Below the pieces are notes generated by a model that searched no databases, had not been told where the DNA came from, and worked only from the letters and a program-made list of their open reading frames with translations. 64,000 bases of DNA from a virus: the IMG/VR virus record IMGVR_UViG_3300018036_000004, positions 1 to 64,000 of that record; one strand, 5' to 3'. Of the stretch, positions 1-64,000 are shown piece by piece (the stretch's first letter is position 1; each line of letters begins with the position of its first letter). The position numbers were made by a program, and so were the translations under genes.

Positions 1-382
1 CAGTAAGTCTAATCGTAGGGCAAGTATGTCTAAGAAAGCCAATTGGTGGAATACTACTATTGTATTCGACTATGGCACAGACTTTCGTTTACACATTGGT
101 GCGGAACAGTCTTTCAGTGCTGGCTCTAGTTCTTTAGATCGTATTCTAAGTAACTCTATGCCACGAGTTAAAAAAGAAACTTACGAACCTATTTTAGAAC
201 TGTTGTCCAATAATCCTGACATTGGAATTTACAGACCAAGTTCGTTTGACGAGTTGCATATGGATAGTAGGCGTAAAAGTGTAATCTTAGGATGGTCTTT
301 AAGTGGTGTTAAGCCAAGAGACATGGACTTAGCAGCCTACTTAAAGTCTAATGGTATTAAAGGTTATATTGTTAAGGGTTAA
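1..382 (+). CDS. hypothetical protein, probably 5'-truncated by the window edge
   Basis: Frame stays open upstream of ATG 26 (SKSNRRAS-MSKKAN) and carries K/R-x-A motifs. Confidence 0.6.
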   Translation, partial: SKSNRRASMSKKANWWNTTIVFDYGTDFRLHIGAEQSFSAGSSSLDRILSNSMPRVKKETYEPILELLSNNPDIGIYRPSSFDELHMDSRRKSVILGWSLSGVKPRDMDLAAYLKSNGIKGYIVKG

Positions 383-402
383 TACATAACAAGGAGTTAA
401 AA

Positions 403-1089
403 ATGTATAACAGAAATTGGAAACCAGGTATGTCTCGTACACAACATAAAACAGCAGGTGGTATTAAAAACTCGGACTTAGATAGTCTTTTAAGTTTTGC
501 AGAAGCCTACGCTTCCTTAGGTAGTGCTGTACAAGAACAAGTGTATGACTTGTTTATGGGTGATTTTGACGACATTAACCCAAGTGCTGTACAAGCTATG
601 GCTAGAAAACTTAAAGGTAAAAACAATGAGTTAGACTCATTGTTTACAGATTTCCAACAGTGGTGGCAAGGCGCTATGGGTGAGAGTATTAGATTAGGTA
701 GTACTAGAAAATCATCCTCCAAGGACATTATACTGGAAAGGTTTAGAGAGATGTGGGCTCATCGTAATCCTAAACTTAATGGTAGGAGTGATGTTATTTT
801 TGGTGGAAGTTTAGACATAGTTTCTACAAGTCCAGATGGAGATACAATCACAATTGCCTTTGAAGCGGAAGCAGAGTATTCCTCGATCATGAGTGGTGAC
901 CCAGAAGAATACGCGGAAGACGCGCTACATAATCAAGTAGAGTCTGTTCTCAGTCGTATTTTTGGAGACAGTGTTTTACTGAATGACACAAAGGATAGTG
1001 ACTTCGACATAGGACGAGGGGAGATTCAGGGTTGGTTTGAAGCCGAAGTGTATCTTCCAGACGCGTTAAAAGCGTTAAGTAAACTCTAA
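403..1089 (+). CDS. hypothetical protein, putative virion/internal head protein
   Basis: AAGGAG RBS; basic N-terminal leader ending KTAG; acidic body. Confidence 0.65.
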   Translation: MYNRNWKPGMSRTQHKTAGGIKNSDLDSLLSFAEAYASLGSAVQEQVYDLFMGDFDDINPSAVQAMARKLKGKNNELDSLFTDFQQWWQGAMGESIRLGSTRKSSSKDIILERFREMWAHRNPKLNGRSDVIFGGSLDIVSTSPDGDTITIAFEAEAEYSSIMSGDPEEYAEDALHNQVESVLSRIFGDSVLLNDTKDSDFDIGRGEIQGWFEAEVYLPDALKALSKL

Positions 1090-1157
1090 TAATAGTTAAT
1101 AGTTATTTAATCCTAGTATGTATATAAACACATTTTAACATACTAGGATTTTTTATT

Positions 1158-1787
1158 ATGGCAGTACCAAAGAAATACGAACACATTGATTTTAAGCCCC
1201 CTAAGACAGTAGCAGACGCTGCAAAGAAAGGTTTAGAGTACCGACGACAATCTGGTAAAGGTGGTTTAAGTGCCCAAGAGGCTGGAGAGAAAGGTATTGG
1301 TAGTGGTGTACAAAGGGCTGTGAATCTAAAGAACAGAAACAACCTTACAGTAGACACTATTAAGATGATGAGAGGTTTCTTTGCTAGACATGAAAAGAAT
1401 AAGTCTATAGCCCCTAAAAATAAAGATACTCCATGGGAAGACGCGGGTCATGTGGCTTGGTTGTTATGGGGCGGTGATCCTGGTAAGAAGTGGGTCGATG
1501 GTATCTTGAAACAGATGGAAGAAGCCGATAAGAAAGAAGAACAAGAACAGTCTAAGAAAGCCAGTGTTCTAAGTGTGGTGAAGGCCTACAATAAAACGGC
1601 TTCTACTTATCGTAAAGCGAAGATGTTAGAACTTACAGATAAGTTAACACCTAAGCAAGAAAAGGAACTGGATAAGTTAGTAAAACTTATGAATAAGGGA
1701 TATGTAGAACAGGCTTTTATACAAGCCACAATGTTAGGTTTATCTAAACACTTACAAAGTTTAGTCTTACAAAACCGAAAACAATAA
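1158..1787 (+). CDS. phage head-associated conserved domain protein
   Basis: PP..V...A.KGL..R / G..RA..L / RM..FF.RH / AW.LWGGD.G..W pattern, which I recognise from phage head-morphogenesis loci; C-terminal tag-like helix. Confidence 0.6.
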   Translation: MAVPKKYEHIDFKPPKTVADAAKKGLEYRRQSGKGGLSAQEAGEKGIGSGVQRAVNLKNRNNLTVDTIKMMRGFFARHEKNKSIAPKNKDTPWEDAGHVAWLLWGGDPGKKWVDGILKQMEEADKKEEQEQSKKASVLSVVKAYNKTASTYRKAKMLELTDKLTPKQEKELDKLVKLMNKGYVEQAFIQATMLGLSKHLQSLVLQNRKQ

Positions 1788-1836
1788 ATAGTCAATCCTT
1801 TGTATAATGTAGTAATACTATACAAAGGATTTTACC

Positions 1837-3552
1837 ATGCGTAGAAGGAAACTGTCAGACCTTAAACCACCCCTTGGAACAGATATGTGTTCCATTTATG
1901 ATCGTATGCATCGACAAATACCGGTACTTAAGGAAACTAAGGACCCCCAACTGGCAATTAAACTTCTAAATATGTACAACAAAATTGAAAAGGGAGAGGA
2001 CTTAGACAAGTCAGAAGAACATAAGATGTACTCTCCCTTCACAGAAACCTACTCGAATCTAGACTTCTTTAAGGAAGTCTATTTAACAACACATGCCCAA
2101 TACCGAATGGATCTTCGGGGTTTGTCTGTAAAGGAGTTAGGTCAAGTTTTAGGTAGATGGGAAGACAAGTTAAAAAATAACAGACAGGCTCGAAAGGCTT
2201 TTAATAAACTAGCACACTCTAACAATACATCAAAGAACTTAGAGGATAAAGTATTAAAAGTTAGATTGGCTTTAGAGTTAGCGTTCGACGAAAGTGTTAG
2301 GAAGGACAAAAGACAACCTAACAACATTAGTCAAGTAAGAGTTAAAACAATTTATTATCTAAGTGGTTATCAACAACAAATTCCACCTCTGCAGAATTGT
2401 GTGTCTAGGCCAACCAATTTTCCTCCAGAGGAAAATAGTATTATTACTGAAAATAATAGTTGGGAAACTGTTAAGTTAGGTAACAGCTTTATTTTTGGAC
2501 TTCTTAGGAACGCTCCACTAGAAGTACAAGAGATAGTTAAAAGACCTTTACACGAAAGTATTGACTTACCTTTTAACCCTTATCCAAGTTACGAAACTTC
2601 TATTAGTGAACTGGAACATATAAGATACATACAAGATACTACAGAAGATTGGAACTTTGTTAAATGGGCTGACGAGGATACTTATGGTATATTCGTAGAA
2701 TACTTAAACGAGTTAGGTGTATTGGAAGACGGTTTATATTTAGACATTGAAACCGTAGGAGAGTCTGTTATTCCTATCATCTTAAAGTTAAAGTATTACT
2801 ATAATAGACCAAGGCCTTACCAGTACGCACAAAAAGAAGGTATAAAACACTTTTCGATGGACTTTGAAACAGCCCGAACACCTAGTTATCCTAGTGGACA
2901 TACACTACAAGCCACTTATATAGCCGAGTACTTATCGGATAGGTTTCCACAATTTACAAGAGGACTTAAAGACTTAGGTCGTCGTATTTCTAAAACAAGA
3001 TTACAGGCGGGTGTTCATTTTCCAAGTGATTGTTTATTTGGAGCACACTTGGCTAGAGTACTATACAAAGGATTACCCACTACCATGAGAGTTGCTAATA
3101 TGGATCAACAGAAAATTATTCGTCTATTGGATACAGTGGACGAAAGTATTATTCACCAAGTTTTGTCTATCACAGATTCTTTAAACCTTGGGTTTCAGTT
3201 CAAACCTGGAGAAAACCTATTAGACTTAGTAATGGACGCTATTTACACTGAAGTGGCAGACAAGACACCTAATAAATGTTTAGATATGGAAAATATGGAA
3301 CTACTTAATGTTAAAGGTGTTGTAGATACAGACACATTAATAATTACAGGTAAATTAGACTGGAGTTTTTGGTTAGAAGGTGATTACCAACAAGGACAAT
3401 GTGCTTTAGCCTTACAAAAAGAGTATGGATCAGATACTGTATGGGAAGCCTATAATCATTTAGACAATACTACTGTATATGAAGTTGAAATAAAGAAAAT
3501 GTTTAGTGTTACATTTAAAAACGGTAGGATGTCTGTAAAAGTGAGTAAGTAA
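1837..3552 (+). CDS. multidomain protein with PAP2-family phosphatase domain
   Basis: KYYYNRPRP, PSYPSGH and SKTRLQAGVHFPSD are the three PAP2/haloperoxidase motifs; N-terminal THAQYRMDLRG resembles DUF4258. Confidence 0.8.
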   Translation: MRRRKLSDLKPPLGTDMCSIYDRMHRQIPVLKETKDPQLAIKLLNMYNKIEKGEDLDKSEEHKMYSPFTETYSNLDFFKEVYLTTHAQYRMDLRGLSVKELGQVLGRWEDKLKNNRQARKAFNKLAHSNNTSKNLEDKVLKVRLALELAFDESVRKDKRQPNNISQVRVKTIYYLSGYQQQIPPLQNCVSRPTNFPPEENSIITENNSWETVKLGNSFIFGLLRNAPLEVQEIVKRPLHESIDLPFNPYPSYETSISELEHIRYIQDTTEDWNFVKWADEDTYGIFVEYLNELGVLEDGLYLDIETVGESVIPIILKLKYYYNRPRPYQYAQKEGIKHFSMDFETARTPSYPSGHTLQATYIAEYLSDRFPQFTRGLKDLGRRISKTRLQAGVHFPSDCLFGAHLARVLYKGLPTTMRVANMDQQKIIRLLDTVDESIIHQVLSITDSLNLGFQFKPGENLLDLVMDAIYTEVADKTPNKCLDMENMELLNVKGVVDTDTLIITGKLDWSFWLEGDYQQGQCALALQKEYGSDTVWEAYNHLDNTTVYEVEIKKMFSVTFKNGRMSVKVSK

Positions 3553-3695
3553 TGAAAGACAAAAACTTAGACATAGAACATATCCATACTTGTTTAAGAG
3601 CTTTATTAAAAGATTATCCTAGTACAGAGGACCAGAAGAGGTTAGTACAAAGTATAATGAAGCAAGTTAAACAACTAAAAAATATGGAACAATGA
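3552..3695 (+). CDS. small hypothetical protein (47 aa), not in ORF track
   Basis: TAATG coupling to the upstream gene and ATGA coupling to the downstream gene. Confidence 0.55.
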   Translation: MKDKNLDIEHIHTCLRALLKDYPSTEDQKRLVQSIMKQVKQLKNMEQ

Positions 3696-4003
3696 AAGAC
3701 TTATACTTAATACAATCCGATGTTACCGGAGCCATAAAAGTAGGTGTGTCTAAAACACCTGAGAAAAGATTAAAACAACTACAAACAGGAAGCCCTTATA
3801 AGTTAAAACTTATAGGTGTGTTTAAAAACAAAGGGTCTTGTGAAAGGGGTTTACATCAACTTCTACAACCTTACAGACAAAACATTAACAGACAAAGTAC
3901 TAAGGGTGAGTGGTTTGACTTTATGTGTATGGGCAGTCTACCTTTATGGATAATAGAAAATCTAGATTTAGAAATTGTAAATACATGGTGGGATAATAGT
4001 TAG
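3692..4003 (+). CDS. GIY-YIG superfamily, T5orf172/MUG113-like protein
   Basis: YLIQ..IKVGVS..PEKRL.QLQTGSP..ERGLH..GEWF. Confidence 0.85.
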   Translation: MKDLYLIQSDVTGAIKVGVSKTPEKRLKQLQTGSPYKLKLIGVFKNKGSCERGLHQLLQPYRQNINRQSTKGEWFDFMCMGSLPLWIIENLDLEIVNTWWDNS

Positions 4004-4055
4004 TCTATAACTTTTATACAAACACAAGTATATAAACACAAATTAGGAGAAAACT

Positions 4056-4385
4056 ATGAGCAGAAACCATAATGGTTTAAAGTACGCTTTAAACGAAATT
4101 GTAGAGTATCTTTTAGATGTTAGACACGAGGCTAATAAAAAACTTAAAAGAGAATTAAGTTATGATACAGAGATCTATAGGGATTTAGAACAGTTAACTA
4201 ATGAGTTAGTACCTGGTGCCACTATGGAAAGATTATCGGATGATGAGTATGAAGAGTTATCTCAAGACCAAGACTGGATGGACTTGTATGAAACTTGGGG
4301 TTTCTATAATGATATGTACAATGTACCTAAAGAAGTGGAAGCTATTTTAAATAGAGCCGTTGCTAGTATTGAAAATCTAACCTAA
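4056..4385 (+). CDS. hypothetical protein
   Basis: AGGAG RBS; 109 aa ORF. Confidence 0.6.
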   Translation: MSRNHNGLKYALNEIVEYLLDVRHEANKKLKRELSYDTEIYRDLEQLTNELVPGATMERLSDDEYEELSQDQDWMDLYETWGFYNDMYNVPKEVEAILNRAVASIENLT

Positions 4386-4447
4386 CAACTACTTTATACA
4401 TAGTGTAAAAACTCCTGTGTACTATAAAAGGTCACAGGAGTTTTTTA

Positions 4448-4981
4448 ATGTCTAAGTATCAAATTATATATACAGACCCACCTTGGGACTACAAAGGTCA
4501 AACACAACACAATGGTAAAGGTGGTGTTAAAACAGGTGGTGCTATCACACACTATCCTACAATGACTCTAAAACAGTTAAAAGAGTTAAAGCCAATGATA
4601 GAAGACTTAGCGGACGCAGATAACTGTTTAATGTTTATGTGGACTAGTTCACCACACTTAGACCAAGCCATAGATTTATTAAAAGCGTGGGGCTTTGAGT
4701 GGGCTACTATCGCTTTTGTATGGGACAAAGTAAAAGTTAATCCAGGTTTCTATACTATGTCACAATGTGAGATAGTACTTTTAGGTAAGATGGGTAAGAT
4801 ACCAAAGCCTAGAGGGGCTAGAAACATTAGGCAGTTTTTATCCCAAGAAAGAACAAGACATAGTGCTAAACCACATGAGATTCGTAAGCGTATAGAACAG
4901 ATGTTTCCTACACAAAAGAAGATAGAAATGTTTGCACGAGAAAAGTGTGAAGGTTGGGACTGTTGGGGCAACGAAGTTTAA
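4448..4981 (+). CDS. MT-A70 family N6-adenine methyltransferase
   Basis: IYTDPPW, FMWT, WGF, HSAKP, IEMFAR, GWDCWGNE. Confidence 0.9.
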   Translation: MSKYQIIYTDPPWDYKGQTQHNGKGGVKTGGAITHYPTMTLKQLKELKPMIEDLADADNCLMFMWTSSPHLDQAIDLLKAWGFEWATIAFVWDKVKVNPGFYTMSQCEIVLLGKMGKIPKPRGARNIRQFLSQERTRHSAKPHEIRKRIEQMFPTQKKIEMFAREKCEGWDCWGNEV

Positions 4982-5069
4982 AATTAACATTAAACATATA
5001 AAATTAACCTTTAAGTAAGTATATGTAAGTGTTCGTTAGAACATAACTCTAATCCTTAAAGGAGAATAT

Positions 5070-5264
5070 ATGCGTAAAGTTTTAAGTTTGGTGGCTCTGG
5101 CTACTTTCCTTGTACTAGCCTTTGGTAGTAAAGGTAACCCTGAGTATCGTGCTTGTTACGATCGTTGTGTAGATCGTAAAAATAAAAAGTATGAAGGTAT
5201 GGGGGGTGCTAATAAGATAGACCTGCAAGTATGTGCCGAAAACTGTGACGCTCGTCACAAGTAA
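5070..5264 (+). CDS. small secreted/membrane-anchored Cys-rich protein
   Basis: AAGGAG RBS; N-terminal hydrophobic helix; CxxxC...CxxxC. Confidence 0.6.
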   Translation: MRKVLSLVALATFLVLAFGSKGNPEYRACYDRCVDRKNKKYEGMGGANKIDLQVCAENCDARHK

Positions 5265-5327
5265 GGTAGTCTTTCTATTGTAATAAGGAGATAGTTCACT
5301 ATCTCCTTTTAACTTTAAGGGTTTGTT

Positions 5328-5762
5328 ATGAAATTGTTTTATACGAGTTTAAATGTGTTTATACCATTACTACTTGGTGGTATTGTATATCTTACATACA
5401 GATCGTCTTGTTTGTTAATGTTTGAGTGGGTAGACTACTTACATCTTACAACATATATAGAGTGGTTAAGGGCTTATGGGTCTGGTCTTAACTACACACC
5501 TTCTAGATTTACCTTGTACTCTTTACCTGATGGTGTGTGGGTACATAGTATGACGGCTACTTATCTTAGTATATGGAAAGAGGACTATAAGAAAGGTTTG
5601 GTTTGGATACTACTGGGCTTACTATTAGGTGTTGGTAGTGAGTTAGGTCAACTGTTTGGGCTAGTAAGTGGTGTGTTCGACTTACAAGATGTGTTTGCTT
5701 ATGTACTATTCTTTATAATAGGTGGTGTAATACAAGTAACAATCAACAACAATAGGAGTTAA
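5328..5762 (+). CDS. integral membrane protein
   Basis: Several hydrophobic helices; YSLPDG..W and E..Q.....G.FD..D pattern. Confidence 0.6.
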   Translation: MKLFYTSLNVFIPLLLGGIVYLTYRSSCLLMFEWVDYLHLTTYIEWLRAYGSGLNYTPSRFTLYSLPDGVWVHSMTATYLSIWKEDYKKGLVWILLGLLLGVGSELGQLFGLVSGVFDLQDVFAYVLFFIIGGVIQVTINNNRS

Positions 5763-5764
5763 CA

Positions 5765-6322
5765 ATGGGTGGAAAAGGATACTCAAGTGATGACAATCGC
5801 TCTATGCAATTAAACGATAACAATGACAGATACTACTCATCAAGGGGGATAGATCGGGATGAAGATTATGACGATTACGAACATGGTGGTAGTTCTAATG
5901 TACAACACAAACCAGTATTCCAAGACTATGTACCTTTTGTAGACTGGTTCCCATATTTTAAGACTTGGATACAGAACATTAAGATTAATATAGGCGAGTC
6001 TTACGAGATTGAAGGTAAGTTGAATGGTCTTACTACGATTCAATATGTAGAACATTTTAAAGGTTTCAATCTTTGGAACAGTGAACATAAGAAGACATGG
6101 GACTACTACAAAACCAGAGCCTTGGTGGACTATTGTGTGGATAAAGGTTTAACTTATACTGTACAATATGGTAGTGTTGTGGAATACAAGGTACAGAACT
6201 GGTCTAACTTTGGATTTGAAGCACAAAACATTATGTATGTGAACCATGTTATCTACGAAAACAATAACCTACTGTTTCCTAACAACGCAGAGGATCTATT
6301 CTTAACTACAAGGGATTTATAA
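5765..6322 (+). CDS. hypothetical protein
   Basis: AGGAG RBS; N-terminal DNRSMQLN.NND.YYSSRG motif. Confidence 0.6.
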   Translation: MGGKGYSSDDNRSMQLNDNNDRYYSSRGIDRDEDYDDYEHGGSSNVQHKPVFQDYVPFVDWFPYFKTWIQNIKINIGESYEIEGKLNGLTTIQYVEHFKGFNLWNSEHKKTWDYYKTRALVDYCVDKGLTYTVQYGSVVEYKVQNWSNFGFEAQNIMYVNHVIYENNNLLFPNNAEDLFLTTRDL

Positions 6323-6373
6323 GTTAAGTGGTAGGTTTTGTGTAGTACTATATACAAAACCTAGGAGTGAAGA

Positions 6374-7126
6374 GTGGAATACAAGTTATGGAATGGTAAC
6401 TGTTTAGAACTTATGTCCGATATAGAGGATAAGTCTGTCGATATGATTCTGTGCGACTTACCTTATGGAACAACAAACTGTAAGTGGGATAACATCTTAC
6501 CTTTTGAGGAAATGTGGCTTCAATATAACAGAGTTATCAAAGATAAAGGTGCTATTGTATTGTTCGCCACACAACCTTTTACAAGTGCTCTGATAATGAG
6601 TAATGTAGATATGTTCAAGTATTGTTGGACATGGGATAAGTGTATTGGTAGAGGTCACTTAGTAGCTAAAATCAGACCTTTACAGCGTACAGAAGATATA
6701 TGTGTGTTTGGTAAAGGCCTTATTAACTACTTTCCTATAATGGAAGAGAGAGATAAGCCTGTAAAAGGTAAAGAGGGTAAAAGAACAGACATTATGGGTG
6801 GAGAGAGTACGGGTTATGAACAAGTTTATACACATAAGTATCCACAGACACTTTTAAGTTATCCTATCCGTATTAAAAAAGAAGACAGAGTACATCCCAC
6901 ACAAAAACCTGTGTCTTTATTAGAGTATCTCATTAAAACATACACACAAGAGAACGAGTGGGTATTAGATAATACTATGGGTAGTGGTTCCACCGGATTA
7001 GCCTGCCAAGATACTAATCGTAACTTCATAGGTATAGAACAAAACGAAGAGTATTACAACATCGCTCAAAGAAGAATGGGTACTAATACTTACAGTACAA
7101 CAAACTTATTTAGGGCTGTACAATGA
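6374..7126 (+). CDS. DNA N4-cytosine/N6-adenine methyltransferase (beta class)
   Basis: CDLPYG (motif IV) precedes HPTQKP and LDNTMGSGSTG (motif I). Confidence 0.93.
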   Translation: MEYKLWNGNCLELMSDIEDKSVDMILCDLPYGTTNCKWDNILPFEEMWLQYNRVIKDKGAIVLFATQPFTSALIMSNVDMFKYCWTWDKCIGRGHLVAKIRPLQRTEDICVFGKGLINYFPIMEERDKPVKGKEGKRTDIMGGESTGYEQVYTHKYPQTLLSYPIRIKKEDRVHPTQKPVSLLEYLIKTYTQENEWVLDNTMGSGSTGLACQDTNRNFIGIEQNEEYYNIAQRRMGTNTYSTTNLFRAVQ

Positions 7127-7929
7127 GTAAATTAACATTATGGAATGGTAACTGTTTAGAGTTAATGTCTAATATAGAGGACAATAGTGTAGATTTAATC
7201 TTATGTGATTTACCCTATGGTACTACGGCTTGTAAGTGGGATACTGTTATACCTTTTGACTTATTGTGGGAGCAGTACAATAGAATAACAAAAGAGGATA
7301 GTGCTATTGTATTGTTTGGTCAAGAACCTTTCAGTTCTCACTTAAGAATGAGTAACTTAAAGATGTGGAAGTACGACTGGATCTGGTACAAAAATAGACC
7401 AAGTGGTGTAGCAACAGCTAAGTACAAGCCCATGGTGAACCATGAAATCATTTCTGTGTTTTGTAAAACCAAGACTCGATACTATCCTATAAAAGAAGAA
7501 AGGGATTTAAAACCAGAAAACGCACACTTGAAAGAGAAAGAGTTTACTAGGGCTTTCTACGGGTCTAGTACACAAGGAATGAAAACAGACAAACCAAACA
7601 AGTCTACTTTTACACCTTTAAGGTATCCTACAACAGTAAAGAGATACGATGCTGTCTCCAACCATAAAGGTAATAGACTACATCCAACACAAAAGCCTAT
7701 AGATCTATTAGAGTATTTAGTAAATACTTATACTCTAGAAGGGGACATTGTACTAGACAATACAATGGGTAGTGGTAGTACAGGTGTGGCTTGTCAAAAT
7801 ACTAATAGAAGGTTTATCGGTATTGAACAGAATGAAGAGTATTACAACATTGCTTGTAAACGAATGGAAGAGAACTTACATTCTACATTACATTTATTTA
7901 AAGTAGAAAAGGACAACAACAATGAGTAA
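7123..7929 (+). CDS. DNA N4/N6 methyltransferase (beta class), tandem paralogue
   Basis: CDLPYG, HPTQKP, LDNTMGSGSTG; ATGA overlap with the previous gene. Confidence 0.93.
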   Translation: MSKLTLWNGNCLELMSNIEDNSVDLILCDLPYGTTACKWDTVIPFDLLWEQYNRITKEDSAIVLFGQEPFSSHLRMSNLKMWKYDWIWYKNRPSGVATAKYKPMVNHEIISVFCKTKTRYYPIKEERDLKPENAHLKEKEFTRAFYGSSTQGMKTDKPNKSTFTPLRYPTTVKRYDAVSNHKGNRLHPTQKPIDLLEYLVNTYTLEGDIVLDNTMGSGSTGVACQNTNRRFIGIEQNEEYYNIACKRMEENLHSTLHLFKVEKDNNNE

Positions 7930-8437
7930 CTCTGTAAACCATCCTCAACATTATGGTGGAGAAGACAATAAGTATGAAGCCATTAAAATTATAGAGGCTT
8001 GGAATTGTGGGTTCTGTTTAGGAACCGCTCTTAAGTACTTAGTAAGGGCCGGTAAGAAAGACCAGTCCAAACTAATAGAGGACTATAAGAAGGCATTATG
8101 GTATGTACAAAGGGCTTTTACTAATCAAGAGTGTGTAGATGTACCTAAAGAAGGTGACTACTGTTTAAACAGTGTTTTAAAAGGCCTTATAGTCTGTGAC
8201 GATGTAAAAGAAGTTTTAAAGTGTGTTGCTAATAACCAACTGGAACCTGGTATATGGGCTTTACAATACATGACAGATCATACCTTAATAGGCAAGGCCT
8301 TAAAGATAGCGGAGATGTGGAACCTACAAGACGACTTTTTAGAGTCCTACAATAACTATATCTGGGAAGGTCGTTTAGAAGACGAGGCTATTAATATGGC
8401 CTTGTATGATTGGGACTTACCTCTCATTACACAATAA
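7922..8437 (+). CDS. DUF3310 domain protein
   Basis: VNHPQHY..EAI.IIE...FCLGTALKY..RAGKK...EDYKKALWY. Confidence 0.85.
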   Translation: MSNSVNHPQHYGGEDNKYEAIKIIEAWNCGFCLGTALKYLVRAGKKDQSKLIEDYKKALWYVQRAFTNQECVDVPKEGDYCLNSVLKGLIVCDDVKEVLKCVANNQLEPGIWALQYMTDHTLIGKALKIAEMWNLQDDFLESYNNYIWEGRLEDEAINMALYDWDLPLITQ

Positions 8438-8498
8438 ATCGTATATAAGAAAAGACCCTTGTCTTTTGTGTAGTTTTTAATAAAATTACCCTTGTCTT

Positions 8499-9092
8499 TT
8501 GTGTGGGTTTTGTATGTGTAGTTATCTTAGGTTACAGTTATGGCTTAGTTTTGTTGGAAGTTTAACATATACAATACTGGCACCTTTGGTAATGAAGTGG
8601 CATGGTGTGTATTGGACTACAACCATGATTTCTATATATATGCTTAGTACTAGGCTGTCGGGTTTTGTAACACCTTACTTTAGAAATCTATCTTTATTGG
8701 TGGGAACAGTGATGTGGGTATTCATAGACTTAGGATACTTTGGTATTACTACATTGTACTTTTTAAGTATTGAGTGGTACTTACTAGCAGACGCCATATT
8801 GTTATTTTTCACCCTTGTATTTCACAGTGTCTTCTTAGTAAACTTTAATGCTTTCTGTGTTACAAAGTATGGTGAAGAGACTTTTAAAGATTATTCTTAC
8901 ACTTTACATAGAGTATCTTCGGTCAGTGGTATTATTACATTCTCTTCTGTTATTGTACTAGAACACTTTAAAACACCTGTAGAGTATTACTTTTATATAT
9001 ACTGGTGTGGACTTGTGTGTTGTCTAGCCTTACAAAGTTATAACTTGTATAAACATTGGACTTTGTTATACAACGAACACAATAAACAATAA
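8499..9092 (+). CDS. multi-pass membrane protein (MFS half-like)
   Basis: About 6 hydrophobic segments; start uncertain (8514 possible). Confidence 0.55.
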   Translation: MCGFCMCSYLRLQLWLSFVGSLTYTILAPLVMKWHGVYWTTTMISIYMLSTRLSGFVTPYFRNLSLLVGTVMWVFIDLGYFGITTLYFLSIEWYLLADAILLFFTLVFHSVFLVNFNAFCVTKYGEETFKDYSYTLHRVSSVSGIITFSSVIVLEHFKTPVEYYFYIYWCGLVCCLALQSYNLYKHWTLLYNEHNKQ

Positions 9093-9124
9093 AGTTACTA
9101 TAAGATTGTATAGTAAAGGGTGTA

Positions 9125-9385
9125 ATGACTTACTATGTAATAAACATAAAAGGTATGTGGGTAGCTACTACAAAAGAGCCAATGAACTGTCCTACTAATG
9201 TCTATAAAACAGACAATACAGGACCAGAGGGATTAGATAGTATCTTTGGTTTATGTTGTACATATATATGGGGCGCTCATGTTATGACGACATACAGGTT
9301 CTCTTGTACACCATTCAAAGGTACTTACGGTACAGGGTTAAGAAGTTATTTTAAAGTACCTGTTAATAACATTCTTTTAGGGTAG
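9125..9385 (+). CDS. hypothetical protein
   Basis: ORF within the co-directional operon. Confidence 0.5.
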   Translation: MTYYVINIKGMWVATTKEPMNCPTNVYKTDNTGPEGLDSIFGLCCTYIWGAHVMTTYRFSCTPFKGTYGTGLRSYFKVPVNNILLG

Positions 9386-9389
9386 AGCT

Positions 9390-9635
9390 ATGTCAGTAGA
9401 ACCAATGAATATATACAGATGTATTGTGACTAGTAGAACTATTTACTTAGAGCCTACTGTTTCTTGGTCCCCTCAATCTCATGGGCTTCAAAGAAGAAAA
9501 CATTACTTTCAAAAGCAATTCCCAGAAAAGTCCTTAGTGTGGGTACAGGATAAAGAGCAATGGGAAACACTTAAACAAAACTATGCGGTGACTACTTTTA
9601 TTGTAGAAAACAATAAGTTAAAAAGTGGAGAGTAG
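9390..9635 (+). CDS. hypothetical protein
   Basis: ORF abutting the next gene. Confidence 0.5.
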   Translation: MSVEPMNIYRCIVTSRTIYLEPTVSWSPQSHGLQRRKHYFQKQFPEKSLVWVQDKEQWETLKQNYAVTTFIVENNKLKSGE

Positions 9636-10133
9636 ATGAAAGTAATTTTCTTAGACCATGACGGTGTTGTCTGTTTACAACATCAATGGGGTACAAGATT
9701 TAAGACTGGTGATATGTTTGACCAGTTTGACCCTAAAGCCGTAAAAGTTTTAAACAGTATCCTACAAGAAGTACAGTGTGAGATAGTTGTGTCTAGTGAT
9801 TGGCGCTTACATTGTGACCTAGACCACATGAAACAAACATATAGGGATAGGGGTGTCTTACAGTATCCTTATGACTACACACCTAAGATAAGTTCGTACA
9901 GAGAAGATGTGTGGAATGAAACTCAATCCTATAAAGATCAAGTGTCAATAGACGCTAAGGTGAGAGAGTTTGAAATTAGAGAGTGGTTAGTCCAACACCC
10001 TTATGTCACACATTGGGTAGCCATAGACGATCTTAACATGAAAGGGTTATCGAACTTTGTACATACAAGATACCCTTTGGAAGGTATTAAGCAAACTGGT
10101 ATAAAAGACAAGGTGTTGTCTTTTCTAAGGTAA
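9636..10133 (+). CDS. HAD-family phosphatase (Swiss-army-knife RNA-repair-type HAD)
   Basis: KVIFLDHDGV, IVVSSDWR, WVAIDD. Confidence 0.85.
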   Translation: MKVIFLDHDGVVCLQHQWGTRFKTGDMFDQFDPKAVKVLNSILQEVQCEIVVSSDWRLHCDLDHMKQTYRDRGVLQYPYDYTPKISSYREDVWNETQSYKDQVSIDAKVREFEIREWLVQHPYVTHWVAIDDLNMKGLSNFVHTRYPLEGIKQTGIKDKVLSFLR

Positions 10134-10189
10134 ACACAATAATCTTTTAATAGATTGTTGTTTATTAAATTCTAGAGGAAACCTTAATC

Positions 10190-10969
10190 ATGAGTACATA
10201 CAAAACTTTACTTACAGAAGTAAGAACCCTTAAAAAAGTAGCTAATGATGACTTTAAAGAAAACCTTTTAGAGTTACTTAACAGTGAGGATCTAAGTCAG
10301 GTTAACCAAGCCTTATCTTTGAACGACGCGTTAAACATACTTAGCGACCAAGAAGTAGCAGACATCTTAATTCCAAAAACACATGATAATGGTTTTTACC
10401 GACTCGTCTACTGGGAAAATATGGATAGTTTTGGTTGGGAACTTTTGAAAAAGTATCCTAATCACCCAGAGTGGAAACAGTTGGATACACTAGTAAGTAT
10501 TGGGGAAGGAACTGGCAGTGTTCCTAAGGAAATAGAGAACTTAACTAACTTGACAGAGTTGTCTTTACGTAAGGCCAACGTACCTAAAGAGATAGGAAAC
10601 TTAACTAACTTGAAAGATCTAACTCTTTCAAGTTGTAACCTTACTAGCCTACCTAGTTGGATAGGAAACTTAAAGAACTTGACATACTTGGGTTTATATA
10701 GTAACAACCTATCTACTCTACCCAAAGAGATTGGCAACCTTACTAACTTGGACGCTTTAGGGTTAGACTTTAATAAACTAACAAGTCTACCTAAGGAAAT
10801 AGGAAACCTAACTAACTTGGAAAAGTTGTGGTTAAACGGAAACAAACTAACAAGTTTACCGGAAGAATTAGGGAAATTGCGTCGTAGTTTAAAAGTAGTA
10901 GAACTATATAACAATTATATTAAGAAAGACGAACTTCCAAATTGGCTTAAGCGAATTGTAAGTATGTAA
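10190..10969 (+). CDS. leucine-rich repeat protein 1
   Basis: 23-aa LRRs ([22 protein letters not shown]) after a shared leader and tag. Confidence 0.93.
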   Translation: MSTYKTLLTEVRTLKKVANDDFKENLLELLNSEDLSQVNQALSLNDALNILSDQEVADILIPKTHDNGFYRLVYWENMDSFGWELLKKYPNHPEWKQLDTLVSIGEGTGSVPKEIENLTNLTELSLRKANVPKEIGNLTNLKDLTLSSCNLTSLPSWIGNLKNLTYLGLYSNNLSTLPKEIGNLTNLDALGLDFNKLTSLPKEIGNLTNLEKLWLNGNKLTSLPEELGKLRRSLKVVELYNNYIKKDELPNWLKRIVSM

Positions 10970-11009
10970 TACTTACACCACATACTATAAAACACTTAAG
11001 GAGTTAAAA

Positions 11010-11726
11010 ATGAGAAGAAAACAAGCAAGTGATCCATTAAACCAAACTTATGTAAGCTTGGTAGAATTCGATCTACTTACAGGGGCTGAAGGTGCAAGGA
11101 TACATCGCAGGGAACAGGACGGATCTCCTTATGTTAGTGAAAAGGACTTGAACTTTTACGCTAAACAAGATTTAGAATTCTGGGAAGAGTACATTATGTA
11201 CACACCGGAGTGGGAAAAGGCTATGGAAGCTTTAGAGGAACTCTACGATACTTCTGACGTAGAGATTTATCCTAAGGCTGAGACTAGATCGATTGTTGTG
11301 TACTCAATAGAAAATGAAGAATACGATATGCGTGTTAGTGACTCCAAGGCTTGGGGTTATATGGAAAAACAAAAGAACAACATGAAAAGTATATATAACT
11401 CTGTTAAGGGTTCACAAGTCCTTAGACAGTTACAAGATACCCACAACAAGGCAAGTAAGGCACAAGTAGATAAAGTAAGACAGTCGTTGTTTACCTTTGA
11501 CTTAAGAAATATCAATCAGATGATAGACATTGCGTATGCGTTGGAAGACAAAAAGATTAACGATGTTATTAGGGAGTTTCTGGACTTCACACCATTAGAT
11601 ATAAATAGCGGTACTGTTTGGATGACTGTACAAATATTTACAAGGTGGAAAATTGCTACTCGTGGGGGTCTATCTTCTTGGGAAGACTCCGAGGAAGAAT
11701 CCTTTGACGATTCTGACTGGTATTAA
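11010..11726 (+). CDS. hypothetical protein with KQAS leader and internal tag-like helix
   Basis: AAGGAG RBS; MRRKQAS; LFTFDLRNINQMIDIAYAL. Confidence 0.65.
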   Translation: MRRKQASDPLNQTYVSLVEFDLLTGAEGARIHRREQDGSPYVSEKDLNFYAKQDLEFWEEYIMYTPEWEKAMEALEELYDTSDVEIYPKAETRSIVVYSIENEEYDMRVSDSKAWGYMEKQKNNMKSIYNSVKGSQVLRQLQDTHNKASKAQVDKVRQSLFTFDLRNINQMIDIAYALEDKKINDVIREFLDFTPLDINSGTVWMTVQIFTRWKIATRGGLSSWEDSEEESFDDSDWY

Positions 11727-11784
11727 TCTAATACTTACTCTATAAAGAACCCCTTACTGTTAAACACAGTCAAGGGGTTTTCTT

Positions 11785-12393
11785 ATGTTAACTGCAATGG
11801 GCGATGTAATGCGTGAAGCATACAAACGAGGATGGATTACTACTAGAGATGGAAACATATCGTTGGTACAATCTAACAGAGAAACATTCTACATCACACC
11901 TAGTGGTTGGCGTAAAACTATCTTACATCCTGAACATATCTTACGCATACCTATTGTGGATAACGAGTTAGAACTTAAAGAAGGTATGAACCCTAGTGGT
12001 GAACTAGAAATGCATTGGAACTTACAACAACCCAATAAGTTTCGAACAAGAGCCGTGGTACATCTACATCCTACTTATACTATAAGTGCTATGTTAAAAG
12101 GTTTCGATTTACAGTCAATGTCTAAACACTTTCCAGAGTTGTCTAGATATACAAGAGTAGGACCTACTGTACCAGTATTGCCTGTAATCTCTACAGAGTT
12201 AGCATGGGCAACTGCAGGGAACTTTTATATAGACAGTGATGGTAAAGTTAAGTATGACATTGTAGGGCAAGCAGGACATGGTGTTTGTGCTATTGGAGGG
12301 AACCCTTGGGATGCTTTTGAGCATATAGAGCGCTTAGAACATATCTGTCAGATAGTATTGGCTAGTGGTGTTGATCCAAAAGACTTACAATAA
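11785..12393 (+). CDS. class II aldolase/adducin family protein
   Basis: GNISL, YITPSG, PSGELEMH, VVHLHP, GHGV metal-binding motifs. Confidence 0.88.
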   Translation: MLTAMGDVMREAYKRGWITTRDGNISLVQSNRETFYITPSGWRKTILHPEHILRIPIVDNELELKEGMNPSGELEMHWNLQQPNKFRTRAVVHLHPTYTISAMLKGFDLQSMSKHFPELSRYTRVGPTVPVLPVISTELAWATAGNFYIDSDGKVKYDIVGQAGHGVCAIGGNPWDAFEHIERLEHICQIVLASGVDPKDLQ

Positions 12394-12453
12394 AGGTTTA
12401 ATCTTGTGTAGTACAATATAAACCTTAATAACATAATCTAAGGAAACCTAATT

Positions 12454-13101
12454 ATGACTACTTATAAAACATTATTACAAGAAGTAAGAACCCTTAAAAA
12501 AGTAGCAAGCGGTGACTTTAAAAAGAAACTTTTAAGTTTACTTAATAGTGATGATCCTAGTCAGGTTAACCAAGCCCTATCTTTAAATGATACCCTAGGT
12601 ATTCTTAGTGACCAAGAAATAGGTGACTGGTCTATACCTACAGTTATTAATAGAAACCGAAACGTGGAAGAACATTGGAAAACCTTAGACAGTTTAGGTT
12701 GGGTACTTTTAAAAGCCATACCTAATCATCCTATGTGGAGTAGCCTTACAGCTTTAGGGTGCTACGGTGGCAACATTACAAGTTTACCTAGTGAAATAGG
12801 AAACCTAACAAACTTAAAAACCTTGTTCTTAAATAATAACAATCTAACAAGTCTACCTAAAGAAATAGGAAACTTAAAGAACTTGGAAACGTTGTACGTA
12901 GAAGAAAACAATCTAACAAGTATCCCTAGTTCTATTGGTAACCTAAATAAGTTAAAGTTCTTTCGGTTAAGTGATAACAATCTAACAAGTCTACCCAGTT
13001 CTAGTGGTAACCTAACTAAGTTGAGAGCGTTAACCTTAGACAATAACAAACTAACAATTGATGATGTACCAGAAAACCTTAGAAAGGTTACAAAAATCTA
13101 A
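12454..13101 (+). CDS. leucine-rich repeat protein 2
   Basis: Same N-terminus and LRR consensus as 10190. Confidence 0.93.
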
Positions 13102-13159
13102 AGTTTAACCCTACTAAACCAATAAAAGTTATCTTGTACATAAATAAAGGAAACTATTC

Positions 13160-13879
13160 ATGACTACTTATAAATCCTTACTTACAGAAGTTCGTACTCT
13201 TAAAAAGTTAGCCAGTGAAGATTTTAAAGAAAGTCTTTTAGAGTTAATTAACAGTGGAGATATACAAGACATTAACCATGCTTTATTTTTAAACGAGGAC
13301 TTAGAAATCCTTACAGATCAAGAAATTGGTGATTTACTCTTTCCACAAGTTATTAATAGTAAAAGCGGGAAGACTGTATTTGGGGCATGGCTCCAAGACG
13401 GATTAGGTTGGATGCTTTTAGAAACTTTACCTAATCACCCTATGTGGAAAAACTTAACTAAATTGAGTCTACTTGGTAGAGGACTAACAAGTTTACCAAG
13501 TTCAATAGAAAACTTAAAGAACTTGAAAAGTTTGTTCTTATATGATAACGAATTAACAAGTTTACCTAAAGAACTTGAAAACCTAAAGAACTTGTTATAC
13601 TTGAACTTAATGAATAACGACCTAAAAAGTTTACCTAGTGCAATAGGAAACTTAACTAACTTGAAAGAGTTGAACTTAAGGAATAACAAACTATCCAATT
13701 TACCAAGTTGGATAGGTAATTTAAAGAACTTGGAATACTTGAGCTTAGAGAATAACAACCTAACAAGTTTACCTAAAGAAATAGGAAACTTAACTAACTT
13801 GAAAGTCTTGAACTTAAACAATAACAGCCTAACAATAGAGGATGTTCCGGAGAACATTAGATCTATCCTTTTTGATTAG
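13160..13879 (+). CDS. leucine-rich repeat protein 3
   Basis: Same N-terminus and LRR consensus as 10190. Confidence 0.93.
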   Translation: MTTYKSLLTEVRTLKKLASEDFKESLLELINSGDIQDINHALFLNEDLEILTDQEIGDLLFPQVINSKSGKTVFGAWLQDGLGWMLLETLPNHPMWKNLTKLSLLGRGLTSLPSSIENLKNLKSLFLYDNELTSLPKELENLKNLLYLNLMNNDLKSLPSAIGNLTNLKELNLRNNKLSNLPSWIGNLKNLEYLSLENNNLTSLPKEIGNLTNLKVLNLNNNSLTIEDVPENIRSILFD

Positions 13880-13889
13880 ATAGAACTAA

Positions 13890-14117
13890 TCACTTAATAT
13901 GATTAACAGACTGGGACATTTCAACATTCCAGTCTGTTCTTAATTCTATTAGTGGATTAAACGTGGCACTACTACGCTCGGCTATAAGGGAACCTTGTGG
14001 CTTTACCATCTCTCCTACAATGTCTATAGCATCAAAGTTTATCTCGGTTTCCCTTTGATACTTTACTTTAATGTTTTCCTGTCCTAAGGCTAACCCAATC
14101 AATACATACAACAACAT
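13890..14117 (-). CDS. GltF/CglF-like adventurous gliding motility protein homologue
   Basis: Signal peptide then T.I.F...I.G...KP.G.....R....F..LI..R......M.QSV..l, the pattern of the small myxobacterial CglF/GltF proteins. Confidence 0.72.
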   Translation of the reverse strand: MLLYVLIGLALGQENIKVKYQRETEINFDAIDIVGEMVKPQGSLIAERSSATFNPLIELRTDWNVEMSQSVNHIK

Positions 14118-14270
14118 AACATACTCACTATCTGTTAAGTGGGACTAAGTACAAGGATTGTGTTTACATATATACTTATTGGATTGTATCAATAGATTAT
14201 TGTATACAATCAATAGTTGCCTTATAACAACAGTATGTGTAAGAACATACCCTATAACAGTGGAGAAATT

Positions 14271-14840
14271 ATGTTGAAACATTTACAAAGAATGGCTATC
14301 CAAAAAGTAATGAAAACAGCCTCTTTTAATTTTGACCAGGACTTTTGGGGTGACCTGATTGTACAAGGTTGTGTTAAAGTTAAAACTAACTTTAAAGTTA
14401 GTAAGACAGAAGAATTTAGTATTTACACAACAGTTCGTAGTAGAGATTACTACACACCAGATGATTGGGACGAACATACTTTTAAAGCACCTTCCACCTA
14501 CGAAATTAATCTTAGTGGGGCTATGGACTTGGATTGTGTAGAAAAAGAACTCGGAGAACTAGTAACGGGTGACGAAGTATGGGAAGCCTTTGTAGAGTCT
14601 TTAGAGGACAATGGTAGTTATGGTGGAGGCATGTTTTACGAGGCCTTAGAAGATCTAACTATAGAACTAGAAGACGATTGGAGAGGTGAAGCCTCAGATT
14701 ACACTTTCGAAGACTGGAATGTGAGTTCTTGGAATGTTAAAAATCCTAAGTACAAAGTAGTAGGAGACCATGTAACTTTTAGTTTAACACTTCAAGTAAA
14801 CATTGAAGTAGAAGGTTTACAGTTTGACAGTGAATACTAA
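14271..14840 (+). CDS. hypothetical protein with KTAS leader
   Basis: GGAG RBS before ATG 14271; MLKHLQRMAIQKVMKTAS. Confidence 0.65.
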   Translation: MLKHLQRMAIQKVMKTASFNFDQDFWGDLIVQGCVKVKTNFKVSKTEEFSIYTTVRSRDYYTPDDWDEHTFKAPSTYEINLSGAMDLDCVEKELGELVTGDEVWEAFVESLEDNGSYGGGMFYEALEDLTIELEDDWRGEASDYTFEDWNVSSWNVKNPKYKVVGDHVTFSLTLQVNIEVEGLQFDSEY

Positions 14841-15168
14841 GTTAAAACAAACATATTGGACCTGTACAGAAAGTAATACTAAATTAACTCTAGAACAGGT
14901 CCTATCCTTTTCACAAAACATAAAACCTACACTAATTAAACACCAAGACCTTACTCACCTTAGAACTGTTAAATGTTCCATAGACAGAGTAGAAACAGCT
15001 AACACATCCTTTCCTATTATAGTATTACAACATGATGGACTCTACTGTAGAATACTAGATGGACACCATAGACTACAGAAATCTATACGGCTAGGAAACA
15101 CTAACATTCTGGCTAAAGTTATACAGAAAAACAAAACTCCAAGTCCTTGGCAATCCTTGTTGTTTTAA
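14824..15168 (+). CDS. ParB/Srx-like domain protein
   Basis: PIIV....ILDGHHRL.K. Confidence 0.7.
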   Translation: MTVNTKLKQTYWTCTESNTKLTLEQVLSFSQNIKPTLIKHQDLTHLRTVKCSIDRVETANTSFPIIVLQHDGLYCRILDGHHRLQKSIRLGNTNILAKVIQKNKTPSPWQSLLF

Positions 15169-15213
15169 TACACAATACTTTACTTATATAAAGTAATATA
15201 AGTAATAAATTGT

Positions 15214-15286
15214 GGGGCATTAACTCAGTTGGGAGAGTGTCACCCTTGCAAGGTGAAAGTCATCAGTTCGAATCTGATATGCTCCA
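15214..15286 (+). tRNA. tRNA-Ala(TGC)
   Basis: Cloverleaf: acceptor GGGGCAT/ATGCTCC with G3:U70; anticodon loop CTTGCAA; T-loop TTCGAAT; discriminator A; CCA not encoded. Confidence 0.95.
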
Positions 15287-15312
15287 CTTTCTTTTAAAAC
15301 ATAGGAAGACTT

Positions 15313-15627
15313 ATGAAACACTTGTATAAAACAGCTATTCGTAATGTTATGAGTAAAACTCTTACCTGGAAAGACATAGAATCTAAATATCCAAAATTAT
15401 ATAAAGAAGCACTACCTATGTTTATGAATCCTTTTGGGGATGGACCCTTTGATGGATTAACTTTTATAGAGTTTGTTAACTCTATAGACCCACATTACTT
15501 ACAAAGTAAAACATCTTTGTCTAAACAAGATACTATAGAACTAGCCTTCCTTTTCTTGGATAGACCTCAGTTTAAATCTAAATTGCCTGACTTGTACCAA
15601 CAAGTGAAAAGAACATACAAAATCTAA
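15313..15627 (+). CDS. hypothetical protein
   Basis: AGGA RBS; leader MKHLYKTAIRNVMSKT resembles that of 14271. Confidence 0.6.
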   Translation: MKHLYKTAIRNVMSKTLTWKDIESKYPKLYKEALPMFMNPFGDGPFDGLTFIEFVNSIDPHYLQSKTSLSKQDTIELAFLFLDRPQFKSKLPDLYQQVKRTYKI

Positions 15628-15650
15628 ACAGGATACTAGGAGTTAATACC

Positions 15651-16205
15651 ATGGTTAAACCTTACGTTGTACTAGATGTTAATGACGGTTCTAGATCTAG
15701 AAAACATCCACACTGGGAAATTACAGGACCTAATACTTTTACTGAATGTATTAAAAAAGCCTGTGACGAGTACATGAAAACGTTAAAACTCGAAATAGAG
15801 GCTATACAGAAACCTTGGACTCAAAAAGAGTTTAAAAAGTTTTACCCTGGTGTGGAACCACACCCAGACTTGTTTAAAAAATCTCAAGTTAAAGTTACTA
15901 ACGGTAACGTCTTCCCCAATAGAAACTGGGTAAAATCTGAACCAACTGGTACCACTATTAACTTTAATAATAGAGCAGGTTGTGTCTGTAGACTTTATGT
16001 AACTATTGAATACCAAGACTATGAAGTACAAGATAACAAAATGGTTCCTGTATACACAAAAGATACACATGTACTAACGATAGGATTTCGTTACGGAGAA
16101 CCCCTAGACGATAAATACTATGACCAAATGTTAAGTATAATGAGAACAGGCTCCAAAACAGCTTCCATCGCTACTACATACCATCTAAACAACCGTTATT
16201 TTTAA
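15651..16205 (+). CDS. hypothetical protein
   Basis: AGGAG RBS; 184 aa. Confidence 0.65.
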   Translation: MVKPYVVLDVNDGSRSRKHPHWEITGPNTFTECIKKACDEYMKTLKLEIEAIQKPWTQKEFKKFYPGVEPHPDLFKKSQVKVTNGNVFPNRNWVKSEPTGTTINFNNRAGCVCRLYVTIEYQDYEVQDNKMVPVYTKDTHVLTIGFRYGEPLDDKYYDQMLSIMRTGSKTASIATTYHLNNRYF

Positions 16206-16214
16206 TAAAAAGGA

Positions 16215-16799
16215 GTGGTGAAAACTATGTCGTATGAAGAAGCCTCTAAACTTTGGGAACTGATATTTACTAAAGACTTAGATAACATTAACCAAGCCGT
16301 TATGTTAAATGAAGTACTAAACATTATACCTTTACAAGATATACAAGACGCTCTATATCCACAATTTCTTTATTCTCAAACTCAACAACAGTTTATTAAC
16401 TTTGAAGACCTAGAAGACTTACTACTTAAAGTCTTTGACTATGTAGAACTAGACCCAGAAGACTATGACAGTATCTCTACTTTGTACAAAGACAAGTCCT
16501 TTCCTCTTACTTTGATTACAAACCCACCCTCTTTGTTAACACCTGAACCCGAACATATACCTCATCCAGATACTGTATCTGGACAAAGAGAATGGAAACA
16601 CTTAAAAGATAAGGCTTATAAATACACAGACAAACTAAATACTAACATACCACAGTTAAAAGGTATGACAGCAGAAGACTTTGTTACGGAAACACATAAA
16701 CAATATGTAAAACTAAATACTAAACTAGAAGCCTTACTGAATAAACTGGCTGAAGATCCTAACCTGTGGCAAACTACTACGGGTATCGTTTATAGATAG
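16215..16799 (+). CDS. hypothetical protein with N-terminal tag helix
   Basis: LWELIFTKDLDNINQAVMLNEVLNII. Confidence 0.65.
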   Translation: MVKTMSYEEASKLWELIFTKDLDNINQAVMLNEVLNIIPLQDIQDALYPQFLYSQTQQQFINFEDLEDLLLKVFDYVELDPEDYDSISTLYKDKSFPLTLITNPPSLLTPEPEHIPHPDTVSGQREWKHLKDKAYKYTDKLNTNIPQLKGMTAEDFVTETHKQYVKLNTKLEALLNKLAEDPNLWQTTTGIVYR

Positions 16800-17060
16800 A
16801 CAATATAACGATAGTTTCTACACCTTTTACATATATTTAGAAAACCACATATTCACTTCATTTAGAAGTTGTGTATGTGGTTTTATTACGCTTTACAACG
16901 ACACAAGTGTCTTACCCTAAAGACATAGATACACACTGTGTAAAACAAAAATTAAACCCCTTTACAACACTATACTAACATAAGACAACATAAGTATAAA
17001 CATAGTAAAAGTATAGAACTCTAGAGTGTATACATAGGATAATAAACAAAACATAACTAG

Positions 17061-17126
17061 GAATACAACAAGACAAGAACAAGACATAAACAAGACATAA
17101 ACAAGACATAAACAAGAATACAACAA
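17061..17126 (+). repeat. tandem 11-bp repeat ACAAGACATAA x3, flanked by GAATACAACAA x2
   Basis: Units at 17079, 17090 and 17101 in non-coding DNA. Confidence 0.9.
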
Positions 17127-17456
17127 AGGCCTTTAGAGCCTGAGTTAGGTATTTCTGATAGACCAACATCGAAAATAGATTGTTTTTCTATTTGTAATTG
17201 GGTTTGTTTACTTGGGTTTGTAAAACCACACTAAACATCTGTACCTGTGGTTATGTATATTTAGAGTGTATGGGTATAGTATTCACCCTAGTACTAATAC
17301 CTAATAAAACTAAACAAACATTTAGTTTTATTACTTTGTGTAGATTGTGTGAACCCTTTTCTGGTCTTTAGGTTTAAAAATGTACGAGTTAAAGTTCAGC
17401 TTCGTCTTTAGTAAGTACTTGTAAGAGTGTCTTAATGTTAACTTAAAGGAGTTGTA

Positions 17457-17777
17457 ATGGAAGATAAAGTAAAGGAAGTGTATAGTCTGGAAGTGTTCTT
17501 AGGTATGTTAGAAAGTAATTCCGAGGAAGTGTTATTCACAGATGTATGTAGTAGTCATATTCTGTTGTTAGTGGGTTTATTGGAAGCTGGAGTTTTGTCT
17601 TACTTAGTAGAAGGTTATTTGTTTGATAGTAAAGTATCTTTGAGTGGTAGGTATAAGGGTGTAGAGTTTGTGTTTAATATGGATGTAGGTTTGTATGAGT
17701 TGTTATTGTTGTGTGTACCTAAGTTAAAGGTTGTGTTAATACAGGGAGCTTATACAGGACAGGTAATTTTATTTTAG
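17457..17777 (+). CDS. hypothetical protein
   Basis: AAGGAG RBS. Confidence 0.55.
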   Translation: MEDKVKEVYSLEVFLGMLESNSEEVLFTDVCSSHILLLVGLLEAGVLSYLVEGYLFDSKVSLSGRYKGVEFVFNMDVGLYELLLLCVPKLKVVLIQGAYTGQVILF

Positions 17778-17896
17778 AATTAGTTTAAAAAAGTGTCCGA
17801 ATCTAATTATGGATTTAGTATATAGGGAAAGAAAGTCTTGTATAGGCCTTTGTATGTATTATCCCTCACCCCTCTCTATTAAGGAACTAGTAAGTC

Positions 17897-18454
17897 ATGG
17901 ACGAACGATTATTAAAAGACTACTTAAACTGTAAAGACCCTACCTCCTATCATATGACATTAATGTATCCAGATTATTTAAGTAAGTCCGATGTGTTAGC
18001 TTGTATAGACAGATTGGAAAAGAAGTTTTGTTTACAAGATTGGTATCATGTATGTTTGTATGTAATGAAGCCCGAGTGGTTATGTAACTACAAAGGTAAA
18101 GTAGAACAGAGATCTGTAATCCAGAAGTTATTTAAGAGTGTACAAGTATTCCAAGTAGTAGAAAAGGCTTTTAAACAGGATTGGTATGGTATACCTGTAT
18201 GTACACATCAGTTGTGGTACTTACTTTGTACCTTAGTAGTGTTTAAGAAGCTAGAGGTACAGTCTATGTTGTTTCCAATGTTAGAAGACTGTACAAGGCC
18301 TTATATCAACGTTTATGGACCTTTATTAGAAGGTAGTGATTGGTTGTTAGACGAGTTACAAGAGGAAGAAGGTCTTGTGTATGATTATTTGTGTGATTTA
18401 CGAGAGTTAAGTCGTAGGGACTTATTAGACTTTGCCAATATGCAAATAGATTAA
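17897..18454 (+). CDS. hypothetical protein
   Basis: 185 aa ORF with AAGGA upstream. Confidence 0.6.
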   Translation: MDERLLKDYLNCKDPTSYHMTLMYPDYLSKSDVLACIDRLEKKFCLQDWYHVCLYVMKPEWLCNYKGKVEQRSVIQKLFKSVQVFQVVEKAFKQDWYGIPVCTHQLWYLLCTLVVFKKLEVQSMLFPMLEDCTRPYINVYGPLLEGSDWLLDELQEEEGLVYDYLCDLRELSRRDLLDFANMQID

Positions 18455-18462
18455 AGGAATCT

Positions 18463-18510
18463 ACTCTCCTAAGTAAAGTAGATTCCTATACATATATGTA
18501 GAAGGAACCC
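18463..18510 (+). promoter_or_regulatory. early-type promoter cassette copy 1
   Basis: ACTCTC-N14-TTCCTATA-N7-GTAG. Confidence 0.7.
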
Positions 18511-18567
18511 TTTATATAGGTCGAACTGTACAAATGATAAATAAAAGAGAGAAGAGTGTAAAAAGTT

Positions 18568-18610
18568 CCTCTCTCTTTTATTTTAGCTTCCTATACATAT
18601 TACTTAGGAA
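18568..18610 (+). promoter_or_regulatory. promoter cassette copy 2 (no downstream hairpin)
   Basis: CCTCTC-N14-TTCCTATA. Confidence 0.65.
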
Positions 18611-18650
18611 CACTAAGTAAACATAAACAACACATAGAACGGATATAACA

Positions 18651-18962
18651 ATGACAGACAATCAAGTATTTACAGCATTCCAAAAGAAGGTCAAAGCAAT
18701 GCGTTTTGGTCATCATGTCGAAATCCCTTTCACAACCAAAGTAGTGGTTCATGTATGGACAGATAAAACAGATGCTAAATCCCGTAAAGAGATCACATTC
18801 ACAATGCTTGCCGGTATGAAAGCTGTAGATGCTGGTAAAATGGCCGATGGTCTTGTGAAAGCTCACTTTGGACTTACCCGTAAGGAAATGGAATACTCTG
18901 CAAACTTCTGTTCACAGATCGACATACTGTGTGCGGTAACTGGAAAGAAACTCAAGGTGTAA
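18651..18962 (+). CDS. hypothetical early protein
   Basis: Directly downstream of the cassette; GGA RBS. Confidence 0.65.
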   Translation: MTDNQVFTAFQKKVKAMRFGHHVEIPFTTKVVVHVWTDKTDAKSRKEITFTMLAGMKAVDAGKMADGLVKAHFGLTRKEMEYSANFCSQIDILCAVTGKKLKV

Positions 18963-18992
18963 TAAATAAAGGGAGAGGACTGTAAAAAAGTT

Positions 18993-19045
18993 CCTCTCCC
19001 TTTTATTTTGGATTCCTATACATATATGTAGAGGGGAAACTACAT
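18993..19045 (+). promoter_or_regulatory. promoter cassette copy 3 (compensatory GTAG..CTAC stem)
   Basis: CCTCTC-N14-TTCCTATA-N7-GTAG-N8-CTAC. Confidence 0.75.
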
Positions 19046-19082
19046 ATCAAAGGTATCCAAACCACTTAACTTAGGAGACATT

Positions 19083-19409
19083 ATGTCAGTAATTACTTTT
19101 GAAGATATGGAATGGTTACAAGAGGAAGCCAATTTGGATGCACAGCATTACGACGATCATGAGGATATGAAAGTATCTGAATGGTATTGGAATCGTTATC
19201 ATATGATTGGTTCTTGTATGAGCCAGTTGTTCTTTATCTATAATGGACATCAAAGTCCTCGTACAAAAGCCTCTGTATCTGTAGAAATCTTAAAAGAATA
19301 TGGATATGAAGCCATTGTAAAGGAATTAGAGGAAACAGAGACTCAAACAGACACAGACTGGGACGCTTTAGCGGACGAATGGTCTGAGTATCAGGCCTCT
19401 AAGGAGTAA
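19083..19409 (+). CDS. hypothetical acidic early protein
   Basis: AGGAG RBS. Confidence 0.65.
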   Translation: MSVITFEDMEWLQEEANLDAQHYDDHEDMKVSEWYWNRYHMIGSCMSQLFFIYNGHQSPRTKASVSVEILKEYGYEAIVKELEETETQTDTDWDALADEWSEYQASKE

Positions 19410-19429
19410 AAGGCCTTGTAGAGTGTTTA

Positions 19430-19482
19430 AAAGCCACTAGATCTAGTAAAAAGGCATGGATCTAGTGGCTTTTGTTGTTTTT
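19430..19482 (+). terminator. intrinsic terminator
   Basis: AAAGCCACTAGATC..GATCTAGTGGCTTT followed by a T-rich tract. Confidence 0.7.
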
Positions 19483-19514
19483 TCTAGAAAAAACACATAT
19501 TTTTATACTTTTTT

Positions 19515-19564
19515 ACTCTCTTTTGTATACTCGTTTCCTATATATATATGTGGAAGGACACCAC
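19515..19564 (+). promoter_or_regulatory. promoter cassette copy 4
   Basis: ACTCTC-N14-TTCCTATA-N7-GTGG-N7-CCAC. Confidence 0.8.
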
Positions 19565-19623
19565 GGTAAAAAATAGATCCGATAAACTCACTTCTAGTAC
19601 CTTTTAAGGTCAAGGAAAATACT

Positions 19624-20256
19624 ATGTCTCATAAAATTGAAAATACTGCTAAACAATTGGAATTCTTGTTAGGAAACAAGGCAACTTTCACAGTAGAAAA
19701 CGAAGCCACTGCTACTCGTATTACTTACAGAGTAGAGTTGGTAGAACAAGCCACTCAGACTTACGATGTAATGGCCATGACAGGAAGTGACAACACTTCT
19801 AAAGGGTCTTATACACTTGTAGGACGTTTGGTTAATGGTTCTTTTGAGTTTCCTAAGACCGCTGAACATTACTTACCAAAGATTGCACAATCTAGTAATC
19901 AATGGGAAGCAGACTTTGCTAAGTCTTTAATGAAGCGTTTGAACTACGGTCCTTTGTCTGATAAACAAGTAGCCCGATTGAACATTATCTGTAGAAAGAA
20001 TGGTTATACAGTACCAAAGAGTTTGGCTACTGACTCAGTACACACAAGAACATTCAAGTGGTTGTTCGCTAAGTTAAACACTACAGGGCTTCCACAAGGT
20101 GTAAACTTCTACCATGAAGGGTTGTGCTGTAGATGTAACCTTCCCTTAACTGTTCCAGCGTCTATTATGACTGGATATGGTCCTAACTGTGCAGATGTGG
20201 TAGGTATCAAGGCTGAGTGGAAACGATTGAACAAGTCTTTTCCACCTAAGGCGTAA
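19624..20256 (+). CDS. DUF6011-like zinc-binding domain protein
   Basis: C-terminal CCRCNLPLTVPASIMTGYGPNC. Confidence 0.75.
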   Translation: MSHKIENTAKQLEFLLGNKATFTVENEATATRITYRVELVEQATQTYDVMAMTGSDNTSKGSYTLVGRLVNGSFEFPKTAEHYLPKIAQSSNQWEADFAKSLMKRLNYGPLSDKQVARLNIICRKNGYTVPKSLATDSVHTRTFKWLFAKLNTTGLPQGVNFYHEGLCCRCNLPLTVPASIMTGYGPNCADVVGIKAEWKRLNKSFPPKA

Positions 20257-20273
20257 TAATCATTAAGAATAGG

Positions 20274-20325
20274 ACTCTCCTTTACAGGGATGAGTCCTAT
20301 ATATTTATGTGGATAGGGTAACCAC
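20274..20325 (+). promoter_or_regulatory. promoter cassette copy 5
   Basis: ACTCTC-N14-GTCCTATA-N7-GTGG-N9-CCAC. Confidence 0.8.
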
Positions 20326-20364
20326 ATTAAATAATCCCTTACTTACTAACTATTGGAGACAACC

Positions 20365-20637
20365 ATGGATACAAACTACACAGGCCCTACTAAAACCTAC
20401 AAAGAGTTATTAGAGACAGCCCAACAGTTATTAGAGACAGCCCAACAGTTAGACTTTGAAGGTCACTTGTATGGTGTGGAATACGCATACAATGTGTATA
20501 CACAAGCCCAACAGTTCTTGGACTACTTATATGAGAATGGGTTTAACACAGATACCACACTTCCTATCTGTAAACACCTAATGATTAACTTAGGTTTTAG
20601 AGATCTGGTTTACGACTTACTACATACATATCCTTAA
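20365..20637 (+). CDS. hypothetical protein
   Basis: GGAG RBS; internal 21-bp tandem duplication (LLETAQQ x2). Confidence 0.6.
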   Translation: MDTNYTGPTKTYKELLETAQQLLETAQQLDFEGHLYGVEYAYNVYTQAQQFLDYLYENGFNTDTTLPICKHLMINLGFRDLVYDLLHTYP

Positions 20638-20654
20638 TACCTTGGGAGAGACGG

Positions 20655-21038
20655 ATGAAGCTTAATTATAAGTACTACATTCAGTTAGACTGTCATTATA
20701 AGACAGATAACTGTCAGACACTATACTTACCTACACCTCATGGTATAAACACAGCTTTAGGTGAATACTATGATGTTCTTACGGACTTTGTAGAACATTT
20801 AAAACAAGATGTTCTACAAGACATCCCTAATACTAAGTACGATAAGGCCCCAGAACTAAACTGTTTAGTTGTAAAAGAGGACCCTTTAGGTACACACTCA
20901 GAGTGTACCTGTATAGCTAACTATCACTGGTATAATGTGGAAGCTTACCCAGCACACCTTATGGATATAATGATTGCTAGTATGAGAGAGATACAACAGA
21001 CAGTAGCTAGAGATCCACTTTTAGCTTTACTATTATAA
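20655..21038 (+). CDS. hypothetical protein
   Basis: GGGAG RBS. Confidence 0.6.
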   Translation: MKLNYKYYIQLDCHYKTDNCQTLYLPTPHGINTALGEYYDVLTDFVEHLKQDVLQDIPNTKYDKAPELNCLVVKEDPLGTHSECTCIANYHWYNVEAYPAHLMDIMIASMREIQQTVARDPLLALLL

Positions 21039-21050
21039 AAGGAGATTAGA

Positions 21051-21482
21051 ATGCCGTACTTACATTCAGAGACACTAAACAATCTATTTCTTAAACGATT
21101 GTACGCTAAAGGAAAACTATCTATCACAGAGATGGTATCTCATTGTATAGGTAAGCGTATTAGACATACTACAGGTATGGATTATATGGATTGGGACGAG
21201 TACCTAAGGGACTACGAACACTTATACGGTTGGATCTTAACAGAACTTGTATACAGTTGGTGGTTTAAGGACGATACCTCTAACTTACCGGGTCAACAGC
21301 TTATTCCAGCTTTTAAATCCAGTGAAGAGGAATCTGTATTCGGTATGTTAATGGATGGTACTATTACTTGGGATTGTACAGAACACCAAAGGGCTGTACT
21401 TGAAGGTATTCATTGGAAGTTCGGTCCAGGTTGGAGAAACAAGTGGAAAGAGATACCTGTGTGTAAAGGAATGGACTTGTAA
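21051..21482 (+). CDS. hypothetical protein
   Basis: AAGGAG RBS. Confidence 0.6.
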   Translation: MPYLHSETLNNLFLKRLYAKGKLSITEMVSHCIGKRIRHTTGMDYMDWDEYLRDYEHLYGWILTELVYSWWFKDDTSNLPGQQLIPAFKSSEEESVFGMLMDGTITWDCTEHQRAVLEGIHWKFGPGWRNKWKEIPVCKGMDL

Positions 21483-21500
21483 AGTTTTTTAAATAAAAAC

Positions 21501-21550
21501 ACTCTCCTTTTAAATCTAGTTTCCTATATATTTATGTGGAAGGAAACCAC
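21501..21550 (+). promoter_or_regulatory. promoter cassette copy 6
   Basis: ACTCTC-N14-TTCCTATA-N7-GTGG-N7-CCAC. Confidence 0.8.
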
Positions 21551-21590
21551 GATAAAAAATAGCCCAACCTACTTACTATTGGAGAACACA

Positions 21591-21806
21591 ATGAAAATCA
21601 ATCAAGAGATAACACGACAAGTTGCAGCTAGACTTTATGAAAGTCGCGTAGGCGAGATTCGGGAATACTTTGGTGACGCTGTAGCCCTCAAGTTTTATAC
21701 CGAAGTAGAGACTCGTACAAAAAACGTAAATAACTACGCTGAAGTAGTAGTAATTATCGGTGAAGTTTTCTTTCAATTCATAAATGAGGAGTTTTCAAAT
21801 GACTAA
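21591..21806 (+). CDS. hypothetical protein
   Basis: GGAG RBS before ATG 21591. Confidence 0.6.
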   Translation: MKINQEITRQVAARLYESRVGEIREYFGDAVALKFYTEVETRTKNVNNYAEVVVIIGEVFFQFINEEFSND

Positions 21807-22086
21807 TGAAATGTTAGAACTGTTAAAGTTCGCAAACCTTACAGGAACAATGGACGAGTGTTTAGCCTTGTTCGAACAAGGCCTGTCCTGTATTGAAGTT
21901 TACAAAGCGTTGGATGCAATGTTGGAACAAGAGGTACAACAAGAAGACCCTATTCAAAAAGGTATTCAACAATGGGTTGAAGCCCAACCCATTAGCAACT
22001 TAAGAACCTTACATGATAGTATGGTTCAAATGTCTAAAGAGTTGGAACAGTTGATTCCATTACCCACACAACCAAAATCTAAATAA
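21799..22086 (+). CDS. hypothetical protein
   Basis: GAGGAG RBS before ATG 21799. Confidence 0.6.
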   Translation: MTNEMLELLKFANLTGTMDECLALFEQGLSCIEVYKALDAMLEQEVQQEDPIQKGIQQWVEAQPISNLRTLHDSMVQMSKELEQLIPLPTQPKSK

Positions 22087-22096
22087 GGAGTTTAAA

Positions 22097-22240
22097 ATGG
22101 TATTCACATATAAAGTAAAAGTTAACGATGTTCCAATGTACTTGGAGAGTATTACCCAAGACCAATATGATAACTGGTTAGACACTATGGCTTCTCTCGG
22201 TATGAAAGTCGAGTTGTTAAAGACTTGGATAGCCCCATAA
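22097..22240 (+). CDS. small hypothetical protein (47 aa), not in ORF track
   Basis: AAGGAG RBS; MVFTYKVKVNDVPMY... Confidence 0.6.
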   Translation: MVFTYKVKVNDVPMYLESITQDQYDNWLDTMASLGMKVELLKTWIAP

Positions 22241-22319
22241 GAATATAAGTAAGTAAGGTTAAGGTCACCTTGTAAAGTGTAAAAAACTTTATGTGGTGGC
22301 CTTTTTTATTGACTTTTTC

Positions 22320-22370
22320 ACTCTCTTTTAGAGGGTCACTTCCTATATATATTTGTGGAGGGAAAACCAC
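22320..22370 (+). promoter_or_regulatory. promoter cassette copy 7
   Basis: ACTCTC-N14-TTCCTATA-N7-GTGG-N8-CCAC. Confidence 0.8.
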
Positions 22371-22414
22371 ATTAAAAAAGACGACCAGTAACTTATTAGT
22401 TCAAGGGAAAAACT

Positions 22415-22771
22415 ATGACTATTACAAAAGCACATTGGAACAGTGGATTTGGTGTACAGACACCTAAACAAGTACCTACAATCGATATGGAGCGCATTAC
22501 ACAATGGCGCGCCAATGTATGGATGTCTATACATGAAGTAATCGAGGTAATGAAAGACACTTGTCCTGAGTACAATGGATTCAATGTTGAAACATTAAAA
22601 CATTACGCTGAAGACTTACAAGACTTAGAGTTTCAAATTGCTCGTGAGGGTTCTGTTACTTTATACGCTCGTGGTAAAGTTAACATGGGACACATTACAG
22701 TGTTACACCTCGGTTTAAGAGTAGACGAGTTAGATAACGACGAAACTGGTTTTAGAGCATGGTGGGATTAA
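22415..22771 (+). CDS. hypothetical protein
   Basis: AAGGG RBS; ends RAWWD. Confidence 0.65.
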   Translation: MTITKAHWNSGFGVQTPKQVPTIDMERITQWRANVWMSIHEVIEVMKDTCPEYNGFNVETLKHYAEDLQDLEFQIAREGSVTLYARGKVNMGHITVLHLGLRVDELDNDETGFRAWWD

Positions 22772-22781
22772 GGAGATTAAA

Positions 22782-23273
22782 ATGGAATATGTTCGTAAAG
22801 ACTACTTTCCTGTAAAGAACTGTAGAGTTCGAGTACGGGAAAAACAAGGTAAGGCCAAGACCCAGGTACCTGTGGGTACCGAGGGTGTGGTCTTCTGGAT
22901 TGGAGAAGACGAGTACAGACCAGGTAAGCGTATGGGCTTCAAGGATTCTGCGGGTGTTACACATTGGGTACACGAGTCCTTCTGTGACTTTTCTGGGTAC
23001 GGTTTACCTTTCGGTCAAGTCCCAGAAGATGTGGAGCAGTGGGCAGGTTACATTCTCAAAGGGGCTATAGTAGTATCTACATCTCCTAAGGATGTAACTA
23101 TTGTGTGTAGACCAGCCGTATCTGTAAAGCCTACTAAGGTTTTACCAGATTACTTGGCAGATGCTTGGTACGCGGAACCTTATAAAGGTGATGTAAGTAT
23201 ATGGAATGTTGTGGACCAAAATCGACAGACCATTTGTTTAATACCAGTCACAGTACTAGGGGAAATATTTTAA
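22782..23273 (+). CDS. hypothetical protein (SH3-like N-terminus; C-terminal module shared with 26-29 kb genes)
   Basis: VPVGTEGVVFWIG; YLADAW....VVDQNRQTICLIP. Confidence 0.6.
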   Translation: MEYVRKDYFPVKNCRVRVREKQGKAKTQVPVGTEGVVFWIGEDEYRPGKRMGFKDSAGVTHWVHESFCDFSGYGLPFGQVPEDVEQWAGYILKGAIVVSTSPKDVTIVCRPAVSVKPTKVLPDYLADAWYAEPYKGDVSIWNVVDQNRQTICLIPVTVLGEIF

Positions 23274-23283
23274 GGAGAATAAT

Positions 23284-23688
23284 ATGACACTACAAGAATA
23301 CACAACAGAATTGTTTAATGGGGATTACAATGACTTAGTATGGTTATCTAGTATGGCCTTTAAGAGTCAAAGTAATCCTGTATGGAGAAAGGTCTATAAA
23401 AGATCAGCTTTCTTTCAAACCTATAAACATGATCCTAATAAGAATACTTATAGACAAGGCTTACAATGGTATATGACAGTGGCTTGGGTCATGGGTTGGA
23501 AAGATGTGTCTGAACAAGACATTACATCTTTGTTAGACAATACCGGGTTTCTTAGAAGCCCTAACGAAGACTTCTTAGACTTATGTTTCGATAAGGCTAT
23601 GGAGTACGGAGAAAAGAATTTAATGTCTAATGTAGACATAGATGCCCAAGAAGCTGTAGATAAAGACATAGCTTCCGGTCGATTTTAA
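23284..23688 (+). CDS. hypothetical protein
   Basis: AAGGAG RBS. Confidence 0.6.
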   Translation: MTLQEYTTELFNGDYNDLVWLSSMAFKSQSNPVWRKVYKRSAFFQTYKHDPNKNTYRQGLQWYMTVAWVMGWKDVSEQDITSLLDNTGFLRSPNEDFLDLCFDKAMEYGEKNLMSNVDIDAQEAVDKDIASGRF

Positions 23689-23736
23689 CTCTCTTTTAAA
23701 CAAACCCTTCCTATATATTTATGTAGGAAGGGTTTT
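23688..23736 (+). promoter_or_regulatory. promoter cassette copy 8
   Basis: ACTCTC-N14-TTCCTATA-N7-GTAG, inside the inverted repeat AAACCCTTCCTA..TAGGAAGGGTTT. Confidence 0.7.
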
Positions 23737-23758
23737 GTAAATTATCTTTGGAGGATAT

Positions 23759-23878
23759 ATGAAAGAACTTCTTACACGATACTACCTATGGTTAGCAGGA
23801 TTACCTGTAATAGGTGGTGTAATACATATTATAGTTCACACATTTTCACACATAATGGGCATTCATGGATGTCCCTAG
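23759..23878 (+). CDS. small membrane peptide (39 aa), not in ORF track
   Basis: GGAGG RBS; MKELLTRYYLWLAGLPVIGGVIHIIVH... Confidence 0.55.
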   Translation: MKELLTRYYLWLAGLPVIGGVIHIIVHTFSHIMGIHGCP

Positions 23879-23887
23879 GAGATTACA

Positions 23888-24439
23888 ATGATTACATTTA
23901 AATATCAAAAGACTGGTAATACTGTTAACGATACTGTATACGGCAACGACTTAGTTGAATACACTATTGTTCAGCAAGACTACACACAAGTTAAACAATC
24001 TAACATTGAAGCCTTACAAGGTATTACCGAAGAAGACCTTACAAGCATTATCGAAGGCTTACAGGGTTACGACTCTAGAAAGAAAACAGCTTCCTTGGTA
24101 CCGGCTACATTAGACTTAGCTAAAGAAATAGTTGTAGGGATGTTAGTAGGTCTGAAGAAAGAAGCGGATACAGACAAGGCTCCTTTGTATGTCTTTGATG
24201 GTTGTGTAGACATTAACGATCAGGAAGTCGAAGTACGAAAGTATAATGGTACTAATGACAAGCTAATGGGTACACATATTGTTCAAGGGTATGTACAGTC
24301 TAGAACAGTATTAGTACAAGGTTTGGAAGAGCCTAAGAAAGAGAAGCGTTCCCTGATTCAGACAGTCATTAAGGATGCTATTACTTACAAGTTCTTAAAG
24401 ACACCTATCACCTTCAAGTTAGATCAGATTGTGGGGTGA
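23888..24439 (+). CDS. hypothetical protein
   Basis: AGGAG RBS. Confidence 0.65.
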   Translation: MITFKYQKTGNTVNDTVYGNDLVEYTIVQQDYTQVKQSNIEALQGITEEDLTSIIEGLQGYDSRKKTASLVPATLDLAKEIVVGMLVGLKKEADTDKAPLYVFDGCVDINDQEVEVRKYNGTNDKLMGTHIVQGYVQSRTVLVQGLEEPKKEKRSLIQTVIKDAITYKFLKTPITFKLDQIVG

Positions 24440-24442
24440 CAT

Positions 24443-24598
24443 ATGAGTGTAAGATTCAGCGACGGTGTTGAAATAGATACAAGTGGACCTCTTCGGGTGT
24501 TAAAACTCGAAGACGGTCTGTATGTAGTAGGTCAAGGTACTTTAATGGCTGTAGACAATCTACAACAAGCCTATGACTATATTAAGGCTTTTAAGTAG
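24443..24598 (+). CDS. small hypothetical protein (51 aa), not in ORF track
   Basis: GGGGTG RBS; MSVRFSDGVEIDTSGPLR...GLYVVGQG. Confidence 0.6.
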   Translation: MSVRFSDGVEIDTSGPLRVLKLEDGLYVVGQGTLMAVDNLQQAYDYIKAFK

Positions 24599-24627
24599 TT
24601 AACTACTTAAAAAAAGCTAGTTAAAAC

Positions 24628-24676
24628 AAAACCCTCTAAAGATGTTTTTAAGTCTTTAGAGGGTTTTTTATTTTTT
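24628..24676. terminator. bidirectional terminator between convergent operons
   Basis: AAAACCCTCTAAAGA..TCTTTAGAGGGTTTT with flanking A and T tracts. Confidence 0.75.
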
Positions 24677-24686
24677 AAGAGTTCTG

Positions 24687-24995
24687 TTAACAGAAGGTAT
24701 AACTTTCCTCAGTGGGTACTTTCAAGGCACACCACTTACCTACATTGTCTTGACGAATGGTAATAGAGGCTCCGTTGTCATACTCAACAACAATGTCCTT
24801 AATAATAACCATTACATCTTTATTTAGGATGTCGTCATATATAAGTTCGGACATGAACTCACTATAACAATCCACTACTTTTAGATTTTGTAGGGATTGT
24901 TGTACATGATCAATGTTTTCTTGTTTAAAGTTTCTTTCTTGTAATACTTTTACAGGATCTACGGGAGAGCTTAGTTTTGTTTTTGTTATTTTCAT
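24687..24995 (-). CDS. hypothetical protein
   Basis: AAGGT RBS before ATG 24995. Confidence 0.55.
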   Translation of the reverse strand: MKITKTKLSSPVDPVKVLQERNFKQENIDHVQQSLQNLKVVDCYSEFMSELIYDDILNKDVMVIIKDIVVEYDNGASITIRQDNVGKWCALKVPTEESYTFC

Positions 24996-25008
24996 TGTTT
25001 TACCTTGT

Positions 25009-25992
25009 TTAAAATATGACCAGATCACCAGCATTAAACTGTCGTATCTGGAAGTACTCTAGTAACTGTTGTACAGTACCTAGATCTGGATTGTCCTTTT
25101 GAATGTTTACCTCTAAGTCTTGGTTAATAACGGCTAACTTAACACATAGTTGAACCAAGTCTTGATTTTCTACTAAGTTAGCTTGAATCTTTGTAGAGTT
25201 TCTAAACTTAGGTAATGTACCTTGTACGGCTAAGTCTAAAATAGCTTCTACACTACCATGTTCTGTTAATAGGTTAGCTGCTGTCTTTTGACCACAGCTT
25301 GGACAACCCGGTATATTATCACCACTGTCACCTGCTAACCCTTTAAGCTGAGGAATCATTGTAGGGTGTACACCCCACTTAGATTGTACATCAGATAGTT
25401 TATAAACAGTATCTTTCTGTTTACCCGAACCACCGGAAACAACATGAACATTAGGGGTAACACATTGGTGTAAGTCCCCATCCCCTGTGTAAATACATAC
25501 TCGGGTATCCCTATCTTGTGTAGAAAAGGTTTTAGCTAAAGATCCCATAGCGTCATCGGCTTCCCAACCTTCAACTCGACAGTATTCCCAACCCAAAAGA
25601 CTAATCATCTTTTCTATTGTACGAAGTTGTAGAAACATTTCTTGTTTATACAATTCTTTAGAGGCGACTTCTTCCTCTGTAAGTTTATCTTTATCTAATT
25701 TACGATTACCTTTGTAATCTGGGTACATCTCTTTACGAACAGTAGCCCCACCTTCCCAACAGACAATAAGTCTACATCCTTGAGGGTCCGACCATCGACG
25801 GTAAGTAGACATTACCATATTAAGGAAACCGTAGATAGCACCAGTAGGTATAAACTTATTTCTTTTCTCGTCTATAAACCCTAAACCAGAATAAGATCCC
25901 ATAGCCCTATGTAATAGATGATTACCATCTATTAAGATAACATCATAGAGGCCAGGTGTTTTAGCGTCTATGTCGAATAGATTTAACTGCAT
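25009..25992 (-). CDS. 5'-3' exonuclease / flap endonuclease (Pol I N-terminal-like)
   Basis: LIDGNHLLHR, RKEMYPDYKGNR, EADD, TGDGD, LAGDSGDNIPG..G.KTA. Confidence 0.93.
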   Translation of the reverse strand: MQLNLFDIDAKTPGLYDVILIDGNHLLHRAMGSYSGLGFIDEKRNKFIPTGAIYGFLNMVMSTYRRWSDPQGCRLIVCWEGGATVRKEMYPDYKGNRKLDKDKLTEEEVASKELYKQEMFLQLRTIEKMISLLGWEYCRVEGWEADDAMGSLAKTFSTQDRDTRVCIYTGDGDLHQCVTPNVHVVSGGSGKQKDTVYKLSDVQSKWGVHPTMIPQLKGLAGDSGDNIPGCPSCGQKTAANLLTEHGSVEAILDLAVQGTLPKFRNSTKIQANLVENQDLVQLCVKLAVINQDLEVNIQKDNPDLGTVQQLLEYFQIRQFNAGDLVIF

Positions 25993-26015
25993 AGTTCTTC
26001 CTTTGTTTTATGTAC

Positions 26016-26486
26016 TTATAGTACAATTTTGTACACTATATCTATAGTGTGTCTTATAGATAATTCGAAACCTACTAAGGCTGGTACCATAAATAAAATG
26101 TTATCTGATTTATCTTTTACAGTTAGCTTCGTTGGGTAATAACTATCCGCTTCCATATAATAAGCTTTACTTAAAGCTTCTGGTCTATATACCCAAGTAT
26201 AATTCTGTCTGAACACAATACTGTTTAATCTGTAACCACTATACAAGTATAGGCTTACTACCTCTTGTGTTTCTTTTAAGTTGGAACACTTGTAGGTTAA
26301 CCCCATACTTGTATTGTATATAGGTATGTTCATATTAGACAGTTCACAGTACTCATACTTTTGATCGTAAATACTAATGAGTATTACCACTGTATGGTTT
26401 TCCTTTATAAGACTAAGCCTACAATAACTAAAATGTTTATTACCCAAGTCTAATAAGGTAGTGTGTATGTCTAAGAATATATCCAT
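26016..26486 (-). CDS. hypothetical protein (WGR-array family member)
   Basis: SGY...ALSKAY...VKDKSDNILFMVP. Confidence 0.55.
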   Translation of the reverse strand: MDIFLDIHTTLLDLGNKHFSYCRLSLIKENHTVVILISIYDQKYEYCELSNMNIPIYNTSMGLTYKCSNLKETQEVVSLYLYSGYRLNSIVFRQNYTWVYRPEALSKAYYMEADSYYPTKLTVKDKSDNILFMVPALVGFELSIRHTIDIVYKIVL

Positions 26487-26509
26487 AAAGATATATTCAG
26501 ATAAGTCTT

Positions 26510-26893
26510 TTATTTCTTAGCCATTAACTGTTTTACAGGTAGGTTATAGTTCTTACAGAAGTTATAAGCCTCTTCCGGGTTAAACTCTTGTATACAATAC
26601 CCATCCACATCTACTAACTCATAGTTCATTTCTCCAGAGTCTTGTTTAGAGAAACACATACGGTAAGCGTCACTTAAATGTTTAGGTAAAGCTTGTCCGA
26701 ATCCATACTCTGTAGGAAACTTACTATACTTTACTACAAAACCTTTTTGTAGTAGTTGTTGAATCACTTTAAAGTAAGCCTGTGTAGGAGGTGTATCAAA
26801 CACATGGTATCTACCATGGCTGTCTTCAATACATAAGTGAAAGTGTTTACTTGGTTGTTTTATATCTTCATATATCAAGTCTTTAAAAGTCAT
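26510..26893 (-). CDS. hypothetical protein (WGR-array family member)
   Basis: LLQKGF...HLSDAY...LVDVDG. Confidence 0.55.
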   Translation of the reverse strand: MTFKDLIYEDIKQPSKHFHLCIEDSHGRYHVFDTPPTQAYFKVIQQLLQKGFVVKYSKFPTEYGFGQALPKHLSDAYRMCFSKQDSGEMNYELVDVDGYCIQEFNPEEAYNFCKNYNLPVKQLMAKK

Positions 26894-26895
26894 AC

Positions 26896-27378
26896 TTACC
26901 TCACATCTATAAGGATAGGATACCCTAGGGCTAAGGCTTCTTGTTTAGGTAGACGGAACAAGGTTTTAAAGGAAGAGTCTTTAGCTTCAAAAGAATCCTC
27001 ACCGCCTTGTTGTATACAGAAAATCTTATCTGTTAAAGGTGTGGGGTTAACACCTACAAGAGTAAAAACCTGTATACCTGCCAAGTAGTAGCCACTATCT
27101 CTAGACATTATGTTGTTAAAGTTGTCCCCACCTTTCATATTAGACAGGTAGGTAGTGTGTTTAGAAAACTGGTCAGTGTTATCCGGCAATACTACATAAT
27201 CGGAATCCACATAAAAGTGTTCTACCTTAATAGGTACATGGTCTTGTTTACTAAGGGGTTTACTAATAGTAGTAATCCTATGTTCTTTAAAACCTGTAGG
27301 TTGTCGAAAACAAAGCCAGAAACTTGGGGTGTTGTTCCAGTTTATCCTGTACAACATATCTTTTATTTCTCTTATCAT
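26896..27378 (-). CDS. hypothetical protein (WGR-array family member)
   Basis: SGYYL..IQ...AKDSSFKTLFRLPKQEALALG. Confidence 0.6.
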   Translation of the reverse strand: MIREIKDMLYRINWNNTPSFWLCFRQPTGFKEHRITTISKPLSKQDHVPIKVEHFYVDSDYVVLPDNTDQFSKHTTYLSNMKGGDNFNNIMSRDSGYYLAGIQVFTLVGVNPTPLTDKIFCIQQGGEDSFEAKDSSFKTLFRLPKQEALALGYPILIDVR

Positions 27379-27812
27379 AACCAAGACGCCATACAAATTA
27401 AAGGAAGACCCGCCACATAGGGCATCTCCTTAGGTAAGTGAAACAAAACATTATTGTCCTGGTCAAAAGCTACAGCCACATCTAACGGACTTAGATCTAC
27501 ATAGACAGCTTTATTTACAAGTGGATGCTCTTTTCGGAACTGAGGAATCTGTAAAGCGTAGAAACCATAACCTTTCTTGAGTTTCTCCCGATACAAACTC
27601 ATAGCCTTTTCCACACCTACAGAGGTCTTCTGGGACTTTTGTGGTAGTACACCAATCATTCGACCCCAACTTACAAGTACAGTGGGACCCTTTTTACTAA
27701 ACATATAATACTTGTCACTGTTAACAGCTGGGTCTTTAAGGCGAAGCCATAAGTTCCACTGGCCAATAGGACTTGTCCAACCACATTCATTTTCAAATAT
27801 AGTTCTAATCAT
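27375..27812 (-). CDS. WGR domain protein
   Basis: NSDKYY...VLVSWGR...A.SL..EKLKKGY. Confidence 0.8.
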   Translation of the reverse strand: MIRTIFENECGWTSPIGQWNLWLRLKDPAVNSDKYYMFSKKGPTVLVSWGRMIGVLPQKSQKTSVGVEKAMSLYREKLKKGYGFYALQIPQFRKEHPLVNKAVYVDLSPLDVAVAFDQDNNVLFHLPKEMPYVAGLPLICMASWL

Positions 27813-27837
27813 ATTACCTCCTAATATAAGTATGTTT

Positions 27838-27873
27838 TATAAATGTATAGGAAGTAAAAACCTAAAAGAGAGT
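27838..27873 (-). promoter_or_regulatory. promoter cassette copy 9 (no hairpin)
   Basis: ACTCTC-N14-TTCCTATA on the minus strand. Confidence 0.7.
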
Positions 27874-28442
27874 CACTTATTTAACTTGTCCCTATTAGTG
27901 TAATACCAATCCTGTAACTCCACTGGGAAACCTAACTGGTATGTTTCTTCTATACTAGGTAGTTTGAAGACACAATCTTTATTTACATCTAATGCTGTAC
28001 AGGTATCTTTAGTCCATAATAACTTATCAACCTTTCTAGATAAAGTATCTGTTGGCTTATTGTCTGTAAGGTATTGAAAAGCGTAAGGTATATAACCTAG
28101 GTTTATACGGGATTGTAAAAACTTTACCATTTCAACTCTGTCGTCGAAGTTCCTTAGTTCAGTGATGTTAAAATCTACTTGATGTGTCGCGTGTGGGTAT
28201 TGTCCATTAAAAGCACCTCTAATCTTACTAGGTAAGGGTAGGAAAGCTACACACTCTTTATACTTAAATCCCCACTCTCCTAACATAATTAAGTGGCACC
28301 CTTTGTATGAGAAGGAACCCACCCAACGATCTTTTAATTGTGGGTCTGGATTAGGTGCTCGGAACACCAACCAAGAGTTCTGTTTACCACAAGCGTTTAA
28401 TACTTGGGATAAGTACTGCATATGTTGTAAGTGGTCTAACAT
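27873..28442 (-). CDS. hypothetical protein, paralogue of 28442
   Basis: Shares LDHL, IPY.FQYL and CVFKLPS.E.TY.LG with its neighbour. Confidence 0.7.
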   Translation of the reverse strand: MLDHLQHMQYLSQVLNACGKQNSWLVFRAPNPDPQLKDRWVGSFSYKGCHLIMLGEWGFKYKECVAFLPLPSKIRGAFNGQYPHATHQVDFNITELRNFDDRVEMVKFLQSRINLGYIPYAFQYLTDNKPTDTLSRKVDKLLWTKDTCTALDVNKDCVFKLPSIEETYQLGFPVELQDWYYTNRDKLNK

Positions 28443-29026
28443 TAGGACACCACCAAATGTTTAGTTTTGTTTTGTTGGTACCATTCTTCAAAGACTACCA
28501 TATGACCTAGCTTATAGGTAGCCTCTACACTGGGTAACTTAAACACACACTGAGCATTTTTATTTAAACCTGTAGATACATTAGGTGACCAGTTAACTTG
28601 TTCTACATTCTGTGTTAGTACATCTACAGGTCTTTTAACATTTAAGTATTGGAAGCCATAAGGAATAAAGTTATCTTGTTCATATGTGTATATACTATGT
28701 CTAAGACCAGATAAACTTTTAAAGACATAACTGTTCTTGTAGCCATAATTCCGACCCCTATTAGACAGTATGTGTTTAGGAAGAAGGTGTACAAGGTTGT
28801 AGTGAAAATGTATAGGTTGAGGTGTGTATAAGTGGTTTTCCGGCCAAGGGTAGACCTTACCCCTGAGAGACATAAAGTTATCACCATAACACAAGGCTCC
28901 ATACCATATGTCTAAACCATTATCAATGTGTTTGCGGTATAGTAGCCAATAGTGTTGTGTTCTACAACACAACGACATAGCTTCCCGTACTTGTTCCCGA
29001 ATTTCTAAGTGGTCCAGTGTTAACAT
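28442..29026 (-). CDS. hypothetical protein, paralogue of 27873
   Basis: Same shared motifs; TAATG coupling. Confidence 0.7.
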   Translation of the reverse strand: MLTLDHLEIREQVREAMSLCCRTQHYWLLYRKHIDNGLDIWYGALCYGDNFMSLRGKVYPWPENHLYTPQPIHFHYNLVHLLPKHILSNRGRNYGYKNSYVFKSLSGLRHSIYTYEQDNFIPYGFQYLNVKRPVDVLTQNVEQVNWSPNVSTGLNKNAQCVFKLPSVEATYKLGHMVVFEEWYQQNKTKHLVVS

Positions 29027-29355
29027 TATTTATTACTCCATTGTTGTTTAAACTCTTGAAGCTTTGTGTAAGCGAAAGCCAGAACATGCTTACACGCTCC
29101 AGCTTTACCATGGTCCATACAAGAACAGTTATGGTCTATTCGAGGCATACCTGCTTTACGCATTACGATTTTAAGTTCTACGGAATAATCTTTAATGAAA
29201 GCTAAACCCTCACTTTGTACATTAACATGATGTCGAATGTACTCTGAGTTATGTAAACGCTTAGGACAAGATACTTCTAATAAATTATACAAGGCCTTAG
29301 CTTTTAACATGATGTCGGTCATTGGAGGTTTAGATCCAGTAGTCATCTTCGTCAT
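29026..29355 (-). CDS. SWIM zinc finger protein
   Basis: CSC......ACKHVLA. Confidence 0.75.
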   Translation of the reverse strand: MTKMTTGSKPPMTDIMLKAKALYNLLEVSCPKRLHNSEYIRHHVNVQSEGLAFIKDYSVELKIVMRKAGMPRIDHNCSCMDHGKAGACKHVLAFAYTKLQEFKQQWSNK

Positions 29356-29623
29356 CCTCTTCTAACTCTTCTCCTGAAGCTTTTCTTTGTAAGGCTTCCA
29401 AAGTATCCATCAAACCCATAATCTTTTCATTGTCTACAGGCATTGAGTAAACACTTTTGTACCCTAACTCTGTGTAGAAGTCTACAATCGTTTGCTTAAA
29501 GTCTTTAAAGACTTTTTCCGCATTACCCTGTTTAAAGGCTTCTACTGATAAAATGTCCAACATCTCAATGTGGGTTTGTACCCACATCTCGATGGTTTGT
29601 TTAATAATCATTTGGGCTAACAT
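29330..29623 (-). CDS. hypothetical protein
   Basis: AAGGAGG RBS; acidic tail. Confidence 0.6.
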   Translation of the reverse strand: MLAQMIIKQTIEMWVQTHIEMLDILSVEAFKQGNAEKVFKDFKQTIVDFYTELGYKSVYSMPVDNEKIMGLMDTLEALQRKASGEELEEDDEDDYWI

Positions 29624-29633
29624 TTCTGCCTCC

Positions 29634-29891
29634 TTATTTAAGATCTTTATCGTTCATGACGACCACATTACCTAAAATGATGTGACCACCTAATTGTTTA
29701 CTGGCCTTAAAGTTTAAAGGCAGTTTCTTTAACCACCCCTCTTCGTTTACAACCATGATACTATCTGGGTCTAAACGAATTACTTCAATGTACCCGCCAA
29801 CAATACCTTGTAAAGTTTCTAGTAAACCTTCTTCTTTTACGGTTATGTCTTCTTGTGTGTTATCTGTTTTTAATACTGTAATGTTTATCAT
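29634..29891 (-). CDS. DUF3846 domain protein
   Basis: LETLQGIVGGYIE...VNEEG.L..LP.N..AS...I.GNVV. Confidence 0.85.
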   Translation of the reverse strand: MINITVLKTDNTQEDITVKEEGLLETLQGIVGGYIEVIRLDPDSIMVVNEEGWLKKLPLNFKASKQLGGHIILGNVVVMNDKDLK

Positions 29892-29907
29892 GTTTACTCC
29901 TATCTAA

Positions 29908-29942
29908 ACATATATATAGAATCTACTCTAGGATGTTAGAGT
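29908..29942 (-). promoter_or_regulatory. promoter cassette copy 10 (degenerate)
   Basis: ACTCTA...ATTCTATATATATG. Confidence 0.45.
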
Positions 29943-30018
29943 GTTTGACGTTAAAAGTTAAATAAAAAGGGTGTGAAGTAAAACACCACACACCCCCCAA
30001 CCAACTTACAAAACAACC

Positions 30019-30132
30019 TTACTTATTTTTGTATTCTTTATAAGCCTCAATCCCCATTGTGATAAGAACCGAAGCAGAGGTGATCAACCAAAGATCACCT
30101 AAACATTGTAAAACGATTTGACTTGTACTCAT
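30019..30132 (-). CDS. small membrane peptide (37 aa), not in ORF track
   Basis: Sole ORF behind cassette copy 11; GGAG RBS; MSTSQIVLQCLGDLWLITSASVLITMGIEAYKEYKNK. Confidence 0.6.
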   Translation of the reverse strand: MSTSQIVLQCLGDLWLITSASVLITMGIEAYKEYKNK

Positions 30133-30173
30133 ATGAACTCCAAAGAAAGTATGTTAACGAAGTATTTTTTAAC

Positions 30174-30224
30174 GTGGTCCTCCTTCCACATAAATATATA
30201 GGAAGGAGGTTTCCAAAAGAGAGT
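30174..30224 (-). promoter_or_regulatory. promoter cassette copy 11
   Basis: ACTCTC-N14-TTCCTATA-N7-GTGG-N8-CCAC. Confidence 0.8.
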
Positions 30225-30574
30225 TATTTATTTAATCTAAATCCAACTCTCGCCGTTGGTGTGCTCAATACCACACCAGGTATTGGACTCTTCAACAACT
30301 CCTGTATACCATACTTGTTTAACTTCTGTATGGTCTGTGTTTCCAAGTATTGTTCAGGCACGAGCCTAGCGTCTTGTAAACGCACTACAGTGTCTTGGAA
30401 GGTCACCACTATGTGTCCACTAGTACCTTGCAAGGTAACACTGTTAGACTCTGTTGTAGCGTGTCCTACAGCGTGTTTACGAAGTTCTTCTTTTACTTCT
30501 TCTAACTCTTTATCCATTTCAGTACGGGCCTTGTACAAAGACAAGGCCTTATCGACTAATTCTTGTGTGTTCAT
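30224..30574 (-). CDS. Gp157/Gam-like coiled-coil protein
   Basis: N-terminal coiled coil plus V...D...VPEQY.......LNK..I..LL...IPGV.L. Confidence 0.5.
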   Translation of the reverse strand: MNTQELVDKALSLYKARTEMDKELEEVKEELRKHAVGHATTESNSVTLQGTSGHIVVTFQDTVVRLQDARLVPEQYLETQTIQKLNKYGIQELLKSPIPGVVLSTPTARVGFRLNK

Positions 30575-31278
30575 TACTCACCTCCCATACAGCCAATGTG
30601 AACATTACCAAAGTTTTCCACATTCACGAACTCAGTGTTCGCTTCGATAACTTTGACACACTTCGAGCAGATAGTAGCAAACCCTACTTTCGTGGTAGTA
30701 CCTGTGTGCTTAGGTGTTTCTTCTACTTCCTTAGCTTCTTCTACTTCTTGTGTTTCTTCTACAACAGGTTCTTTCAACTGATCCATCAAGTCGTCAGCCC
30801 ACATAGCAATCTTAGCGTATGTCGCTTGCTGACAAGACCCAGCCAATGGGCAACTGTTGCAAGTGTTATCTGGATAGTACTTCCCGAAACAACGATTAGA
30901 CATTAACGCAATGTCCTTTAAACTCAAGTACCCATCGTCCAAGTCCTCTTGGAACAACTCATGGTCAGTTTGGTCCAATGTAGGAACCCAACGGTTTGTA
31001 GATTCTACAACAGGTTGTTCTGTAACAGTTTCATTAACAGTTTCATTAACAGTTTCAGTGGTAGTAGTTTCTTCAAAAGGAATAGCTGTTTGAGTACCAG
31101 TAGGAAGTAAGTACCAACCACGCTTAGGTTTAGTACAACCCATTTCAGCTGTAGTAGACTCAAAAGCGGATTGGGAACAAGAAACACCTAACTCGTTGCA
31201 ACGGGCGACGACGGTACCTTTCTTAAAAGGGTTCTCAATAGCGGCGGTTTCAATAATGACAGATTGTATTGTATGCAT
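30574..31278 (-). CDS. hypothetical Cys-rich (zinc-binding) protein
   Basis: CFG..CNSCPL..SC and CSKC..H.GC clusters; AAGGAG RBS. Confidence 0.65.
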   Translation of the reverse strand: MHTIQSVIIETAAIENPFKKGTVVARCNELGVSCSQSAFESTTAEMGCTKPKRGWYLLPTGTQTAIPFEETTTTETVNETVNETVTEQPVVESTNRWVPTLDQTDHELFQEDLDDGYLSLKDIALMSNRCFGKYYPDNTCNSCPLAGSCQQATYAKIAMWADDLMDQLKEPVVEETQEVEEAKEVEETPKHTGTTTKVGFATICSKCVKVIEANTEFVNVENFGNVHIGCMGGE

Positions 31279-31337
31279 TGCATAACTCCTTGGCCTTAAA
31301 AGGCACTAGATGGTTTAAAGGCGGGCTATTTTTTATC

Positions 31338-31389
31338 GTGGTATCCCTTTCCACATTAATATATAGGAATCAAAAAGTAAAAGGAGAGT
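31338..31389 (-). promoter_or_regulatory. promoter cassette copy 12
   Basis: ACTCTC-N14-TTCCTATA-N7-GTGG-N9-CCAC. Confidence 0.8.
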
Positions 31390-31437
31390 GGAAAAGATAA
31401 ACTTTTTTAATCTTTTCCACTCTAGGGTACAACCCTA

Positions 31438-32586
31438 TTAGATTGTACCCAATACAGGATCGATCAGACGCTTAAGTTCGAAACGATTGTCCTCGTCCAA
31501 ACCATCTGTCCAAGACATTAAGGCTTCTTTTAACAACTCTACTGAGGATACAGTGTTATCATCTTTCCAGATGTCTGTAGCATCATTACAGATGTCACAC
31601 AAACCCCGCATCGTAAGTTCACCATAGATGTCACCATCCCCAATAGACTTACGAACACCTTTGGTGATCAAACCCAACTTGTCAAAGAACTCGTCCCCAA
31701 CTTGGATGGCCAACTCAGGATACAATCCTTTTAAGATGTTTCCTTCCTCTGACCAGTTCATGTAGTGTGTCTCAATTTTAGCTCCCAATCGGTCCATGAT
31801 AGAACCATCGATTGGATTAGAACTAGTCATTCGACCCCGGGCATCACCGGACCCAACACTGTTAGCAGTACAAACGAACTGTGGTTTGTTACCAAACTGA
31901 TCTCTAAACAAAGAGACCATGTTACCATGAGGATCAAGGATACGACCAGAGATACTGTCACACAAGATACGAAACCATTCTGCTTGGGCAGGGTCTGCAC
32001 GGTCAACATCTGACAATAAGATCAAAGGAGCACGACGAACACCATCTTTACCCTCTACACCTTGTGTCACAGCATGCCATACAGCACCGTACTGCCAGTA
32101 AGAACCTGTTTCGTCTAATTTCTCTTTGTAGAACCAACCATCCAAGTCTTTACCTGGTGTAAACGACAACGCCATTGCAGGACGACGAGTCAACGCGGAG
32201 AACGCGTGTACAAAGGCGTCTTTCCCAGTACCGGGCATTCCCCAGATAAACGCGTTACGACCATTCTTCACAGCGCGTAAGGCTCTTTTAAAGGAAACTC
32301 CTGCGTCACCCTTAGTTGGGAACTGATACCCTTTCGGCATCGGTAAGCACGTATCACCTTTTACACTTGTATCTACTGGAAGCTCTACTTTACCAATCTT
32401 AACAGACAACGCTGTAGATACAGTAGTACGGGACAACTTTTTGTTAACCATACCGTGAATCTTGTCTGAAATAACAGGGGCGTTGTACTCAGCCACATAA
32501 GCGTCTGGTGTCATATTGTGAACAGTTGAAAGGTGATTGATGATTGCGTGGTGTTCAAAACCACAGATAGCACATTTAATAGTCAT
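31438..32586 (-). CDS. MoxR/CobS-like AAA+ ATPase with N-terminal C2H2 zinc finger
   Basis: CAIC...HL...H; GMPGTGKD; LILLSDVDRA; TANS.GSG..G; D...DR. Confidence 0.85.
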   Translation of the reverse strand: MTIKCAICGFEHHAIINHLSTVHNMTPDAYVAEYNAPVISDKIHGMVNKKLSRTTVSTALSVKIGKVELPVDTSVKGDTCLPMPKGYQFPTKGDAGVSFKRALRAVKNGRNAFIWGMPGTGKDAFVHAFSALTRRPAMALSFTPGKDLDGWFYKEKLDETGSYWQYGAVWHAVTQGVEGKDGVRRAPLILLSDVDRADPAQAEWFRILCDSISGRILDPHGNMVSLFRDQFGNKPQFVCTANSVGSGDARGRMTSSNPIDGSIMDRLGAKIETHYMNWSEEGNILKGLYPELAIQVGDEFFDKLGLITKGVRKSIGDGDIYGELTMRGLCDICNDATDIWKDDNTVSSVELLKEALMSWTDGLDEDNRFELKRLIDPVLGTI

Positions 32587-32647
32587 GGCCGAAACTCCTT
32601 GGACTGAAAAGTCACTAGAATGAAAAGTATTGGGTCTATTTTTTATT

Positions 32648-32698
32648 GTGGTGTCCCTTCCACATATATATATAGGAAACTAGAATTTAAAAGAGAGT
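32648..32698 (-). promoter_or_regulatory. promoter cassette copy 13
   Basis: ACTCTC-N14-TTCCTATA-N7-GTGG-N8-CCAC. Confidence 0.8.
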
Positions 32699-32752
32699 AG
32701 AAAAGAGAAAACTTTTTAATTTTTTATGTAATCTTTTTTGTTTTAGACTACC

Positions 32753-33127
32753 TCAATCGTCTAATGTTCCGAAAGCCTCTATAAGATCTAAAGGTCCACT
32801 GAACTTTTCTCGTATACTACAGATACAATCTGTAAGTACTTTTAATAAAGATGCGTCTAAAGGTATGTCTTTATGTTTTAACCATTCATGGCACTGGAAC
32901 TCTTGGTCTAACCGTTTACCTGTGTTCCATTTCATTATGGCCAAGTAAGGTTCGTAGACATACCCTTTACCACCTTTTAAAGCGTAAGTTTCTATACTTT
33001 CATGATAGTCCTGTAAGGCCGTATTAAACAACCTTACAGTATCTGGACCCTGTTTAGTATACATAAAGTCATAACAGATTGGAGTTTGGTGGGAATCACC
33101 ACCCCTCCAAAGTAAAAGTTCCCACAT
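32753..33127 (-). CDS. hypothetical protein
   Basis: Co-directional ORF. Confidence 0.55.
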   Translation of the reverse strand: MWELLLWRGGDSHQTPICYDFMYTKQGPDTVRLFNTALQDYHESIETYALKGGKGYVYEPYLAIMKWNTGKRLDQEFQCHEWLKHKDIPLDASLLKVLTDCICSIREKFSGPLDLIEAFGTLDD

Positions 33128-33130
33128 AAC

Positions 33131-33544
33131 TCACACCGGAAAGTTCATAACACCAGTATCTAATAGCGTACCCATTAAGTACTTACCAGGACCATGTTTA
33201 TAGGTTGTAAGGATATTTATAGCCCAACCCCCTAACAGGGTACCTTGTAATAACATACTAATAAAAGCGTCTCTGTCTTTATCCCATGGGGATAAACTTA
33301 CACACTGAAAAACATTTAAGGTTTGATTGGGCATATGTTCACAAAGAAATATTTTCTTTGTCAGAGGACAACCGTATACAATGGGACCTTGTTTCCCATA
33401 CCGCTCCTCTCTAACAAACCACAAAGTGTGATTGTTTAACATATAAGCTGCCTCGTCTACAGACCAGTTAGGCACTTTCATTAAAAGAGTAGTAGAGGGC
33501 CTTAGACTAGGCCCCCTACCGGTTACTTTATGTAAAGTATACAT
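33131..33544 (-). CDS. hypothetical protein
   Basis: TAATG coupling at 33544; GGAGG RBS. Confidence 0.55.
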   Translation of the reverse strand: MYTLHKVTGRGPSLRPSTTLLMKVPNWSVDEAAYMLNNHTLWFVREERYGKQGPIVYGCPLTKKIFLCEHMPNQTLNVFQCVSLSPWDKDRDAFISMLLQGTLLGGWAINILTTYKHGPGKYLMGTLLDTGVMNFPV

Positions 33545-34692
33545 TACACCACCTCCACATCTAATGGTTGTATGCCAGTCTTTTCGTCTGGTACACCAGC
33601 CCATGTAACTCGGACTCGTTTACCATTCATAATAGCCTCGTCACCAACTTTAAAGATAGGTGGTTTGTTACTATTAGATTTAGTACCACCTTGTTGTTCA
33701 TCCTCTTCATCGTTATAGGCTTCACCTTGTTCATTGGACCCTTCATCACCATTACCTTCACCAGGATCTGACTTTGTACCATCATCTTGTTGTTCTTGTT
33801 GTTCCTCGTACAATCCTTCTAAGGCTAAAACAATGTCCATAGCCAACCACAAGTGATCCAAGTCGTCTTCTGGCTTAAGTGCGATAACTTTATCCAAGAT
33901 TGGTTTCAACTCTCCGGTAGATACCATTTCAAAAGCTTCTGGGTTGTCCTCATAGTAAGACTGTAAACATTGCATTTGTTGGAAAGACTGATAACCCAAT
34001 CCCAAGTCTCTAAAAGTACAAGTGATAACAGCCAACGCTGTACCCGTAGCGTTTACTTTACGATGTGGATTGGCTTCCTTACCCTCTTTCTCCATACGAA
34101 GAATCAGATCTTGTAAGGCTACAAGTTTCTCTTTAATAGGAGGAAACGCTTGAATACCACATCGTTCGATTCTAATGTCTTCGATAATGTTACCCCATGT
34201 GAGGATCACAGGAATGTATTTCTTCCACTTAGCGGGTTCCATCAAAGGAAGGCGCTTATTTAAGGGTTCCCACACTTCAGTTACAGATAACTGTCTAGTA
34301 CAAGAGTATGCAGTGTGTAATCCTTCATGATAGGCTCCACCTTGTAACTCGTGTGTAATGCGACGGGCTTCCGTCGCGGCCAACATCTCCAAGTTAGAAG
34401 GTGTTTCCGCGATTACAATAGCCTTCTCATAGTCATACACTTGTACTTGGTTTGCTTGTGTAACCAAGTAAGAGATGTCATCAAAAGACAAAGTACCAGT
34501 GAAGTTATACTTCACATATTGTCCAACCACATTCATTAATGAACGAGCGGTCCAGTTATCTTTATTGTAGAACTGGCGTCCTCTAGAAAACACTGGAGGG
34601 GCTTCGATCCCCAAAGGGGATAAGATACCTTGTACGGCCGCTCTATGTGTTGCTGCCCATTGTGAACTCTTGTAACTACTAACTTTTCTCAT
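33544..34692 (-). CDS. CobT-like N-terminal HExxH (metallopeptidase-like) domain protein
   Basis: GGAYHEGLH..YS and NIIED.RIE; C-terminal acidic linker. Confidence 0.75.
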   Translation of the reverse strand: MRKVSSYKSSQWAATHRAAVQGILSPLGIEAPPVFSRGRQFYNKDNWTARSLMNVVGQYVKYNFTGTLSFDDISYLVTQANQVQVYDYEKAIVIAETPSNLEMLAATEARRITHELQGGAYHEGLHTAYSCTRQLSVTEVWEPLNKRLPLMEPAKWKKYIPVILTWGNIIEDIRIERCGIQAFPPIKEKLVALQDLILRMEKEGKEANPHRKVNATGTALAVITCTFRDLGLGYQSFQQMQCLQSYYEDNPEAFEMVSTGELKPILDKVIALKPEDDLDHLWLAMDIVLALEGLYEEQQEQQDDGTKSDPGEGNGDEGSNEQGEAYNDEEDEQQGGTKSNSNKPPIFKVGDEAIMNGKRVRVTWAGVPDEKTGIQPLDVEVV

Positions 34693-34749
34693 TGTATTCT
34701 CCTTGGACTTATCAAGTCACTAGATTTAAAAGACGGACTATTTTTTAAT

Positions 34750-34799
34750 GTGGTTTCCTTCCACAAATATATATAGGAATCCACATCTCGAAAGAGAGT
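34750..34799 (-). promoter_or_regulatory. promoter cassette copy 14
   Basis: ACTCTC-N14-TTCCTATA-N7-GTGG-N7-CCAC. Confidence 0.8.
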
Positions 34800-34815
34800 G
34801 GATTCCAGAAACTTT

Positions 34816-36192
34816 TTATGTATCCAAACGAATCTTTTTAGTACGCTTTGGAAACATAATGTCTTCTAAACAAGACATTAATGCTTTTGGTAAGTCATTA
34901 ATGTTGTCCACAAGAATGTTTCGTTCTCTAAACACTGCTGTCACTCCAGCACACCCGGCGGATTCTAAACCCACACCAATAATAGCAACACCAGCCTCTT
35001 TAGCCAAACGAATCTGTCTAAGTACTACACCAGGATTATTTGGATAACCATCTGTCAACACCAAGATAACCTTGTGGGCCTCTGTACGCTGATTCATACC
35101 CATCATGGCATGATGGATACCGTCAGACATTGGTGTACCACCACGAGCCACTACATTGGTAAATCTGCCAGCACACTGTGCTACTTTTTCCTCATAACCT
35201 TTAAACACATCAATGTTCACAGATCCCTCACGATGGTACAATCTAGATTCATTGTAAGGAACTCTAAACCCACCTTCTCCATCTCGGAAACCAATAACTT
35301 CTACTGGACAATCTAAGGACTCCAACGCTTGTGCTATCGCTAAAGAAGCTGTAGCCTCTCCAGTAATAAGTCTCTTAGTCATTGAACTAGACTCATCCAA
35401 TACAATACTAACAGCCAATGTGGTTTGATCTTTATGTATTGTAGTCTGGTTAGGACGACTAGGCATTTTACCGCCTTTAATCTGTACCATGGATTGTACA
35501 AGTCTTCTGGAAGACAAGTCCCCTCTCTTTGTACCATGTAATGTTTCTGGTCTACGAGCCATCAAGAACTTAGTTCTCAACTTAGACTTCAACGCCCCAC
35601 ACAAAGGTTTAGCGGCATCCTTAAGTTTCTTAGCCTTACGAGGACCACCCGTTTCCACTTTAATGATCTGGTCATGACTAGTAGAGTAAGGACGATAGTG
35701 TTCCTCATCCCAAGAATCTACATTTTGTTGTAAGTCTTCATTGTCCATCAAACTATCTACCAAGTTATCCAACGCTTTTGAAGAGTCCACCATTTGTTCC
35801 TGTAAAGACTGTAACATCTGTTCGAACTCTTCATCTGACATCTGTTGGATTTCGTCTTGGACACTAGAAGAGCCACTTTCGTTACTCTCACTTGTTTCAC
35901 CTTTGTGGGCTTCCTCTTGTGTTTCAGTTTCTTCACCTTGTTCACCAGACTTACCGTCTTGGTCTTCTTCGTCTTCCTGACCACCATTCGAAGATTCTTC
36001 TTGGTCTTCTTCACCTTGCTGACCGGAACCATCCCCGTCTTGGTCTTCATTAGACTCGTCACCTTGGTCGTTCGAAGATCCGTCTTGGTTATCTTGGTCT
36101 TCATTAGACTCATCACCTTTAGTATTATCTTTATCTTTAGATGTGTCTTGTTGATCACGGATAACTTGTAAAAATTGATTTGTTACACGCAT
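34816..36192 (-). CDS. CobT-like vWA (MIDAS) domain protein
   Basis: VSIVLDESSSM, GGTP, VLTDG.P; long N-terminal acidic linker; GGAG RBS before ATG 36192. Confidence 0.88.
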   Translation of the reverse strand: MRVTNQFLQVIRDQQDTSKDKDNTKGDESNEDQDNQDGSSNDQGDESNEDQDGDGSGQQGEEDQEESSNGGQEDEEDQDGKSGEQGEETETQEEAHKGETSESNESGSSSVQDEIQQMSDEEFEQMLQSLQEQMVDSSKALDNLVDSLMDNEDLQQNVDSWDEEHYRPYSTSHDQIIKVETGGPRKAKKLKDAAKPLCGALKSKLRTKFLMARRPETLHGTKRGDLSSRRLVQSMVQIKGGKMPSRPNQTTIHKDQTTLAVSIVLDESSSMTKRLITGEATASLAIAQALESLDCPVEVIGFRDGEGGFRVPYNESRLYHREGSVNIDVFKGYEEKVAQCAGRFTNVVARGGTPMSDGIHHAMMGMNQRTEAHKVILVLTDGYPNNPGVVLRQIRLAKEAGVAIIGVGLESAGCAGVTAVFRERNILVDNINDLPKALMSCLEDIMFPKRTKKIRLDT

Positions 36193-36237
36193 TGTAAACT
36201 CCAATAAAGTAAGTAAGTGTTCGGGCTATTTTTTATT

Positions 36238-36287
36238 GTGGTTTCCTTCCACAAATATATATAGGAATCAAAAAGTAAAAGGAGAGT
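36238..36287 (-). promoter_or_regulatory. promoter cassette copy 15
   Basis: ACTCTC-N14-TTCCTATA-N7-GTGG-N7-CCAC. Confidence 0.8.
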
Positions 36288-36334
36288 ATGAAAGTAAAAC
36301 TTTTTTCATACTCTCCTTACAAGTACCTTTACTG

Positions 36335-37534
36335 TTACATCTTGTATTGTGTAGCAACCGTGACAGTAGGACGAACAGCTTTTATCTCTTTATGGCAATT
36401 AACTACTTGTTCCTTTCTAGGTCGTTCTACCTTATACAAAAGACCATCTCCGGACTTTCTTCTCTTAGTGGCAAACACTTGTTCGCCATCTCGAAGCTTC
36501 TTTCTACCTACCCACAATCTTACCATAGTAGGTCTTCTTGTGTATTGATAACCGTGCTCACCCCCTTTACCTGTAGGTACTTGGTCTACATACAAGGTAC
36601 GAACATTCGACAAGGTCTCTGCGTCGATTTCAATCTGTTGTAGATTAACCTTTACATTGGACTTAGACTTAACTTTTGTTGTACGACCATTAGGTGCTTC
36701 TACAACTTTAAACTTTCGTTTAATAAGCTTAGACTTTACAACAGTCTTAGGATTGTTAACCGCATGTAAGAAGTTAAGAACACCTCTACATCCCGCTCTT
36801 GTAGCTACTATATGGTCTTCGTCACAGTGTGGTACTAACAAGTTTTCGTTTACACCTGTAACACTTCTAATCTGTAACTCACCAGACTCTCTAACGTATC
36901 GAACCAAAGTAATACGATGTGTGTAACTTGTATAAGTATAGTTCTGTAATACTTGTGAGATTACATGATCTACATAAGCACTAGATCTATTAGTGTAATT
37001 TGTCCAGTTAGAACCAAACCGTTTATGTAAGTCTTTACTCTTTATAGGACTCATAAAGAACATCCATACATTGTCTTGTGTTGGACAACATACAAGTGTT
37101 GGCTCTTGTACGTTCACACTAGGTAAGGTACAGCTAAACGTTGTATCTACGGTTTCTTTAAACCGATCGTAATCGTCTATCTCGTCAACGTGTTTACCTA
37201 GGTACTCGTTAATAGCTTCTAACTGTGCAGGATCTTCTTCTGGTACCAGACTAAGATACAAGTCCTCATCCACTACATACATCGTTTGTTTACTGTTATA
37301 CCAGTCTCGAATAACTGGAATAGTATGTAACTCCCACTCTGTAAGACCGCCTTGTCTTTGTAAAGCATCCAAGTAACAAGCGGCATCCGCTTGCCGCTTA
37401 TGTTCACCTCGATACGGCATACGTTTCAAAGCTTGGGATACGTTTTGAATAGCGTCCCACCAACCTTGTCTTTGTTGGTACGTACTTGTTAGCTCTTTAT
37501 CTAACATGTCTAAAACATCTAAAATATGGTTCAT
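36335..37534 (-). CDS. hypothetical protein with basic C-terminus
   Basis: True start probably ATG 37534 (GGAG RBS), behind cassette copy 16. Confidence 0.7.
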   Translation of the reverse strand: MNHILDVLDMLDKELTSTYQQRQGWWDAIQNVSQALKRMPYRGEHKRQADAACYLDALQRQGGLTEWELHTIPVIRDWYNSKQTMYVVDEDLYLSLVPEEDPAQLEAINEYLGKHVDEIDDYDRFKETVDTTFSCTLPSVNVQEPTLVCCPTQDNVWMFFMSPIKSKDLHKRFGSNWTNYTNRSSAYVDHVISQVLQNYTYTSYTHRITLVRYVRESGELQIRSVTGVNENLLVPHCDEDHIVATRAGCRGVLNFLHAVNNPKTVVKSKLIKRKFKVVEAPNGRTTKVKSKSNVKVNLQQIEIDAETLSNVRTLYVDQVPTGKGGEHGYQYTRRPTMVRLWVGRKKLRDGEQVFATKRRKSGDGLLYKVERPRKEQVVNCHKEIKAVRPTVTVATQYKM

Positions 37535-37571
37535 AGTTTTCTCCAAGTAAGTAAGTACCTTATTGTTTAAC

Positions 37572-37622
37572 GTGGTTAGGCGTCCACAAATATGTATAGG
37601 AATCAAAAAGTAAAAGGAGAGT
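37572..37622 (-). promoter_or_regulatory. promoter cassette copy 16 (divergent pair with copy 17)
   Basis: ACTCTC-N14-TTCCTATA-N7-GTGG-N8-CCAC. Confidence 0.8.
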
Positions 37623-37657
37623 GAGTTTTTAAAAAATAAAAAAGAATTCAAAAAGTT

Positions 37658-37708
37658 ACTCTCTTTTAAAGAGTCACTTCCTATATAGTTTTGTGGAAGG
37701 GGAACCAC
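37658..37708 (+). promoter_or_regulatory. promoter cassette copy 17
   Basis: ACTCTC-N14-TTCCTATA-N7-GTGG-N8-CCAC. Confidence 0.8.
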
Positions 37709-37756
37709 TTTAAAAAATACTTCGCTACATAAACCTATACTTACTTGGAGTAAACA

Positions 37757-38086
37757 ATGGACGAGATCCGTTTTACCTGTCCTGTCTCTGGACACCACTA
37801 CTTATACTCACTTGTACGCTTTCGTCGAAAGTATCCTTTAACTGTAGAAGATATGGACTACTACTTTACAGTGATGACTTTTGATGTGTTGAAAGATGGT
37901 CGCTTTGCTATCCGTTCAATGCAAGATTACTGTCGTGAGAATGGTAGTTTGTCTACTGGTGACTTGGTAGTTGTACCAAAGGAAGATACTAACAAGTTCA
38001 AAGACTATGTCATTAAGTGGCACAGTCAGTGGACTAGTGGTAGTGTTGTATCCGACTTGTACGACCTATTACAAAACGAAGGCTAA
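37757..38086 (+). CDS. hypothetical protein
   Basis: GGAG RBS. Confidence 0.65.
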   Translation: MDEIRFTCPVSGHHYLYSLVRFRRKYPLTVEDMDYYFTVMTFDVLKDGRFAIRSMQDYCRENGSLSTGDLVVVPKEDTNKFKDYVIKWHSQWTSGSVVSDLYDLLQNEG

Positions 38087-38162
38087 CCTTTGTGTAGAGG
38101 GTTGGATACTGTAATGGTGTCCAACCTATCTTTGATTTTTTACTTACTTACTTGGAGAAACT

Positions 38163-38765
38163 ATGACAAAGACAAATAGAAAAACAACAAGAGACTGGAT
38201 GAAAACTAGTCGGTATGAATATGAGTGTAATGACTTAACTGTTAACATAATGTTAGCTGCTAACATTATGTGTAAGTCTACTGGTTGGAACAACCCACAT
38301 CGTATGAAAACTTTATGGGACCGTACTAGTAAGAATGGTCGTGGTGTGGAAAACACAAACAGTATAATCACCATACAACGATCCAAGCGTAACGAGTTTT
38401 CCCGAGGACATTGTGAGTCCTTAGTAGGGTACGGTTTTAACCACGGCTACAAAAGAGTTCATGTGTCGGGAGCTAAAACAAACTTAGGACACACATTGGT
38501 TATTTTGTTACATGAACTGTGTCATGCTGACCAAGGTAATCTCCCTACTATTAATGGTAAGACACGACCACACGACTTACCTTTTAATATACAACAGTAC
38601 AAGATGGCTCGTAAGTGGTGGGGTTACACTACTCATCCCGAGGATGCCGGATGGTCCATTGGTAAAGGGTACGCTCCCACTAAACATTTAAGGGTTTGGT
38701 TAGAACAAAAGATAGTAGACCAAGACCCAAAGGTTATGGCTTGGTTAAAAAAGATTGTCTTTTAA
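38163..38765 (+). CDS. SprT-like HExxH metalloprotease domain protein
   Basis: ILLHELCHA followed by PHDLPF. Confidence 0.65.
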   Translation: MTKTNRKTTRDWMKTSRYEYECNDLTVNIMLAANIMCKSTGWNNPHRMKTLWDRTSKNGRGVENTNSIITIQRSKRNEFSRGHCESLVGYGFNHGYKRVHVSGAKTNLGHTLVILLHELCHADQGNLPTINGKTRPHDLPFNIQQYKMARKWWGYTTHPEDAGWSIGKGYAPTKHLRVWLEQKIVDQDPKVMAWLKKIVF

Positions 38766-38816
38766 ACTCTCTTTTGTAATTCCGTTTCCTATATATATTT
38801 GTGGAAGGGATACCAC
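38766..38816 (+). promoter_or_regulatory. promoter cassette copy 18
   Basis: ACTCTC-N14-TTCCTATA-N7-GTGG-N8-CCAC. Confidence 0.8.
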
Positions 38817-38862
38817 TTTAAAAAATAGGACCCACTTACTTACAATGCTAATGGAGCACATC

Positions 38863-39132
38863 ATGGTCGATATGACATATGAACAACAACTCAATCTTAA
38901 AACCCTTAAGACTTTGGACTTGGAAGTCTTTAACTTGAAAGTACAGTTTAAAGACTTACTACAACAACAAGGATGCCACCCGGTAGCCATTAAAAGTTTC
39001 TTTGAAGGTATGATAACTACTTCTGAAGTGATTAGACATACACCAAGTCCTACTATGGAAACCTATGAAGTAGGTTTGGAACTTACAGAGAAACAAAACA
39101 GCTTGAACACTTACAAAAAACTTTGTAAGTAA
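38863..39132 (+). CDS. hypothetical protein
   Basis: GGAG RBS before ATG 38863. Confidence 0.55.
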   Translation: MVDMTYEQQLNLKTLKTLDLEVFNLKVQFKDLLQQQGCHPVAIKSFFEGMITTSEVIRHTPSPTMETYEVGLELTEKQNSLNTYKKLCK

Positions 39133-39195
39133 ACTACAACACAAGGTTGGTTGGTACTAGTATCAATCAACCTTACTTTATGGAGAATACCTATC

Positions 39196-39432
39196 ATGGT
39201 TAACAATACAGAAGACACTACAGCTTTGAAACAATGTGTTAAGATTATGAGTTCTACCGAACCTCAAGACTTGGACCAAGAACAAGCAGACTTTATGTTT
39301 GATACAATACAAGCATACAACGATGAAGATCGTATGTTTGATCCCGTATTGGATTGTGCCTTGTCTGACTTAGAAGCCTTCTTGGATAAAGCCGGTTCGT
39401 TAGAACAAGAGATTACTGAAGACAACGCTTAA
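39196..39432 (+). CDS. hypothetical acidic protein
   Basis: GGAG RBS before ATG 39196. Confidence 0.6.
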   Translation: MVNNTEDTTALKQCVKIMSSTEPQDLDQEQADFMFDTIQAYNDEDRMFDPVLDCALSDLEAFLDKAGSLEQEITEDNA

Positions 39433-39452
39433 CCCTATACCCTATACACATT

Positions 39453-39499
39453 AAGGCCTATACAGTACCTATACACTGTATAGGCCTTCTTTTGTTTTT
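39453..39499 (+). terminator. intrinsic terminator
   Basis: AAGGCCTATACAGT..ACTGTATAGGCCTT followed by a T tract. Confidence 0.75.
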
Positions 39500-39568
39500 T
39501 ACCTAGGTCCTTACATACCTATATACCTACAACACTATTAAACCTCAAATACGGGTACCCTATATACC

Positions 39569-40156
39569 ATGAACATCTTTACAATAGAATATAAGAATAT
39601 ACCTACACTAGATAATAAACATAAAGTAGAAATAGATTGGATTAGATCTGGCCAAACACAAGACGACCTAAGAACAGTTAAGATGGTAACTGAAACTACC
39701 CAACTACTATGTACAGCTGTTAATCTAAATGTTGGTAAACAAGTTACTAGATATAAAACAGCCCACCAACACCACCCATGCTCTAAATGGACTAGACACT
39801 CTTACATGAACTGGTGTAACTTACTTACTCATGGTATGGCCTTATCCTTTGAATACACAAAAAGATTTGGTAAGATACATAAGTGTCATGACGTACTACT
39901 ACAGCTTAACCAATGGAACTTGTTTGGGTTTAACAATACAACACTAGAAGACATATTCCCTAACTATAACTCTACGCCTGTATACCTATGTATACCTGAA
40001 GAATACATAAGAGAAAACGATCCAGTACTATCCTATAGACTATTCTATACCAGTAAACCTAGAATGAGATACAAAAGACAACAACCACCTACTTGGTTTA
40101 CGGAGATGAGAACACTACCCTATGAGTCTAGTACAGGTGTGTTAATACCTTCCTAA
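39569..40156 (+). CDS. pyrimidine-dimer DNA glycosylase-like (DenV family) protein
   Basis: MNIF...KM..E..QLLCTA..YK..H..HPC..W.R.S..N...L..EY..RFGK.HK. Confidence 0.75.
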   Translation: MNIFTIEYKNIPTLDNKHKVEIDWIRSGQTQDDLRTVKMVTETTQLLCTAVNLNVGKQVTRYKTAHQHHPCSKWTRHSYMNWCNLLTHGMALSFEYTKRFGKIHKCHDVLLQLNQWNLFGFNNTTLEDIFPNYNSTPVYLCIPEEYIRENDPVLSYRLFYTSKPRMRYKRQQPPTWFTEMRTLPYESSTGVLIPS

Positions 40157-40301
40157 ACCAACCTGATGGGATTTTTCCTACAGAACTGCACCATTAACTT
40201 CCGAATGAGTACGGACTACCCAATTCTCGTACATTAGATGTGTATTGAAAATTCAAAAGTAAATCCTAACGGTATTTAAACTAGGGATCTAAAGTCCAGT
40301 G

Positions 40302-40342
40302 TTATGTTGTATGTATTATGTTGTATGTATTATGTTGTATGT
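40302..40342 (+). repeat. tandem 14-bp repeat TTATGTTGTATGTA x3
   Basis: Units at 40302, 40316 and 40330 in non-coding DNA. Confidence 0.9.
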
Positions 40343-40565
40343 GTACTGTGTGTAAGTCTTACTGTGTTCAAAGTATACCTCAAAACCTTTTAGTCCATTA
40401 TTTATAAGAAATTGGTTTTGTAAGTGTAATTAGTGAATGGTGGAAATTGTTGTTATATAATTTTGCAAAGCTTTTTCCGATCGGGGGATTATGTACATAA
40501 ATAGTTTATCCGTATGTATAGGGTGTATTATTATGTACGACTTTAATAAGGAGTTTTAATATGGC

Positions 40566-40769
40566 TTGGAAAATAAAATGATGCAAAACTTTATTAACAA
40601 ACTTCCATACAGTCTTAGATGGACAACCCATAATTTAGTAGCACATCCAGCATTAGAAGTACTATACTTACTATCCATTCTTTTTAAATATCCCAAGTTG
40701 AATGATTGGGGAAATCGATTACACGATTGTACAATACCAAAACATGAAAAAGGGTCTGGGAGGGGTTGA
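40566..40769 (+). CDS. conserved phage hypothetical protein
   Basis: W..HNLVAHP..E.....G..LHD.T.P. Confidence 0.55.
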   Translation: MENKMMQNFINKLPYSLRWTTHNLVAHPALEVLYLLSILFKYPKLNDWGNRLHDCTIPKHEKGSGRG

Positions 40770-41098
40770 TGGCTAAGTTATTCTATTTACAAAGAACAGA
40801 AGACGAGTCTGGTGTTAGTGGTACGGGTAAGATAGCCCAAGGTGTTATCTTTGATAATGGGAAAGTAGCTCTAACCTGGTTGTCAGATCATCCTAGTGTG
40901 TCAATGTATGACAATATAGGGGATGTTAGAGTTATACATGGGCATGAGGGTAAAACAGAAGTGGTAATGGAACAAGATTGGAAAAGATCTTTTCAAGAGT
41001 TAAAGTCTGCTTTACATAACTTTGATATGGTAAGTGTAATGAAAGGTTGTGTACCGGAAGGCAGTGAAACAAAGGATTTATTAGATAAACACAAGTGA
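40769..41098 (+). CDS. conserved phage hypothetical protein
   Basis: F.L.R..D.SGVSGTG.IA.GV.F..G..A..W...HGH.G.T. Confidence 0.7.
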   Translation: MAKLFYLQRTEDESGVSGTGKIAQGVIFDNGKVALTWLSDHPSVSMYDNIGDVRVIHGHEGKTEVVMEQDWKRSFQELKSALHNFDMVSVMKGCVPEGSETKDLLDKHK

Positions 41099-41508
41099 TA
41101 GGAGTAAGTATGTCACAAATCAAGGTTGTAGTAGAATTAAACATAGATGAGGAAGGTAACATTCAGACTTTACATTATCCGTTAGATGAAGAAAACGAGA
41201 AGATGTTGAATGCCTTACCTGCTGGAGGTTTACCTCATTTATCTCAGTCGTTAATGATCGAGTCTTTTAAAAGGGAAGCGTATGTTTCTTTTGTGTCTGT
41301 ATTAAGTCAAGGTACCGCCATAGAGGATATACATCCAGAGGAAGTCAAACAAGTATGTAGGGGTCGTTTTGATAAGGCTTTAGATAAGTACTTGGGTGCT
41401 ATTTGTGGAATGGTTATGTTGGAACATATGCCACAAACAGAAGAAGCCTCTGACAGTGAACCAGAGGCTTCAAGTGGGGAAGAAGTAGATACGATTAGTT
41501 TCGACTAA
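41095..41508 (+). CDS. hypothetical protein
   Basis: AGGAG RBS (start probably 41110). Confidence 0.6.
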   Translation: MIGVSMSQIKVVVELNIDEEGNIQTLHYPLDEENEKMLNALPAGGLPHLSQSLMIESFKREAYVSFVSVLSQGTAIEDIHPEEVKQVCRGRFDKALDKYLGAICGMVMLEHMPQTEEASDSEPEASSGEEVDTISFD

Positions 41509-41792
41509 GTATCTGTAGACATTACATAAGGTTGGATAGATTCTTGTAAGGCTTGCAAGTTAACAGTATAGTTTTCAGGTGTATCGCTATCCAGCCTGTT
41601 TTGTATTAAGTGTTTAAGGTTACTAGGGTTTAAGTTATCTAGTAGAACATGACCAAGTAGTAGGACATCTTTTTGTTCTAACTGTATAGTCTTAATGTCG
41701 TACTCAGAAGTATTTGTAGGTAGGTCTATACTATCAAAGACCAGTTTAAAGTTATTTGTATTGTGTTTACTTGTAACAAGGTATAGTGTCAT
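41505..41792 (-). CDS. hypothetical protein
   Basis: AAGGAG RBS; TAATG coupling. Confidence 0.55.
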   Translation of the reverse strand: MTLYLVTSKHNTNNFKLVFDSIDLPTNTSEYDIKTIQLEQKDVLLLGHVLLDNLNPSNLKHLIQNRLDSDTPENYTVNLQALQESIQPYVMSTDT

Positions 41793-42055
41793 TATTTCTC
41801 CTTACCGGATCTACATTTAGAACACCAAGATTGTGGTATTTTCTTGCCGTTAATAGTTCTCCAACCAAAGTGTTCTTCTACAGTATCAAAGAGTTCACAG
41901 TTAGGACATTTAGTATATGTACTGTAAAAGTTTTGAATTCTGTCTTCTACATCAGTAAGAACTTGTTTCACTTTAGTTTTGTGTGGTACTGTTAAAGTAA
42001 CAGTAATAGTATCTTTGTTTCGAATAGTAGTAATTTGATGCATATTCACCTCCAT
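41792..42055 (-). CDS. zinc-ribbon protein
   Basis: CPNC....FGWR.....PQSWC..CR. Confidence 0.7.
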   Translation of the reverse strand: MEVNMHQITTIRNKDTITVTLTVPHKTKVKQVLTDVEDRIQNFYSTYTKCPNCELFDTVEEHFGWRTINGKKIPQSWCSKCRSGKEK

Positions 42056-42082
42056 ATTTATATACTGTAAAGTTGTGTGTGT

Positions 42083-43336
42083 TTATAGGTTTCTACTTCC
42101 AATACTGTCGGGTAGTTCTGGATAAAGTTCTTTGAGTTTACAATAGAATATATAAGTGTGGGCATATTCCCAAGGCTTACCTCTAGGTGTTAAGTATTGT
42201 GTTTCATTTAAGTGTTGACTTAAGTCTTCCATAGAGAAAGAAGGATTAGTTTCCACAAAAGCTTTAACAATTTTGTGTATACATTGATAGTAGTAGGCTG
42301 TGGGTGTCATACCTACTTTTTCACAGTTACGAAGAACAGACATAGCGGACATACAAAACATCCCCGCCAGTTCATCGTATCTAATTGGGTGTGTTTGACT
42401 TTCAAGAATACTTATTAGTTTGGTTTTAAAAGTAGTGTCTAACAAGTATTGTTTAACAGCGTCGTTATGGTTCTTAATTAAAGGTTGTAGTAATCCGTTA
42501 AGGTTTTCTACACTCTTGTATAAAGTCTGGTCATCACACAAAGATGGAAGAATGTCTTTTATATCTTTTATTGTAATAGTGTGTGTTAAAGGTAAAGTGC
42601 TTATATACTTCTGTATTCTAGGTAGTAGTACGGTTACATCTTGTTTTTGAATACAGATACCATGTTTATTACAAAGGATTGTAACGGACCATCGACCAAA
42701 GGACTTACCGTTTTTATTAGTATAGCCGGCTTCGTTTAGTTTCTTAGTAATCTCAGCATATGTCAAAGGTTGTTGTTCTAACAAGGATTTAATATAAGTT
42801 ATGGATTCTGGGTCTTCTAGTTTAGGTTGTTCCTGTTGAACGATAACACTATCCTCAAAGTTGATGTTAGTAACATCTGGTAGTAAGGTATAAGGATTAA
42901 ACACTTGAGGGTCAAACTCACAGATTTCCTCTATTGGTGTAGGTTGTATCTTTCTAAGACTTTGAACAGCCACAACACCTTTAACAGTTTGTACACCTCT
43001 AGTTTGTAGATAATAATTCAAACCATTACTAGACCAAGGTTTACCTTGAGTATTAGTAATTCTTAAACTGTTTAGAATGGAACAAAGTGTATTGCTAGAT
43101 ATAAGTGTTTTACCATGTTCTTCCAAAACTAAACTCAAGTCTACTAAGGGTGCGTCTATAAGGAAACTTAAAACTCTTTTTCTTTTAGGTAATGAGTTCT
43201 TAGTACGCATATAGTGAATAGTCTGTTTAGACACTTGTTTACCAAAAGACAACAGTTTAACCATGTCTTGGTCTTTATAGCCTTGTAGTGTATACTTCAG
43301 GATCTCAGTTTTTTGTTGTAAGTCCAGTTCTACCAT
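42083..43336 (-). CDS. multi-HTH DNA-binding protein with recombinase-type winged-helix repeats
   Basis: LNSLRITNTQGKPWS, LNEAGYTNKNGKSF, LNETQYLTPRGKPW; no catalytic serine domain. Confidence 0.65.
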   Translation of the reverse strand: MVELDLQQKTEILKYTLQGYKDQDMVKLLSFGKQVSKQTIHYMRTKNSLPKRKRVLSFLIDAPLVDLSLVLEEHGKTLISSNTLCSILNSLRITNTQGKPWSSNGLNYYLQTRGVQTVKGVVAVQSLRKIQPTPIEEICEFDPQVFNPYTLLPDVTNINFEDSVIVQQEQPKLEDPESITYIKSLLEQQPLTYAEITKKLNEAGYTNKNGKSFGRWSVTILCNKHGICIQKQDVTVLLPRIQKYISTLPLTHTITIKDIKDILPSLCDDQTLYKSVENLNGLLQPLIKNHNDAVKQYLLDTTFKTKLISILESQTHPIRYDELAGMFCMSAMSVLRNCEKVGMTPTAYYYQCIHKIVKAFVETNPSFSMEDLSQHLNETQYLTPRGKPWEYAHTYIFYCKLKELYPELPDSIGSRNL

Positions 43337-43413
43337 ATGTTCTCCTGTGGTTAGATACAGATATATACTAAAACACAAGAAAAAATTATAGGTTATTTTA
43401 TATTTTTAAAAGT

Positions 43414-43659
43414 CTAGTTAACATACACCACTGTATCCCAAGGACCTAAGTGTTCTGGTGTAAGTACTACTCTATACTTACAATCTAGTAAGACAGTGTT
43501 CCAAGTGTCACTGTCAATCACCATTTGTGTAGAGAAGGGTATTCCTAAGTTTAATTGTAGACAGCACACATACATAAACAATACCAAGTCTTCACACTCG
43601 AATTGTTTTAAATAGGCTGTGCCGTCTATTACGGTATATTGAAACTGTAGGAATCTCAT
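43414..43659 (-). CDS. hypothetical protein
   Basis: 81 aa ORF. Confidence 0.45.
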   Translation of the reverse strand: MRFLQFQYTVIDGTAYLKQFECEDLVLFMYVCCLQLNLGIPFSTQMVIDSDTWNTVLLDCKYRVVLTPEHLGPWDTVVYVN

Positions 43660-43780
43660 TCATCATTTATTGTATTAGTATTATCATATTTAATAAACAA
43701 ATTAAAGGACCCACAACCTATAAACTTTTCCCTTAGGTTGGGGTCCTTAGTAGTATTGTAGTTTATAACTGGGTTTAAAG

Positions 43781-44254
43781 TTATAATAAAACTTTGTAGT
43801 CTAGTGTAATGTAACCCTCGACATAAAAACCACCATCAATGTCAAAAGCTGAGTAAACATCTAAGGATGTATATTCTGTGTCTTCTAACTGTTCGTTTAA
43901 TATGTTCTCCACAAAACCAACAGCTTCCCTCTCACTTATATCGTAGACCTTGGTGTTAACAACAACACCCATTGGATAGTTATAATCTAAACGGGCCTCT
44001 ATAGTAGTATCTGAGTCTACATAAACATCTGACACAAGGTATTGTATACCTAAAGCTTTCTTTTGTAGTAAGGTACTAAAACCTCTATTACTCTGGTAGA
44101 GTTGTAAGAAGTATTTATTTAAGTCCTTTTCAGACATACCTAAAGCTTCAGCTAATACAATTGCTTGTTTTAGATGGGAGGAGGATCTGTCTCCGTTCCA
44201 GTTATTAAAAGTCTCTTGGAAAACTTGATCTAATTTTGGATCAATTTTGGTCAT
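43781..44254 (-). CDS. hypothetical protein with N-terminal tag helix
   Basis: HLKQAIVLAEALGM; AAGGA RBS. Confidence 0.65.
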   Translation of the reverse strand: MTKIDPKLDQVFQETFNNWNGDRSSSHLKQAIVLAEALGMSEKDLNKYFLQLYQSNRGFSTLLQKKALGIQYLVSDVYVDSDTTIEARLDYNYPMGVVVNTKVYDISEREAVGFVENILNEQLEDTEYTSLDVYSAFDIDGGFYVEGYITLDYKVLL

Positions 44255-44304
44255 ACTAGTAATCCTTGTTTTGTTAATTTATCTTCTACAATTTTATAAA
44301 CAAA

Positions 44305-44337
44305 TAAAAAGGGGGGTCCTTTTACAAGACCCCCCTT
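44305..44337 (-). terminator. intrinsic terminator after tail sheath
   Basis: GGGGGTC stem followed by a T tract on the minus strand. Confidence 0.75.
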
Positions 44338-44360
44338 AGTTCAGGTTCCTTTAGTTCGGT

Positions 44361-47300
44361 TTACAAACTAGAACGAACATTGAAAGTAATTACAATGTAG
44401 ATCAATGGGAACACTGGTTGGTAGTAGGCTTCCACTTCGATAGCCGTTGCATCCGTTTCAGATACTTTAGCACTAGCAGGAATAAAGGTAGCAATAATTT
44501 GGTTACCCACAAGTCCTTTAAGAGTAGCGTTTAACTGACCCTCGATTTGACTTGTAATCCCTGGTAAGAACTTAATACCAATGAAACGATCCAAAGTAGC
44601 ACGGGCTTGTCTTTGAACTTCATCTGCAATAGTAATAACAGAAGGAGTTCTAGACAAAGTGTTAGTCATGTCTGTTGTAAGACCGTGACGAACAGAAATA
44701 ACCTGTCTGTCTTGTCCAATAACAGTCACACCTCTAACGGCCACTTGGTTTTGTGCTACAGCATCTAACTTACGAGCAACTTCATCAAATCCAACAATAC
44801 GACCACGAGTCCAAGGAGTCGCAACATCAATTGTAGGACTTGCTCTGTTACCAGCCCAAGCGGCTGCTACATAAGTACCATCCACCAAGTAAGACTTAAC
44901 AGAACCATCCGCTGCAGTTAAAGACAATGTAACAATGTCCGGATACATAATTCTCAAACGAGAACGTTTAACGGCTTCTGCTATATTACCGACCTGTCTA
45001 GGTTGTGTTCCAGCACTAACACCAACAATCGCAGTTCTTTCCGCACGATAACGAATAGAACTTTGAATGTCACAATGTCTAGCCAAGTATTGGAACATTG
45101 GTAAACTATCACCCCGCATAGGAACAATGTAGTTAGGATAAATACCACCAGGTAAAGACCCTTCTACTTCATCGATAGCCTTAATGTAAGCGTCAATAGA
45201 AGCAGAGTCCGGAGTACCATCGTTGTTAATGTCTTCATCCTTTTCTACTTGTTTAATAGCAATGATTACGGCACCATTCAAGAACGCTAAGTAAGCACCT
45301 AAGGAAACAGGATTAGAAGGAGTCTTTTCACCAAACGCTTGTTCTACAGTCGCTTGTTTAGTGTAAATCTGACTACTAAAATCTTGTTTACGATAGTTGT
45401 ACGACACATAGTAGATGTCTCCTACACTAGGTTCATTTCCACCACTTGCATAAGTAGTAACAACAGCCGAGTCTCCAACATTAACACCTAAAGTATTAGA
45501 AACAATTGTTTCTACTCCCGGTAAAGTATTAATAGGAAGATTGGAGTCTGTTGTAACAACCTTACGAAGTTTGAAAGTGAAACTTTCACCTGTAGGATAA
45601 CTAGCGCCACCAGGTCTTGGTAAAACAGTAAAAGTCAAACCAGTAACTAAGTCACGATAGGTTTGTCCAACATTACCATCTTGTCCATTACCACTATTAA
45701 GTACAGAAGTATTAGCTGAACCCGAACCGTCAATAGGATCAGAAGATGTAACATAGAAACCATCTATGGATGGTTCACCAACATTACCTTCTCCACCAGT
45801 AACACCTAATCCAGTACCAGGTCTTGTTACAGAGTCTACAGCGGCTTCTACAATAGCAATAGAACTAGAAGTTCCAACACCAGAAGTACCTAAACTTTGT
45901 AAGTACAAGAACTCTCCACCAACACTATCACGAATAGTTTTAGCAATACCCACTTTAGTAAAGTAAGCAGACGCACCACCATCTGCCCAGTCGATTAAGT
46001 GCAATGCTATAGACGCTTGGTCGTGTGCCAAAAGAGCACTAACCAATGTTTCCACTTCTACAACAGTTCTAAATACTTGTTCACCGGTATTGAATCCAAG
46101 TGTGTCGTTAGCAGAACCATTACCAATAGTAATAGAAGCATCTGAACTAGAACTAGCACCACGGAAACGGATACCCACACCTTCTTGCATTACCAATCCA
46201 CTAGCCAAACCTTGAGCAACCATGGCCGCTTGGATTTGGTTTAAGACTGTATTCGCTGTACCAATAGGACCTAAAGGAACATCTGCAGATGTTGTAATAG
46301 CACCGCCAGTACCGTCTGTAAACTCAATAGTTACAGGTACACCTTCGAAAGTAAACTTAAAGATGTTACTTTGTGGGTTAGTTGAACTTGGACCATAGAA
46401 AGTTACTAAAGGTTGTCCACTACCGTCTTGTCCACCTTCAAGTCCAATGTGTGAACTAATAGTAGGTTCCATAACTGTACCACGAATACCACTAACACCA
46501 ATTTCGTTAGAAGTAAGACCACAGTTATTGTTTCCACTACCACCTAAGACTTGAATAAAGGCTTGGTCTTGAACATATTGTCCATCCATAGAACCAGATT
46601 TTCCAGGTACAAGGCGGTTACGAAGAATAAGTCTATCATAACGCTTTTGTCCTGAGGCACCTGTAAGTGAGAACACACGAGCAATTTTACCATTAACAAG
46701 TTTGGCTTGTCCACCTTGTGCACTGTCAGTATCGAAACCTGCTAACACAGCAAAGTCACGAGCAGGAGTTCCATTAGTTACAAACTCCAAGAAACCACCG
46801 TCAGTATCTGTATGATCTGGAATCAAACTAAATACTAATCTTCCACTAGTATCGGCTTCTACTGTAATAATACAGGAAAGACCCGCTACACCAACTGCTG
46901 TGTTTACTGCAGTTTGAATAGCAGATACTAAGTCACTTACAGAACCATAAGTACTTGCGGGAATTGTGACAGAGATTGGAACAGAACCTTTAACGGAACC
47001 AGTGTAGTTAAGTTCAATTTGATCAAACTCACTCGCACTGATAACAGTAGGAGCCAAGAACTGTGTTACTCCAGTAATACTAGGAGCAGCATCTGGATTG
47101 TACAAGTGGAATACAGAAGTAGCATCGAAAGTACCACCATCAAGTGTTAACACACCATTAACAGAGGCTGTAACAGTTCTAACTGTAGTACTTACACCAG
47201 TACCTCCTGTACACACAAGTTGCCAGCCTGCATACAGATTATCTGTATCACAAGGCATTTCCGAAGCGGGAATTGTAAGTGTGTTAAGACCACCCGCACT

Positions 47301-49511
47301 CGCTAATGCAAAGATACCTAAGGTGGCTTGGTTAATAGCTAAAGCATAGTAACCAACATCTACAGTACCTGTAGCGATACAAGCCATAATAAGTTTACCA
47401 TCAACAATAAACTCTAAGTTCTTATTAGTTTCGTCTACTACATAAGTAGTGTATCCACTAGAGGCTGTATACACAATCTCATTACTCACAAGTTGTGCGT
47501 GTATACCGCAACCTGCACCTGTTGGATCACTTAAGTCCACAAAGCCACCAGTAACAGTAGACCCTTCAAACTCTACATCAAAATGGTCAGAACCATTAGA
47601 GATAAGATAGTAAGGACCTGTACCTGGTACAGTGTATTTAGCCAATGTTGCATCTTGACTGTCGAATGTAACAGTTACATCTTCTTCTACTGAACCTTGA
47701 TAGAAGTTAGTATTAAAAGGTGTTTCTACACGACAATCAGGAAGTCTTTCTGTACCACTTGGAAACTGTAATTCGATAGTAGCCAACCCACTGGACTTAG
47801 ATCCAAATTGTGGTGTTACTAAGGCATTACTGTTTTCGTCTGTGATAGTATAAGTACCAACACCACTTGCTCCAGCCGTATTACTAACAATAGAGTACTC
47901 TAGGTCTACTAATGTGTTGTAATAGAATGTAGCGTATACTGTGGCCCCTACAGGTACTGCTTGTGCTAAAGTGATAGTATTGGTTTCACTATCAACCTTA
48001 GTTACTTGTACACGACCACGATTAACAGCGTCTTCTACAGAGAATCCCCAATAAGCCCAAACCAGGTCTGGTCTATTGGTTGGAAGATCGTAACGACCAT
48101 TAGATACTTTGTTGTATGTATCAGAAGACAGAGGAGTATTTCTACCATTACCCGTTGTGGCTTGTAAAGGTAAAGTGAACTCTTTACGACCTTCTACTGC
48201 AGGAGAAGTTGCTGTATTTACAACGGCTGTACATTCTGCTAAGTATTGTCTAACATCTACCAAAGAAGAGGTAACTTGTGTTCCATCGAAGAAGTTGTAA
48301 CCCAAAGTGTGAACACCAGACTCAACAGTACTAGCAGTACCCCAAAGGATTAAGTCGTCCTTTAGAATAAAGTCCGCACCGGCTGTGTAATCCTGACGAT
48401 CTGGTGTAATACCACATTGTGTGATTTGAGTAACACCACGATGTGCCAGATAATCAAAAGTGTCCTGCCAAGAGTTAAAGTAATACTGACAAGATACAGT
48501 ATCTCCAACCTTTGGAGCGAAAGGTAAAGTAATAGCACCAGATTGTCCATCTACTGAAGTAGGGATTACTTGGATACCGTTTACTTTAACTGTTACATCC
48601 GCGGGATCTGTTGAGGTAATACCACCATTAGAACCATCTACGATAGGTCTTTGGAATGTGTAGAACACATTATTTCTTGGAGTAGTTTGTCCTAGAGTAA
48701 GTCCTAATGTAGTATTAGCAGACCCGTTAAGGATTTCAATACTATTATCAGCACTTAATACTACAACAGTGTCTCCAAAGTTATTAACTGTAGTAGAACC
48801 ACTTAAAGAAGTACTACCACTACCACCATTAATAAAAGCAGCGATTTGAGCGGCTGTCCAAGGAGCGCCCGCGGCACTTGGAAGAATTGTAATGTCCAAA
48901 GTAGTTTGGTTATCTACCAAGATTTTAAGAGTGTCGTTTACACCTTGTGTGATTACAAAAGGTTCACCTTTTGCTCCGTAAATAATAGGTGCTTGGGATG
49001 TAACTTGTTCAGACAAGTTATCCGTAATCAAAGTGTCTGTTCTATTAAAGAAGTAAGTAACTCTTACTTCGTCACCTAAACTAGGAGAAGTAGAAAGTTT
49101 TAAAATACCTTTAGAACCGTCAATAGCCAGAACTACTACGGGTTCATTATTAATAGTTACAGAAACACTACCGGTATCTTTTGCAGTAGTTCCTGAACCG
49201 TCTCCTGTTACAATAGGAAAATGTTTAACTTGAATACGATCCAAGTTACCATCAAAAGCACCTAAAGTTACATTACCAGTTTGGGAAATACTAACAACAG
49301 CACGACCTGTTTCATCTTCTTGAACAATGCGTTGGTCTACTGAAGAAGAAGAACCACGAACAAGTTCAAGTTGATTTTGTGTTAAGATTTCAGAGCCCGT
49401 TCCTACCAATAAAGGAATACGGACATTAGAGGCCACACCTTGTAAAGGGTCCTCAAAGTTTGTTTGGGTATACACACCGGGAGGGGCGTATATAGAACCT
49501 GGGAAAGTCAT
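44361..49511 (-). CDS. contractile tail sheath protein (very large)
   Basis: N-terminal APPGVY; C-terminal sheath domain (VRHGLTT, LDRFIG, V...YQPVFPLIYI.ITF). Confidence 0.88.
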   Translation of the reverse strand: MTFPGSIYAPPGVYTQTNFEDPLQGVASNVRIPLLVGTGSEILTQNQLELVRGSSSSVDQRIVQEDETGRAVVSISQTGNVTLGAFDGNLDRIQVKHFPIVTGDGSGTTAKDTGSVSVTINNEPVVVLAIDGSKGILKLSTSPSLGDEVRVTYFFNRTDTLITDNLSEQVTSQAPIIYGAKGEPFVITQGVNDTLKILVDNQTTLDITILPSAAGAPWTAAQIAAFINGGSGSTSLSGSTTVNNFGDTVVVLSADNSIEILNGSANTTLGLTLGQTTPRNNVFYTFQRPIVDGSNGGITSTDPADVTVKVNGIQVIPTSVDGQSGAITLPFAPKVGDTVSCQYYFNSWQDTFDYLAHRGVTQITQCGITPDRQDYTAGADFILKDDLILWGTASTVESGVHTLGYNFFDGTQVTSSLVDVRQYLAECTAVVNTATSPAVEGRKEFTLPLQATTGNGRNTPLSSDTYNKVSNGRYDLPTNRPDLVWAYWGFSVEDAVNRGRVQVTKVDSETNTITLAQAVPVGATVYATFYYNTLVDLEYSIVSNTAGASGVGTYTITDENSNALVTPQFGSKSSGLATIELQFPSGTERLPDCRVETPFNTNFYQGSVEEDVTVTFDSQDATLAKYTVPGTGPYYLISNGSDHFDVEFEGSTVTGGFVDLSDPTGAGCGIHAQLVSNEIVYTASSGYTTYVVDETNKNLEFIVDGKLIMACIATGTVDVGYYALAINQATLGIFALASAGGLNTLTIPASEMPCDTDNLYAGWQLVCTGGTGVSTTVRTVTASVNGVLTLDGGTFDATSVFHLYNPDAAPSITGVTQFLAPTVISASEFDQIELNYTGSVKGSVPISVTIPASTYGSVSDLVSAIQTAVNTAVGVAGLSCIITVEADTSGRLVFSLIPDHTDTDGGFLEFVTNGTPARDFAVLAGFDTDSAQGGQAKLVNGKIARVFSLTGASGQKRYDRLILRNRLVPGKSGSMDGQYVQDQAFIQVLGGSGNNNCGLTSNEIGVSGIRGTVMEPTISSHIGLEGGQDGSGQPLVTFYGPSSTNPQSNIFKFTFEGVPVTIEFTDGTGGAITTSADVPLGPIGTANTVLNQIQAAMVAQGLASGLVMQEGVGIRFRGASSSSDASITIGNGSANDTLGFNTGEQVFRTVVEVETLVSALLAHDQASIALHLIDWADGGASAYFTKVGIAKTIRDSVGGEFLYLQSLGTSGVGTSSSIAIVEAAVDSVTRPGTGLGVTGGEGNVGEPSIDGFYVTSSDPIDGSGSANTSVLNSGNGQDGNVGQTYRDLVTGLTFTVLPRPGGASYPTGESFTFKLRKVVTTDSNLPINTLPGVETIVSNTLGVNVGDSAVVTTYASGGNEPSVGDIYYVSYNYRKQDFSSQIYTKQATVEQAFGEKTPSNPVSLGAYLAFLNGAVIIAIKQVEKDEDINNDGTPDSASIDAYIKAIDEVEGSLPGGIYPNYIVPMRGDSLPMFQYLARHCDIQSSIRYRAERTAIVGVSAGTQPRQVGNIAEAVKRSRLRIMYPDIVTLSLTAADGSVKSYLVDGTYVAAAWAGNRASPTIDVATPWTRGRIVGFDEVARKLDAVAQNQVAVRGVTVIGQDRQVISVRHGLTTDMTNTLSRTPSVITIADEVQRQARATLDRFIGIKFLPGITSQIEGQLNATLKGLVGNQIIATFIPASAKVSETDATAIEVEAYYQPVFPLIYIVITFNVRSSL

Positions 49512-49614
49512 TTTAAACTCCTAGTTTAAAGTACAAGAAAAAGGATCTAACCACGATAGTGGAACTAATACTCTTAGTTAATAGAAAGAGTATTGTGTTT
49601 AATATACACAAAGA

Positions 49615-50070
49615 TTATTGTTTATCTTTTTTAAACTTTTCAGAGAGTTTTTTATTATAATCTTCAGCCAACGACCTATTTACATTAACCCTATCTATCT
49701 CTTGTTGTGTAAGTGTTCTGTACGAACCATCCCCTGTAGGTGTTAAGTGATCCATATGAACATCCCTACCACTTCTTCTTTCGTCTAAAGCTGTAGCAAT
49801 TTTAACATCCCTTCTTTTATGAATCACTTCCCACTTCTGTTCAGCATCCCTACCTATAACTTTATCGTAGTTATAATCAATACCAGACACTCCAGTGTTT
49901 TGAGGTATAGGACCTGTTGGTGTATGTTGAAAAGTAAAACTGGAACCGGAAACTTGTTTGTCTGCTAACTCATTACAACAAGTACAAGGGCAGGTTTCTC
50001 TTTGTGTAGTACTTCTTAGTTGTTCAAACTCTAAACCACAATGTGAACATAAGTATTTATATCTAGGCAT
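49615..50070 (-). CDS. FmdB-family zinc-ribbon protein
   Basis: MPRYKYLC..CG..FE.....CPC..C; GAGGA RBS before 50070. Confidence 0.75.
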   Translation of the reverse strand: MPRYKYLCSHCGLEFEQLRSTTQRETCPCTCCNELADKQVSGSSFTFQHTPTGPIPQNTGVSGIDYNYDKVIGRDAEQKWEVIHKRRDVKIATALDERRSGRDVHMDHLTPTGDGSYRTLTQQEIDRVNVNRSLAEDYNKKLSEKFKKDKQ

Positions 50071-50323
50071 TAGTATCCTCGTCCAGAAACCACTGATTAT
50101 TTTTGTATACAATCCAAGTACAATCACTCTCAAAAACATCTAAATGAATCTTGTTCATAAGTGTTCGAGTAATACCTATCGTGTGTATAGAACTATTGTC
50201 CATACTAAGTTGAAAGTGTAAGTTATCCGCAACCTTTTCGGCTTTATAGTAATCCCTTAAAGCACATACAATTATAGGTTTAGAATGTTCGTTTGATGTA
50301 TACCAAAGTAAATAAACTTTCAT
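50063..50323 (-). CDS. hypothetical protein
   Basis: GAGGA RBS. Confidence 0.55.
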   Translation of the reverse strand: MKVYLLWYTSNEHSKPIIVCALRDYYKAEKVADNLHFQLSMDNSSIHTIGITRTLMNKIHLDVFESDCTWIVYKNNQWFLDEDTNA

Positions 50324-50349
50324 GTTTCCTCTTGTTTAAATAAGTATAC

Positions 50350-51147
50350 TCACTCATCCAACAAGGTATAACTAAAAGTTTCTCTTCCTGTTTTCTCTAC
50401 TTGTAGATGTGCCAGTTTTAACATCTTCTCAAAGTCGGCTAATCTTTTAAAGACCTGACAACCTGCAGACCACCTATTAACATTCTCACTTTCTCCATTA
50501 GCAGAAGACCTATGTATGTTAATACCGAAATATCCACTAGCAATAGTTTTTTCACTACGGTCTAGAATACTATCTTTGTCACCATCCCTGTAAATCTTAA
50601 CCTTACCAGACCTTTGACATAACGCTTCATACTTACCTTGATGTAGACCGAGTTTCCAAGTGTCTAAGTATTGTCCTTCTACTAAGATAGCCGTACCCAC
50701 AACATAACTAGGATTCTCTAACCAGTATGTACCAGGATCTGTTGTACCTGGCCAAAAGTAAGAGTGCCATCCACCATCTGCGTAATAGTAACAACCTAAT
50801 GTGTCGTCAAACTTATTAGACTGTGTTTCTTTAGAACGGATTCCAAATAACCAAAGTCTATATGGTTCATCCCATATCTCGTACCCTAACTTACGAGCCT
50901 TATCTAATATAGGGGGTAAAGGTGCTGTGGGTTCGTACTTAGTAGGGACTTGTAATAAACCAGTCCAAGTATCTTCTCCTACAATGCCGTCTGATAATAA
51001 ACCCTTATCTTGTTGAAACTTACACACAATTTTGTGTGTAGTAGGTCCGAAGTCCCCATCTACAGATAAAGTATAACCATGTTGTTTTAATAGTTTTTGT
51101 AGTTTTCTTACATCGGCACCTTTGTCGCCTTTCTTTAAAATGTCCAT
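50350..51147 (-). CDS. endolysin / cell-wall enzyme with peptidoglycan-binding domain
   Basis: PG_binding_1 pattern LKKGDKG.DV..LQ..L...VDGDFGP.T...V..FQ...DGIVG..TW; catalytic domain TTDPG..GINIH..WSAGCQV (L,D-transpeptidase-like His/Cys). Confidence 0.85.
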   Translation of the reverse strand: MDILKKGDKGADVRKLQKLLKQHGYTLSVDGDFGPTTHKIVCKFQQDKGLLSDGIVGEDTWTGLLQVPTKYEPTAPLPPILDKARKLGYEIWDEPYRLWLFGIRSKETQSNKFDDTLGCYYYADGGWHSYFWPGTTDPGTYWLENPSYVVGTAILVEGQYLDTWKLGLHQGKYEALCQRSGKVKIYRDGDKDSILDRSEKTIASGYFGINIHRSSANGESENVNRWSAGCQVFKRLADFEKMLKLAHLQVEKTGRETFSYTLLDE

Positions 51148-51158
51148 TAAAAAAACTC

Positions 51159-52382
51159 CTATTTAATAATCTCGAAATCTTTCGTTCTATTAGAGTAGAA
51201 CGGGTCTCTTAACTCTACTAACTTTAAACTCTCTACTAAAGTTAAAGTTGTAGGGTTTCCTGTTTCTATTAACTCATCATCTGTTAAAGCATTGGTAGCT
51301 ACTTCAGATACAAGTTGGTGGGGTACAACACGAGATAAGTATCTCGGCATTGGTTTAAACATAAACCAATCTGTCATAACTGTTACAGACACGCTTGCGG
51401 TGTAAAAATAATCATCCCCATTATCATCATATGTTTCTTCACCTTCTCCACCTAAAGAAACATCTGTAATAACAATACCTTCCTTGCCTAATCGATCCCT
51501 TAATGTTGTGTACAAGTACATTACAGTGCGATCCGCTATCTCACCTTGTGAGTAAAGGTCTCTAGCCATTATGTCAAAGTCTAAACTAAGTTCCCAGTTA
51601 CCGCCGTACTGTAAAAAGACATCTTCCCTTTGTCTAGTTACAAGTACACACATTACATCTCCAGCAAAAGCTCTTCTTCCAAAGGCTAGTATAACACCTG
51701 GTATGGCCGTATTGTTAGTACCATTTTCTTCTAATACATAAGGACCTGTAGATTGTCCTGCGTATCTATAGTCAACACTTAAAGACAAGTTGTTAGGTAA
51801 GGCTTTTAATAAAGTAATAGTACCTGTCTCTGGGTCTGCTGTATAGTTAACACCCTCGTAGTAAGGAAAATTACCGGGTACTTCGAATACTCGTAAGGAA
51901 CCTGCATGAAAACCACCAGCACCTACTTCGAAAGTATAGTTGTTAATCCTTAAAGGTATTTCATTAACTATCTCTAATAAAGGGTCTACATAGAACACAA
52001 GTTTATCTCTAGGTTCCCCTTTAACTAAAACTTGCTCTTCGACTACCTCTATATAATAGATACCTGGTGGTGTTGGAAACTTACTATTGTTTTGTTGAAT
52101 GGCTACACTGTCTTCTTTAATCCATTCAATACTAGTACCTTGTTTACCATAGTAACCAGTAAGGGTACAGTAAGAAGACACTGTACCCATAAAATGGTCT
52201 GCGGCTAACGATGTAGCGGACGCTGAGTTACTTTTAAGAATAATAGCCTGTTGAGGTCTTTCTTCGAAAGAGAACTTACCTTGAATAACAAGATTATCTT
52301 TATACTGGGGTTCCGTAGACCAATAGTTACGTAACTCCATTATAAATCTTCTTTTAATACTCTCCGTTAAGTTTGCAAACAT
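51159..52382 (-). CDS. putative virion structural protein (neck/tail completion-like)
   Basis: Close to the sheath gene; beta-rich with NYTADPETGTITL Ig-like insert. Confidence 0.55.
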   Translation of the reverse strand: MFANLTESIKRRFIMELRNYWSTEPQYKDNLVIQGKFSFEERPQQAIILKSNSASATSLAADHFMGTVSSYCTLTGYYGKQGTSIEWIKEDSVAIQQNNSKFPTPPGIYYIEVVEEQVLVKGEPRDKLVFYVDPLLEIVNEIPLRINNYTFEVGAGGFHAGSLRVFEVPGNFPYYEGVNYTADPETGTITLLKALPNNLSLSVDYRYAGQSTGPYVLEENGTNNTAIPGVILAFGRRAFAGDVMCVLVTRQREDVFLQYGGNWELSLDFDIMARDLYSQGEIADRTVMYLYTTLRDRLGKEGIVITDVSLGGEGEETYDDNGDDYFYTASVSVTVMTDWFMFKPMPRYLSRVVPHQLVSEVATNALTDDELIETGNPTTLTLVESLKLVELRDPFYSNRTKDFEIIK

Positions 52383-52419
52383 ACAGGGTCATCTTTAAAG
52401 GGTGTTTAAGTAAGGTTTT

Positions 52420-52992
52420 TTACAGTCGATAGTTTGTTGGAACTTTTACCTTTAGGATTCCTTTGGTTTCATTATCTATATCCCAACCAAGACCTCCCCT
52501 TCGTTCAACATCAAATGCTCTCGACCAGTCTTCCATATCCTCTAGAAAAGTATTATAAAAGTTATCACGGTCACGACCAAGATTGTACAATGTCCCAGAA
52601 GATGTAGTGATAGTGTATTCGAACTGCACATAAGGCATTCTATTCATTTCTATAATTTCGAAATCACTTACAACCTGTAATTCACGACGGTTTCGGCCGC
52701 GGCTATAAGACCTAGCTAATGTTGTAACCTTGTCCCGAACCAAGTCTAACCACTGTTGGGGTGTTCCAGCATCACTTAACCTTTCAGTTTCCGCTTGTAA
52801 AAATGTCTTATACCCTTCTAAGTGTCCTAGTAAGTTATCCTTTTCTCTTCCAGTCTGACCACGCATATAGTGCTTCAAAGTTTCTAAGGCTGAAAGTGTT
52901 TCCCTTATATTTATTAATTGTTCCTGTTTAGAAGCCAGTTTCTTTAATTGTTGAACTTCTTTAAGAAGTTGTTTTGCTGTTAATTTTCTCAT
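52420..52992 (-). CDS. hypothetical protein with KKLAS leader
   Basis: MRKLTAKQLLKEVQQLKKLAS. Confidence 0.7.
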   Translation of the reverse strand: MRKLTAKQLLKEVQQLKKLASKQEQLINIRETLSALETLKHYMRGQTGREKDNLLGHLEGYKTFLQAETERLSDAGTPQQWLDLVRDKVTTLARSYSRGRNRRELQVVSDFEIIEMNRMPYVQFEYTITTSSGTLYNLGRDRDNFYNTFLEDMEDWSRAFDVERRGGLGWDIDNETKGILKVKVPTNYRL

Positions 52993-53047
52993 GTGTTAAC
53001 TCCTAGTTAACCTATTAAATTAATGTTTGCAAACATACATGGTCATC

Positions 53048-53710
53048 CTAATATGCGTCTTTATTGTCTAGGTAATTCATTAGAATTTTTGGTGCTTCTT
53101 TATCAAACACAGATTTAAAATGTGTAAAACACTTATCCATCGACTCATCTATATTTGGAGTAAGAATATTTTTCTCAACATCGTAAGGGTCTTGAAACAA
53201 CCCGTAAAAATCACATTCGCTCTTATTGGTCCCATCTCTTGCGATCACATAATTGAACAAAATGAAATCACGACCCACGACTAACTTCATCTCTACATGT
53301 CCCCAAGCACCTTTACCCCCTATATTAGATTTTATTTTCCAATCTAAACCTGTTTTCTTAGCCCAATTTTCCATATAAGACAGGATTTTACCATAGGTGT
53401 CTTCAATGGCTTGTTTAGCGTCTTGGTCACATTCAGAACCTTGTTTCCACCAATCTATACAAACCTTTTGTTTTTGTACTCGAATAGGCTGTGTTCTTGT
53501 ATAGGTGACATAGGCTATGTCACCTTGAACATTAATGTCTTCGATATAATGTTGTGAGACATGCTGAGCAGCCCAAGACTCTACTTGACCCAACAGGTCT
53601 TCTTCGTCTTCGTAAACGAAAACATAATCTTCTAACCAGTCTTTAGAGGCCAGTTTCTTTAATTGTTGAACTTCAAGAAGAAGTTGTTTTGCTGTCAGTT
53701 TTTTATTCAT
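53048..53710 (-). CDS. hypothetical protein with KKLAS leader
   Basis: MNKKLTAKQLLLEVQQLKKLAS. Confidence 0.7.
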   Translation of the reverse strand: MNKKLTAKQLLLEVQQLKKLASKDWLEDYVFVYEDEEDLLGQVESWAAQHVSQHYIEDINVQGDIAYVTYTRTQPIRVQKQKVCIDWWKQGSECDQDAKQAIEDTYGKILSYMENWAKKTGLDWKIKSNIGGKGAWGHVEMKLVVGRDFILFNYVIARDGTNKSECDFYGLFQDPYDVEKNILTPNIDESMDKCFTHFKSVFDKEAPKILMNYLDNKDAY

Positions 53711-53783
53711 AACACACCTTTTTGGAATTGTTATTTTAACATAAATGTTTTTTGTATAAGGATTCTATTGAATGTATCTCTAG

Positions 53784-55229
53784 TTAATCTATTAAATAAA
53801 TGTAAGCACTGGAGTCTGTCTCGATAATACCATCGTCAAACATAATCTCTAAAACCTGACTTACTTGTTTAGCGTCTACTTTAAACTTACGCATTACTTG
53901 TTTTGTTAAGTCTTCAATGAAAATAGCATCTTTACGACTTAGTAAGTCTTGAATGTACTTTTCCATCTTAGACTGTAAGTTTGCAAACTTCCACTTATTA
54001 CGATCCATCATGTCCTTAGGTGAAAAGGTATTACGTTTAGGAAGAAACTTGTCAAAGTCATATCGTCCGTCTCCTTCTCGGGCTTGTAACCAAGCCAAAA
54101 CACCTCTAGCAGAACCATGTGTACCAAACCTTTTAACAATGGAGAATCTATTATCTACCATGTACATTGTGTAACGATCAATGTACTTGTTATTTTCAGA
54201 ATCTGCGTTTCTTAAAGCAAGGAATGTGTATTCAGGAGAGATTCTTTTAGTGAAACTAGATTGATCTCTGGACCATCCCGCTACACCTACGGCAGAGTGT
54301 GTAGGTATACCTTTTCTAGGAACACTGTCACCTTGTTTGTAGATAGGATACCCATAACCATTAAAGTCCGCTTTAAAGTTTCTACGGGCTTGTCTAGACT
54401 GGTTCATTTTAACAGCCCCTTGTAAATCCGGTTGTTCGGATTCTACAACAAACCTGTTTAAAGTAGACACATCACTACCACCGGGTAACTCTAAAATCTC
54501 GTCTGGAGTTAAAGGACTAGCTTCGTACTCTTTCTTTTCCTGTGATAGTGGGCTTTGGTGGCCTCTATCTTCTTTTAAAGTATTTTTAAAAGTAGTAGGG
54601 TCATTAGAAACAGCGTTGGACTCTGCAAACTGTGAAACCTCTACTTTACGAGGATCTTTGTAAAAGATTTCGGCGGCGTCTATATCTTCCGAAACTCTTC
54701 TGTTTAATTTGGCTGTTCTAGGTTCTACAATCTGTTGTAACAAGTATAAGTTACTTTCGTGGTTGGAAGCCAATGTGATTAATAAATCCTCTAGACCTAT
54801 TGTCATTAAACCAAAACCTTTTAAGTCCTCAATACTTTGTTCGATTAACTGTAAAAAGAACCTTTCAATGTGTAAGCCTCTTTTAATAGGATCTTGTACC
54901 TGAGAGAAACCTTGTAGGTATGAAAACATCAAAGGTGCTTGGTAGGCTAGTTTAAGTTGGCTAGTTCCCATAACCCCACCAATCTTTTCCGCCAAACTAT
55001 CAATCTCTTCGTTTGTAGAGTTGTACAGTCTTTCGAAAAGTAAGTGGTCTTGGAAAAAGTGTGATCCGTATACAGTCCAATGGGAAGTCTGGTAAGAAAT
55101 AGACATTGCTCTTAAACAGGCTAAAACAGGTCCTAGGATCTGTCCACCTACGGCCACCATTTCTAAGTCGTTAGTCACATACCCATTTTTAGTAAAGTTT
55201 TCGTATTGTTGTTCCATAGTATCTTCCAT
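53784..55229 (-). CDS. Dps/ferritin-like domain multidomain protein (may start at 55316 through an in-frame UGA)
   Basis: HWTVYG..F..DH.LFERLY.....EID.LAEK is a Dps-type ferroxidase motif. Confidence 0.8.
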   Translation of the reverse strand: MEDTMEQQYENFTKNGYVTNDLEMVAVGGQILGPVLACLRAMSISYQTSHWTVYGSHFFQDHLLFERLYNSTNEEIDSLAEKIGGVMGTSQLKLAYQAPLMFSYLQGFSQVQDPIKRGLHIERFFLQLIEQSIEDLKGFGLMTIGLEDLLITLASNHESNLYLLQQIVEPRTAKLNRRVSEDIDAAEIFYKDPRKVEVSQFAESNAVSNDPTTFKNTLKEDRGHQSPLSQEKKEYEASPLTPDEILELPGGSDVSTLNRFVVESEQPDLQGAVKMNQSRQARRNFKADFNGYGYPIYKQGDSVPRKGIPTHSAVGVAGWSRDQSSFTKRISPEYTFLALRNADSENNKYIDRYTMYMVDNRFSIVKRFGTHGSARGVLAWLQAREGDGRYDFDKFLPKRNTFSPKDMMDRNKWKFANLQSKMEKYIQDLLSRKDAIFIEDLTKQVMRKFKVDAKQVSQVLEIMFDDGIIETDSSAYIYLID

Positions 55230-55404
55230 TTCGATTTCTTCGTTATACTCATAAGGACCACCCTGCCCCTCATAAGAACCTCAACCCCTTTTGAGTCTGC
55301 GTTGTTGTTTCCACATTGTTTTCACCGTATTAGTTTGTCTATCTAAGTTGTATAGTAATAACATTTTATGTAGACGATAGTGTTTCTATTGAGAGGAGTG
55401 TTAC

Positions 55405-55794
55405 ATGAATATACAGTTTAAATTAAGTTTAGAATCTGAATACGAACTGTATGATTATTACGGGTATCCAGTAATACCACAAAAGTTATTTTCGGATATT
55501 TACTATAAACATAATGTTAAAACTAACTCTGTGGCTTTTGTTTCAAGACAAGACAATAAGTATCTTATGTTAATGGTACCTATACCTAAATACTTAAACA
55601 GAGACGACCTTGAAAGAGTTACTTATCGTAATGACTTTTACTTTAGATGTGAGTTTATGTCTAATATAGAAGGTAATCACGATAAGTGTTTCTTTATGGT
55701 TAAGGCTTTAGATGTAGACACTATACCTTATGTAGATACAAGTATCTGGGGTATATTTAATAGACAAATACAAGAGTTAAAGAGTAAAGAATGA
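55405..55794 (+). CDS. hypothetical protein
   Basis: GAGGAG RBS. Confidence 0.6.
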   Translation: MNIQFKLSLESEYELYDYYGYPVIPQKLFSDIYYKHNVKTNSVAFVSRQDNKYLMLMVPIPKYLNRDDLERVTYRNDFYFRCEFMSNIEGNHDKCFFMVKALDVDTIPYVDTSIWGIFNRQIQELKSKE

Positions 55795-56591
55795 GAGTTA
55801 TAAACAGATGGAAAGAGTGTTACGAAGGTGTTCACACTCAAACACCACCCAATGAGTTTAAACAGTTGTTTTGTAATAGCTGTATGAACACATCTTGTGA
55901 GTTATCTAAAGGTGGGGGTTTATCTTGGTCTAAACGCATGGCCTATCAAGTAGAGCGAATGTTAAACGATCCAAAGTTTGCAGACGAAAGGGACCCAGAG
56001 TTCCAACAAATTAGAAACTTAGACTTTAAAGACTTATTACATAGAGAACTAACTTTAAAGGTAAGTTCGGACAGAGGGGACTGGTCTATACCAACAGACA
56101 TAGAAGTTTCTGTAGAGGCTAGTAAGTTACTTAATACTATTGATGAGTTAGAACACCCACAAGGTTTTACACCAGAACTTTTACCAGAGGCTGTATTACC
56201 TCAACAACCTGTTCAACAGGATACAGAATACAAGTACTTTGTAAAAGGTAGTGGAGATAACACTTACATTGTTACTAATACAAAAGATAACTGGACTTGT
56301 ACTTGTCCTAGTTTTACTTACTCTAAGTTAGACACACCTACTTGTAAACATATAGACCAACATAAGCCTGTTAAACAAGACACACAAGACACAACACAAG
56401 AAGCGCCAGTACCAAGACCACCTCCTATTAATAAAGTCCCACAAATGAACACACAACAACCTACAACAGGTATTATGTTAAGTGGAAATAAAGAACAGCC
56501 CGAAGATGTAGATCCATGGGCTGCTCCTAGTGAAGTTAGTTCAGACAAAGGTACATTAAAGTCTGGAATGAAGTTTAGTTTTAAGAAGTGA
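55791..56591 (+). CDS. SWIM zinc finger protein
   Basis: V.GS....Y.V....W.CTCP.F.....CKHI. Confidence 0.75.
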   Translation: MRVINRWKECYEGVHTQTPPNEFKQLFCNSCMNTSCELSKGGGLSWSKRMAYQVERMLNDPKFADERDPEFQQIRNLDFKDLLHRELTLKVSSDRGDWSIPTDIEVSVEASKLLNTIDELEHPQGFTPELLPEAVLPQQPVQQDTEYKYFVKGSGDNTYIVTNTKDNWTCTCPSFTYSKLDTPTCKHIDQHKPVKQDTQDTTQEAPVPRPPPINKVPQMNTQQPTTGIMLSGNKEQPEDVDPWAAPSEVSSDKGTLKSGMKFSFKK

Positions 56592-57239
56592 TTACCACCC
56601 ATAAAAGGACAATACATCTTCTAGGACTTCCTTATCACCCCAAAAGTTCTTCTTTAATTGTTTAATAGCCTCTGGGTCTTGGAATAGTTTGTCACCATAG
56701 TCTTTAAAGGACTTATCAATAGTCTTAAAGTGTTTTTCAATTAAAGATGTAAGTTGTTTAGTGTTGTTGAATATAGTTAAAGGGATGAAAAAGTTTATAG
56801 GTAAGTATACTTTTTTGCTAACAAAAGAGTCTTGTAATGATAACGGACCATCATCCATAATTTCAGCTTCGTATTGTTTATTTCGTTTTAGGTATTCTCT
56901 TGGGATTACACTATACACATTAAAGTACTTATTGTGTACAACATTACAATAGAGGACAAGTTCATCGTCCTCTATTGACACAGAAACCTCAAATACACAA
57001 GCTAGTTGTAAGTGTCTGGTGTTTACTACCGTAAACACATTACCTTCGTCTTGTTCCATAACACTAAAATTACCAGACCAAGGTAAGTTTTCAAAGTCGT
57101 TTATACCATTAACGATGTCTATTAGTGGTTGTAGTTGGGGTAATAAGTCTAAGGAATCTGCTAACAATTCCGCTTGTTGTATTAAAGAAGGATCGTTTCT
57201 TAATACTAATTCTTGTAGTTTTTCAATTTCTGAGGACAT
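56592..57239 (-). CDS. hypothetical protein with N-terminal tag helix
   Basis: KLQELVLRNDPSLIQQAELLADSLDL. Confidence 0.7.
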   Translation of the reverse strand: MSSEIEKLQELVLRNDPSLIQQAELLADSLDLLPQLQPLIDIVNGINDFENLPWSGNFSVMEQDEGNVFTVVNTRHLQLACVFEVSVSIEDDELVLYCNVVHNKYFNVYSVIPREYLKRNKQYEAEIMDDGPLSLQDSFVSKKVYLPINFFIPLTIFNNTKQLTSLIEKHFKTIDKSFKDYGDKLFQDPEAIKQLKKNFWGDKEVLEDVLSFYGW

Positions 57240-57282
57240 ATTTTCTCCAATAGTTAGTAAATATTAAAGAACTATTAAAGAA

Positions 57283-57513
57283 CTATTGTGAGTCTATATA
57301 GGCCTGTATATCTTCTATAGCTTGGTCCACTGTACTAGGTATTTCATCATAAGATAAGTAGGAATCCAAACTATCCGAAATATATTGTAAGGCTAGTTCT
57401 AAAGGTTGTTCTAACTTAATACAAGCTAAAACAGCACATGCTATGGCTTGGAAAAATTGTGGATTGTTCTTTTCTTGTTCAACCCACTTTTGAAACTCTT
57501 GTTCAATACTCAT
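57283..57513 (-). CDS. hypothetical protein
   Basis: ATGA coupling with the PRTase gene. Confidence 0.55.
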   Translation of the reverse strand: MSIEQEFQKWVEQEKNNPQFFQAIACAVLACIKLEQPLELALQYISDSLDSYLSYDEIPSTVDQAIEDIQAYIDSQ

Positions 57514-57932
57514 AGTTCCCACCAGAACTCAATCCAAGACCCATCGTGTAAGTGTAACCAATCCACATTATGTAAATTGTCCTTACCATAAACACATAAA
57601 GTATTCATTTTACCTTTAAACTGTTTTAAGTCGAACTGAATAGTTTGAATGGTATGTCCTGTATCGTAAATATCATCTAACAATAAATAGGACTTACTAG
57701 ATTGTAAGTCTGCATCATGAATAAAAGATACGGCTTTATCTTTATTGTCGTAAGTCTGGTACTTAACAATAGACACAGGTAAGTCGTGTATGTTACTTAG
57801 ATGCACACCCATAGGTAAACTACCTCTATAAACACACACAATATGGTCAATGTTATTTTCCTTAATGTACTCACCTATTCTTTGTATGTCCGTCTGATAC
57901 ATATCTATAGAATATAAAGTTTTATTTATCAT
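57510..57932 (-). CDS. type I phosphoribosyltransferase (purine salvage-like)
   Basis: VYRG, PRPP loop LLLDDIYDTGHT, WI.F.WE. Confidence 0.85.
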   Translation of the reverse strand: MINKTLYSIDMYQTDIQRIGEYIKENNIDHIVCVYRGSLPMGVHLSNIHDLPVSIVKYQTYDNKDKAVSFIHDADLQSSKSYLLLDDIYDTGHTIQTIQFDLKQFKGKMNTLCVYGKDNLHNVDWLHLHDGSWIEFWWEL

Positions 57933-57933
57933 G

Positions 57934-58893
57934 TCATTCTCCTAACTCTAAATAATGTAAAACCATTTCTCTAACTTCATTAGATACTTCTAAGTTATTA
58001 ATACTGTCGTGTAAAGTGTCTTCTGTTTTAGTGTTCAGTTGTTCTTGTAATTTGTGTACAAAAGAATCCATCTCCATCTGTCTCTCTACTTGGCGTCTAC
58101 GACCTTCCATATCAAACACTTGCTCTGGAGCCTTAACTTTTAAAGGCTTTTGTGTACATACCACACCTTCTTTTGTACATTCTATTAACACACAACAAGG
58201 TATACGATTAACTTCGTCTTCAGATAAAGAACCACGCGTTAATGAGCCTGTATTAATAATAGTCTTATTACCTACTTGTGTAATACCTTGGTTCTTATGC
58301 CAGTGTCCAAAACAAAACACATCAGGCTCTAAGTCTTCTAAGTCACTATACTTAATAATGTCTTCACCCTCAAACATGGTACCGCCTTTCTCACTGGCTA
58401 GTATATGGGCTACACATATTAGTATATCTTCGTTCCCTTTCTTTATATGTTCAAACAAAGACTTGTCATAACTAGGACCTGGATAAGGAACACCAACTAC
58501 TCGTACTTTAAAGCCATCCTTTTCAAACACTACCTCATGTTCGTTATACAATCTTTTAAAGATACCTGTAGCATACAACACACCTAAAGGTTGTTGTGGT
58601 AGGAACTTATAATCTCCATACACACTGTCATGATTACCAGGGCAACAGTAAACGGGTATCTTGTAATCAATATGGTGTTCACTTGTCTTAATAATAAGTT
58701 TATGAGAGTTTTTTGTAGGAGACTTAACATGAAAAAAGTCACCCCCATCTAAGATAGCCATTGCGTTATTTGTGTAGGCTATATCCCTAACTTGTCCTAG
58801 TTTTTCTAATACTGTATCATCCCAGTCATCTAAACGAGAACTAGGTTTATGATCAGACATATGAACATCCGTTCGCCATACTAAGTTAATCAT
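57934..58893 (-). CDS. sbcD: SbcD/Mre11-like metallophosphoesterase nuclease
   Basis: TDVH, GGDFF, PGNHD, FGHWH, N.GS..R. Confidence 0.88.
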   Translation of the reverse strand: MINLVWRTDVHMSDHKPSSRLDDWDDTVLEKLGQVRDIAYTNNAMAILDGGDFFHVKSPTKNSHKLIIKTSEHHIDYKIPVYCCPGNHDSVYGDYKFLPQQPLGVLYATGIFKRLYNEHEVVFEKDGFKVRVVGVPYPGPSYDKSLFEHIKKGNEDILICVAHILASEKGGTMFEGEDIIKYSDLEDLEPDVFCFGHWHKNQGITQVGNKTIINTGSLTRGSLSEDEVNRIPCCVLIECTKEGVVCTQKPLKVKAPEQVFDMEGRRRQVERQMEMDSFVHKLQEQLNTKTEDTLHDSINNLEVSNEVREMVLHYLELGE

Positions 58894-60058
58894 TGTGTAC
58901 CTTTTTACATACAGGACATTCACCTAACTCACCAAGAGTATCCTGTATAAAACCTTGTACTTTATGATACTGTATCTCACACTCTTGTATAGAGTGTTGT
59001 TGTGTATTTATTTGTGTTTGTACACTCTTAAGTTGTTCACTTAACTTAAGTACTTTACTTAAAGTACTTTGTATTTTTAATAACTTTGTACTATCTGGTA
59101 ACTCTGGTATGTCTTGTTGATAAGTGTCCACTAAGTCCACACATTGGACATATCTAGTGTTTAAGGCTTGTACCCTTTGTATCTTACTTACAAGTTGTGT
59201 AAAGTCTGTTGTGGGTACTTGTACCTCTTTTAAACCACTATACTTATTCAAAGTACTTTTACAATTGTTTTGTCTTGTAAGTAGTTGTCCTACTTTAGTT
59301 AAACCTAAATGTAATCTTTCGACTTTACTTTTATCTGGTATTGTTAAACCTTCTAAGTCTTTATACTGTTCTACAACCTGTTTACAAGAGTTGTACTTAT
59401 CTTGTAAATCCTGTACTTGTGTAATTGTAGTTTGTATCTTTTGTAGTTTAAGTTGTAACAGTTCCAAGCCTTCAAACATACTTTCAAGAGTATCAAAGCC
59501 TTTATACACTTGTAAGGCTTCTTCTTGTTTAACTAAGTCTTGTTCTCTTACTTTTAACTCACTAGTTACAGATCGTTTATCCTTTTCCGCTAGCCTTAAA
59601 GCATTATTTAAACGACCTACCTTTTCAACATCAGATAAGGCTTCTCCTAATACAGCACCTGTTTCGTTTACAAGAAATAAAGTTCCTTGGAACTGTTTTG
59701 CTATCTGTGGCCAGATTACAGTATTACCGGCTTGAATCGGTTTAACACCTAAATCATTTAGTTCTTCAGGAACACCTCGTCCTACAGTTTCTAACTTATA
59801 ACCATTAATAGTATAAGCGTTTACTTTAGGTCCCTTTTCCCAAGTTACAGTTTGACCATCTTCAAACGATAAGTCTACTGTTAACTGCTTCTGTCCATGA
59901 CGAACTAAAGGGCCACTAGGAGAGTTTTCAAACACACCCCTAATAGCCCTCATTAACGCCGTCTTACCAGAGTTGTTGGGACCTGTAACTACTGTTAGAC
60001 CATTAATGTCTAGTGTTACATCTTTAAGGCTTTGGAAATTCTGTACTCTAACTTTCAT
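58886..60058 (-). CDS. SbcC/Rad50-like ATPase, N-terminal half only
   Basis: NFQS, GPNNSGKT, Q-loop, coiled coil, terminal CPVC; no signature motif or Walker B. Confidence 0.85.
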   Translation of the reverse strand: MKVRVQNFQSLKDVTLDINGLTVVTGPNNSGKTALMRAIRGVFENSPSGPLVRHGQKQLTVDLSFEDGQTVTWEKGPKVNAYTINGYKLETVGRGVPEELNDLGVKPIQAGNTVIWPQIAKQFQGTLFLVNETGAVLGEALSDVEKVGRLNNALRLAEKDKRSVTSELKVREQDLVKQEEALQVYKGFDTLESMFEGLELLQLKLQKIQTTITQVQDLQDKYNSCKQVVEQYKDLEGLTIPDKSKVERLHLGLTKVGQLLTRQNNCKSTLNKYSGLKEVQVPTTDFTQLVSKIQRVQALNTRYVQCVDLVDTYQQDIPELPDSTKLLKIQSTLSKVLKLSEQLKSVQTQINTQQHSIQECEIQYHKVQGFIQDTLGELGECPVCKKVHND

Positions 60059-60105
60059 AATATATAGTACAATATAAGTACTAAAAGTTAGAGGGTTATT
60101 CTAAT

Positions 60106-60645
60106 TTATCTTGTCCCAGGTATTAGTTTAAGGAACTTAGGGTCGTCCATTAGTTTCTTTAAAATAGGCTCTAACCTTGTTAAGTTTTTCTCAAAAGTAG
60201 TATCAATAAAGTCCAACATATCGTCGTAAGACATCTCTAATACATCTGTGGATACTACGGGTACTTTTCTGTTTAGGATTTGAGTTTGTACAAACTCAAA
60301 GGCCTTATTATTACCTCTCCAAGATCCAGCAGAAGAAGGATTGATTGTATACATAACACCATTACCTGTAAGTTTTACACCTGTATGTAACTCTCCATCC
60401 CTAATGATAGCGGTTGGCTCTAAAGACACATATAAACCAAAGTTGGTAGACATCCATTCCATATAGGTAGATTCTAACTCTGTATTTTTAATTTCTATTA
60501 ACTGTGTAAGTCTGTAATTGTATACCGCGGAATTAAAAACATCCCTTTCCTGTTTTGTTAAAGGTAAAGAATCCGCTAACACAATTGCTTGTGTTACTAA
60601 GGAATCGTCTTCTTTTTCTACTAAATCCAATAACTTATGTAACAT
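60106..60645 (-). CDS. hypothetical protein with N-terminal tag helix
   Basis: KLLDLVEKEDDSLVTQAIVLADSLPL. Confidence 0.7.
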   Translation of the reverse strand: MLHKLLDLVEKEDDSLVTQAIVLADSLPLTKQERDVFNSAVYNYRLTQLIEIKNTELESTYMEWMSTNFGLYVSLEPTAIIRDGELHTGVKLTGNGVMYTINPSSAGSWRGNNKAFEFVQTQILNRKVPVVSTDVLEMSYDDMLDFIDTTFEKNLTRLEPILKKLMDDPKFLKLIPGTR

Positions 60646-60674
60646 TGTCTTATACTCCCTTTATTAAACTAAGA

Positions 60675-61271
60675 CTATTTACACAAAGGTGTAGCCTTAT
60701 TTAATCGTGTCAGTTTAGGGTCCATTGCTAAGAACTTGGTTTTAAGGTGAACCTTAGCAGATATGTCATTCCAATAGTGTTCCACTACATCTTCCACTTT
60801 ATCCCAAGTATCGTCTACTGTGGTATCTATAGTTAGTTCCTTAAAGGCACCTTTAAGTTCTTTCTCTGCATACTTAAATGCCTTGTTACCGATAGAGCTT
60901 TGATAGTACCAGTTACCGTTCTTAGGGCAAAAGTAGATCATGTCGTCAAACCTTATACCCACACGAATAATGTTTGGGGCAATACTTACAGGCTCGATTT
61001 GGAAACTGAATGAGTAAGAGTCACTTTTACTCCCATCAGCAAAACCTAAACCTGGATTTTGTATACTGCGACCAACACTAACATAGTCATTAGAACCCCA
61101 ACCATTAAAGAATATGTTGGGTAGCACTAAGGCAATCTCTGTTTCCAACGCATAAATCTCTTGGGCATTAAGACCTACTAAGTACATAAGTTCTTTTACT
61201 TGTTCAATGTAAGCGAGGTTACCTGTTTCAACAAGTCTCATTAACTTTATTGCGTCTTCTGATAATCTCAT
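60675..61271 (-). CDS. hypothetical protein with N-terminal tag helix
   Basis: KLMRLVETGNLAYIEQVKELMYLVGL. Confidence 0.7.
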   Translation of the reverse strand: MRLSEDAIKLMRLVETGNLAYIEQVKELMYLVGLNAQEIYALETEIALVLPNIFFNGWGSNDYVSVGRSIQNPGLGFADGSKSDSYSFSFQIEPVSIAPNIIRVGIRFDDMIYFCPKNGNWYYQSSIGNKAFKYAEKELKGAFKELTIDTTVDDTWDKVEDVVEHYWNDISAKVHLKTKFLAMDPKLTRLNKATPLCK

Positions 61272-61273
61272 TC

Positions 61274-61846
61274 TTAAAATCCTGCGTAGGATCTAAAAGC
61301 CGATTGATTAACCCATCTTTGGGCTTCCCCTGCTAAACGGTTAATACGATTACGAAAGTATCTTTCTGCATACTTAACAAAGTCTTCGTATTCTGTATCC
61401 CACTTAACTTCAAACAAACCAGGTCCTAACTTTTTGTTAAGAACCTTAATAGCAAAATCATCGGCTCTTTTATTGACATTAGTTTCATTGTTAGAACGAA
61501 AAGGTCCTACAGTAGATCCTCCCTCAAATACAGGCTGAACCTTAATTAAAGGCATGTTTGGATTAGGGTAGAAACCACCAACATAAACAGGAAACATATA
61601 TTCATACTCATCGTCGTCTGTTCGGATTACAAGAACATCTTGTAAGTCATACCGACCATAGTCGTCCCAAATCATTTCAGTGAAAGCTATCTTTTTCCAA
61701 TCTACGATAAGTTCCTTAATGTACTGTTCTTCATCTCTAGGCAACTGTATGTCTTCTAATAAAAGAACAGCCTGATTTACAAACGTTTCATTACCATTAG
61801 TAATTAAGTCTTTAAGTTTTTGAGCGTCTTCTGATAAGTTACGCAT
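61274..61846 (-). CDS. hypothetical protein with N-terminal tag helix
   Basis: KLKDLITNGNETFVNQAVLLLEDIQL. Confidence 0.7.
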   Translation of the reverse strand: MRNLSEDAQKLKDLITNGNETFVNQAVLLLEDIQLPRDEEQYIKELIVDWKKIAFTEMIWDDYGRYDLQDVLVIRTDDDEYEYMFPVYVGGFYPNPNMPLIKVQPVFEGGSTVGPFRSNNETNVNKRADDFAIKVLNKKLGPGLFEVKWDTEYEDFVKYAERYFRNRINRLAGEAQRWVNQSAFRSYAGF

Positions 61847-62404
61847 AGTTTCTCCATAATAAAAAAGGATGTGTTTTAAACAAAAAACACATCCTTATAT
61901 ACAATTTATTGCTACTTACATTGCAGGTGTATAGATTGTAGTGTAAACAGTCACAACACCTTTTCTAGTAGTTTCTTCAATGTTTTTTAAGTCCCATTCG
62001 GCACCATAAACTTTATCCAACCATTTTGAAACAGGTCCCCAAATTGAGTGTGCATGGTCCAGCAATACCTCGTCCCACAAGTCATAATCTTCTTCTTCTA
62101 ACATAATTAATTCTTGGTGTTGTTGGGGTGTCAGTTTCTTAGATAACTCAAGATCTAGTTGTCCCTTATATTCATCTTGCTCTACTTTAATACCTCGAAA
62201 ATTCTTTTCTAAGGCTTTGATAAGTTCAGGCATATCAAACTTATCGAAGTTACCGGCTTGTTTAGTTGAAAGGGCTTCTACTTCTTGTTTAAGACTAGCT
62301 ACTTGGTTAGCCAATCTTTTTAGGGTTTGTTTATTAGTCATAGTTTCTCCATAATAAAAAAGGATGTGTTTAAACATAAACACATCCTTATATACAATTT
62401 ATTG
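61844..62404 (-). repeat. duplicated ~66-bp leader cassette (61844-61911 and 62339-62404)
   Basis: Near-identical CAATAAATTGTATATAAGGATGTGTTT..AAACACATCCTTTTTTATTATGGAGAAACTATG. Confidence 0.9.
61916..62341 (-). CDS. hypothetical protein with KQAG leader
   Basis: GGAG RBS; MTNKQTLKRLANQVASLKQEVEALSTKQAG. Confidence 0.7.
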   Translation of the reverse strand: MTNKQTLKRLANQVASLKQEVEALSTKQAGNFDKFDMPELIKALEKNFRGIKVEQDEYKGQLDLELSKKLTPQQHQELIMLEEEDYDLWDEVLLDHAHSIWGPVSKWLDKVYGAEWDLKNIEETTRKGVVTVYTTIYTPAM

Positions 62405-62412
62405 AAAATGTT

Positions 62413-63621
62413 TTAGAGATCTAAATCGTCTAAATCACTTAAAACATTATCGATGTCATTACCTGCCGTATCTTCCTCTTCGTCTTCATCTGTAAAGTTA
62501 TCTGCGGCCCCTGTACCCAATAATGGTAAGACAGTGTTACGCAAAGATAAGTAGTCGTCTTCAGATTGTATTAAGTGTGTTCTTAAACGCTCTGTACCTT
62601 GTAGTTTTAACGGACCACTTGGACAAGTTTCCCAAGTTAACCAAGAACCACCTTTCTTAATAATACCGTGAGCAATGGCAATTTCCATCATAGTACGAAC
62701 ATTGTCAATACCTTCACCCCAACGAATATAAAAGATCTCTTGACGACCTTGGGATCGTGACATCTTACACTTAACGGCTTCCACTTTAATAATACCACCC
62801 ACAACACGTTCATCTGTTTTATGAGTAAGTTTATTGTGTTCCTTAGCCTTTTCGTTTTGTACACGCCGTAATTCCAATCTAACAGAAGAATAAAACTTCC
62901 AAGCATTTCCACCTTGTGGTTTACTTTGTTTACCCATACTGTTCATTGTAGCACGGATCTGTGAGATACCAATAATAGCAGTTCCAGTCTTAGCGATAAC
63001 TTTCTTTAAGTTAGGTAGTTCCTGTGACCATACAGATTGTAACTCACCAATCTTACCTTGCTCTGCTACATCCAAGGCGTCTCGTTCAGATAGTCTTCTT
63101 GGAATAGCGGCTCCCACAGAGTCAAACACAATAATGTCAACACCAGCAGCGGCGTATGCCATTGCATACTTAATACCATCTTCTAAAGACTCTGGTTGTA
63201 ATAACTCAAAACGATCAGGGTCTGTAATAGGAACACCAAGTGCCATTGCATAATCAGGAACAATGTCGTTTTCCCAATCAATGTAAAGTGCGGAACCACC
63301 TTCAGCACAAACACGAGCACATGCTTCCAAACATAAAGTAGTTTTACCAGCCGACTCATGTCCCCATACTTGGGTAACACGACCACGAGGAAAACCTGGA
63401 CAAGGGGCTACACCAAACTTATTAGGTTCACCTCCAATAAGATAATCTACTACATCTGAACCACTACTAATGTGAGGTAAGGATTCTTTTAATGCGTCAT
63501 CATCCAAGGCTACACGAATACTGGTAAAGTCCTTACCAGCTTTCTTTTTTAAGTATTCACGAGCGGCTGCAAGTGGGTTAGACCCACCACTTTGTATTTC
63601 ACTTTTAGCTTTCTTAGCCAT
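62413..63621 (-). CDS. recA: RecA/UvsX recombinase
   Basis: GHESAGKTT, IVFDSV, ISQIR, GGNAWKFYSSVRLE, K.GSW. Confidence 0.95.
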   Translation of the reverse strand: MAKKAKSEIQSGGSNPLAAAREYLKKKAGKDFTSIRVALDDDALKESLPHISSGSDVVDYLIGGEPNKFGVAPCPGFPRGRVTQVWGHESAGKTTLCLEACARVCAEGGSALYIDWENDIVPDYAMALGVPITDPDRFELLQPESLEDGIKYAMAYAAAGVDIIVFDSVGAAIPRRLSERDALDVAEQGKIGELQSVWSQELPNLKKVIAKTGTAIIGISQIRATMNSMGKQSKPQGGNAWKFYSSVRLELRRVQNEKAKEHNKLTHKTDERVVGGIIKVEAVKCKMSRSQGRQEIFYIRWGEGIDNVRTMMEIAIAHGIIKKGGSWLTWETCPSGPLKLQGTERLRTHLIQSEDDYLSLRNTVLPLLGTGAADNFTDEDEEEDTAGNDIDNVLSDLDDLDL

Positions 63622-63650
63622 AGTTATTTCTCCACATAGAGTTGTTAGTT

Positions 63651-64000
63651 TTATTTTTGTGACCAAAGGAAGAACCGATCTTCTTCTCTATACATCATCC
63701 CAGTACGAACAGTTTTACCCGCTTTCTTACCACGAGAAAAAGTATGTTCCTTAGTAAAGTACTTCTTTTCAACTGAGTTTAATAGGCTTTCTGTAGTGTT
63801 TCCTAAATAAAAATTCCAGAATGAAGCCGACAATCTAGCAACATGATAAGCGTCGGCTTCATTGTGATTTATTCTACCAAAACCACCGTCTACTTTAGCC
63901 GCTTCACACATATCCATTTTATCCATAGCCCAACCTTTAGGTCTATCTATTAGTAAACGAGCATATGCTTTAACTTGTAAAGGTGACCAGAATACAACAT
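63651..64000 (-). CDS. RuvC-like Holliday junction resolvase, 5'-truncated by the window
   Basis: Frame open to the window end: SPLQVK...K..M...NHNEADA. Confidence 0.65.
   Translation of the reverse strand, partial: VVFWSPLQVKAYARLLIDRPKGWAMDKMDMCEAAKVDGGFGRINHNEADAYHVARLSASFWNFYLGNTTESLLNSVEKKYFTKEHTFSRGKKAGKTVRTGMMYREEDRFFLWSQK

Follow-up and report, generated by a model that had tools for sequence, protein, structure and literature searches.

A module of about 100 bases precedes 17 gene groups within one 20-kb block of the genome of an uncultured huge phage. We established that the copies are repeats of common geometry, oriented toward genes, confined to this island, conserved in relatives, and able to fold into hairpins. 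From these features we infer promoter activity, a start site, and roles for the hairpins, and we consider that each copy is probably a composite cassette controlling both transcription and translation, which insulates a unit of one to six genes and drives its expression. Early expression of the island, as originally proposed, is putative; its gene content suggests non-structural functions.

The window analyzed here comprises positions 1 to 64,000 of a 102,476-bp record, which CheckV places at approximately 58% completeness. A pattern search allowing up to two mismatches found 17 matches to ACTCTC-N14-TTCCTATA in the window, compared to 0.84 expected, and 0 of 100 shuffles gave 17 matches; the 14-nt spacing is built into the search pattern, and the 14 nt themselves are variable. 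Together with an 18th, degenerate copy at 29942, these are all the cassettes listed in the original prediction, with correct coordinates (the "start" of a minus-strand copy being its right-hand coordinate, as below). When the whole record was searched for both boxes, the copies were confined to positions 18463 to 38793. The sole other match, at 70636, has two mismatches and is junk, in agreement with the claim that no copy lies outside 18 to 39 kb.

The copies had also been said to point into genes. For every copy except that at 18463, a start codon lies in the same direction 26 to 82 nt past the predicted RNA start; that one copy lies 105 nt ahead of the copy at 18568, in tandem with it. The back-to-back pair described at 37.6 kb was found as well, with the copies at 37622 (minus) and 37658 (plus) occupying the one divergent intergenic region. 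Four copies abut or overlap the upstream stop codon, an identical 28-nt core is common to three window copies, and conservation of the cassette spans about -45 to the ribosome site. In the following list, box 1 is the ACTCTC box.

18463 to 18567, plus: copy 1; exact boxes, hairpin doubtful; stands in tandem before copy 2 and heads no gene itself
18568 to 18650, plus: copy 2; CCTCTC variant, leader hairpin ACTTAG/CTAAGT; terminator-like upstream hairpin with box 1 as its 3' arm, plus a T-run; heads gene 18651 to 18962
18993 to 19082, plus: copy 3; CCTCTC variant, upstream terminator-like hairpin, leader stem ATGTAG/CTACAT; heads gene 19083 to 19409
19515 to 19623, plus: copy 4; full form, including the pre-ribosome-site hairpin; heads conserved 210-aa gene 19624 to 20256
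20274 to 20364, plus: copy 5; GTCCTATA variant; heads genes 20365 to 21482
21501 to 21590, plus: copy 6; full form
22320 to 22414, plus: copy 7; full form, separate hairpin and T-run upstream; box 1 pairs with the spacer
23688 to 23758, plus: copy 8; boxes only, leader short and hairpin-free; shares its first A with the end of the upstream TAA stop
24628 to 24667, neither strand: bidirectional terminator-like hairpin of 16 bp, where the plus- and minus-strand blocks putatively driven by cassettes converge
27813 to 27873, minus: copy 9; boxes only, 26-nt leader; adjoins the upstream stop codon
29892 to 29942, minus: degenerate copy (ACTCTA-N14-ATTCTATA), also retained in L154; pairing between box 1 and the spacer
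30133 to 30224, minus: copy 10; full form, ahead of a conserved 37-aa ORF; adjoins the upstream stop codon
31279 to 31389, minus: copy 11; full form with pre-ribosome-site hairpin; 14-bp hairpin ending in ACTCT upstream; heads a 234-aa gene
32587 to 32698, minus: copy 12; full form, including the pre-ribosome-site hairpin; heads MoxR-like AAA gene 31438 to 32586
34693 to 34799, minus: copy 13; full form, including the pre-ribosome-site hairpin; heads conserved 382-aa gene 33544 to 34692
36193 to 36287, minus: copy 14; full form; 15-bp hairpin with box 1 as its 3' arm, then a T-run; heads CobT/VWA-like gene 34816 to 36192
37535 to 37622, minus: copy 15; leftward partner of the divergent pair, hairpin loop without GGA
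37658 to 37756, plus: copy 16; rightward partner in the divergent pair; its box 1 and that of copy 15 form inverted repeats
38766 to 38862, plus: copy 17; full form; begins directly after the upstream stop codon

Putative promoter boxes and candidate reading factors

The most invariant bases of the cassette are ACTCTC and TTCC. A distance of 17 to 18 bp separates ACTCTC from TATA(T/C)A, which is a sigma-like geometry, and an A-rich tract (AAAAAGTT) lies upstream of the boxes. Because the spacing is constant while the spacer sequence varies, one machine appears to read both boxes. We propose that ACTCTC and TTCCTATA(T/C)AT, exactly 14 nt apart, act as two recognition boxes and would be read by bacterial core RNA polymerase with a specificity factor beyond an ordinary housekeeping sigma alone. 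This factor may be phage-encoded, injected, or a phage-modified host sigma. The earlier observation that there is no ordinary -35 agrees with the misfit of the cassettes to the sigma-70 consensus. A consensus scan found fewer sigma-70-type sites in the island than expected (33 versus 57), and none of them coincided with a cassette.

A phage RNA polymerase or sigma had been suggested as one putative reader. Neither a polymerase nor a sigma region 2 was found in this approximately 58% complete record or in a 485-kb relative. The family PF00940 was silent in the record and five relatives, and likewise in the control genomes. Conserved across the clade is a NusG paralogue beside a sigma-region-4 protein. 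The NusG-fold protein (179 aa, record positions 88359 to 88898) has a KOW motif and an NGN+KOW fold, matches phrog_6386 ("transcription antiterminator"), and is kept in all relatives tested; Foldseek returned 28 NusG/RfaH/Spt5 PDB matches at E ≤ 1e-3.

It is unlikely that the cassettes are ordinary strong promoters for an unusual housekeeping sigma of the host, with differences among the phages tracking their hosts. Such promoters would account for the differing upstream boxes of relatives spanning 36 to 65% GC, for the missing phage polymerase and sigma region 2, and for the near-standard form of the L123 cassette (TTCAAC-N17-TATAGG). Moreover, TATATTTG, present in 7 of the 17 copies, fits the Bacteroidota -7 element, whose consensus is TAnnTTTG. 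However, ACTCTC and TTCC fall outside any known housekeeping consensus, and the -10-like hexamer ends in A, not T, in the window copies and in L120, L122, and L125. In addition, scanning a genome collection for the cassette gave only seven single chance matches and no genome with many copies. The abundance of Shine-Dalgarno cores (78% of genes versus 8.5% background) argues against a Bacteroidota host, and a TTTG would stand at a spacing of 17 rather than 19 to 21.

Hairpins and leader organization

If each copy is a control cassette that insulates its genes, the upstream stem-loop, with ACTCTC as its 3' arm followed by a T-run, may terminate or attenuate read-through from the preceding gene. 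Box 1 falls within predicted terminator-like hairpins in the copies at 18568, 18993, 30224, 31389, 36287, and 37622/37658. In silico, it forms the 3' arm of a hairpin with a T-run in approximately seven window copies and is paired with the spacer in four, and a hairpin follows the -10 in 14. Given that box 1 is also part of hairpins, termination, rather than recognition, may explain some of its conservation.

Transcription would start at or just before GTGG, so that the RNA would begin with a GUGG..CCAC stem-loop. The leader opens with a GTGG..CCAC hairpin whose loop contains GGA; next come TAAAAAATAG and either a G-poor spacer or a second hairpin, and then the ribosome site. The hairpin was originally described as part of all copies; it stands, as GTGG-N7-9-CCAC-nnTAAA, in 12 copies only. 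Five copies are without the GTGG..CCAC leader element, which occurs nowhere else in the record. Alternative leader stems are present at 18993 (GTAG/CTAC) and 18568 (ACTTAG/CTAAGT), the hairpin at 18463 is doubtful, and there is none at 23688, 27873, or 29942. Because it is missing from several copies, the leader hairpin is not essential to the promoter.

The MFE fold has a 5'-terminal hairpin in 11 of 16 leaders. Whole leaders fold at -5 to -14 kcal/mol, and the GTGG/CCAC stem is only 4 to 6 bp long. Pairing was found in 91.8% of stem cells, compared to 21 to 57% when the partner was slid. The reported covariation of the stem survives in part, as GTAG/CTAC at 18993 and a GC-to-AU change at one pair in three copies, but it is modest: 29 of 500 shuffles reach the covariation score, a weakness attributable to a stem that is nearly invariant. 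The stem is broken in two relatives' copies (L154_3512 and L152_2176). The pre-ribosome-site hairpin has compensatory changes at four of five pairs (26 leaders) and occurs at 44 of 118 candidate sites, versus 6% in shuffled and offset controls. It is carried by four island genes, all of which have homologues in relatives.

In the proposed cassette, the 5' stem-loop, whose AAGGA loop would resemble a ribosome site, may protect the 5' end and/or dock 30S subunits or a GGA-binding regulator. Downstream, UAAAAAAUAG and a G-poor CUUACUUAC-type spacer would hold the leader open to a strong GGAG ribosome site; in four genes, a covarying hairpin directly before CAAGGAG would replace the spacer.

The loop carries GGA in 10 of the 12 GTGG hairpins, its AAGG is conserved at the sequence level (at least 70 to 90%), and a second GGA lies in the ribosome site 35 to 60 nt downstream. 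Some MFE folds pair a leader segment with the ribosome site. These observations would suit a hairpin that is chiefly a translational or decay operator, in which the AAGGA loop and the GGAG site form a two-site target for a GGA-binding repressor, giving class-wide shut-off. We regard this as distinctly unlikely, and a CsrA-like or phage RegA/RegB-like factor as the repressor is to be rated just as low: family scans of the record's proteins placed no CsrA, RegA, or RegB homologue among the best 25 families per batch, and a purine-rich 5' end could equally be a passive 5' stabilizer.

It is improbable, too, that the leader (the hairpin with TAAAAAATAG, or the purine-rich GTGrrGG start) loads the phage NusG paralogue onto polymerase to make it resistant to termination in the manner of RfaH or LoaP. 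The clade does conserve the NusG-fold protein, the leader element is placed where such factors load and is exclusive to these leaders in the record, and terminator-like hairpins stand between units. Specialized NusG paralogues, however, usually serve long operons, whereas the units here are short and have their own promoters, so that antitermination is not obviously needed. Furthermore, the leader has no sequence likeness to ops, five copies do without the element, and the link is purely positional.

Cassettes in related phages

The only long close relative, L154 (metagenomic, 6.6 kb, 78 to 83% nucleotide identity), is colinear with the record and has five cassettes at orthologous sites with boxes intact; the copy at 29942 has its orthologous counterpart there too, with the same degeneration. 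In L152/L153, two cassettes precede genes that are absent from this incomplete record. Of the module exchange put forward originally, traces were seen between cassettes: L154_3512 is a mosaic whose spacer is that of L154_1418 and the window copy at 34799, not that of its positional orthologue, and the same cassette precedes unrelated genes in L152.

The mosaic cassette, the 28-nt core shared by three window copies, and the L152 arrangement could also reflect DNA-level repeats, either recombination sites of a mobile cassette system or N4-type hairpin promoters for a virion single-subunit polymerase, but this is very improbable, given that strict gene co-orientation and a position just upstream of ribosome sites fit expression signals, that no recombinase is associated with the cassettes, that any 100-bp repeat would be expected to undergo some exchange as a side effect, and that N4-type promoters require a giant polymerase, of which none was found in the incomplete record, and have a 3-nt loop upstream of the start.

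The closest TerL matches of the phage are uncultured huge phages (LR745208.1, 54%), and the best cultured match, a Tunturiibacter phage, is at 29%. Distant relatives in the same huge-phage clade (TerL 64 to 74% identity) are huge phages of 55 to 65% GC with multi-copy cassettes of their own, which precede the orthologous MoxR-like, 382-aa, and VWA genes. They share the layout: first an upstream box or a G/C hairpin, next a box of the (C/T)CC(G)TA type and a purine-rich GTGrrGG start, then a hairpin and, last, another placed before the ribosome site.

Extending the control-cassette reading to the clade (approximately 300 to 485 kb, GC 36 to 65%) is tentative and rather unlikely to be right in full. 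The clade would run its non-structural genes on its own promoter grammar, in which a (C/T)CC(G)TAnnnA box is conserved, the upstream box is phage-specific, and the start is GTGrrGG, with the leader hairpin as a loading or regulatory site. The host core polymerase would be re-targeted by phage proteins without sigma region 2, namely, a tandem sigma-region-4 protein and the adjacent NusG paralogue. If true, this would be a new way to take over host transcription.

Comparison with known systems

RfaH and LoaP are specialized NusG paralogues that act at leader elements: ops (GGCGGTAGnnTG) in the case of RfaH and a leader hairpin in that of LoaP. This phage, too, codes for a NusG paralogue, and many of its units have a conserved element in the 5' leader; the units are short, however, and contain no ops-like sequence. 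A T7 promoter consists of one 23-bp block, which a single-subunit polymerase recognizes. The T7 class III promoter with the phi10 leader resembles the cassette in its conserved promoter, its short 5'-terminal stem-loop, and a strong ribosome site reached through an unstructured, enhancer-like spacer, but the cassette has two boxes 14 nt apart, and no single-subunit polymerase was found in the incomplete record.

T4 middle promoters combine a MotA box at -30 with a sigma-70 -10 and are read after sigma appropriation by AsiA and MotA; the MotA box, TGCTT, lies approximately 12 bp upstream of the -10. PmSL variants are found in phage nt-1 (PMC4122927). In both systems, the -35 gives way to a phage-specific box, set at a constant distance from a -10-like, TA-rich box, and the genes so marked form a temporal class with non-structural functions, the timing here being putative. 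In contrast to these promoters, the box here is ACTCTC, with TGCTT absent from the cassettes, and the -10-like box has an invariant TTCC prefix and ends in A. MotA and AsiA homologues were not among the PHROG matches listed for the record's proteins.

The closest likeness named originally, to the promoter-early stem-loop (PeSL) cassettes of T4-type phages (Arbiol et al. 2010, PMC2839356; Comeau et al. 2014, PMC4122927), is apt. PeSL promoters are strong, sigma-70-like, and early, with TTGACA-N17-TATAAT or a sequence close to it (PMC2839356, PMC4122927), and their stem-loops, which are able to terminate, fall into five positional classes relative to the promoter (PMC2839356). PeSLs are also associated with mini-circles and with genes inserted, deleted, or replaced between close relatives; here, L154 is colinear over its 6.6 kb and has the mosaic cassette. 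Both kinds of cassette recur between genes as modules of approximately 100 bp, in many cases directly at the preceding stop codon, and unite a putative or known promoter with an AT-rich upstream tract and a stem-loop, which may overlap the -35, sit in the spacer, or follow the -10. Both are clustered among mostly unknown small genes, each copy heads a small unit, and there is evidence of exchange between copies. The differences are that box 1 here is not sigma-70-like, that this phage is not of the T4 superfamily by the TerL matches listed (none of which is a T4-like phage), and that the cassette extends into a standardized leader with a GGA-loop hairpin, A-box, and spacer. The promoter type appears to be new, whereas this kind of cassette is already known from T4-type phages: the cassette is PeSL-like with a new promoter grammar.

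Cassette repeats and the island that holds them

We searched the window, and then the whole record (102,476 bp, linear, 36.6% GC, CheckV completeness about 58%), for the two-box pattern ACTCTC-N14-TTCCTATA, allowing up to two mismatches. The repeated two-box cassette of the original prediction was recovered 17 times in the window compared to 0.84 expected, with shuffled sequences giving far lower counts. The predicted restriction to 18-39 kb also held: copies lie within 18463-38793, and the sole other match in the record is a two-mismatch junk match at 70636. The proposed 18th copy, at 29942, is degenerate (ACTCTA-N14-ATTCTATA), and a relative retains the identical degenerate form. For the hairpin GTGG-N7-9-CCAC-nnTAAA, the record-wide search placed every instance beside a box pair, but found only 12 instances. 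In an alignment of 23 cassette copies, CTCTC, most of TTCCTATA, and the next A are invariant, T-T-TGTGG-AAGG and TAAAAAATA are highly conserved, and the sequence of the 14-nt spacer is free to vary. This combination of fixed spacing and free spacer sequence is as predicted by selection on spacing, not recent copying. The cassette set is strongly non-random and a genuine feature of this genome.

Every copy is directed into a gene, as had been claimed. A plus-strand block (18.4-24.4 kb) faces a minus-strand block that runs from 37.6 to 24.7 kb, and the back-to-back copies noticed at 37.6 kb form a divergent pair from which a rightward block departs. The two converging blocks meet at the following feature:

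24628-24667, both strands: 16-bp bidirectional terminator-like hairpin

A search of Rfam returned no family at any cassette, its sole matches being spurious ones at this terminator. The majority of island genes belong to no family; recognizable products are a MoxR-like AAA protein, a VWA/CobT-like protein, an exonuclease, and a DNA-binding protein. Outside the island, one gene encodes a 1716-aa protein with a tail-sheath match in its C-terminal part, and others encode RecA/UvsX, RNR, a Dda-like helicase, PhoH, the clamp loader, and TerL. Gene content points to non-structural functions for the island; "early" is a possible timing.

Cassette anatomy and the hairpin before the ribosome site

Read 5' to 3', the cassette opens with an A-rich tract upstream of box 1 (ACTCTC), usually AAAAAGTT, which is often the loop of a stem-loop. 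ACTCTC forms the 3' arm of this upstream stem, followed by CTTTTAnTTTTT, in copies 18568, 18993, 30224, 31389, and 36287 and in the divergent pair 37622/37658, making the stem-loop terminator-like. In copies 20274, 22320, 29942, and 34799, ACTCTC is paired with a GAGAGT-like stretch of the spacer. In four cases the cassette touches or overlaps the stop codon of the gene before it. Taking TATA(T/C)A as a -10-like hexamer, the gap from ACTCTC is 18 bp, TTCC sits at the extended -10 position, and GTGG, about 6-8 nt past the hexamer, is the predicted RNA start.

The RNA would therefore begin with a 5'-terminal hairpin (stem 4-6 bp, loop 7-9 nt, AAGGnnA), which was found in the minimum free energy fold of 11 of 16 leaders. 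Its stem cells are paired in 91.8% of cases, compared to 21-57% in a control with the partner slid. Covariation of this stem, claimed originally, is visible as GC to AU replacement in three copies, but compensatory change is confined to one pair. The leader body continues with TAAAAAATAG and then either a G-poor CTTACTTAC-type spacer or a second hairpin, ahead of a GGAG ribosome site and a start codon 26-82 nt past the predicted RNA start.

In four copies, a hairpin (stem 4-6 bp, loop 3-6 nt, often with AGTG ahead) abuts the ribosome site CAAGGAG:

19601-19611: pre-ribosome-site hairpin of copy 19515
31290-31302: pre-ribosome-site hairpin of copy 31389
32599-32611: pre-ribosome-site hairpin of copy 32698
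34704-34716: pre-ribosome-site hairpin of copy 34799

Another precedes the gene at record positions 73527-74369, and hairpins abutting CAAnGGAG occur in leaders of seven phages ranging from 36 to 63% GC. Compensatory changes affect four of five stem pairs across 26 leaders. Because these leaders had been chosen for hairpin potential, we also counted frequency: 44 of 118 candidate sites (37%) have a hairpin with 5 bp or more that ends at the C of CAAnGGAG, compared to 6% in shuffled and offset controls.

Cassettes in close and distant relatives

A scan of metagenomes with the cassette pattern yielded four contigs from close relatives. The 6.6-kb contig L154 is 78-83% identical to window positions 29630-35870 and carries a matching gene set (protein identity 46-95%), with five cassettes, all at orthologous positions. 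The spacer of its copy at 3512 is exactly that of its copy at 1418 and nearly that of window copy 34799, unlike the positional orthologue, window copy 32698; its hairpin part is nearest to copy 38766 and its tail to copy 31389. This copy is a mosaic, and cassettes therefore appear to swap sequence. Contigs L152 and L153 provide two full cassettes ahead of genes without a homologue in the present record, adjoining a gene paralogous to the LRR genes found at 10-14 kb. A Megablast search of a phage collection with 20 kb of sequence gave no match, and an IMG/VR scan gave single chance matches for the 14-base two-box pattern and none for longer cassette patterns.

Searching IMG/VR with TerL identified more distant records at 64-74% identity, with 54-64% GC except for one 41%-GC fragment; the 485-kb GenBank phage LR745208.1 is a further match. 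Six checked records of 38-159 kb have CheckV completeness of only 9-36% and therefore represent huge phages. Among the roughly 40 genes of the island, recurrence in the relatives' syntenic loci is limited to the trio of MoxR-like, 382-aa, and VWA genes plus a 234-aa and a 210-aa gene, which are headed there by each phage's own multi-copy cassette.

Multi-copy cassettes at loci of distant TerL-clade relatives (locus, copies, pattern)
L140, 9 copies, TATTAATC-N16-GATAAAGGGGTGAGAG; 8 exact-pattern copies in 143.3-152.5 kb of the 159-kb record, one strand
L124, 9 copies, TTTCAC-N15-TATAAAAGGATGTGAG
L125, 5 copies, TTGGAGC-N-GCTCCCGTACCTAC
L122, 7 copies, CGTTAAAAC-N8-GCTTCCGTAAGTA
L123, 8-9 copies, GGGGGGTTCAAC-N-CTCCGTATAG
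L120, 7-10 copies, GGGGGTTCCC-N-CCCGTAGWGAG

At the -10-like box, the present phage, L125, L122, L123, and L120 have a (C/T)CC(G)TA core in common. The cassettes of all these phages have a purine-rich GTGrrGG-like start, with a hairpin next in most, and one L123 copy contains GTGGAAGGACACC, the same as in window copy 19515. Given this shared layout, cassette organization is a clade trait and the upstream box is phage-specific. At locus L139, no clear cassette was found within the short stretch examined.

The L120 and L123 cassettes have a G-run/C-run hairpin (GGGGGG-loop-CCCCCC) just 5' of the CCGTA box, in the same style as classic promoter-early stem-loop (PeSL) cassettes of T4-type phages. 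The trio is the sole island part widely conserved among huge phages, at 33-49% identity across 12 loci; the CobT-like protein as a lone query found no close viral locus.

31438-36192, minus strand: MoxR-like AAA, 382-aa, and VWA/CobT-like genes

Outside the island, a second promoter-like motif, (A/T)GTATATAA(G/A), occurs 22-56 nt ahead of 10 gene starts, and several genes have a long hairpin plus T-run ending 3-10 nt ahead of the start codon. These long hairpins are terminator-like structures within the leader, one with the GTATATAA motif in its loop.

61880-61915, minus strand: second motif
62375-62412, minus strand: second motif
Record, near 1120, 4028, 42065, 68428, 72098, 76040, and 96948: further second-motif sites
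1100-1157: long hairpin plus T-run
1790-1836: long hairpin plus T-run
61850-61915: long hairpin plus T-run

Near TerL, the high-GC relatives do not retain the second motif, TATA(A/T)AA. Its 61.9- and 62.4-kb copies (TTGTATATAAGGATGTG) are near-identical to the L124 cassette (TTGTATAAAAGGATGTG), which heads the MoxR/VWA genes there; orthologous genes thus seem wired to different promoter classes across phages.

Candidate readers and known systems

We consider it likely that the repeats serve as cassettes of promoter plus leader, insulated by a hairpin. Consistent with the lack of a TTGACA-like -35 noted originally, sigma-70-type consensus sites are rarer in the island than expected (33 vs 57) and none coincides with a cassette. 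On balance, the cassettes would seem to require a factor beyond the plain host housekeeping sigma. Sigma70_r2, Rpb2_6, and Rpb1_2 were absent from the present record, the relatives' fragments, and LR745208.1, with search controls responding; the PF00940 profile was silent in the present record and in five relatives, as it also was in the control genomes.

Past the window, two neighboring genes follow the clamp loader gene:

Record 88359-89496 (L118:6359-7496), plus strand: NusG-fold and sigma-region-4 gene pair

The 179-aa NusG-fold protein has a KOW motif, matches phrog_6386 ("transcription antiterminator") and 28 NusG/RfaH/Spt5 PDB entries (E<=1e-3), and gave an AF2 model with pLDDT 79.5. 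Its 201-aa neighbor combines Sigma70_r4 (48 bits) with a second HTH, without region 2. The genes are adjacent in the same order in five of five TerL-clade relatives tested; LR745208.1, G009, and G011 also encode the sigma-4 protein. As a reader of box 1 this protein is disfavored, since both recognition helices are invariant across phages with differing box 1; speculatively, it could read some clade-shared element. A Bacteroidota-type promoter (TAnnTTTG), which TATATTTG fits in part, is disfavored by spacing, the choice of invariant bases, and heavy Shine-Dalgarno use (core in 78% of genes, 8.5% background), the last also counting against a Bacteroidota host. A genome-collection scan gave seven single matches, none with a hairpin, in contigs of unrelated Bacillota and Bacteroidia; for several of them, ACTCTCCTTT resembles, by our reading, the reverse complement of a ribosome site. 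These matches are at chance level and give no clue to the host.

The 5' hairpin might foremost protect the 5' end and/or dock the 30S subunit through its ribosome-site-like loop; it could, in descending order, bind a GGA-binding regulator or load the NusG paralogue.

Huge phages are known almost solely from metagenomes, and their transcription programming is largely obscure. The cassette precisely defines promoter plus leader for one gene class of such a phage, and the main interest lies in a non-standard promoter grammar common to an uncultured clade, together with neighboring candidate transcription factors. Among relatives, the TCC(G)TA box, purine-rich start, and pre-ribosome-site hairpin are fixed and the upstream box varies by phage. 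Reading by a conserved phage factor would make this a new mechanism of host takeover; otherwise the cassette would point to an unusual type of host promoter. The motif can mark transcription units, annotate related contigs, and link fragments of one phage population.

Functional analogues of the cassette are T4 middle promoters, which have a phage-specific box in place of the -35, and the T7 phi10 leader, with its 5'-terminal hairpin. The nearest known kind, the PeSLs of T4-type phages, combine strong sigma-70-like promoters with terminator stem-loops in five positional classes (PMC2839356), conserve about 100 bp, and mediate gene shuffling (PMC2839356, PMC4122927). The likeness first drawn to them extends to layout and clustering, but promoter consensus and phage lineage differ and shuffling is hinted at; the cassette would therefore be PeSL-like in action and outside the PeSL class proper.

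Follow-up and report, generated by a model that had tools for sequence, protein, structure and literature searches.

The closest described parallel to the locus reported here is found in the bacterial selenocysteine genes. In these genes the apical loop of the SECIS hairpin lies 16-37 nt from the UGA (PMC10778597) and opens with a conserved G (PMC4607533, PMC1976440); the SECIS of epsilonproteobacteria is a 'minimal' hairpin of 5/6 bp with an invariant loop G (PMC4607533), and a canonical SECIS with a 3-nt, G-first loop at nucleotides 21-23 has also been described (PMC13326102). In fdhF of E. coli (NC_000913.3) the UGA is followed by 11 nt and then by a hairpin at nucleotides 15-31 (counting the U of UGA as 1, as throughout), whose loop, A21-U26, holds the sequence GGUC.

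Translation past a stop codon has other precedents in phages. UGA is the leakiest stop, and the A1 protein of phage Qbeta is made through a UGA at about 5% (PMC7026636); in the bypassing of T4 gene 60 the Gly take-off codon stands beside a stop, and a hairpin and a signal in the nascent peptide also take part (PMC7026636). A literature search found reports of selenoproteins of eukaryotic viruses and none reported for viruses of bacteria. Here we compare these systems with a small cassette (about 100 nt) in a large phage, in which a short leader, an in-frame UGA and a SECIS-like hairpin precede a Dps-like gene, and which an original prediction, made from the one sequence, had put forward as a candidate phage selenoprotein.

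The locus and its start sites

The window analysed is a stretch of 64,000 nt, the first 64 kb of a 102,476-bp IMG/VR virus entry of 36.6% G+C whose completeness is estimated at 58%. The phage is large and myovirus-like and has genes for a tail sheath, a terminase, a ribonucleotide reductase and a clamp loader. The closest relative with a name is an uncultured phage of 485 kb (TerL identity 54%), and the sole match found by tblastn was LR745208, a 485-kb uncultured phage of 56% GC which is without the cassette. Against phage records blastn gave no match to the window sequence, a first viral scan with the window protein found nothing, and a scan of GTDB genomes returned two distant MAG matches that held no clue to the host. 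The deltaproteobacterial host hinted at in the original prediction is thus unsupported.

The features of the locus are given in Table 1. They lie in and beside a 175-nt stretch, otherwise empty, which separates the 481-aa ORF from a divergent plus-strand ORF at 55405-55794. Neither a terminator nor a sigma-70 promoter was found on the minus strand between 55100 and 55500, and an Rfam search around the window site and in the related locus L051 gave no relevant family. An antisense ORF at 55206-55346 was rejected as a real gene, as it has two stops in the closest relative.

Table 1. Features of the UGA cassette and the adjoining Dps-like gene in the window.
Feature	Positions	Strand	Remarks
Shine-Dalgarno site GGTGA of the leader	55322..55326	-	16S 3'-end duplex -7.6 kcal/mol; L002 has the same 9 nt before the ATG
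11-codon basic leader mini-ORF, ATG 55316-55314, end K-R-G	55284..55316	-	minus-strand reading
In-frame UGA, candidate recoded codon	55281..55283	-	TGA in all 26 distinct cassette versions
17 in-frame codons from the UGA to ATG 55229, Gly/Tyr/Glu-rich acidic linker	55230..55280	-	no indels in comparison with L002
Hairpin 3' of the UGA	55248..55276	-	predicted fold; 55276-55267 pairs with 55257-55248, three G-U pairs
Conserved hairpin core	55256-55268 (nt 16-28, U of UGA = 1)	-	5-bp stem, one G-G mismatch in the window, GGG loop nt 21-23
Two candidate internal starts, ATG 55229 and ATG 55217	55215..55229	-	both with weak ribosome sites
481-aa Dps-like ORF	53784..55229	-	predicted Dps/ferritin four-helix domain near residues 30-170; two more conserved regions follow it

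The original prediction had proposed that a GGTGA, an ATG, a basic leader and a UGA run in frame into the 481-aa ORF, and each of these elements was confirmed on the minus strand. As a scale for ribosome sites, we used 101 gene starts of the phage, whose Shine-Dalgarno sites are strong (median duplex -6.3 kcal/mol), and internal ATGs, at -3.0 kcal/mol. The leader ATG beats 81% of gene starts (19% are as strong) and has the sole good ribosome site of the region. ATG 55229, the annotated start, which had been said to lack a clear Shine-Dalgarno site, does have a duplex of just -1.7 kcal/mol, and that of ATG 55217 is -3.9 kcal/mol, both in the same range as internal ATGs. There is no in-frame ATG, GTG or TTG between the UGA and 55229.

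A hairpin with a 10-bp stem and a G-rich loop 16 nt from the UGA had also been claimed. The predicted fold stands and the upper 5-bp part is kept in relatives, but the lower half of the stem is not conserved and is broken in the closest of them. The inner loop begins 17 nt after the UGA, which is close enough to the distance claimed, and the SECIS-like character holds good in that the loop is G-first and lies at a published distance from the UGA. The 42 nt after the window UGA have an MFE of -13.3 kcal/mol, equalled by 0.9% of 2324 TGA triplets of the genome; against shuffles the z-score is just -2.0 to -2.5. Each arm of the lower stem has one copy of CTTATGAG, and above it a short inner helix closes on the GGG loop. 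The two copies are 21 nt apart, are the only two in the window and encode a peptide repeat ((S/P)-Y-E); they were rejected as operator sites, being just two in number, not above chance and peptide-coding.

UGA had been said to be a normal stop elsewhere, and this is so: TGA ends 12 of the 101 long ORFs (12% of stops, making it a minority stop), while Trp is served by 437 TGG codons. No other in-frame TGA junction of this kind was found in the 102-kb record. These observations led us to reject a general reassignment of TGA (table 4 or 25), and an error of sequencing was rejected since an independent contig, L002, has the identical TGA. On the sequence evidence, the internal UGA of the window is neither an error nor part of a chance ORF.

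The Dps-like protein

The 481-aa ORF matches phrog_3636 in PHROGs. The Pfam Ferritin model (PF00210) scores 21.4 bits (E 2.6e-4), thus below its threshold of 24.5, and a profile of 16 relatives matched Dps proteins among solved structures with an E of 8.7e-12. His50, His62, Asp77 and Glu81 are invariant in the Dps-like alignment, with a 12-15-4 spacing that we take to be that of the ferroxidase ligands of E. coli Dps. The retention of this spacing and the match to solved Dps chains are consistent with the ferritin/Dps-like nature that had been claimed for the protein.

The protein is like the Dps mini-ferritins in its predicted four-helix ferritin-like domain, its His-His-Asp-Glu spacing and its profile match, and unlike them in its length of 481 aa, its two extra conserved regions, its sub-cut-off Pfam score and in being encoded by a phage. 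It also differs in the origin of its basic N-terminal tail: relatives encode a short basic Dps N-terminus directly, whereas in the window, and in L002, the basic stretch is joined to the protein solely via the UGA.

Conservation across the UGA in the closest relative

The independent JGI contig L002 encodes a Dps-like protein with 86% identity to that of the window, and 96 nt of sequence upstream of it are available. The leader ATG and the 9 nt before it are kept in L002; the leader itself again has 11 codons and encodes a different yet basic peptide, ending K-K-G, with 64% nucleotide identity to the window. In the 11 codons after the TGA there are five nucleotide differences, of which four are synonymous third-position changes and one replaces Gly by Ala; in the other two frames none would be synonymous. 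The next 10, acidic codons are 53% identical, with no indels, and are followed by an ATG which matches 55217, such that frame and length are kept over 32 codons. A gene that starts at the downstream Met, with no conservation upstream of it, is therefore not what is seen in this close relative, as start, ribosome site and UGA are all retained.

The same comparison bears on the hairpin. Two synonymous TAT to TAC changes in L002 break the lower stem and leave the peptide unchanged, and the Gly to Ala change turns the G-G mismatch of the window into a G-C pair. From these changes it follows that the peptide and the upper hairpin are conserved and that the full 10-bp stem is not. ATG 55229 is GTT in L002, while ATG 55217 is kept there and is preceded by GAGGA; with such a good ribosome site at the internal ATG, Dps could be made without recoding in L002.

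A cassette family at Dps-like loci

Beyond these two sequences, the cassette can be described as [K/R]-x-[A/G/S], then the UGA, a spacer of 11-12 nt, a 5-bp hairpin with a G-first loop and an acidic in-frame peptide. We found about 26 distinct versions in large marine and estuarine phages, all at or near a Dps-like gene and all with TGA: five are the window, L002 and L003-L005, and the other 21 are DNA contexts of a second set, set C. Two scans of sequence collections left the codon at the stop position free and found seven IMG/VR records, which all have TGA. In every version the third residue before the UGA is basic and the last one is small, A, G or S (in the window at 55284-55292). The five phage records inspected (63-159 kb) hold exactly one cassette each. 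A further pattern match, at L083, was rejected as due to chance.

A pattern scan of fetched loci found R-R-R-G, TGA and G-x-Y-D-E-Q in L003, L004 and L005 (set A). There the cassette is the end of a large gene of unassigned family, which lies zero or one gene upstream of the Dps-like gene, and the TGA is followed by 31-32 conserved codons in which no start codon is available. Between L003 and L004, 15 of 27 differences are in third positions, one indel is of a whole in-frame codon, and the end, D-F-W-D-x-F, is conserved. The likeness of set A to L002 extends about 17 codons past the UGA, up to L-N-P. Database proteins of the set A gene form at least seven clusters with quite different bodies, and they end at the R-R-R-G before the UGA. 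Pfam gave nothing on these upstream cassette-bearing proteins, and a 'ParB-like' identity, suggested by a DGHHRW motif, was dropped for want of Pfam support.

Set C, at many Dps loci of higher G+C, reads [K/R]-x-[A/G/S], TGA, x-[E/D]-[G/D]-E-[E/K]-R-S-L-P-H-x-H-P-H-P. Its variation after the UGA, over about 30 codons in 21 contexts, has a clean three-base periodicity, and the stop of this extension usually overlaps the Dps ATG (ATGA). In L011-L051 and L090-L096 (for example, L051:1843-1935) an invariant P-H-x-H-P-H-P is followed by the acidic D-I-D-E-W-N-P; the His-rich motif may bind metal, and the last codons of the extension supply the ribosome site (GAGGA) of the Dps-like gene.

In L022/L023 and in L032/L035 a conserved mini-leader of 6 codons, M-T-Y-R-H/Y-S, precedes the cassette, which here stands at the front of a long ORF of 558 or 134 aa, whose conserved post-UGA peptide has no start of its own. 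The architecture of the window, a mini-leader and UGA at the front of a long ORF, thus recurs in both pairs. The mini-leaders (L022:195-236, L023, L032:1558-1578 and L035) belong to two quite different phages, and that of L032 has an ATG which overlaps the stop of the preceding gene (TGATG). A mini-leader of 6-11 codons followed by UGA only makes sense if the UGA is decoded.

Conservation of the hairpin and its SECIS geometry

The set C hairpin joins nucleotides 15-19 to 24-28 and has GGUC as its tetraloop in every sequence; all 105 cells pair in the 21 sequences, and RNAalifold recovered this helix unaided. Four of the pairs never vary. The other, 16-27, is compensatory: 13 sequences have G-C and 8 have A-U, with no mismatches, a score unmatched in 500 shuffles; its switch changes Glu to Lys on one side and is a synonymous Leu change on the other. 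On a tree of the adjacent Dps proteins the states of this pair require at least five changes, at least three of them forced by well-supported branches, and recombination could be the source of some of these changes. Third-codon positions within the hairpin, including the loop G of CGG, are invariant and flanking ones vary. Taken together, these patterns indicate that the hairpin is under selection in set C.

The window, L002 and set A form a 5-bp stem of nucleotides 16-20 and 24-28 with a G-N-N triloop, and 96% of cells pair in these five sequences, with no compensatory changes. Single-sequence fold z-scores in this subgroup run from +0.2 to -2.5, and only that of the window stands out; on these five sequences the case for the hairpin is thin. 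All 26 versions begin the loop with G, as the third base of CAG in five of five and of CGG in 21 of 21; CAG makes up 26-30% of Gln codons. The nucleotide comparisons of the preceding sections show the conservation of the UGA, of the frame, of the coding signature behind it and of the hairpin.

The geometry is close to that of the known elements. The distance from UGA to loop is 17 nt in the window, L002 and L003-5 and 16 nt in the 21-sequence set, and the triloop of the window occupies the same place, nucleotides 21-23, as that of the canonical SECIS cited above. Set C compares with fdhF as UGA, 11 nt, a hairpin at nucleotides 15-28 and a GGUC tetraloop, the latter being the core of the fdhF loop. 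By the match of UGA, spacer and loop to fdhF and to published descriptions, the cassette has the structural features of a bacterial SECIS. Their specificity is modest, as a loose SECIS-like rule is passed by 9% of random TGA sites in the genome; it is conservation, rather than geometry, that carries weight for the SECIS reading.

The cassette family is, then, like bacterial SECIS genes such as fdhF in having a conserved in-frame UGA, a hairpin 11 nt on (in the largest subgroup), a loop at 16-17 nt and an invariant loop G. It is unlike them in lacking Cys homologues and a bulged U and in being borne by phages. Selenocysteine would sit in a disordered junction and not in a catalytic site, and the cassette is portable between unrelated proteins, behind a leader that can be as short as 6-11 codons.

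Selenocysteine as the preferred reading

A stop and hairpin kept in about 26 sequences, together with the SECIS geometry, suggest that the UGA is probably decoded, most likely as selenocysteine. That the UGA of the family is decoded in some manner we hold to be highly probable from the comparative patterns. That it is read as selenocysteine, making leader, UGA, hairpin and Dps-like ORF one recoded gene at 53784-55316 on the minus strand, we rate as an evenly balanced proposition. We infer both the identity of the inserted residue and a host with the needed machinery.

Under the selenocysteine reading, ribosomes would start at the well-placed ATG 55316 and reach the UGA as codon 12. Some of them would decode it instead of terminating, with the hairpin 11-12 nt downstream acting as a bacterial-type SECIS that recruits the SelB of the host with its Sec-tRNA. 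The Dps-like protein so made would carry a short basic leader at its N-terminus, followed by a single selenocysteine, placed as Gly-Sec-Gly, and an acidic linker rich in Tyr and Glu. As a portable unit, the cassette would have been placed by related large phages at the end of the gene upstream of Dps, or behind a mini-leader. The reading is favoured by the fixed 11-nt spacer, by the invariant, non-standard loop at a synonymous site, by the fdhF-like geometry and by the mini-leaders, on which termination would yield just 6-11 residues.

Other observations fit it less well. The original prediction named Cys or a conserved TGA at this codon in homologues as support. The TGA is conserved, but the classical proof is lacking: no Cys was found among proteins of 268-854 aa, 1.84 billion representatives, short proteins and the products of pattern scans. 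Just one protein, P0094, reaches across the site; it has 119 aa, is encoded on an ENA contig of 521 nt and has Trp at this position, as seen at the protein level. The Trp could stem from a genuine TGG or from gene calling under table 4, the latter being conceivable for a contig so short and low in GC, and we give P0094 little weight either way. The residue at the UGA lies in a disordered, basic-to-acidic junction joined to unrelated proteins, with no recognisable redox motif. The tRNA-Sec and selD genes were looked for on the phage fragments, and neither is present there.

Selenocysteine in the Gly-rich, disordered C-terminal tail of a protein, in a Gly-Sec-Gly type of setting, is familiar from the eukaryotic selenoproteins K and S. 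These are membrane proteins with a SECIS in the 3'-UTR and have no homology to the cassette proteins; the comparison is just a precedent for selenocysteine outside a folded active site.

That the cassette is always at or beside a Dps-like gene, and is fused to it in the window, suggests that the recoded segment works with Dps. On the broadest form of the selenocysteine reading, which we regard as doubtful, the cassette would be a portable 'selenocysteine gate', making the Dps-like protein, or the acidic tail of its neighbour, dependent on the SelB, Sec-tRNA and selenium of the host, so that the phage would carry a selenoprotein, probably virion-associated, and read the selenium/redox state of its host. 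If [K/R]-x-[A/G/S] is a prohead-protease site, as is putatively the case, cleavage could expose the selenocysteine as a new N-terminus.

If the UGA does encode selenocysteine, the cassettes mark a family of phage-encoded selenoproteins of unusual design, with a movable UGA-plus-SECIS junction that has no Cys counterparts, is sometimes just 6-11 codons from the start and is tied to Dps. Whether by selenocysteine or by other read-through, gene callers truncate or mis-start the genes that carry it.

Alternative readings of the UGA

The rival that survives best, although we consider it rather unlikely, is programmed read-through independent of SelB, in which a near-cognate tRNA (most likely that for Trp) would decode the UGA at a low rate, helped by the [K/R]-x-[A/G/S] nascent end and the hairpin, to set a ratio of terminated to extended product; here that would be an 11-residue peptide against an extended Dps. 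Programmed read-through had already been named as the alternative in the original prediction. All the evidence for translation past the UGA applies to it equally, as conserved extensions behind an invariant UGA fit selenocysteine too, and a stop that serves to set a ratio is expected to be obligatory, with Cys forms absent, as seen in the 26 versions. P0094, the one relative with a sense codon, has the Trp that such decoding would insert, with the caveat on its gene call given above. Read-through would work in any host, and the extensions, like typical read-through tails (PMC7026636), are short stretches of acidic, disordered peptide. The UGA of the Qbeta coat gene resembles the cassette in being a leaky, obligatory stop in a phage which extends part of the molecules (PMC7026636), and is unlike it in that here a sequence-specific hairpin is conserved at a fixed spacing and the 'short form' in the window would be a mere 11-residue peptide.

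Against this rival, the constancy of GGUC at a synonymous site and of the 11-nt spacer points to recognition by a specific factor and not to mere stability; GGUC is, to our knowledge, outside the extra-stable tetraloop classes. Qbeta is an RNA phage in which we know of no required downstream hairpin, and were the cassette independent of SelB, DNA phages would have in it a conserved signal for read-through that depends on a hairpin, of a kind for which we know of no bacterial precedent. A leader of 6-11 codons is also implausible as a 'short isoform', and for low expression a weak ribosome site would do.

A second rival holds that the window cassette is a relic or a plain uORF: the 11-codon ORF would end at the UGA, Dps would be made from ATG 55217 or 55229, perhaps by re-initiation, and a working cassette would be confined to those relatives that have it at the end of the upstream gene. 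We think this improbable. The conserved ATG 55217, with its GAGGA ribosome site in L002, is in its favour, and more distant homologues begin near this ATG with directly encoded basic N-termini; the low identity (53%) of the 10 codons before it also counts for this rival, as does the fact that window and L002 are two sequences only. It does not account for the synonymous-only pattern right after the UGA or for the keeping of the frame, the 32-codon length and the ribosome site and ATG of the leader, and in the window itself both internal ATGs have weak ribosome sites. Moreover, the mini-leader recurs independently in L022/23 and L032/35, where the post-UGA peptide lacks a start of its own.

The last rival, a different form of decoding, we hold to be very improbable: a hop in which peptidyl-tRNA-Gly leaves GGU, skips the UGA and lands on the following GGN would suit the Gly codons with free third positions that flank the UGA in the window, L002, L003, L004 and L005, but it was rejected as a general mechanism, since the other 21 contexts have GCC, GCT, GGT, TCG or TCC before the UGA and CAG, CCG, CCA, GGT, AGC, GGG or CTG after it, and a suppressor tRNA or a stop reassignment encoded in the missing 40% of the genome, for which the incomplete record (58%) leaves room, is opposed by the otherwise ordinary use of TGA and TGG and by the lack of a suppressor tRNA on any phage fragment searched. 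T4 gene 60 shares with the cassette a Gly codon followed by a stop, a basic nascent stretch, a nearby hairpin and a phage origin (PMC7026636), and it is unlike the cassette in that the frame of the latter is continuous, with no gap to bypass.

Further observations on the phage loci

The gene downstream of Dps in the window (53048-53710, minus strand) has an N-terminal leader (K-L-T-A-K..L-K-K) in common with a 168-aa gene of L003 (1471-1977) and L004 (1481-1987), which there lies between the cassette and Dps; this points to a rearranged gene order around Dps among the relatives. A tRNA-like gene with an abnormal 2-nt anticodon call (ARAGORN) is present at L097:1589-1662, beside tRNA-Ser(GGA) and tRNA-Leu(TAA), in a record that is a 159-kb fragment of a phage estimated at more than 400 kb. 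Outside the window, the record to which the window belongs (G000 90293-91894; L082:794-2395) encodes a 533-aa protein homologous to the N-terminal part of the L003 gene that bears the cassette; this protein is without the cassette and has repeated R-Q-A-S-R-K-L-D segments near its end.
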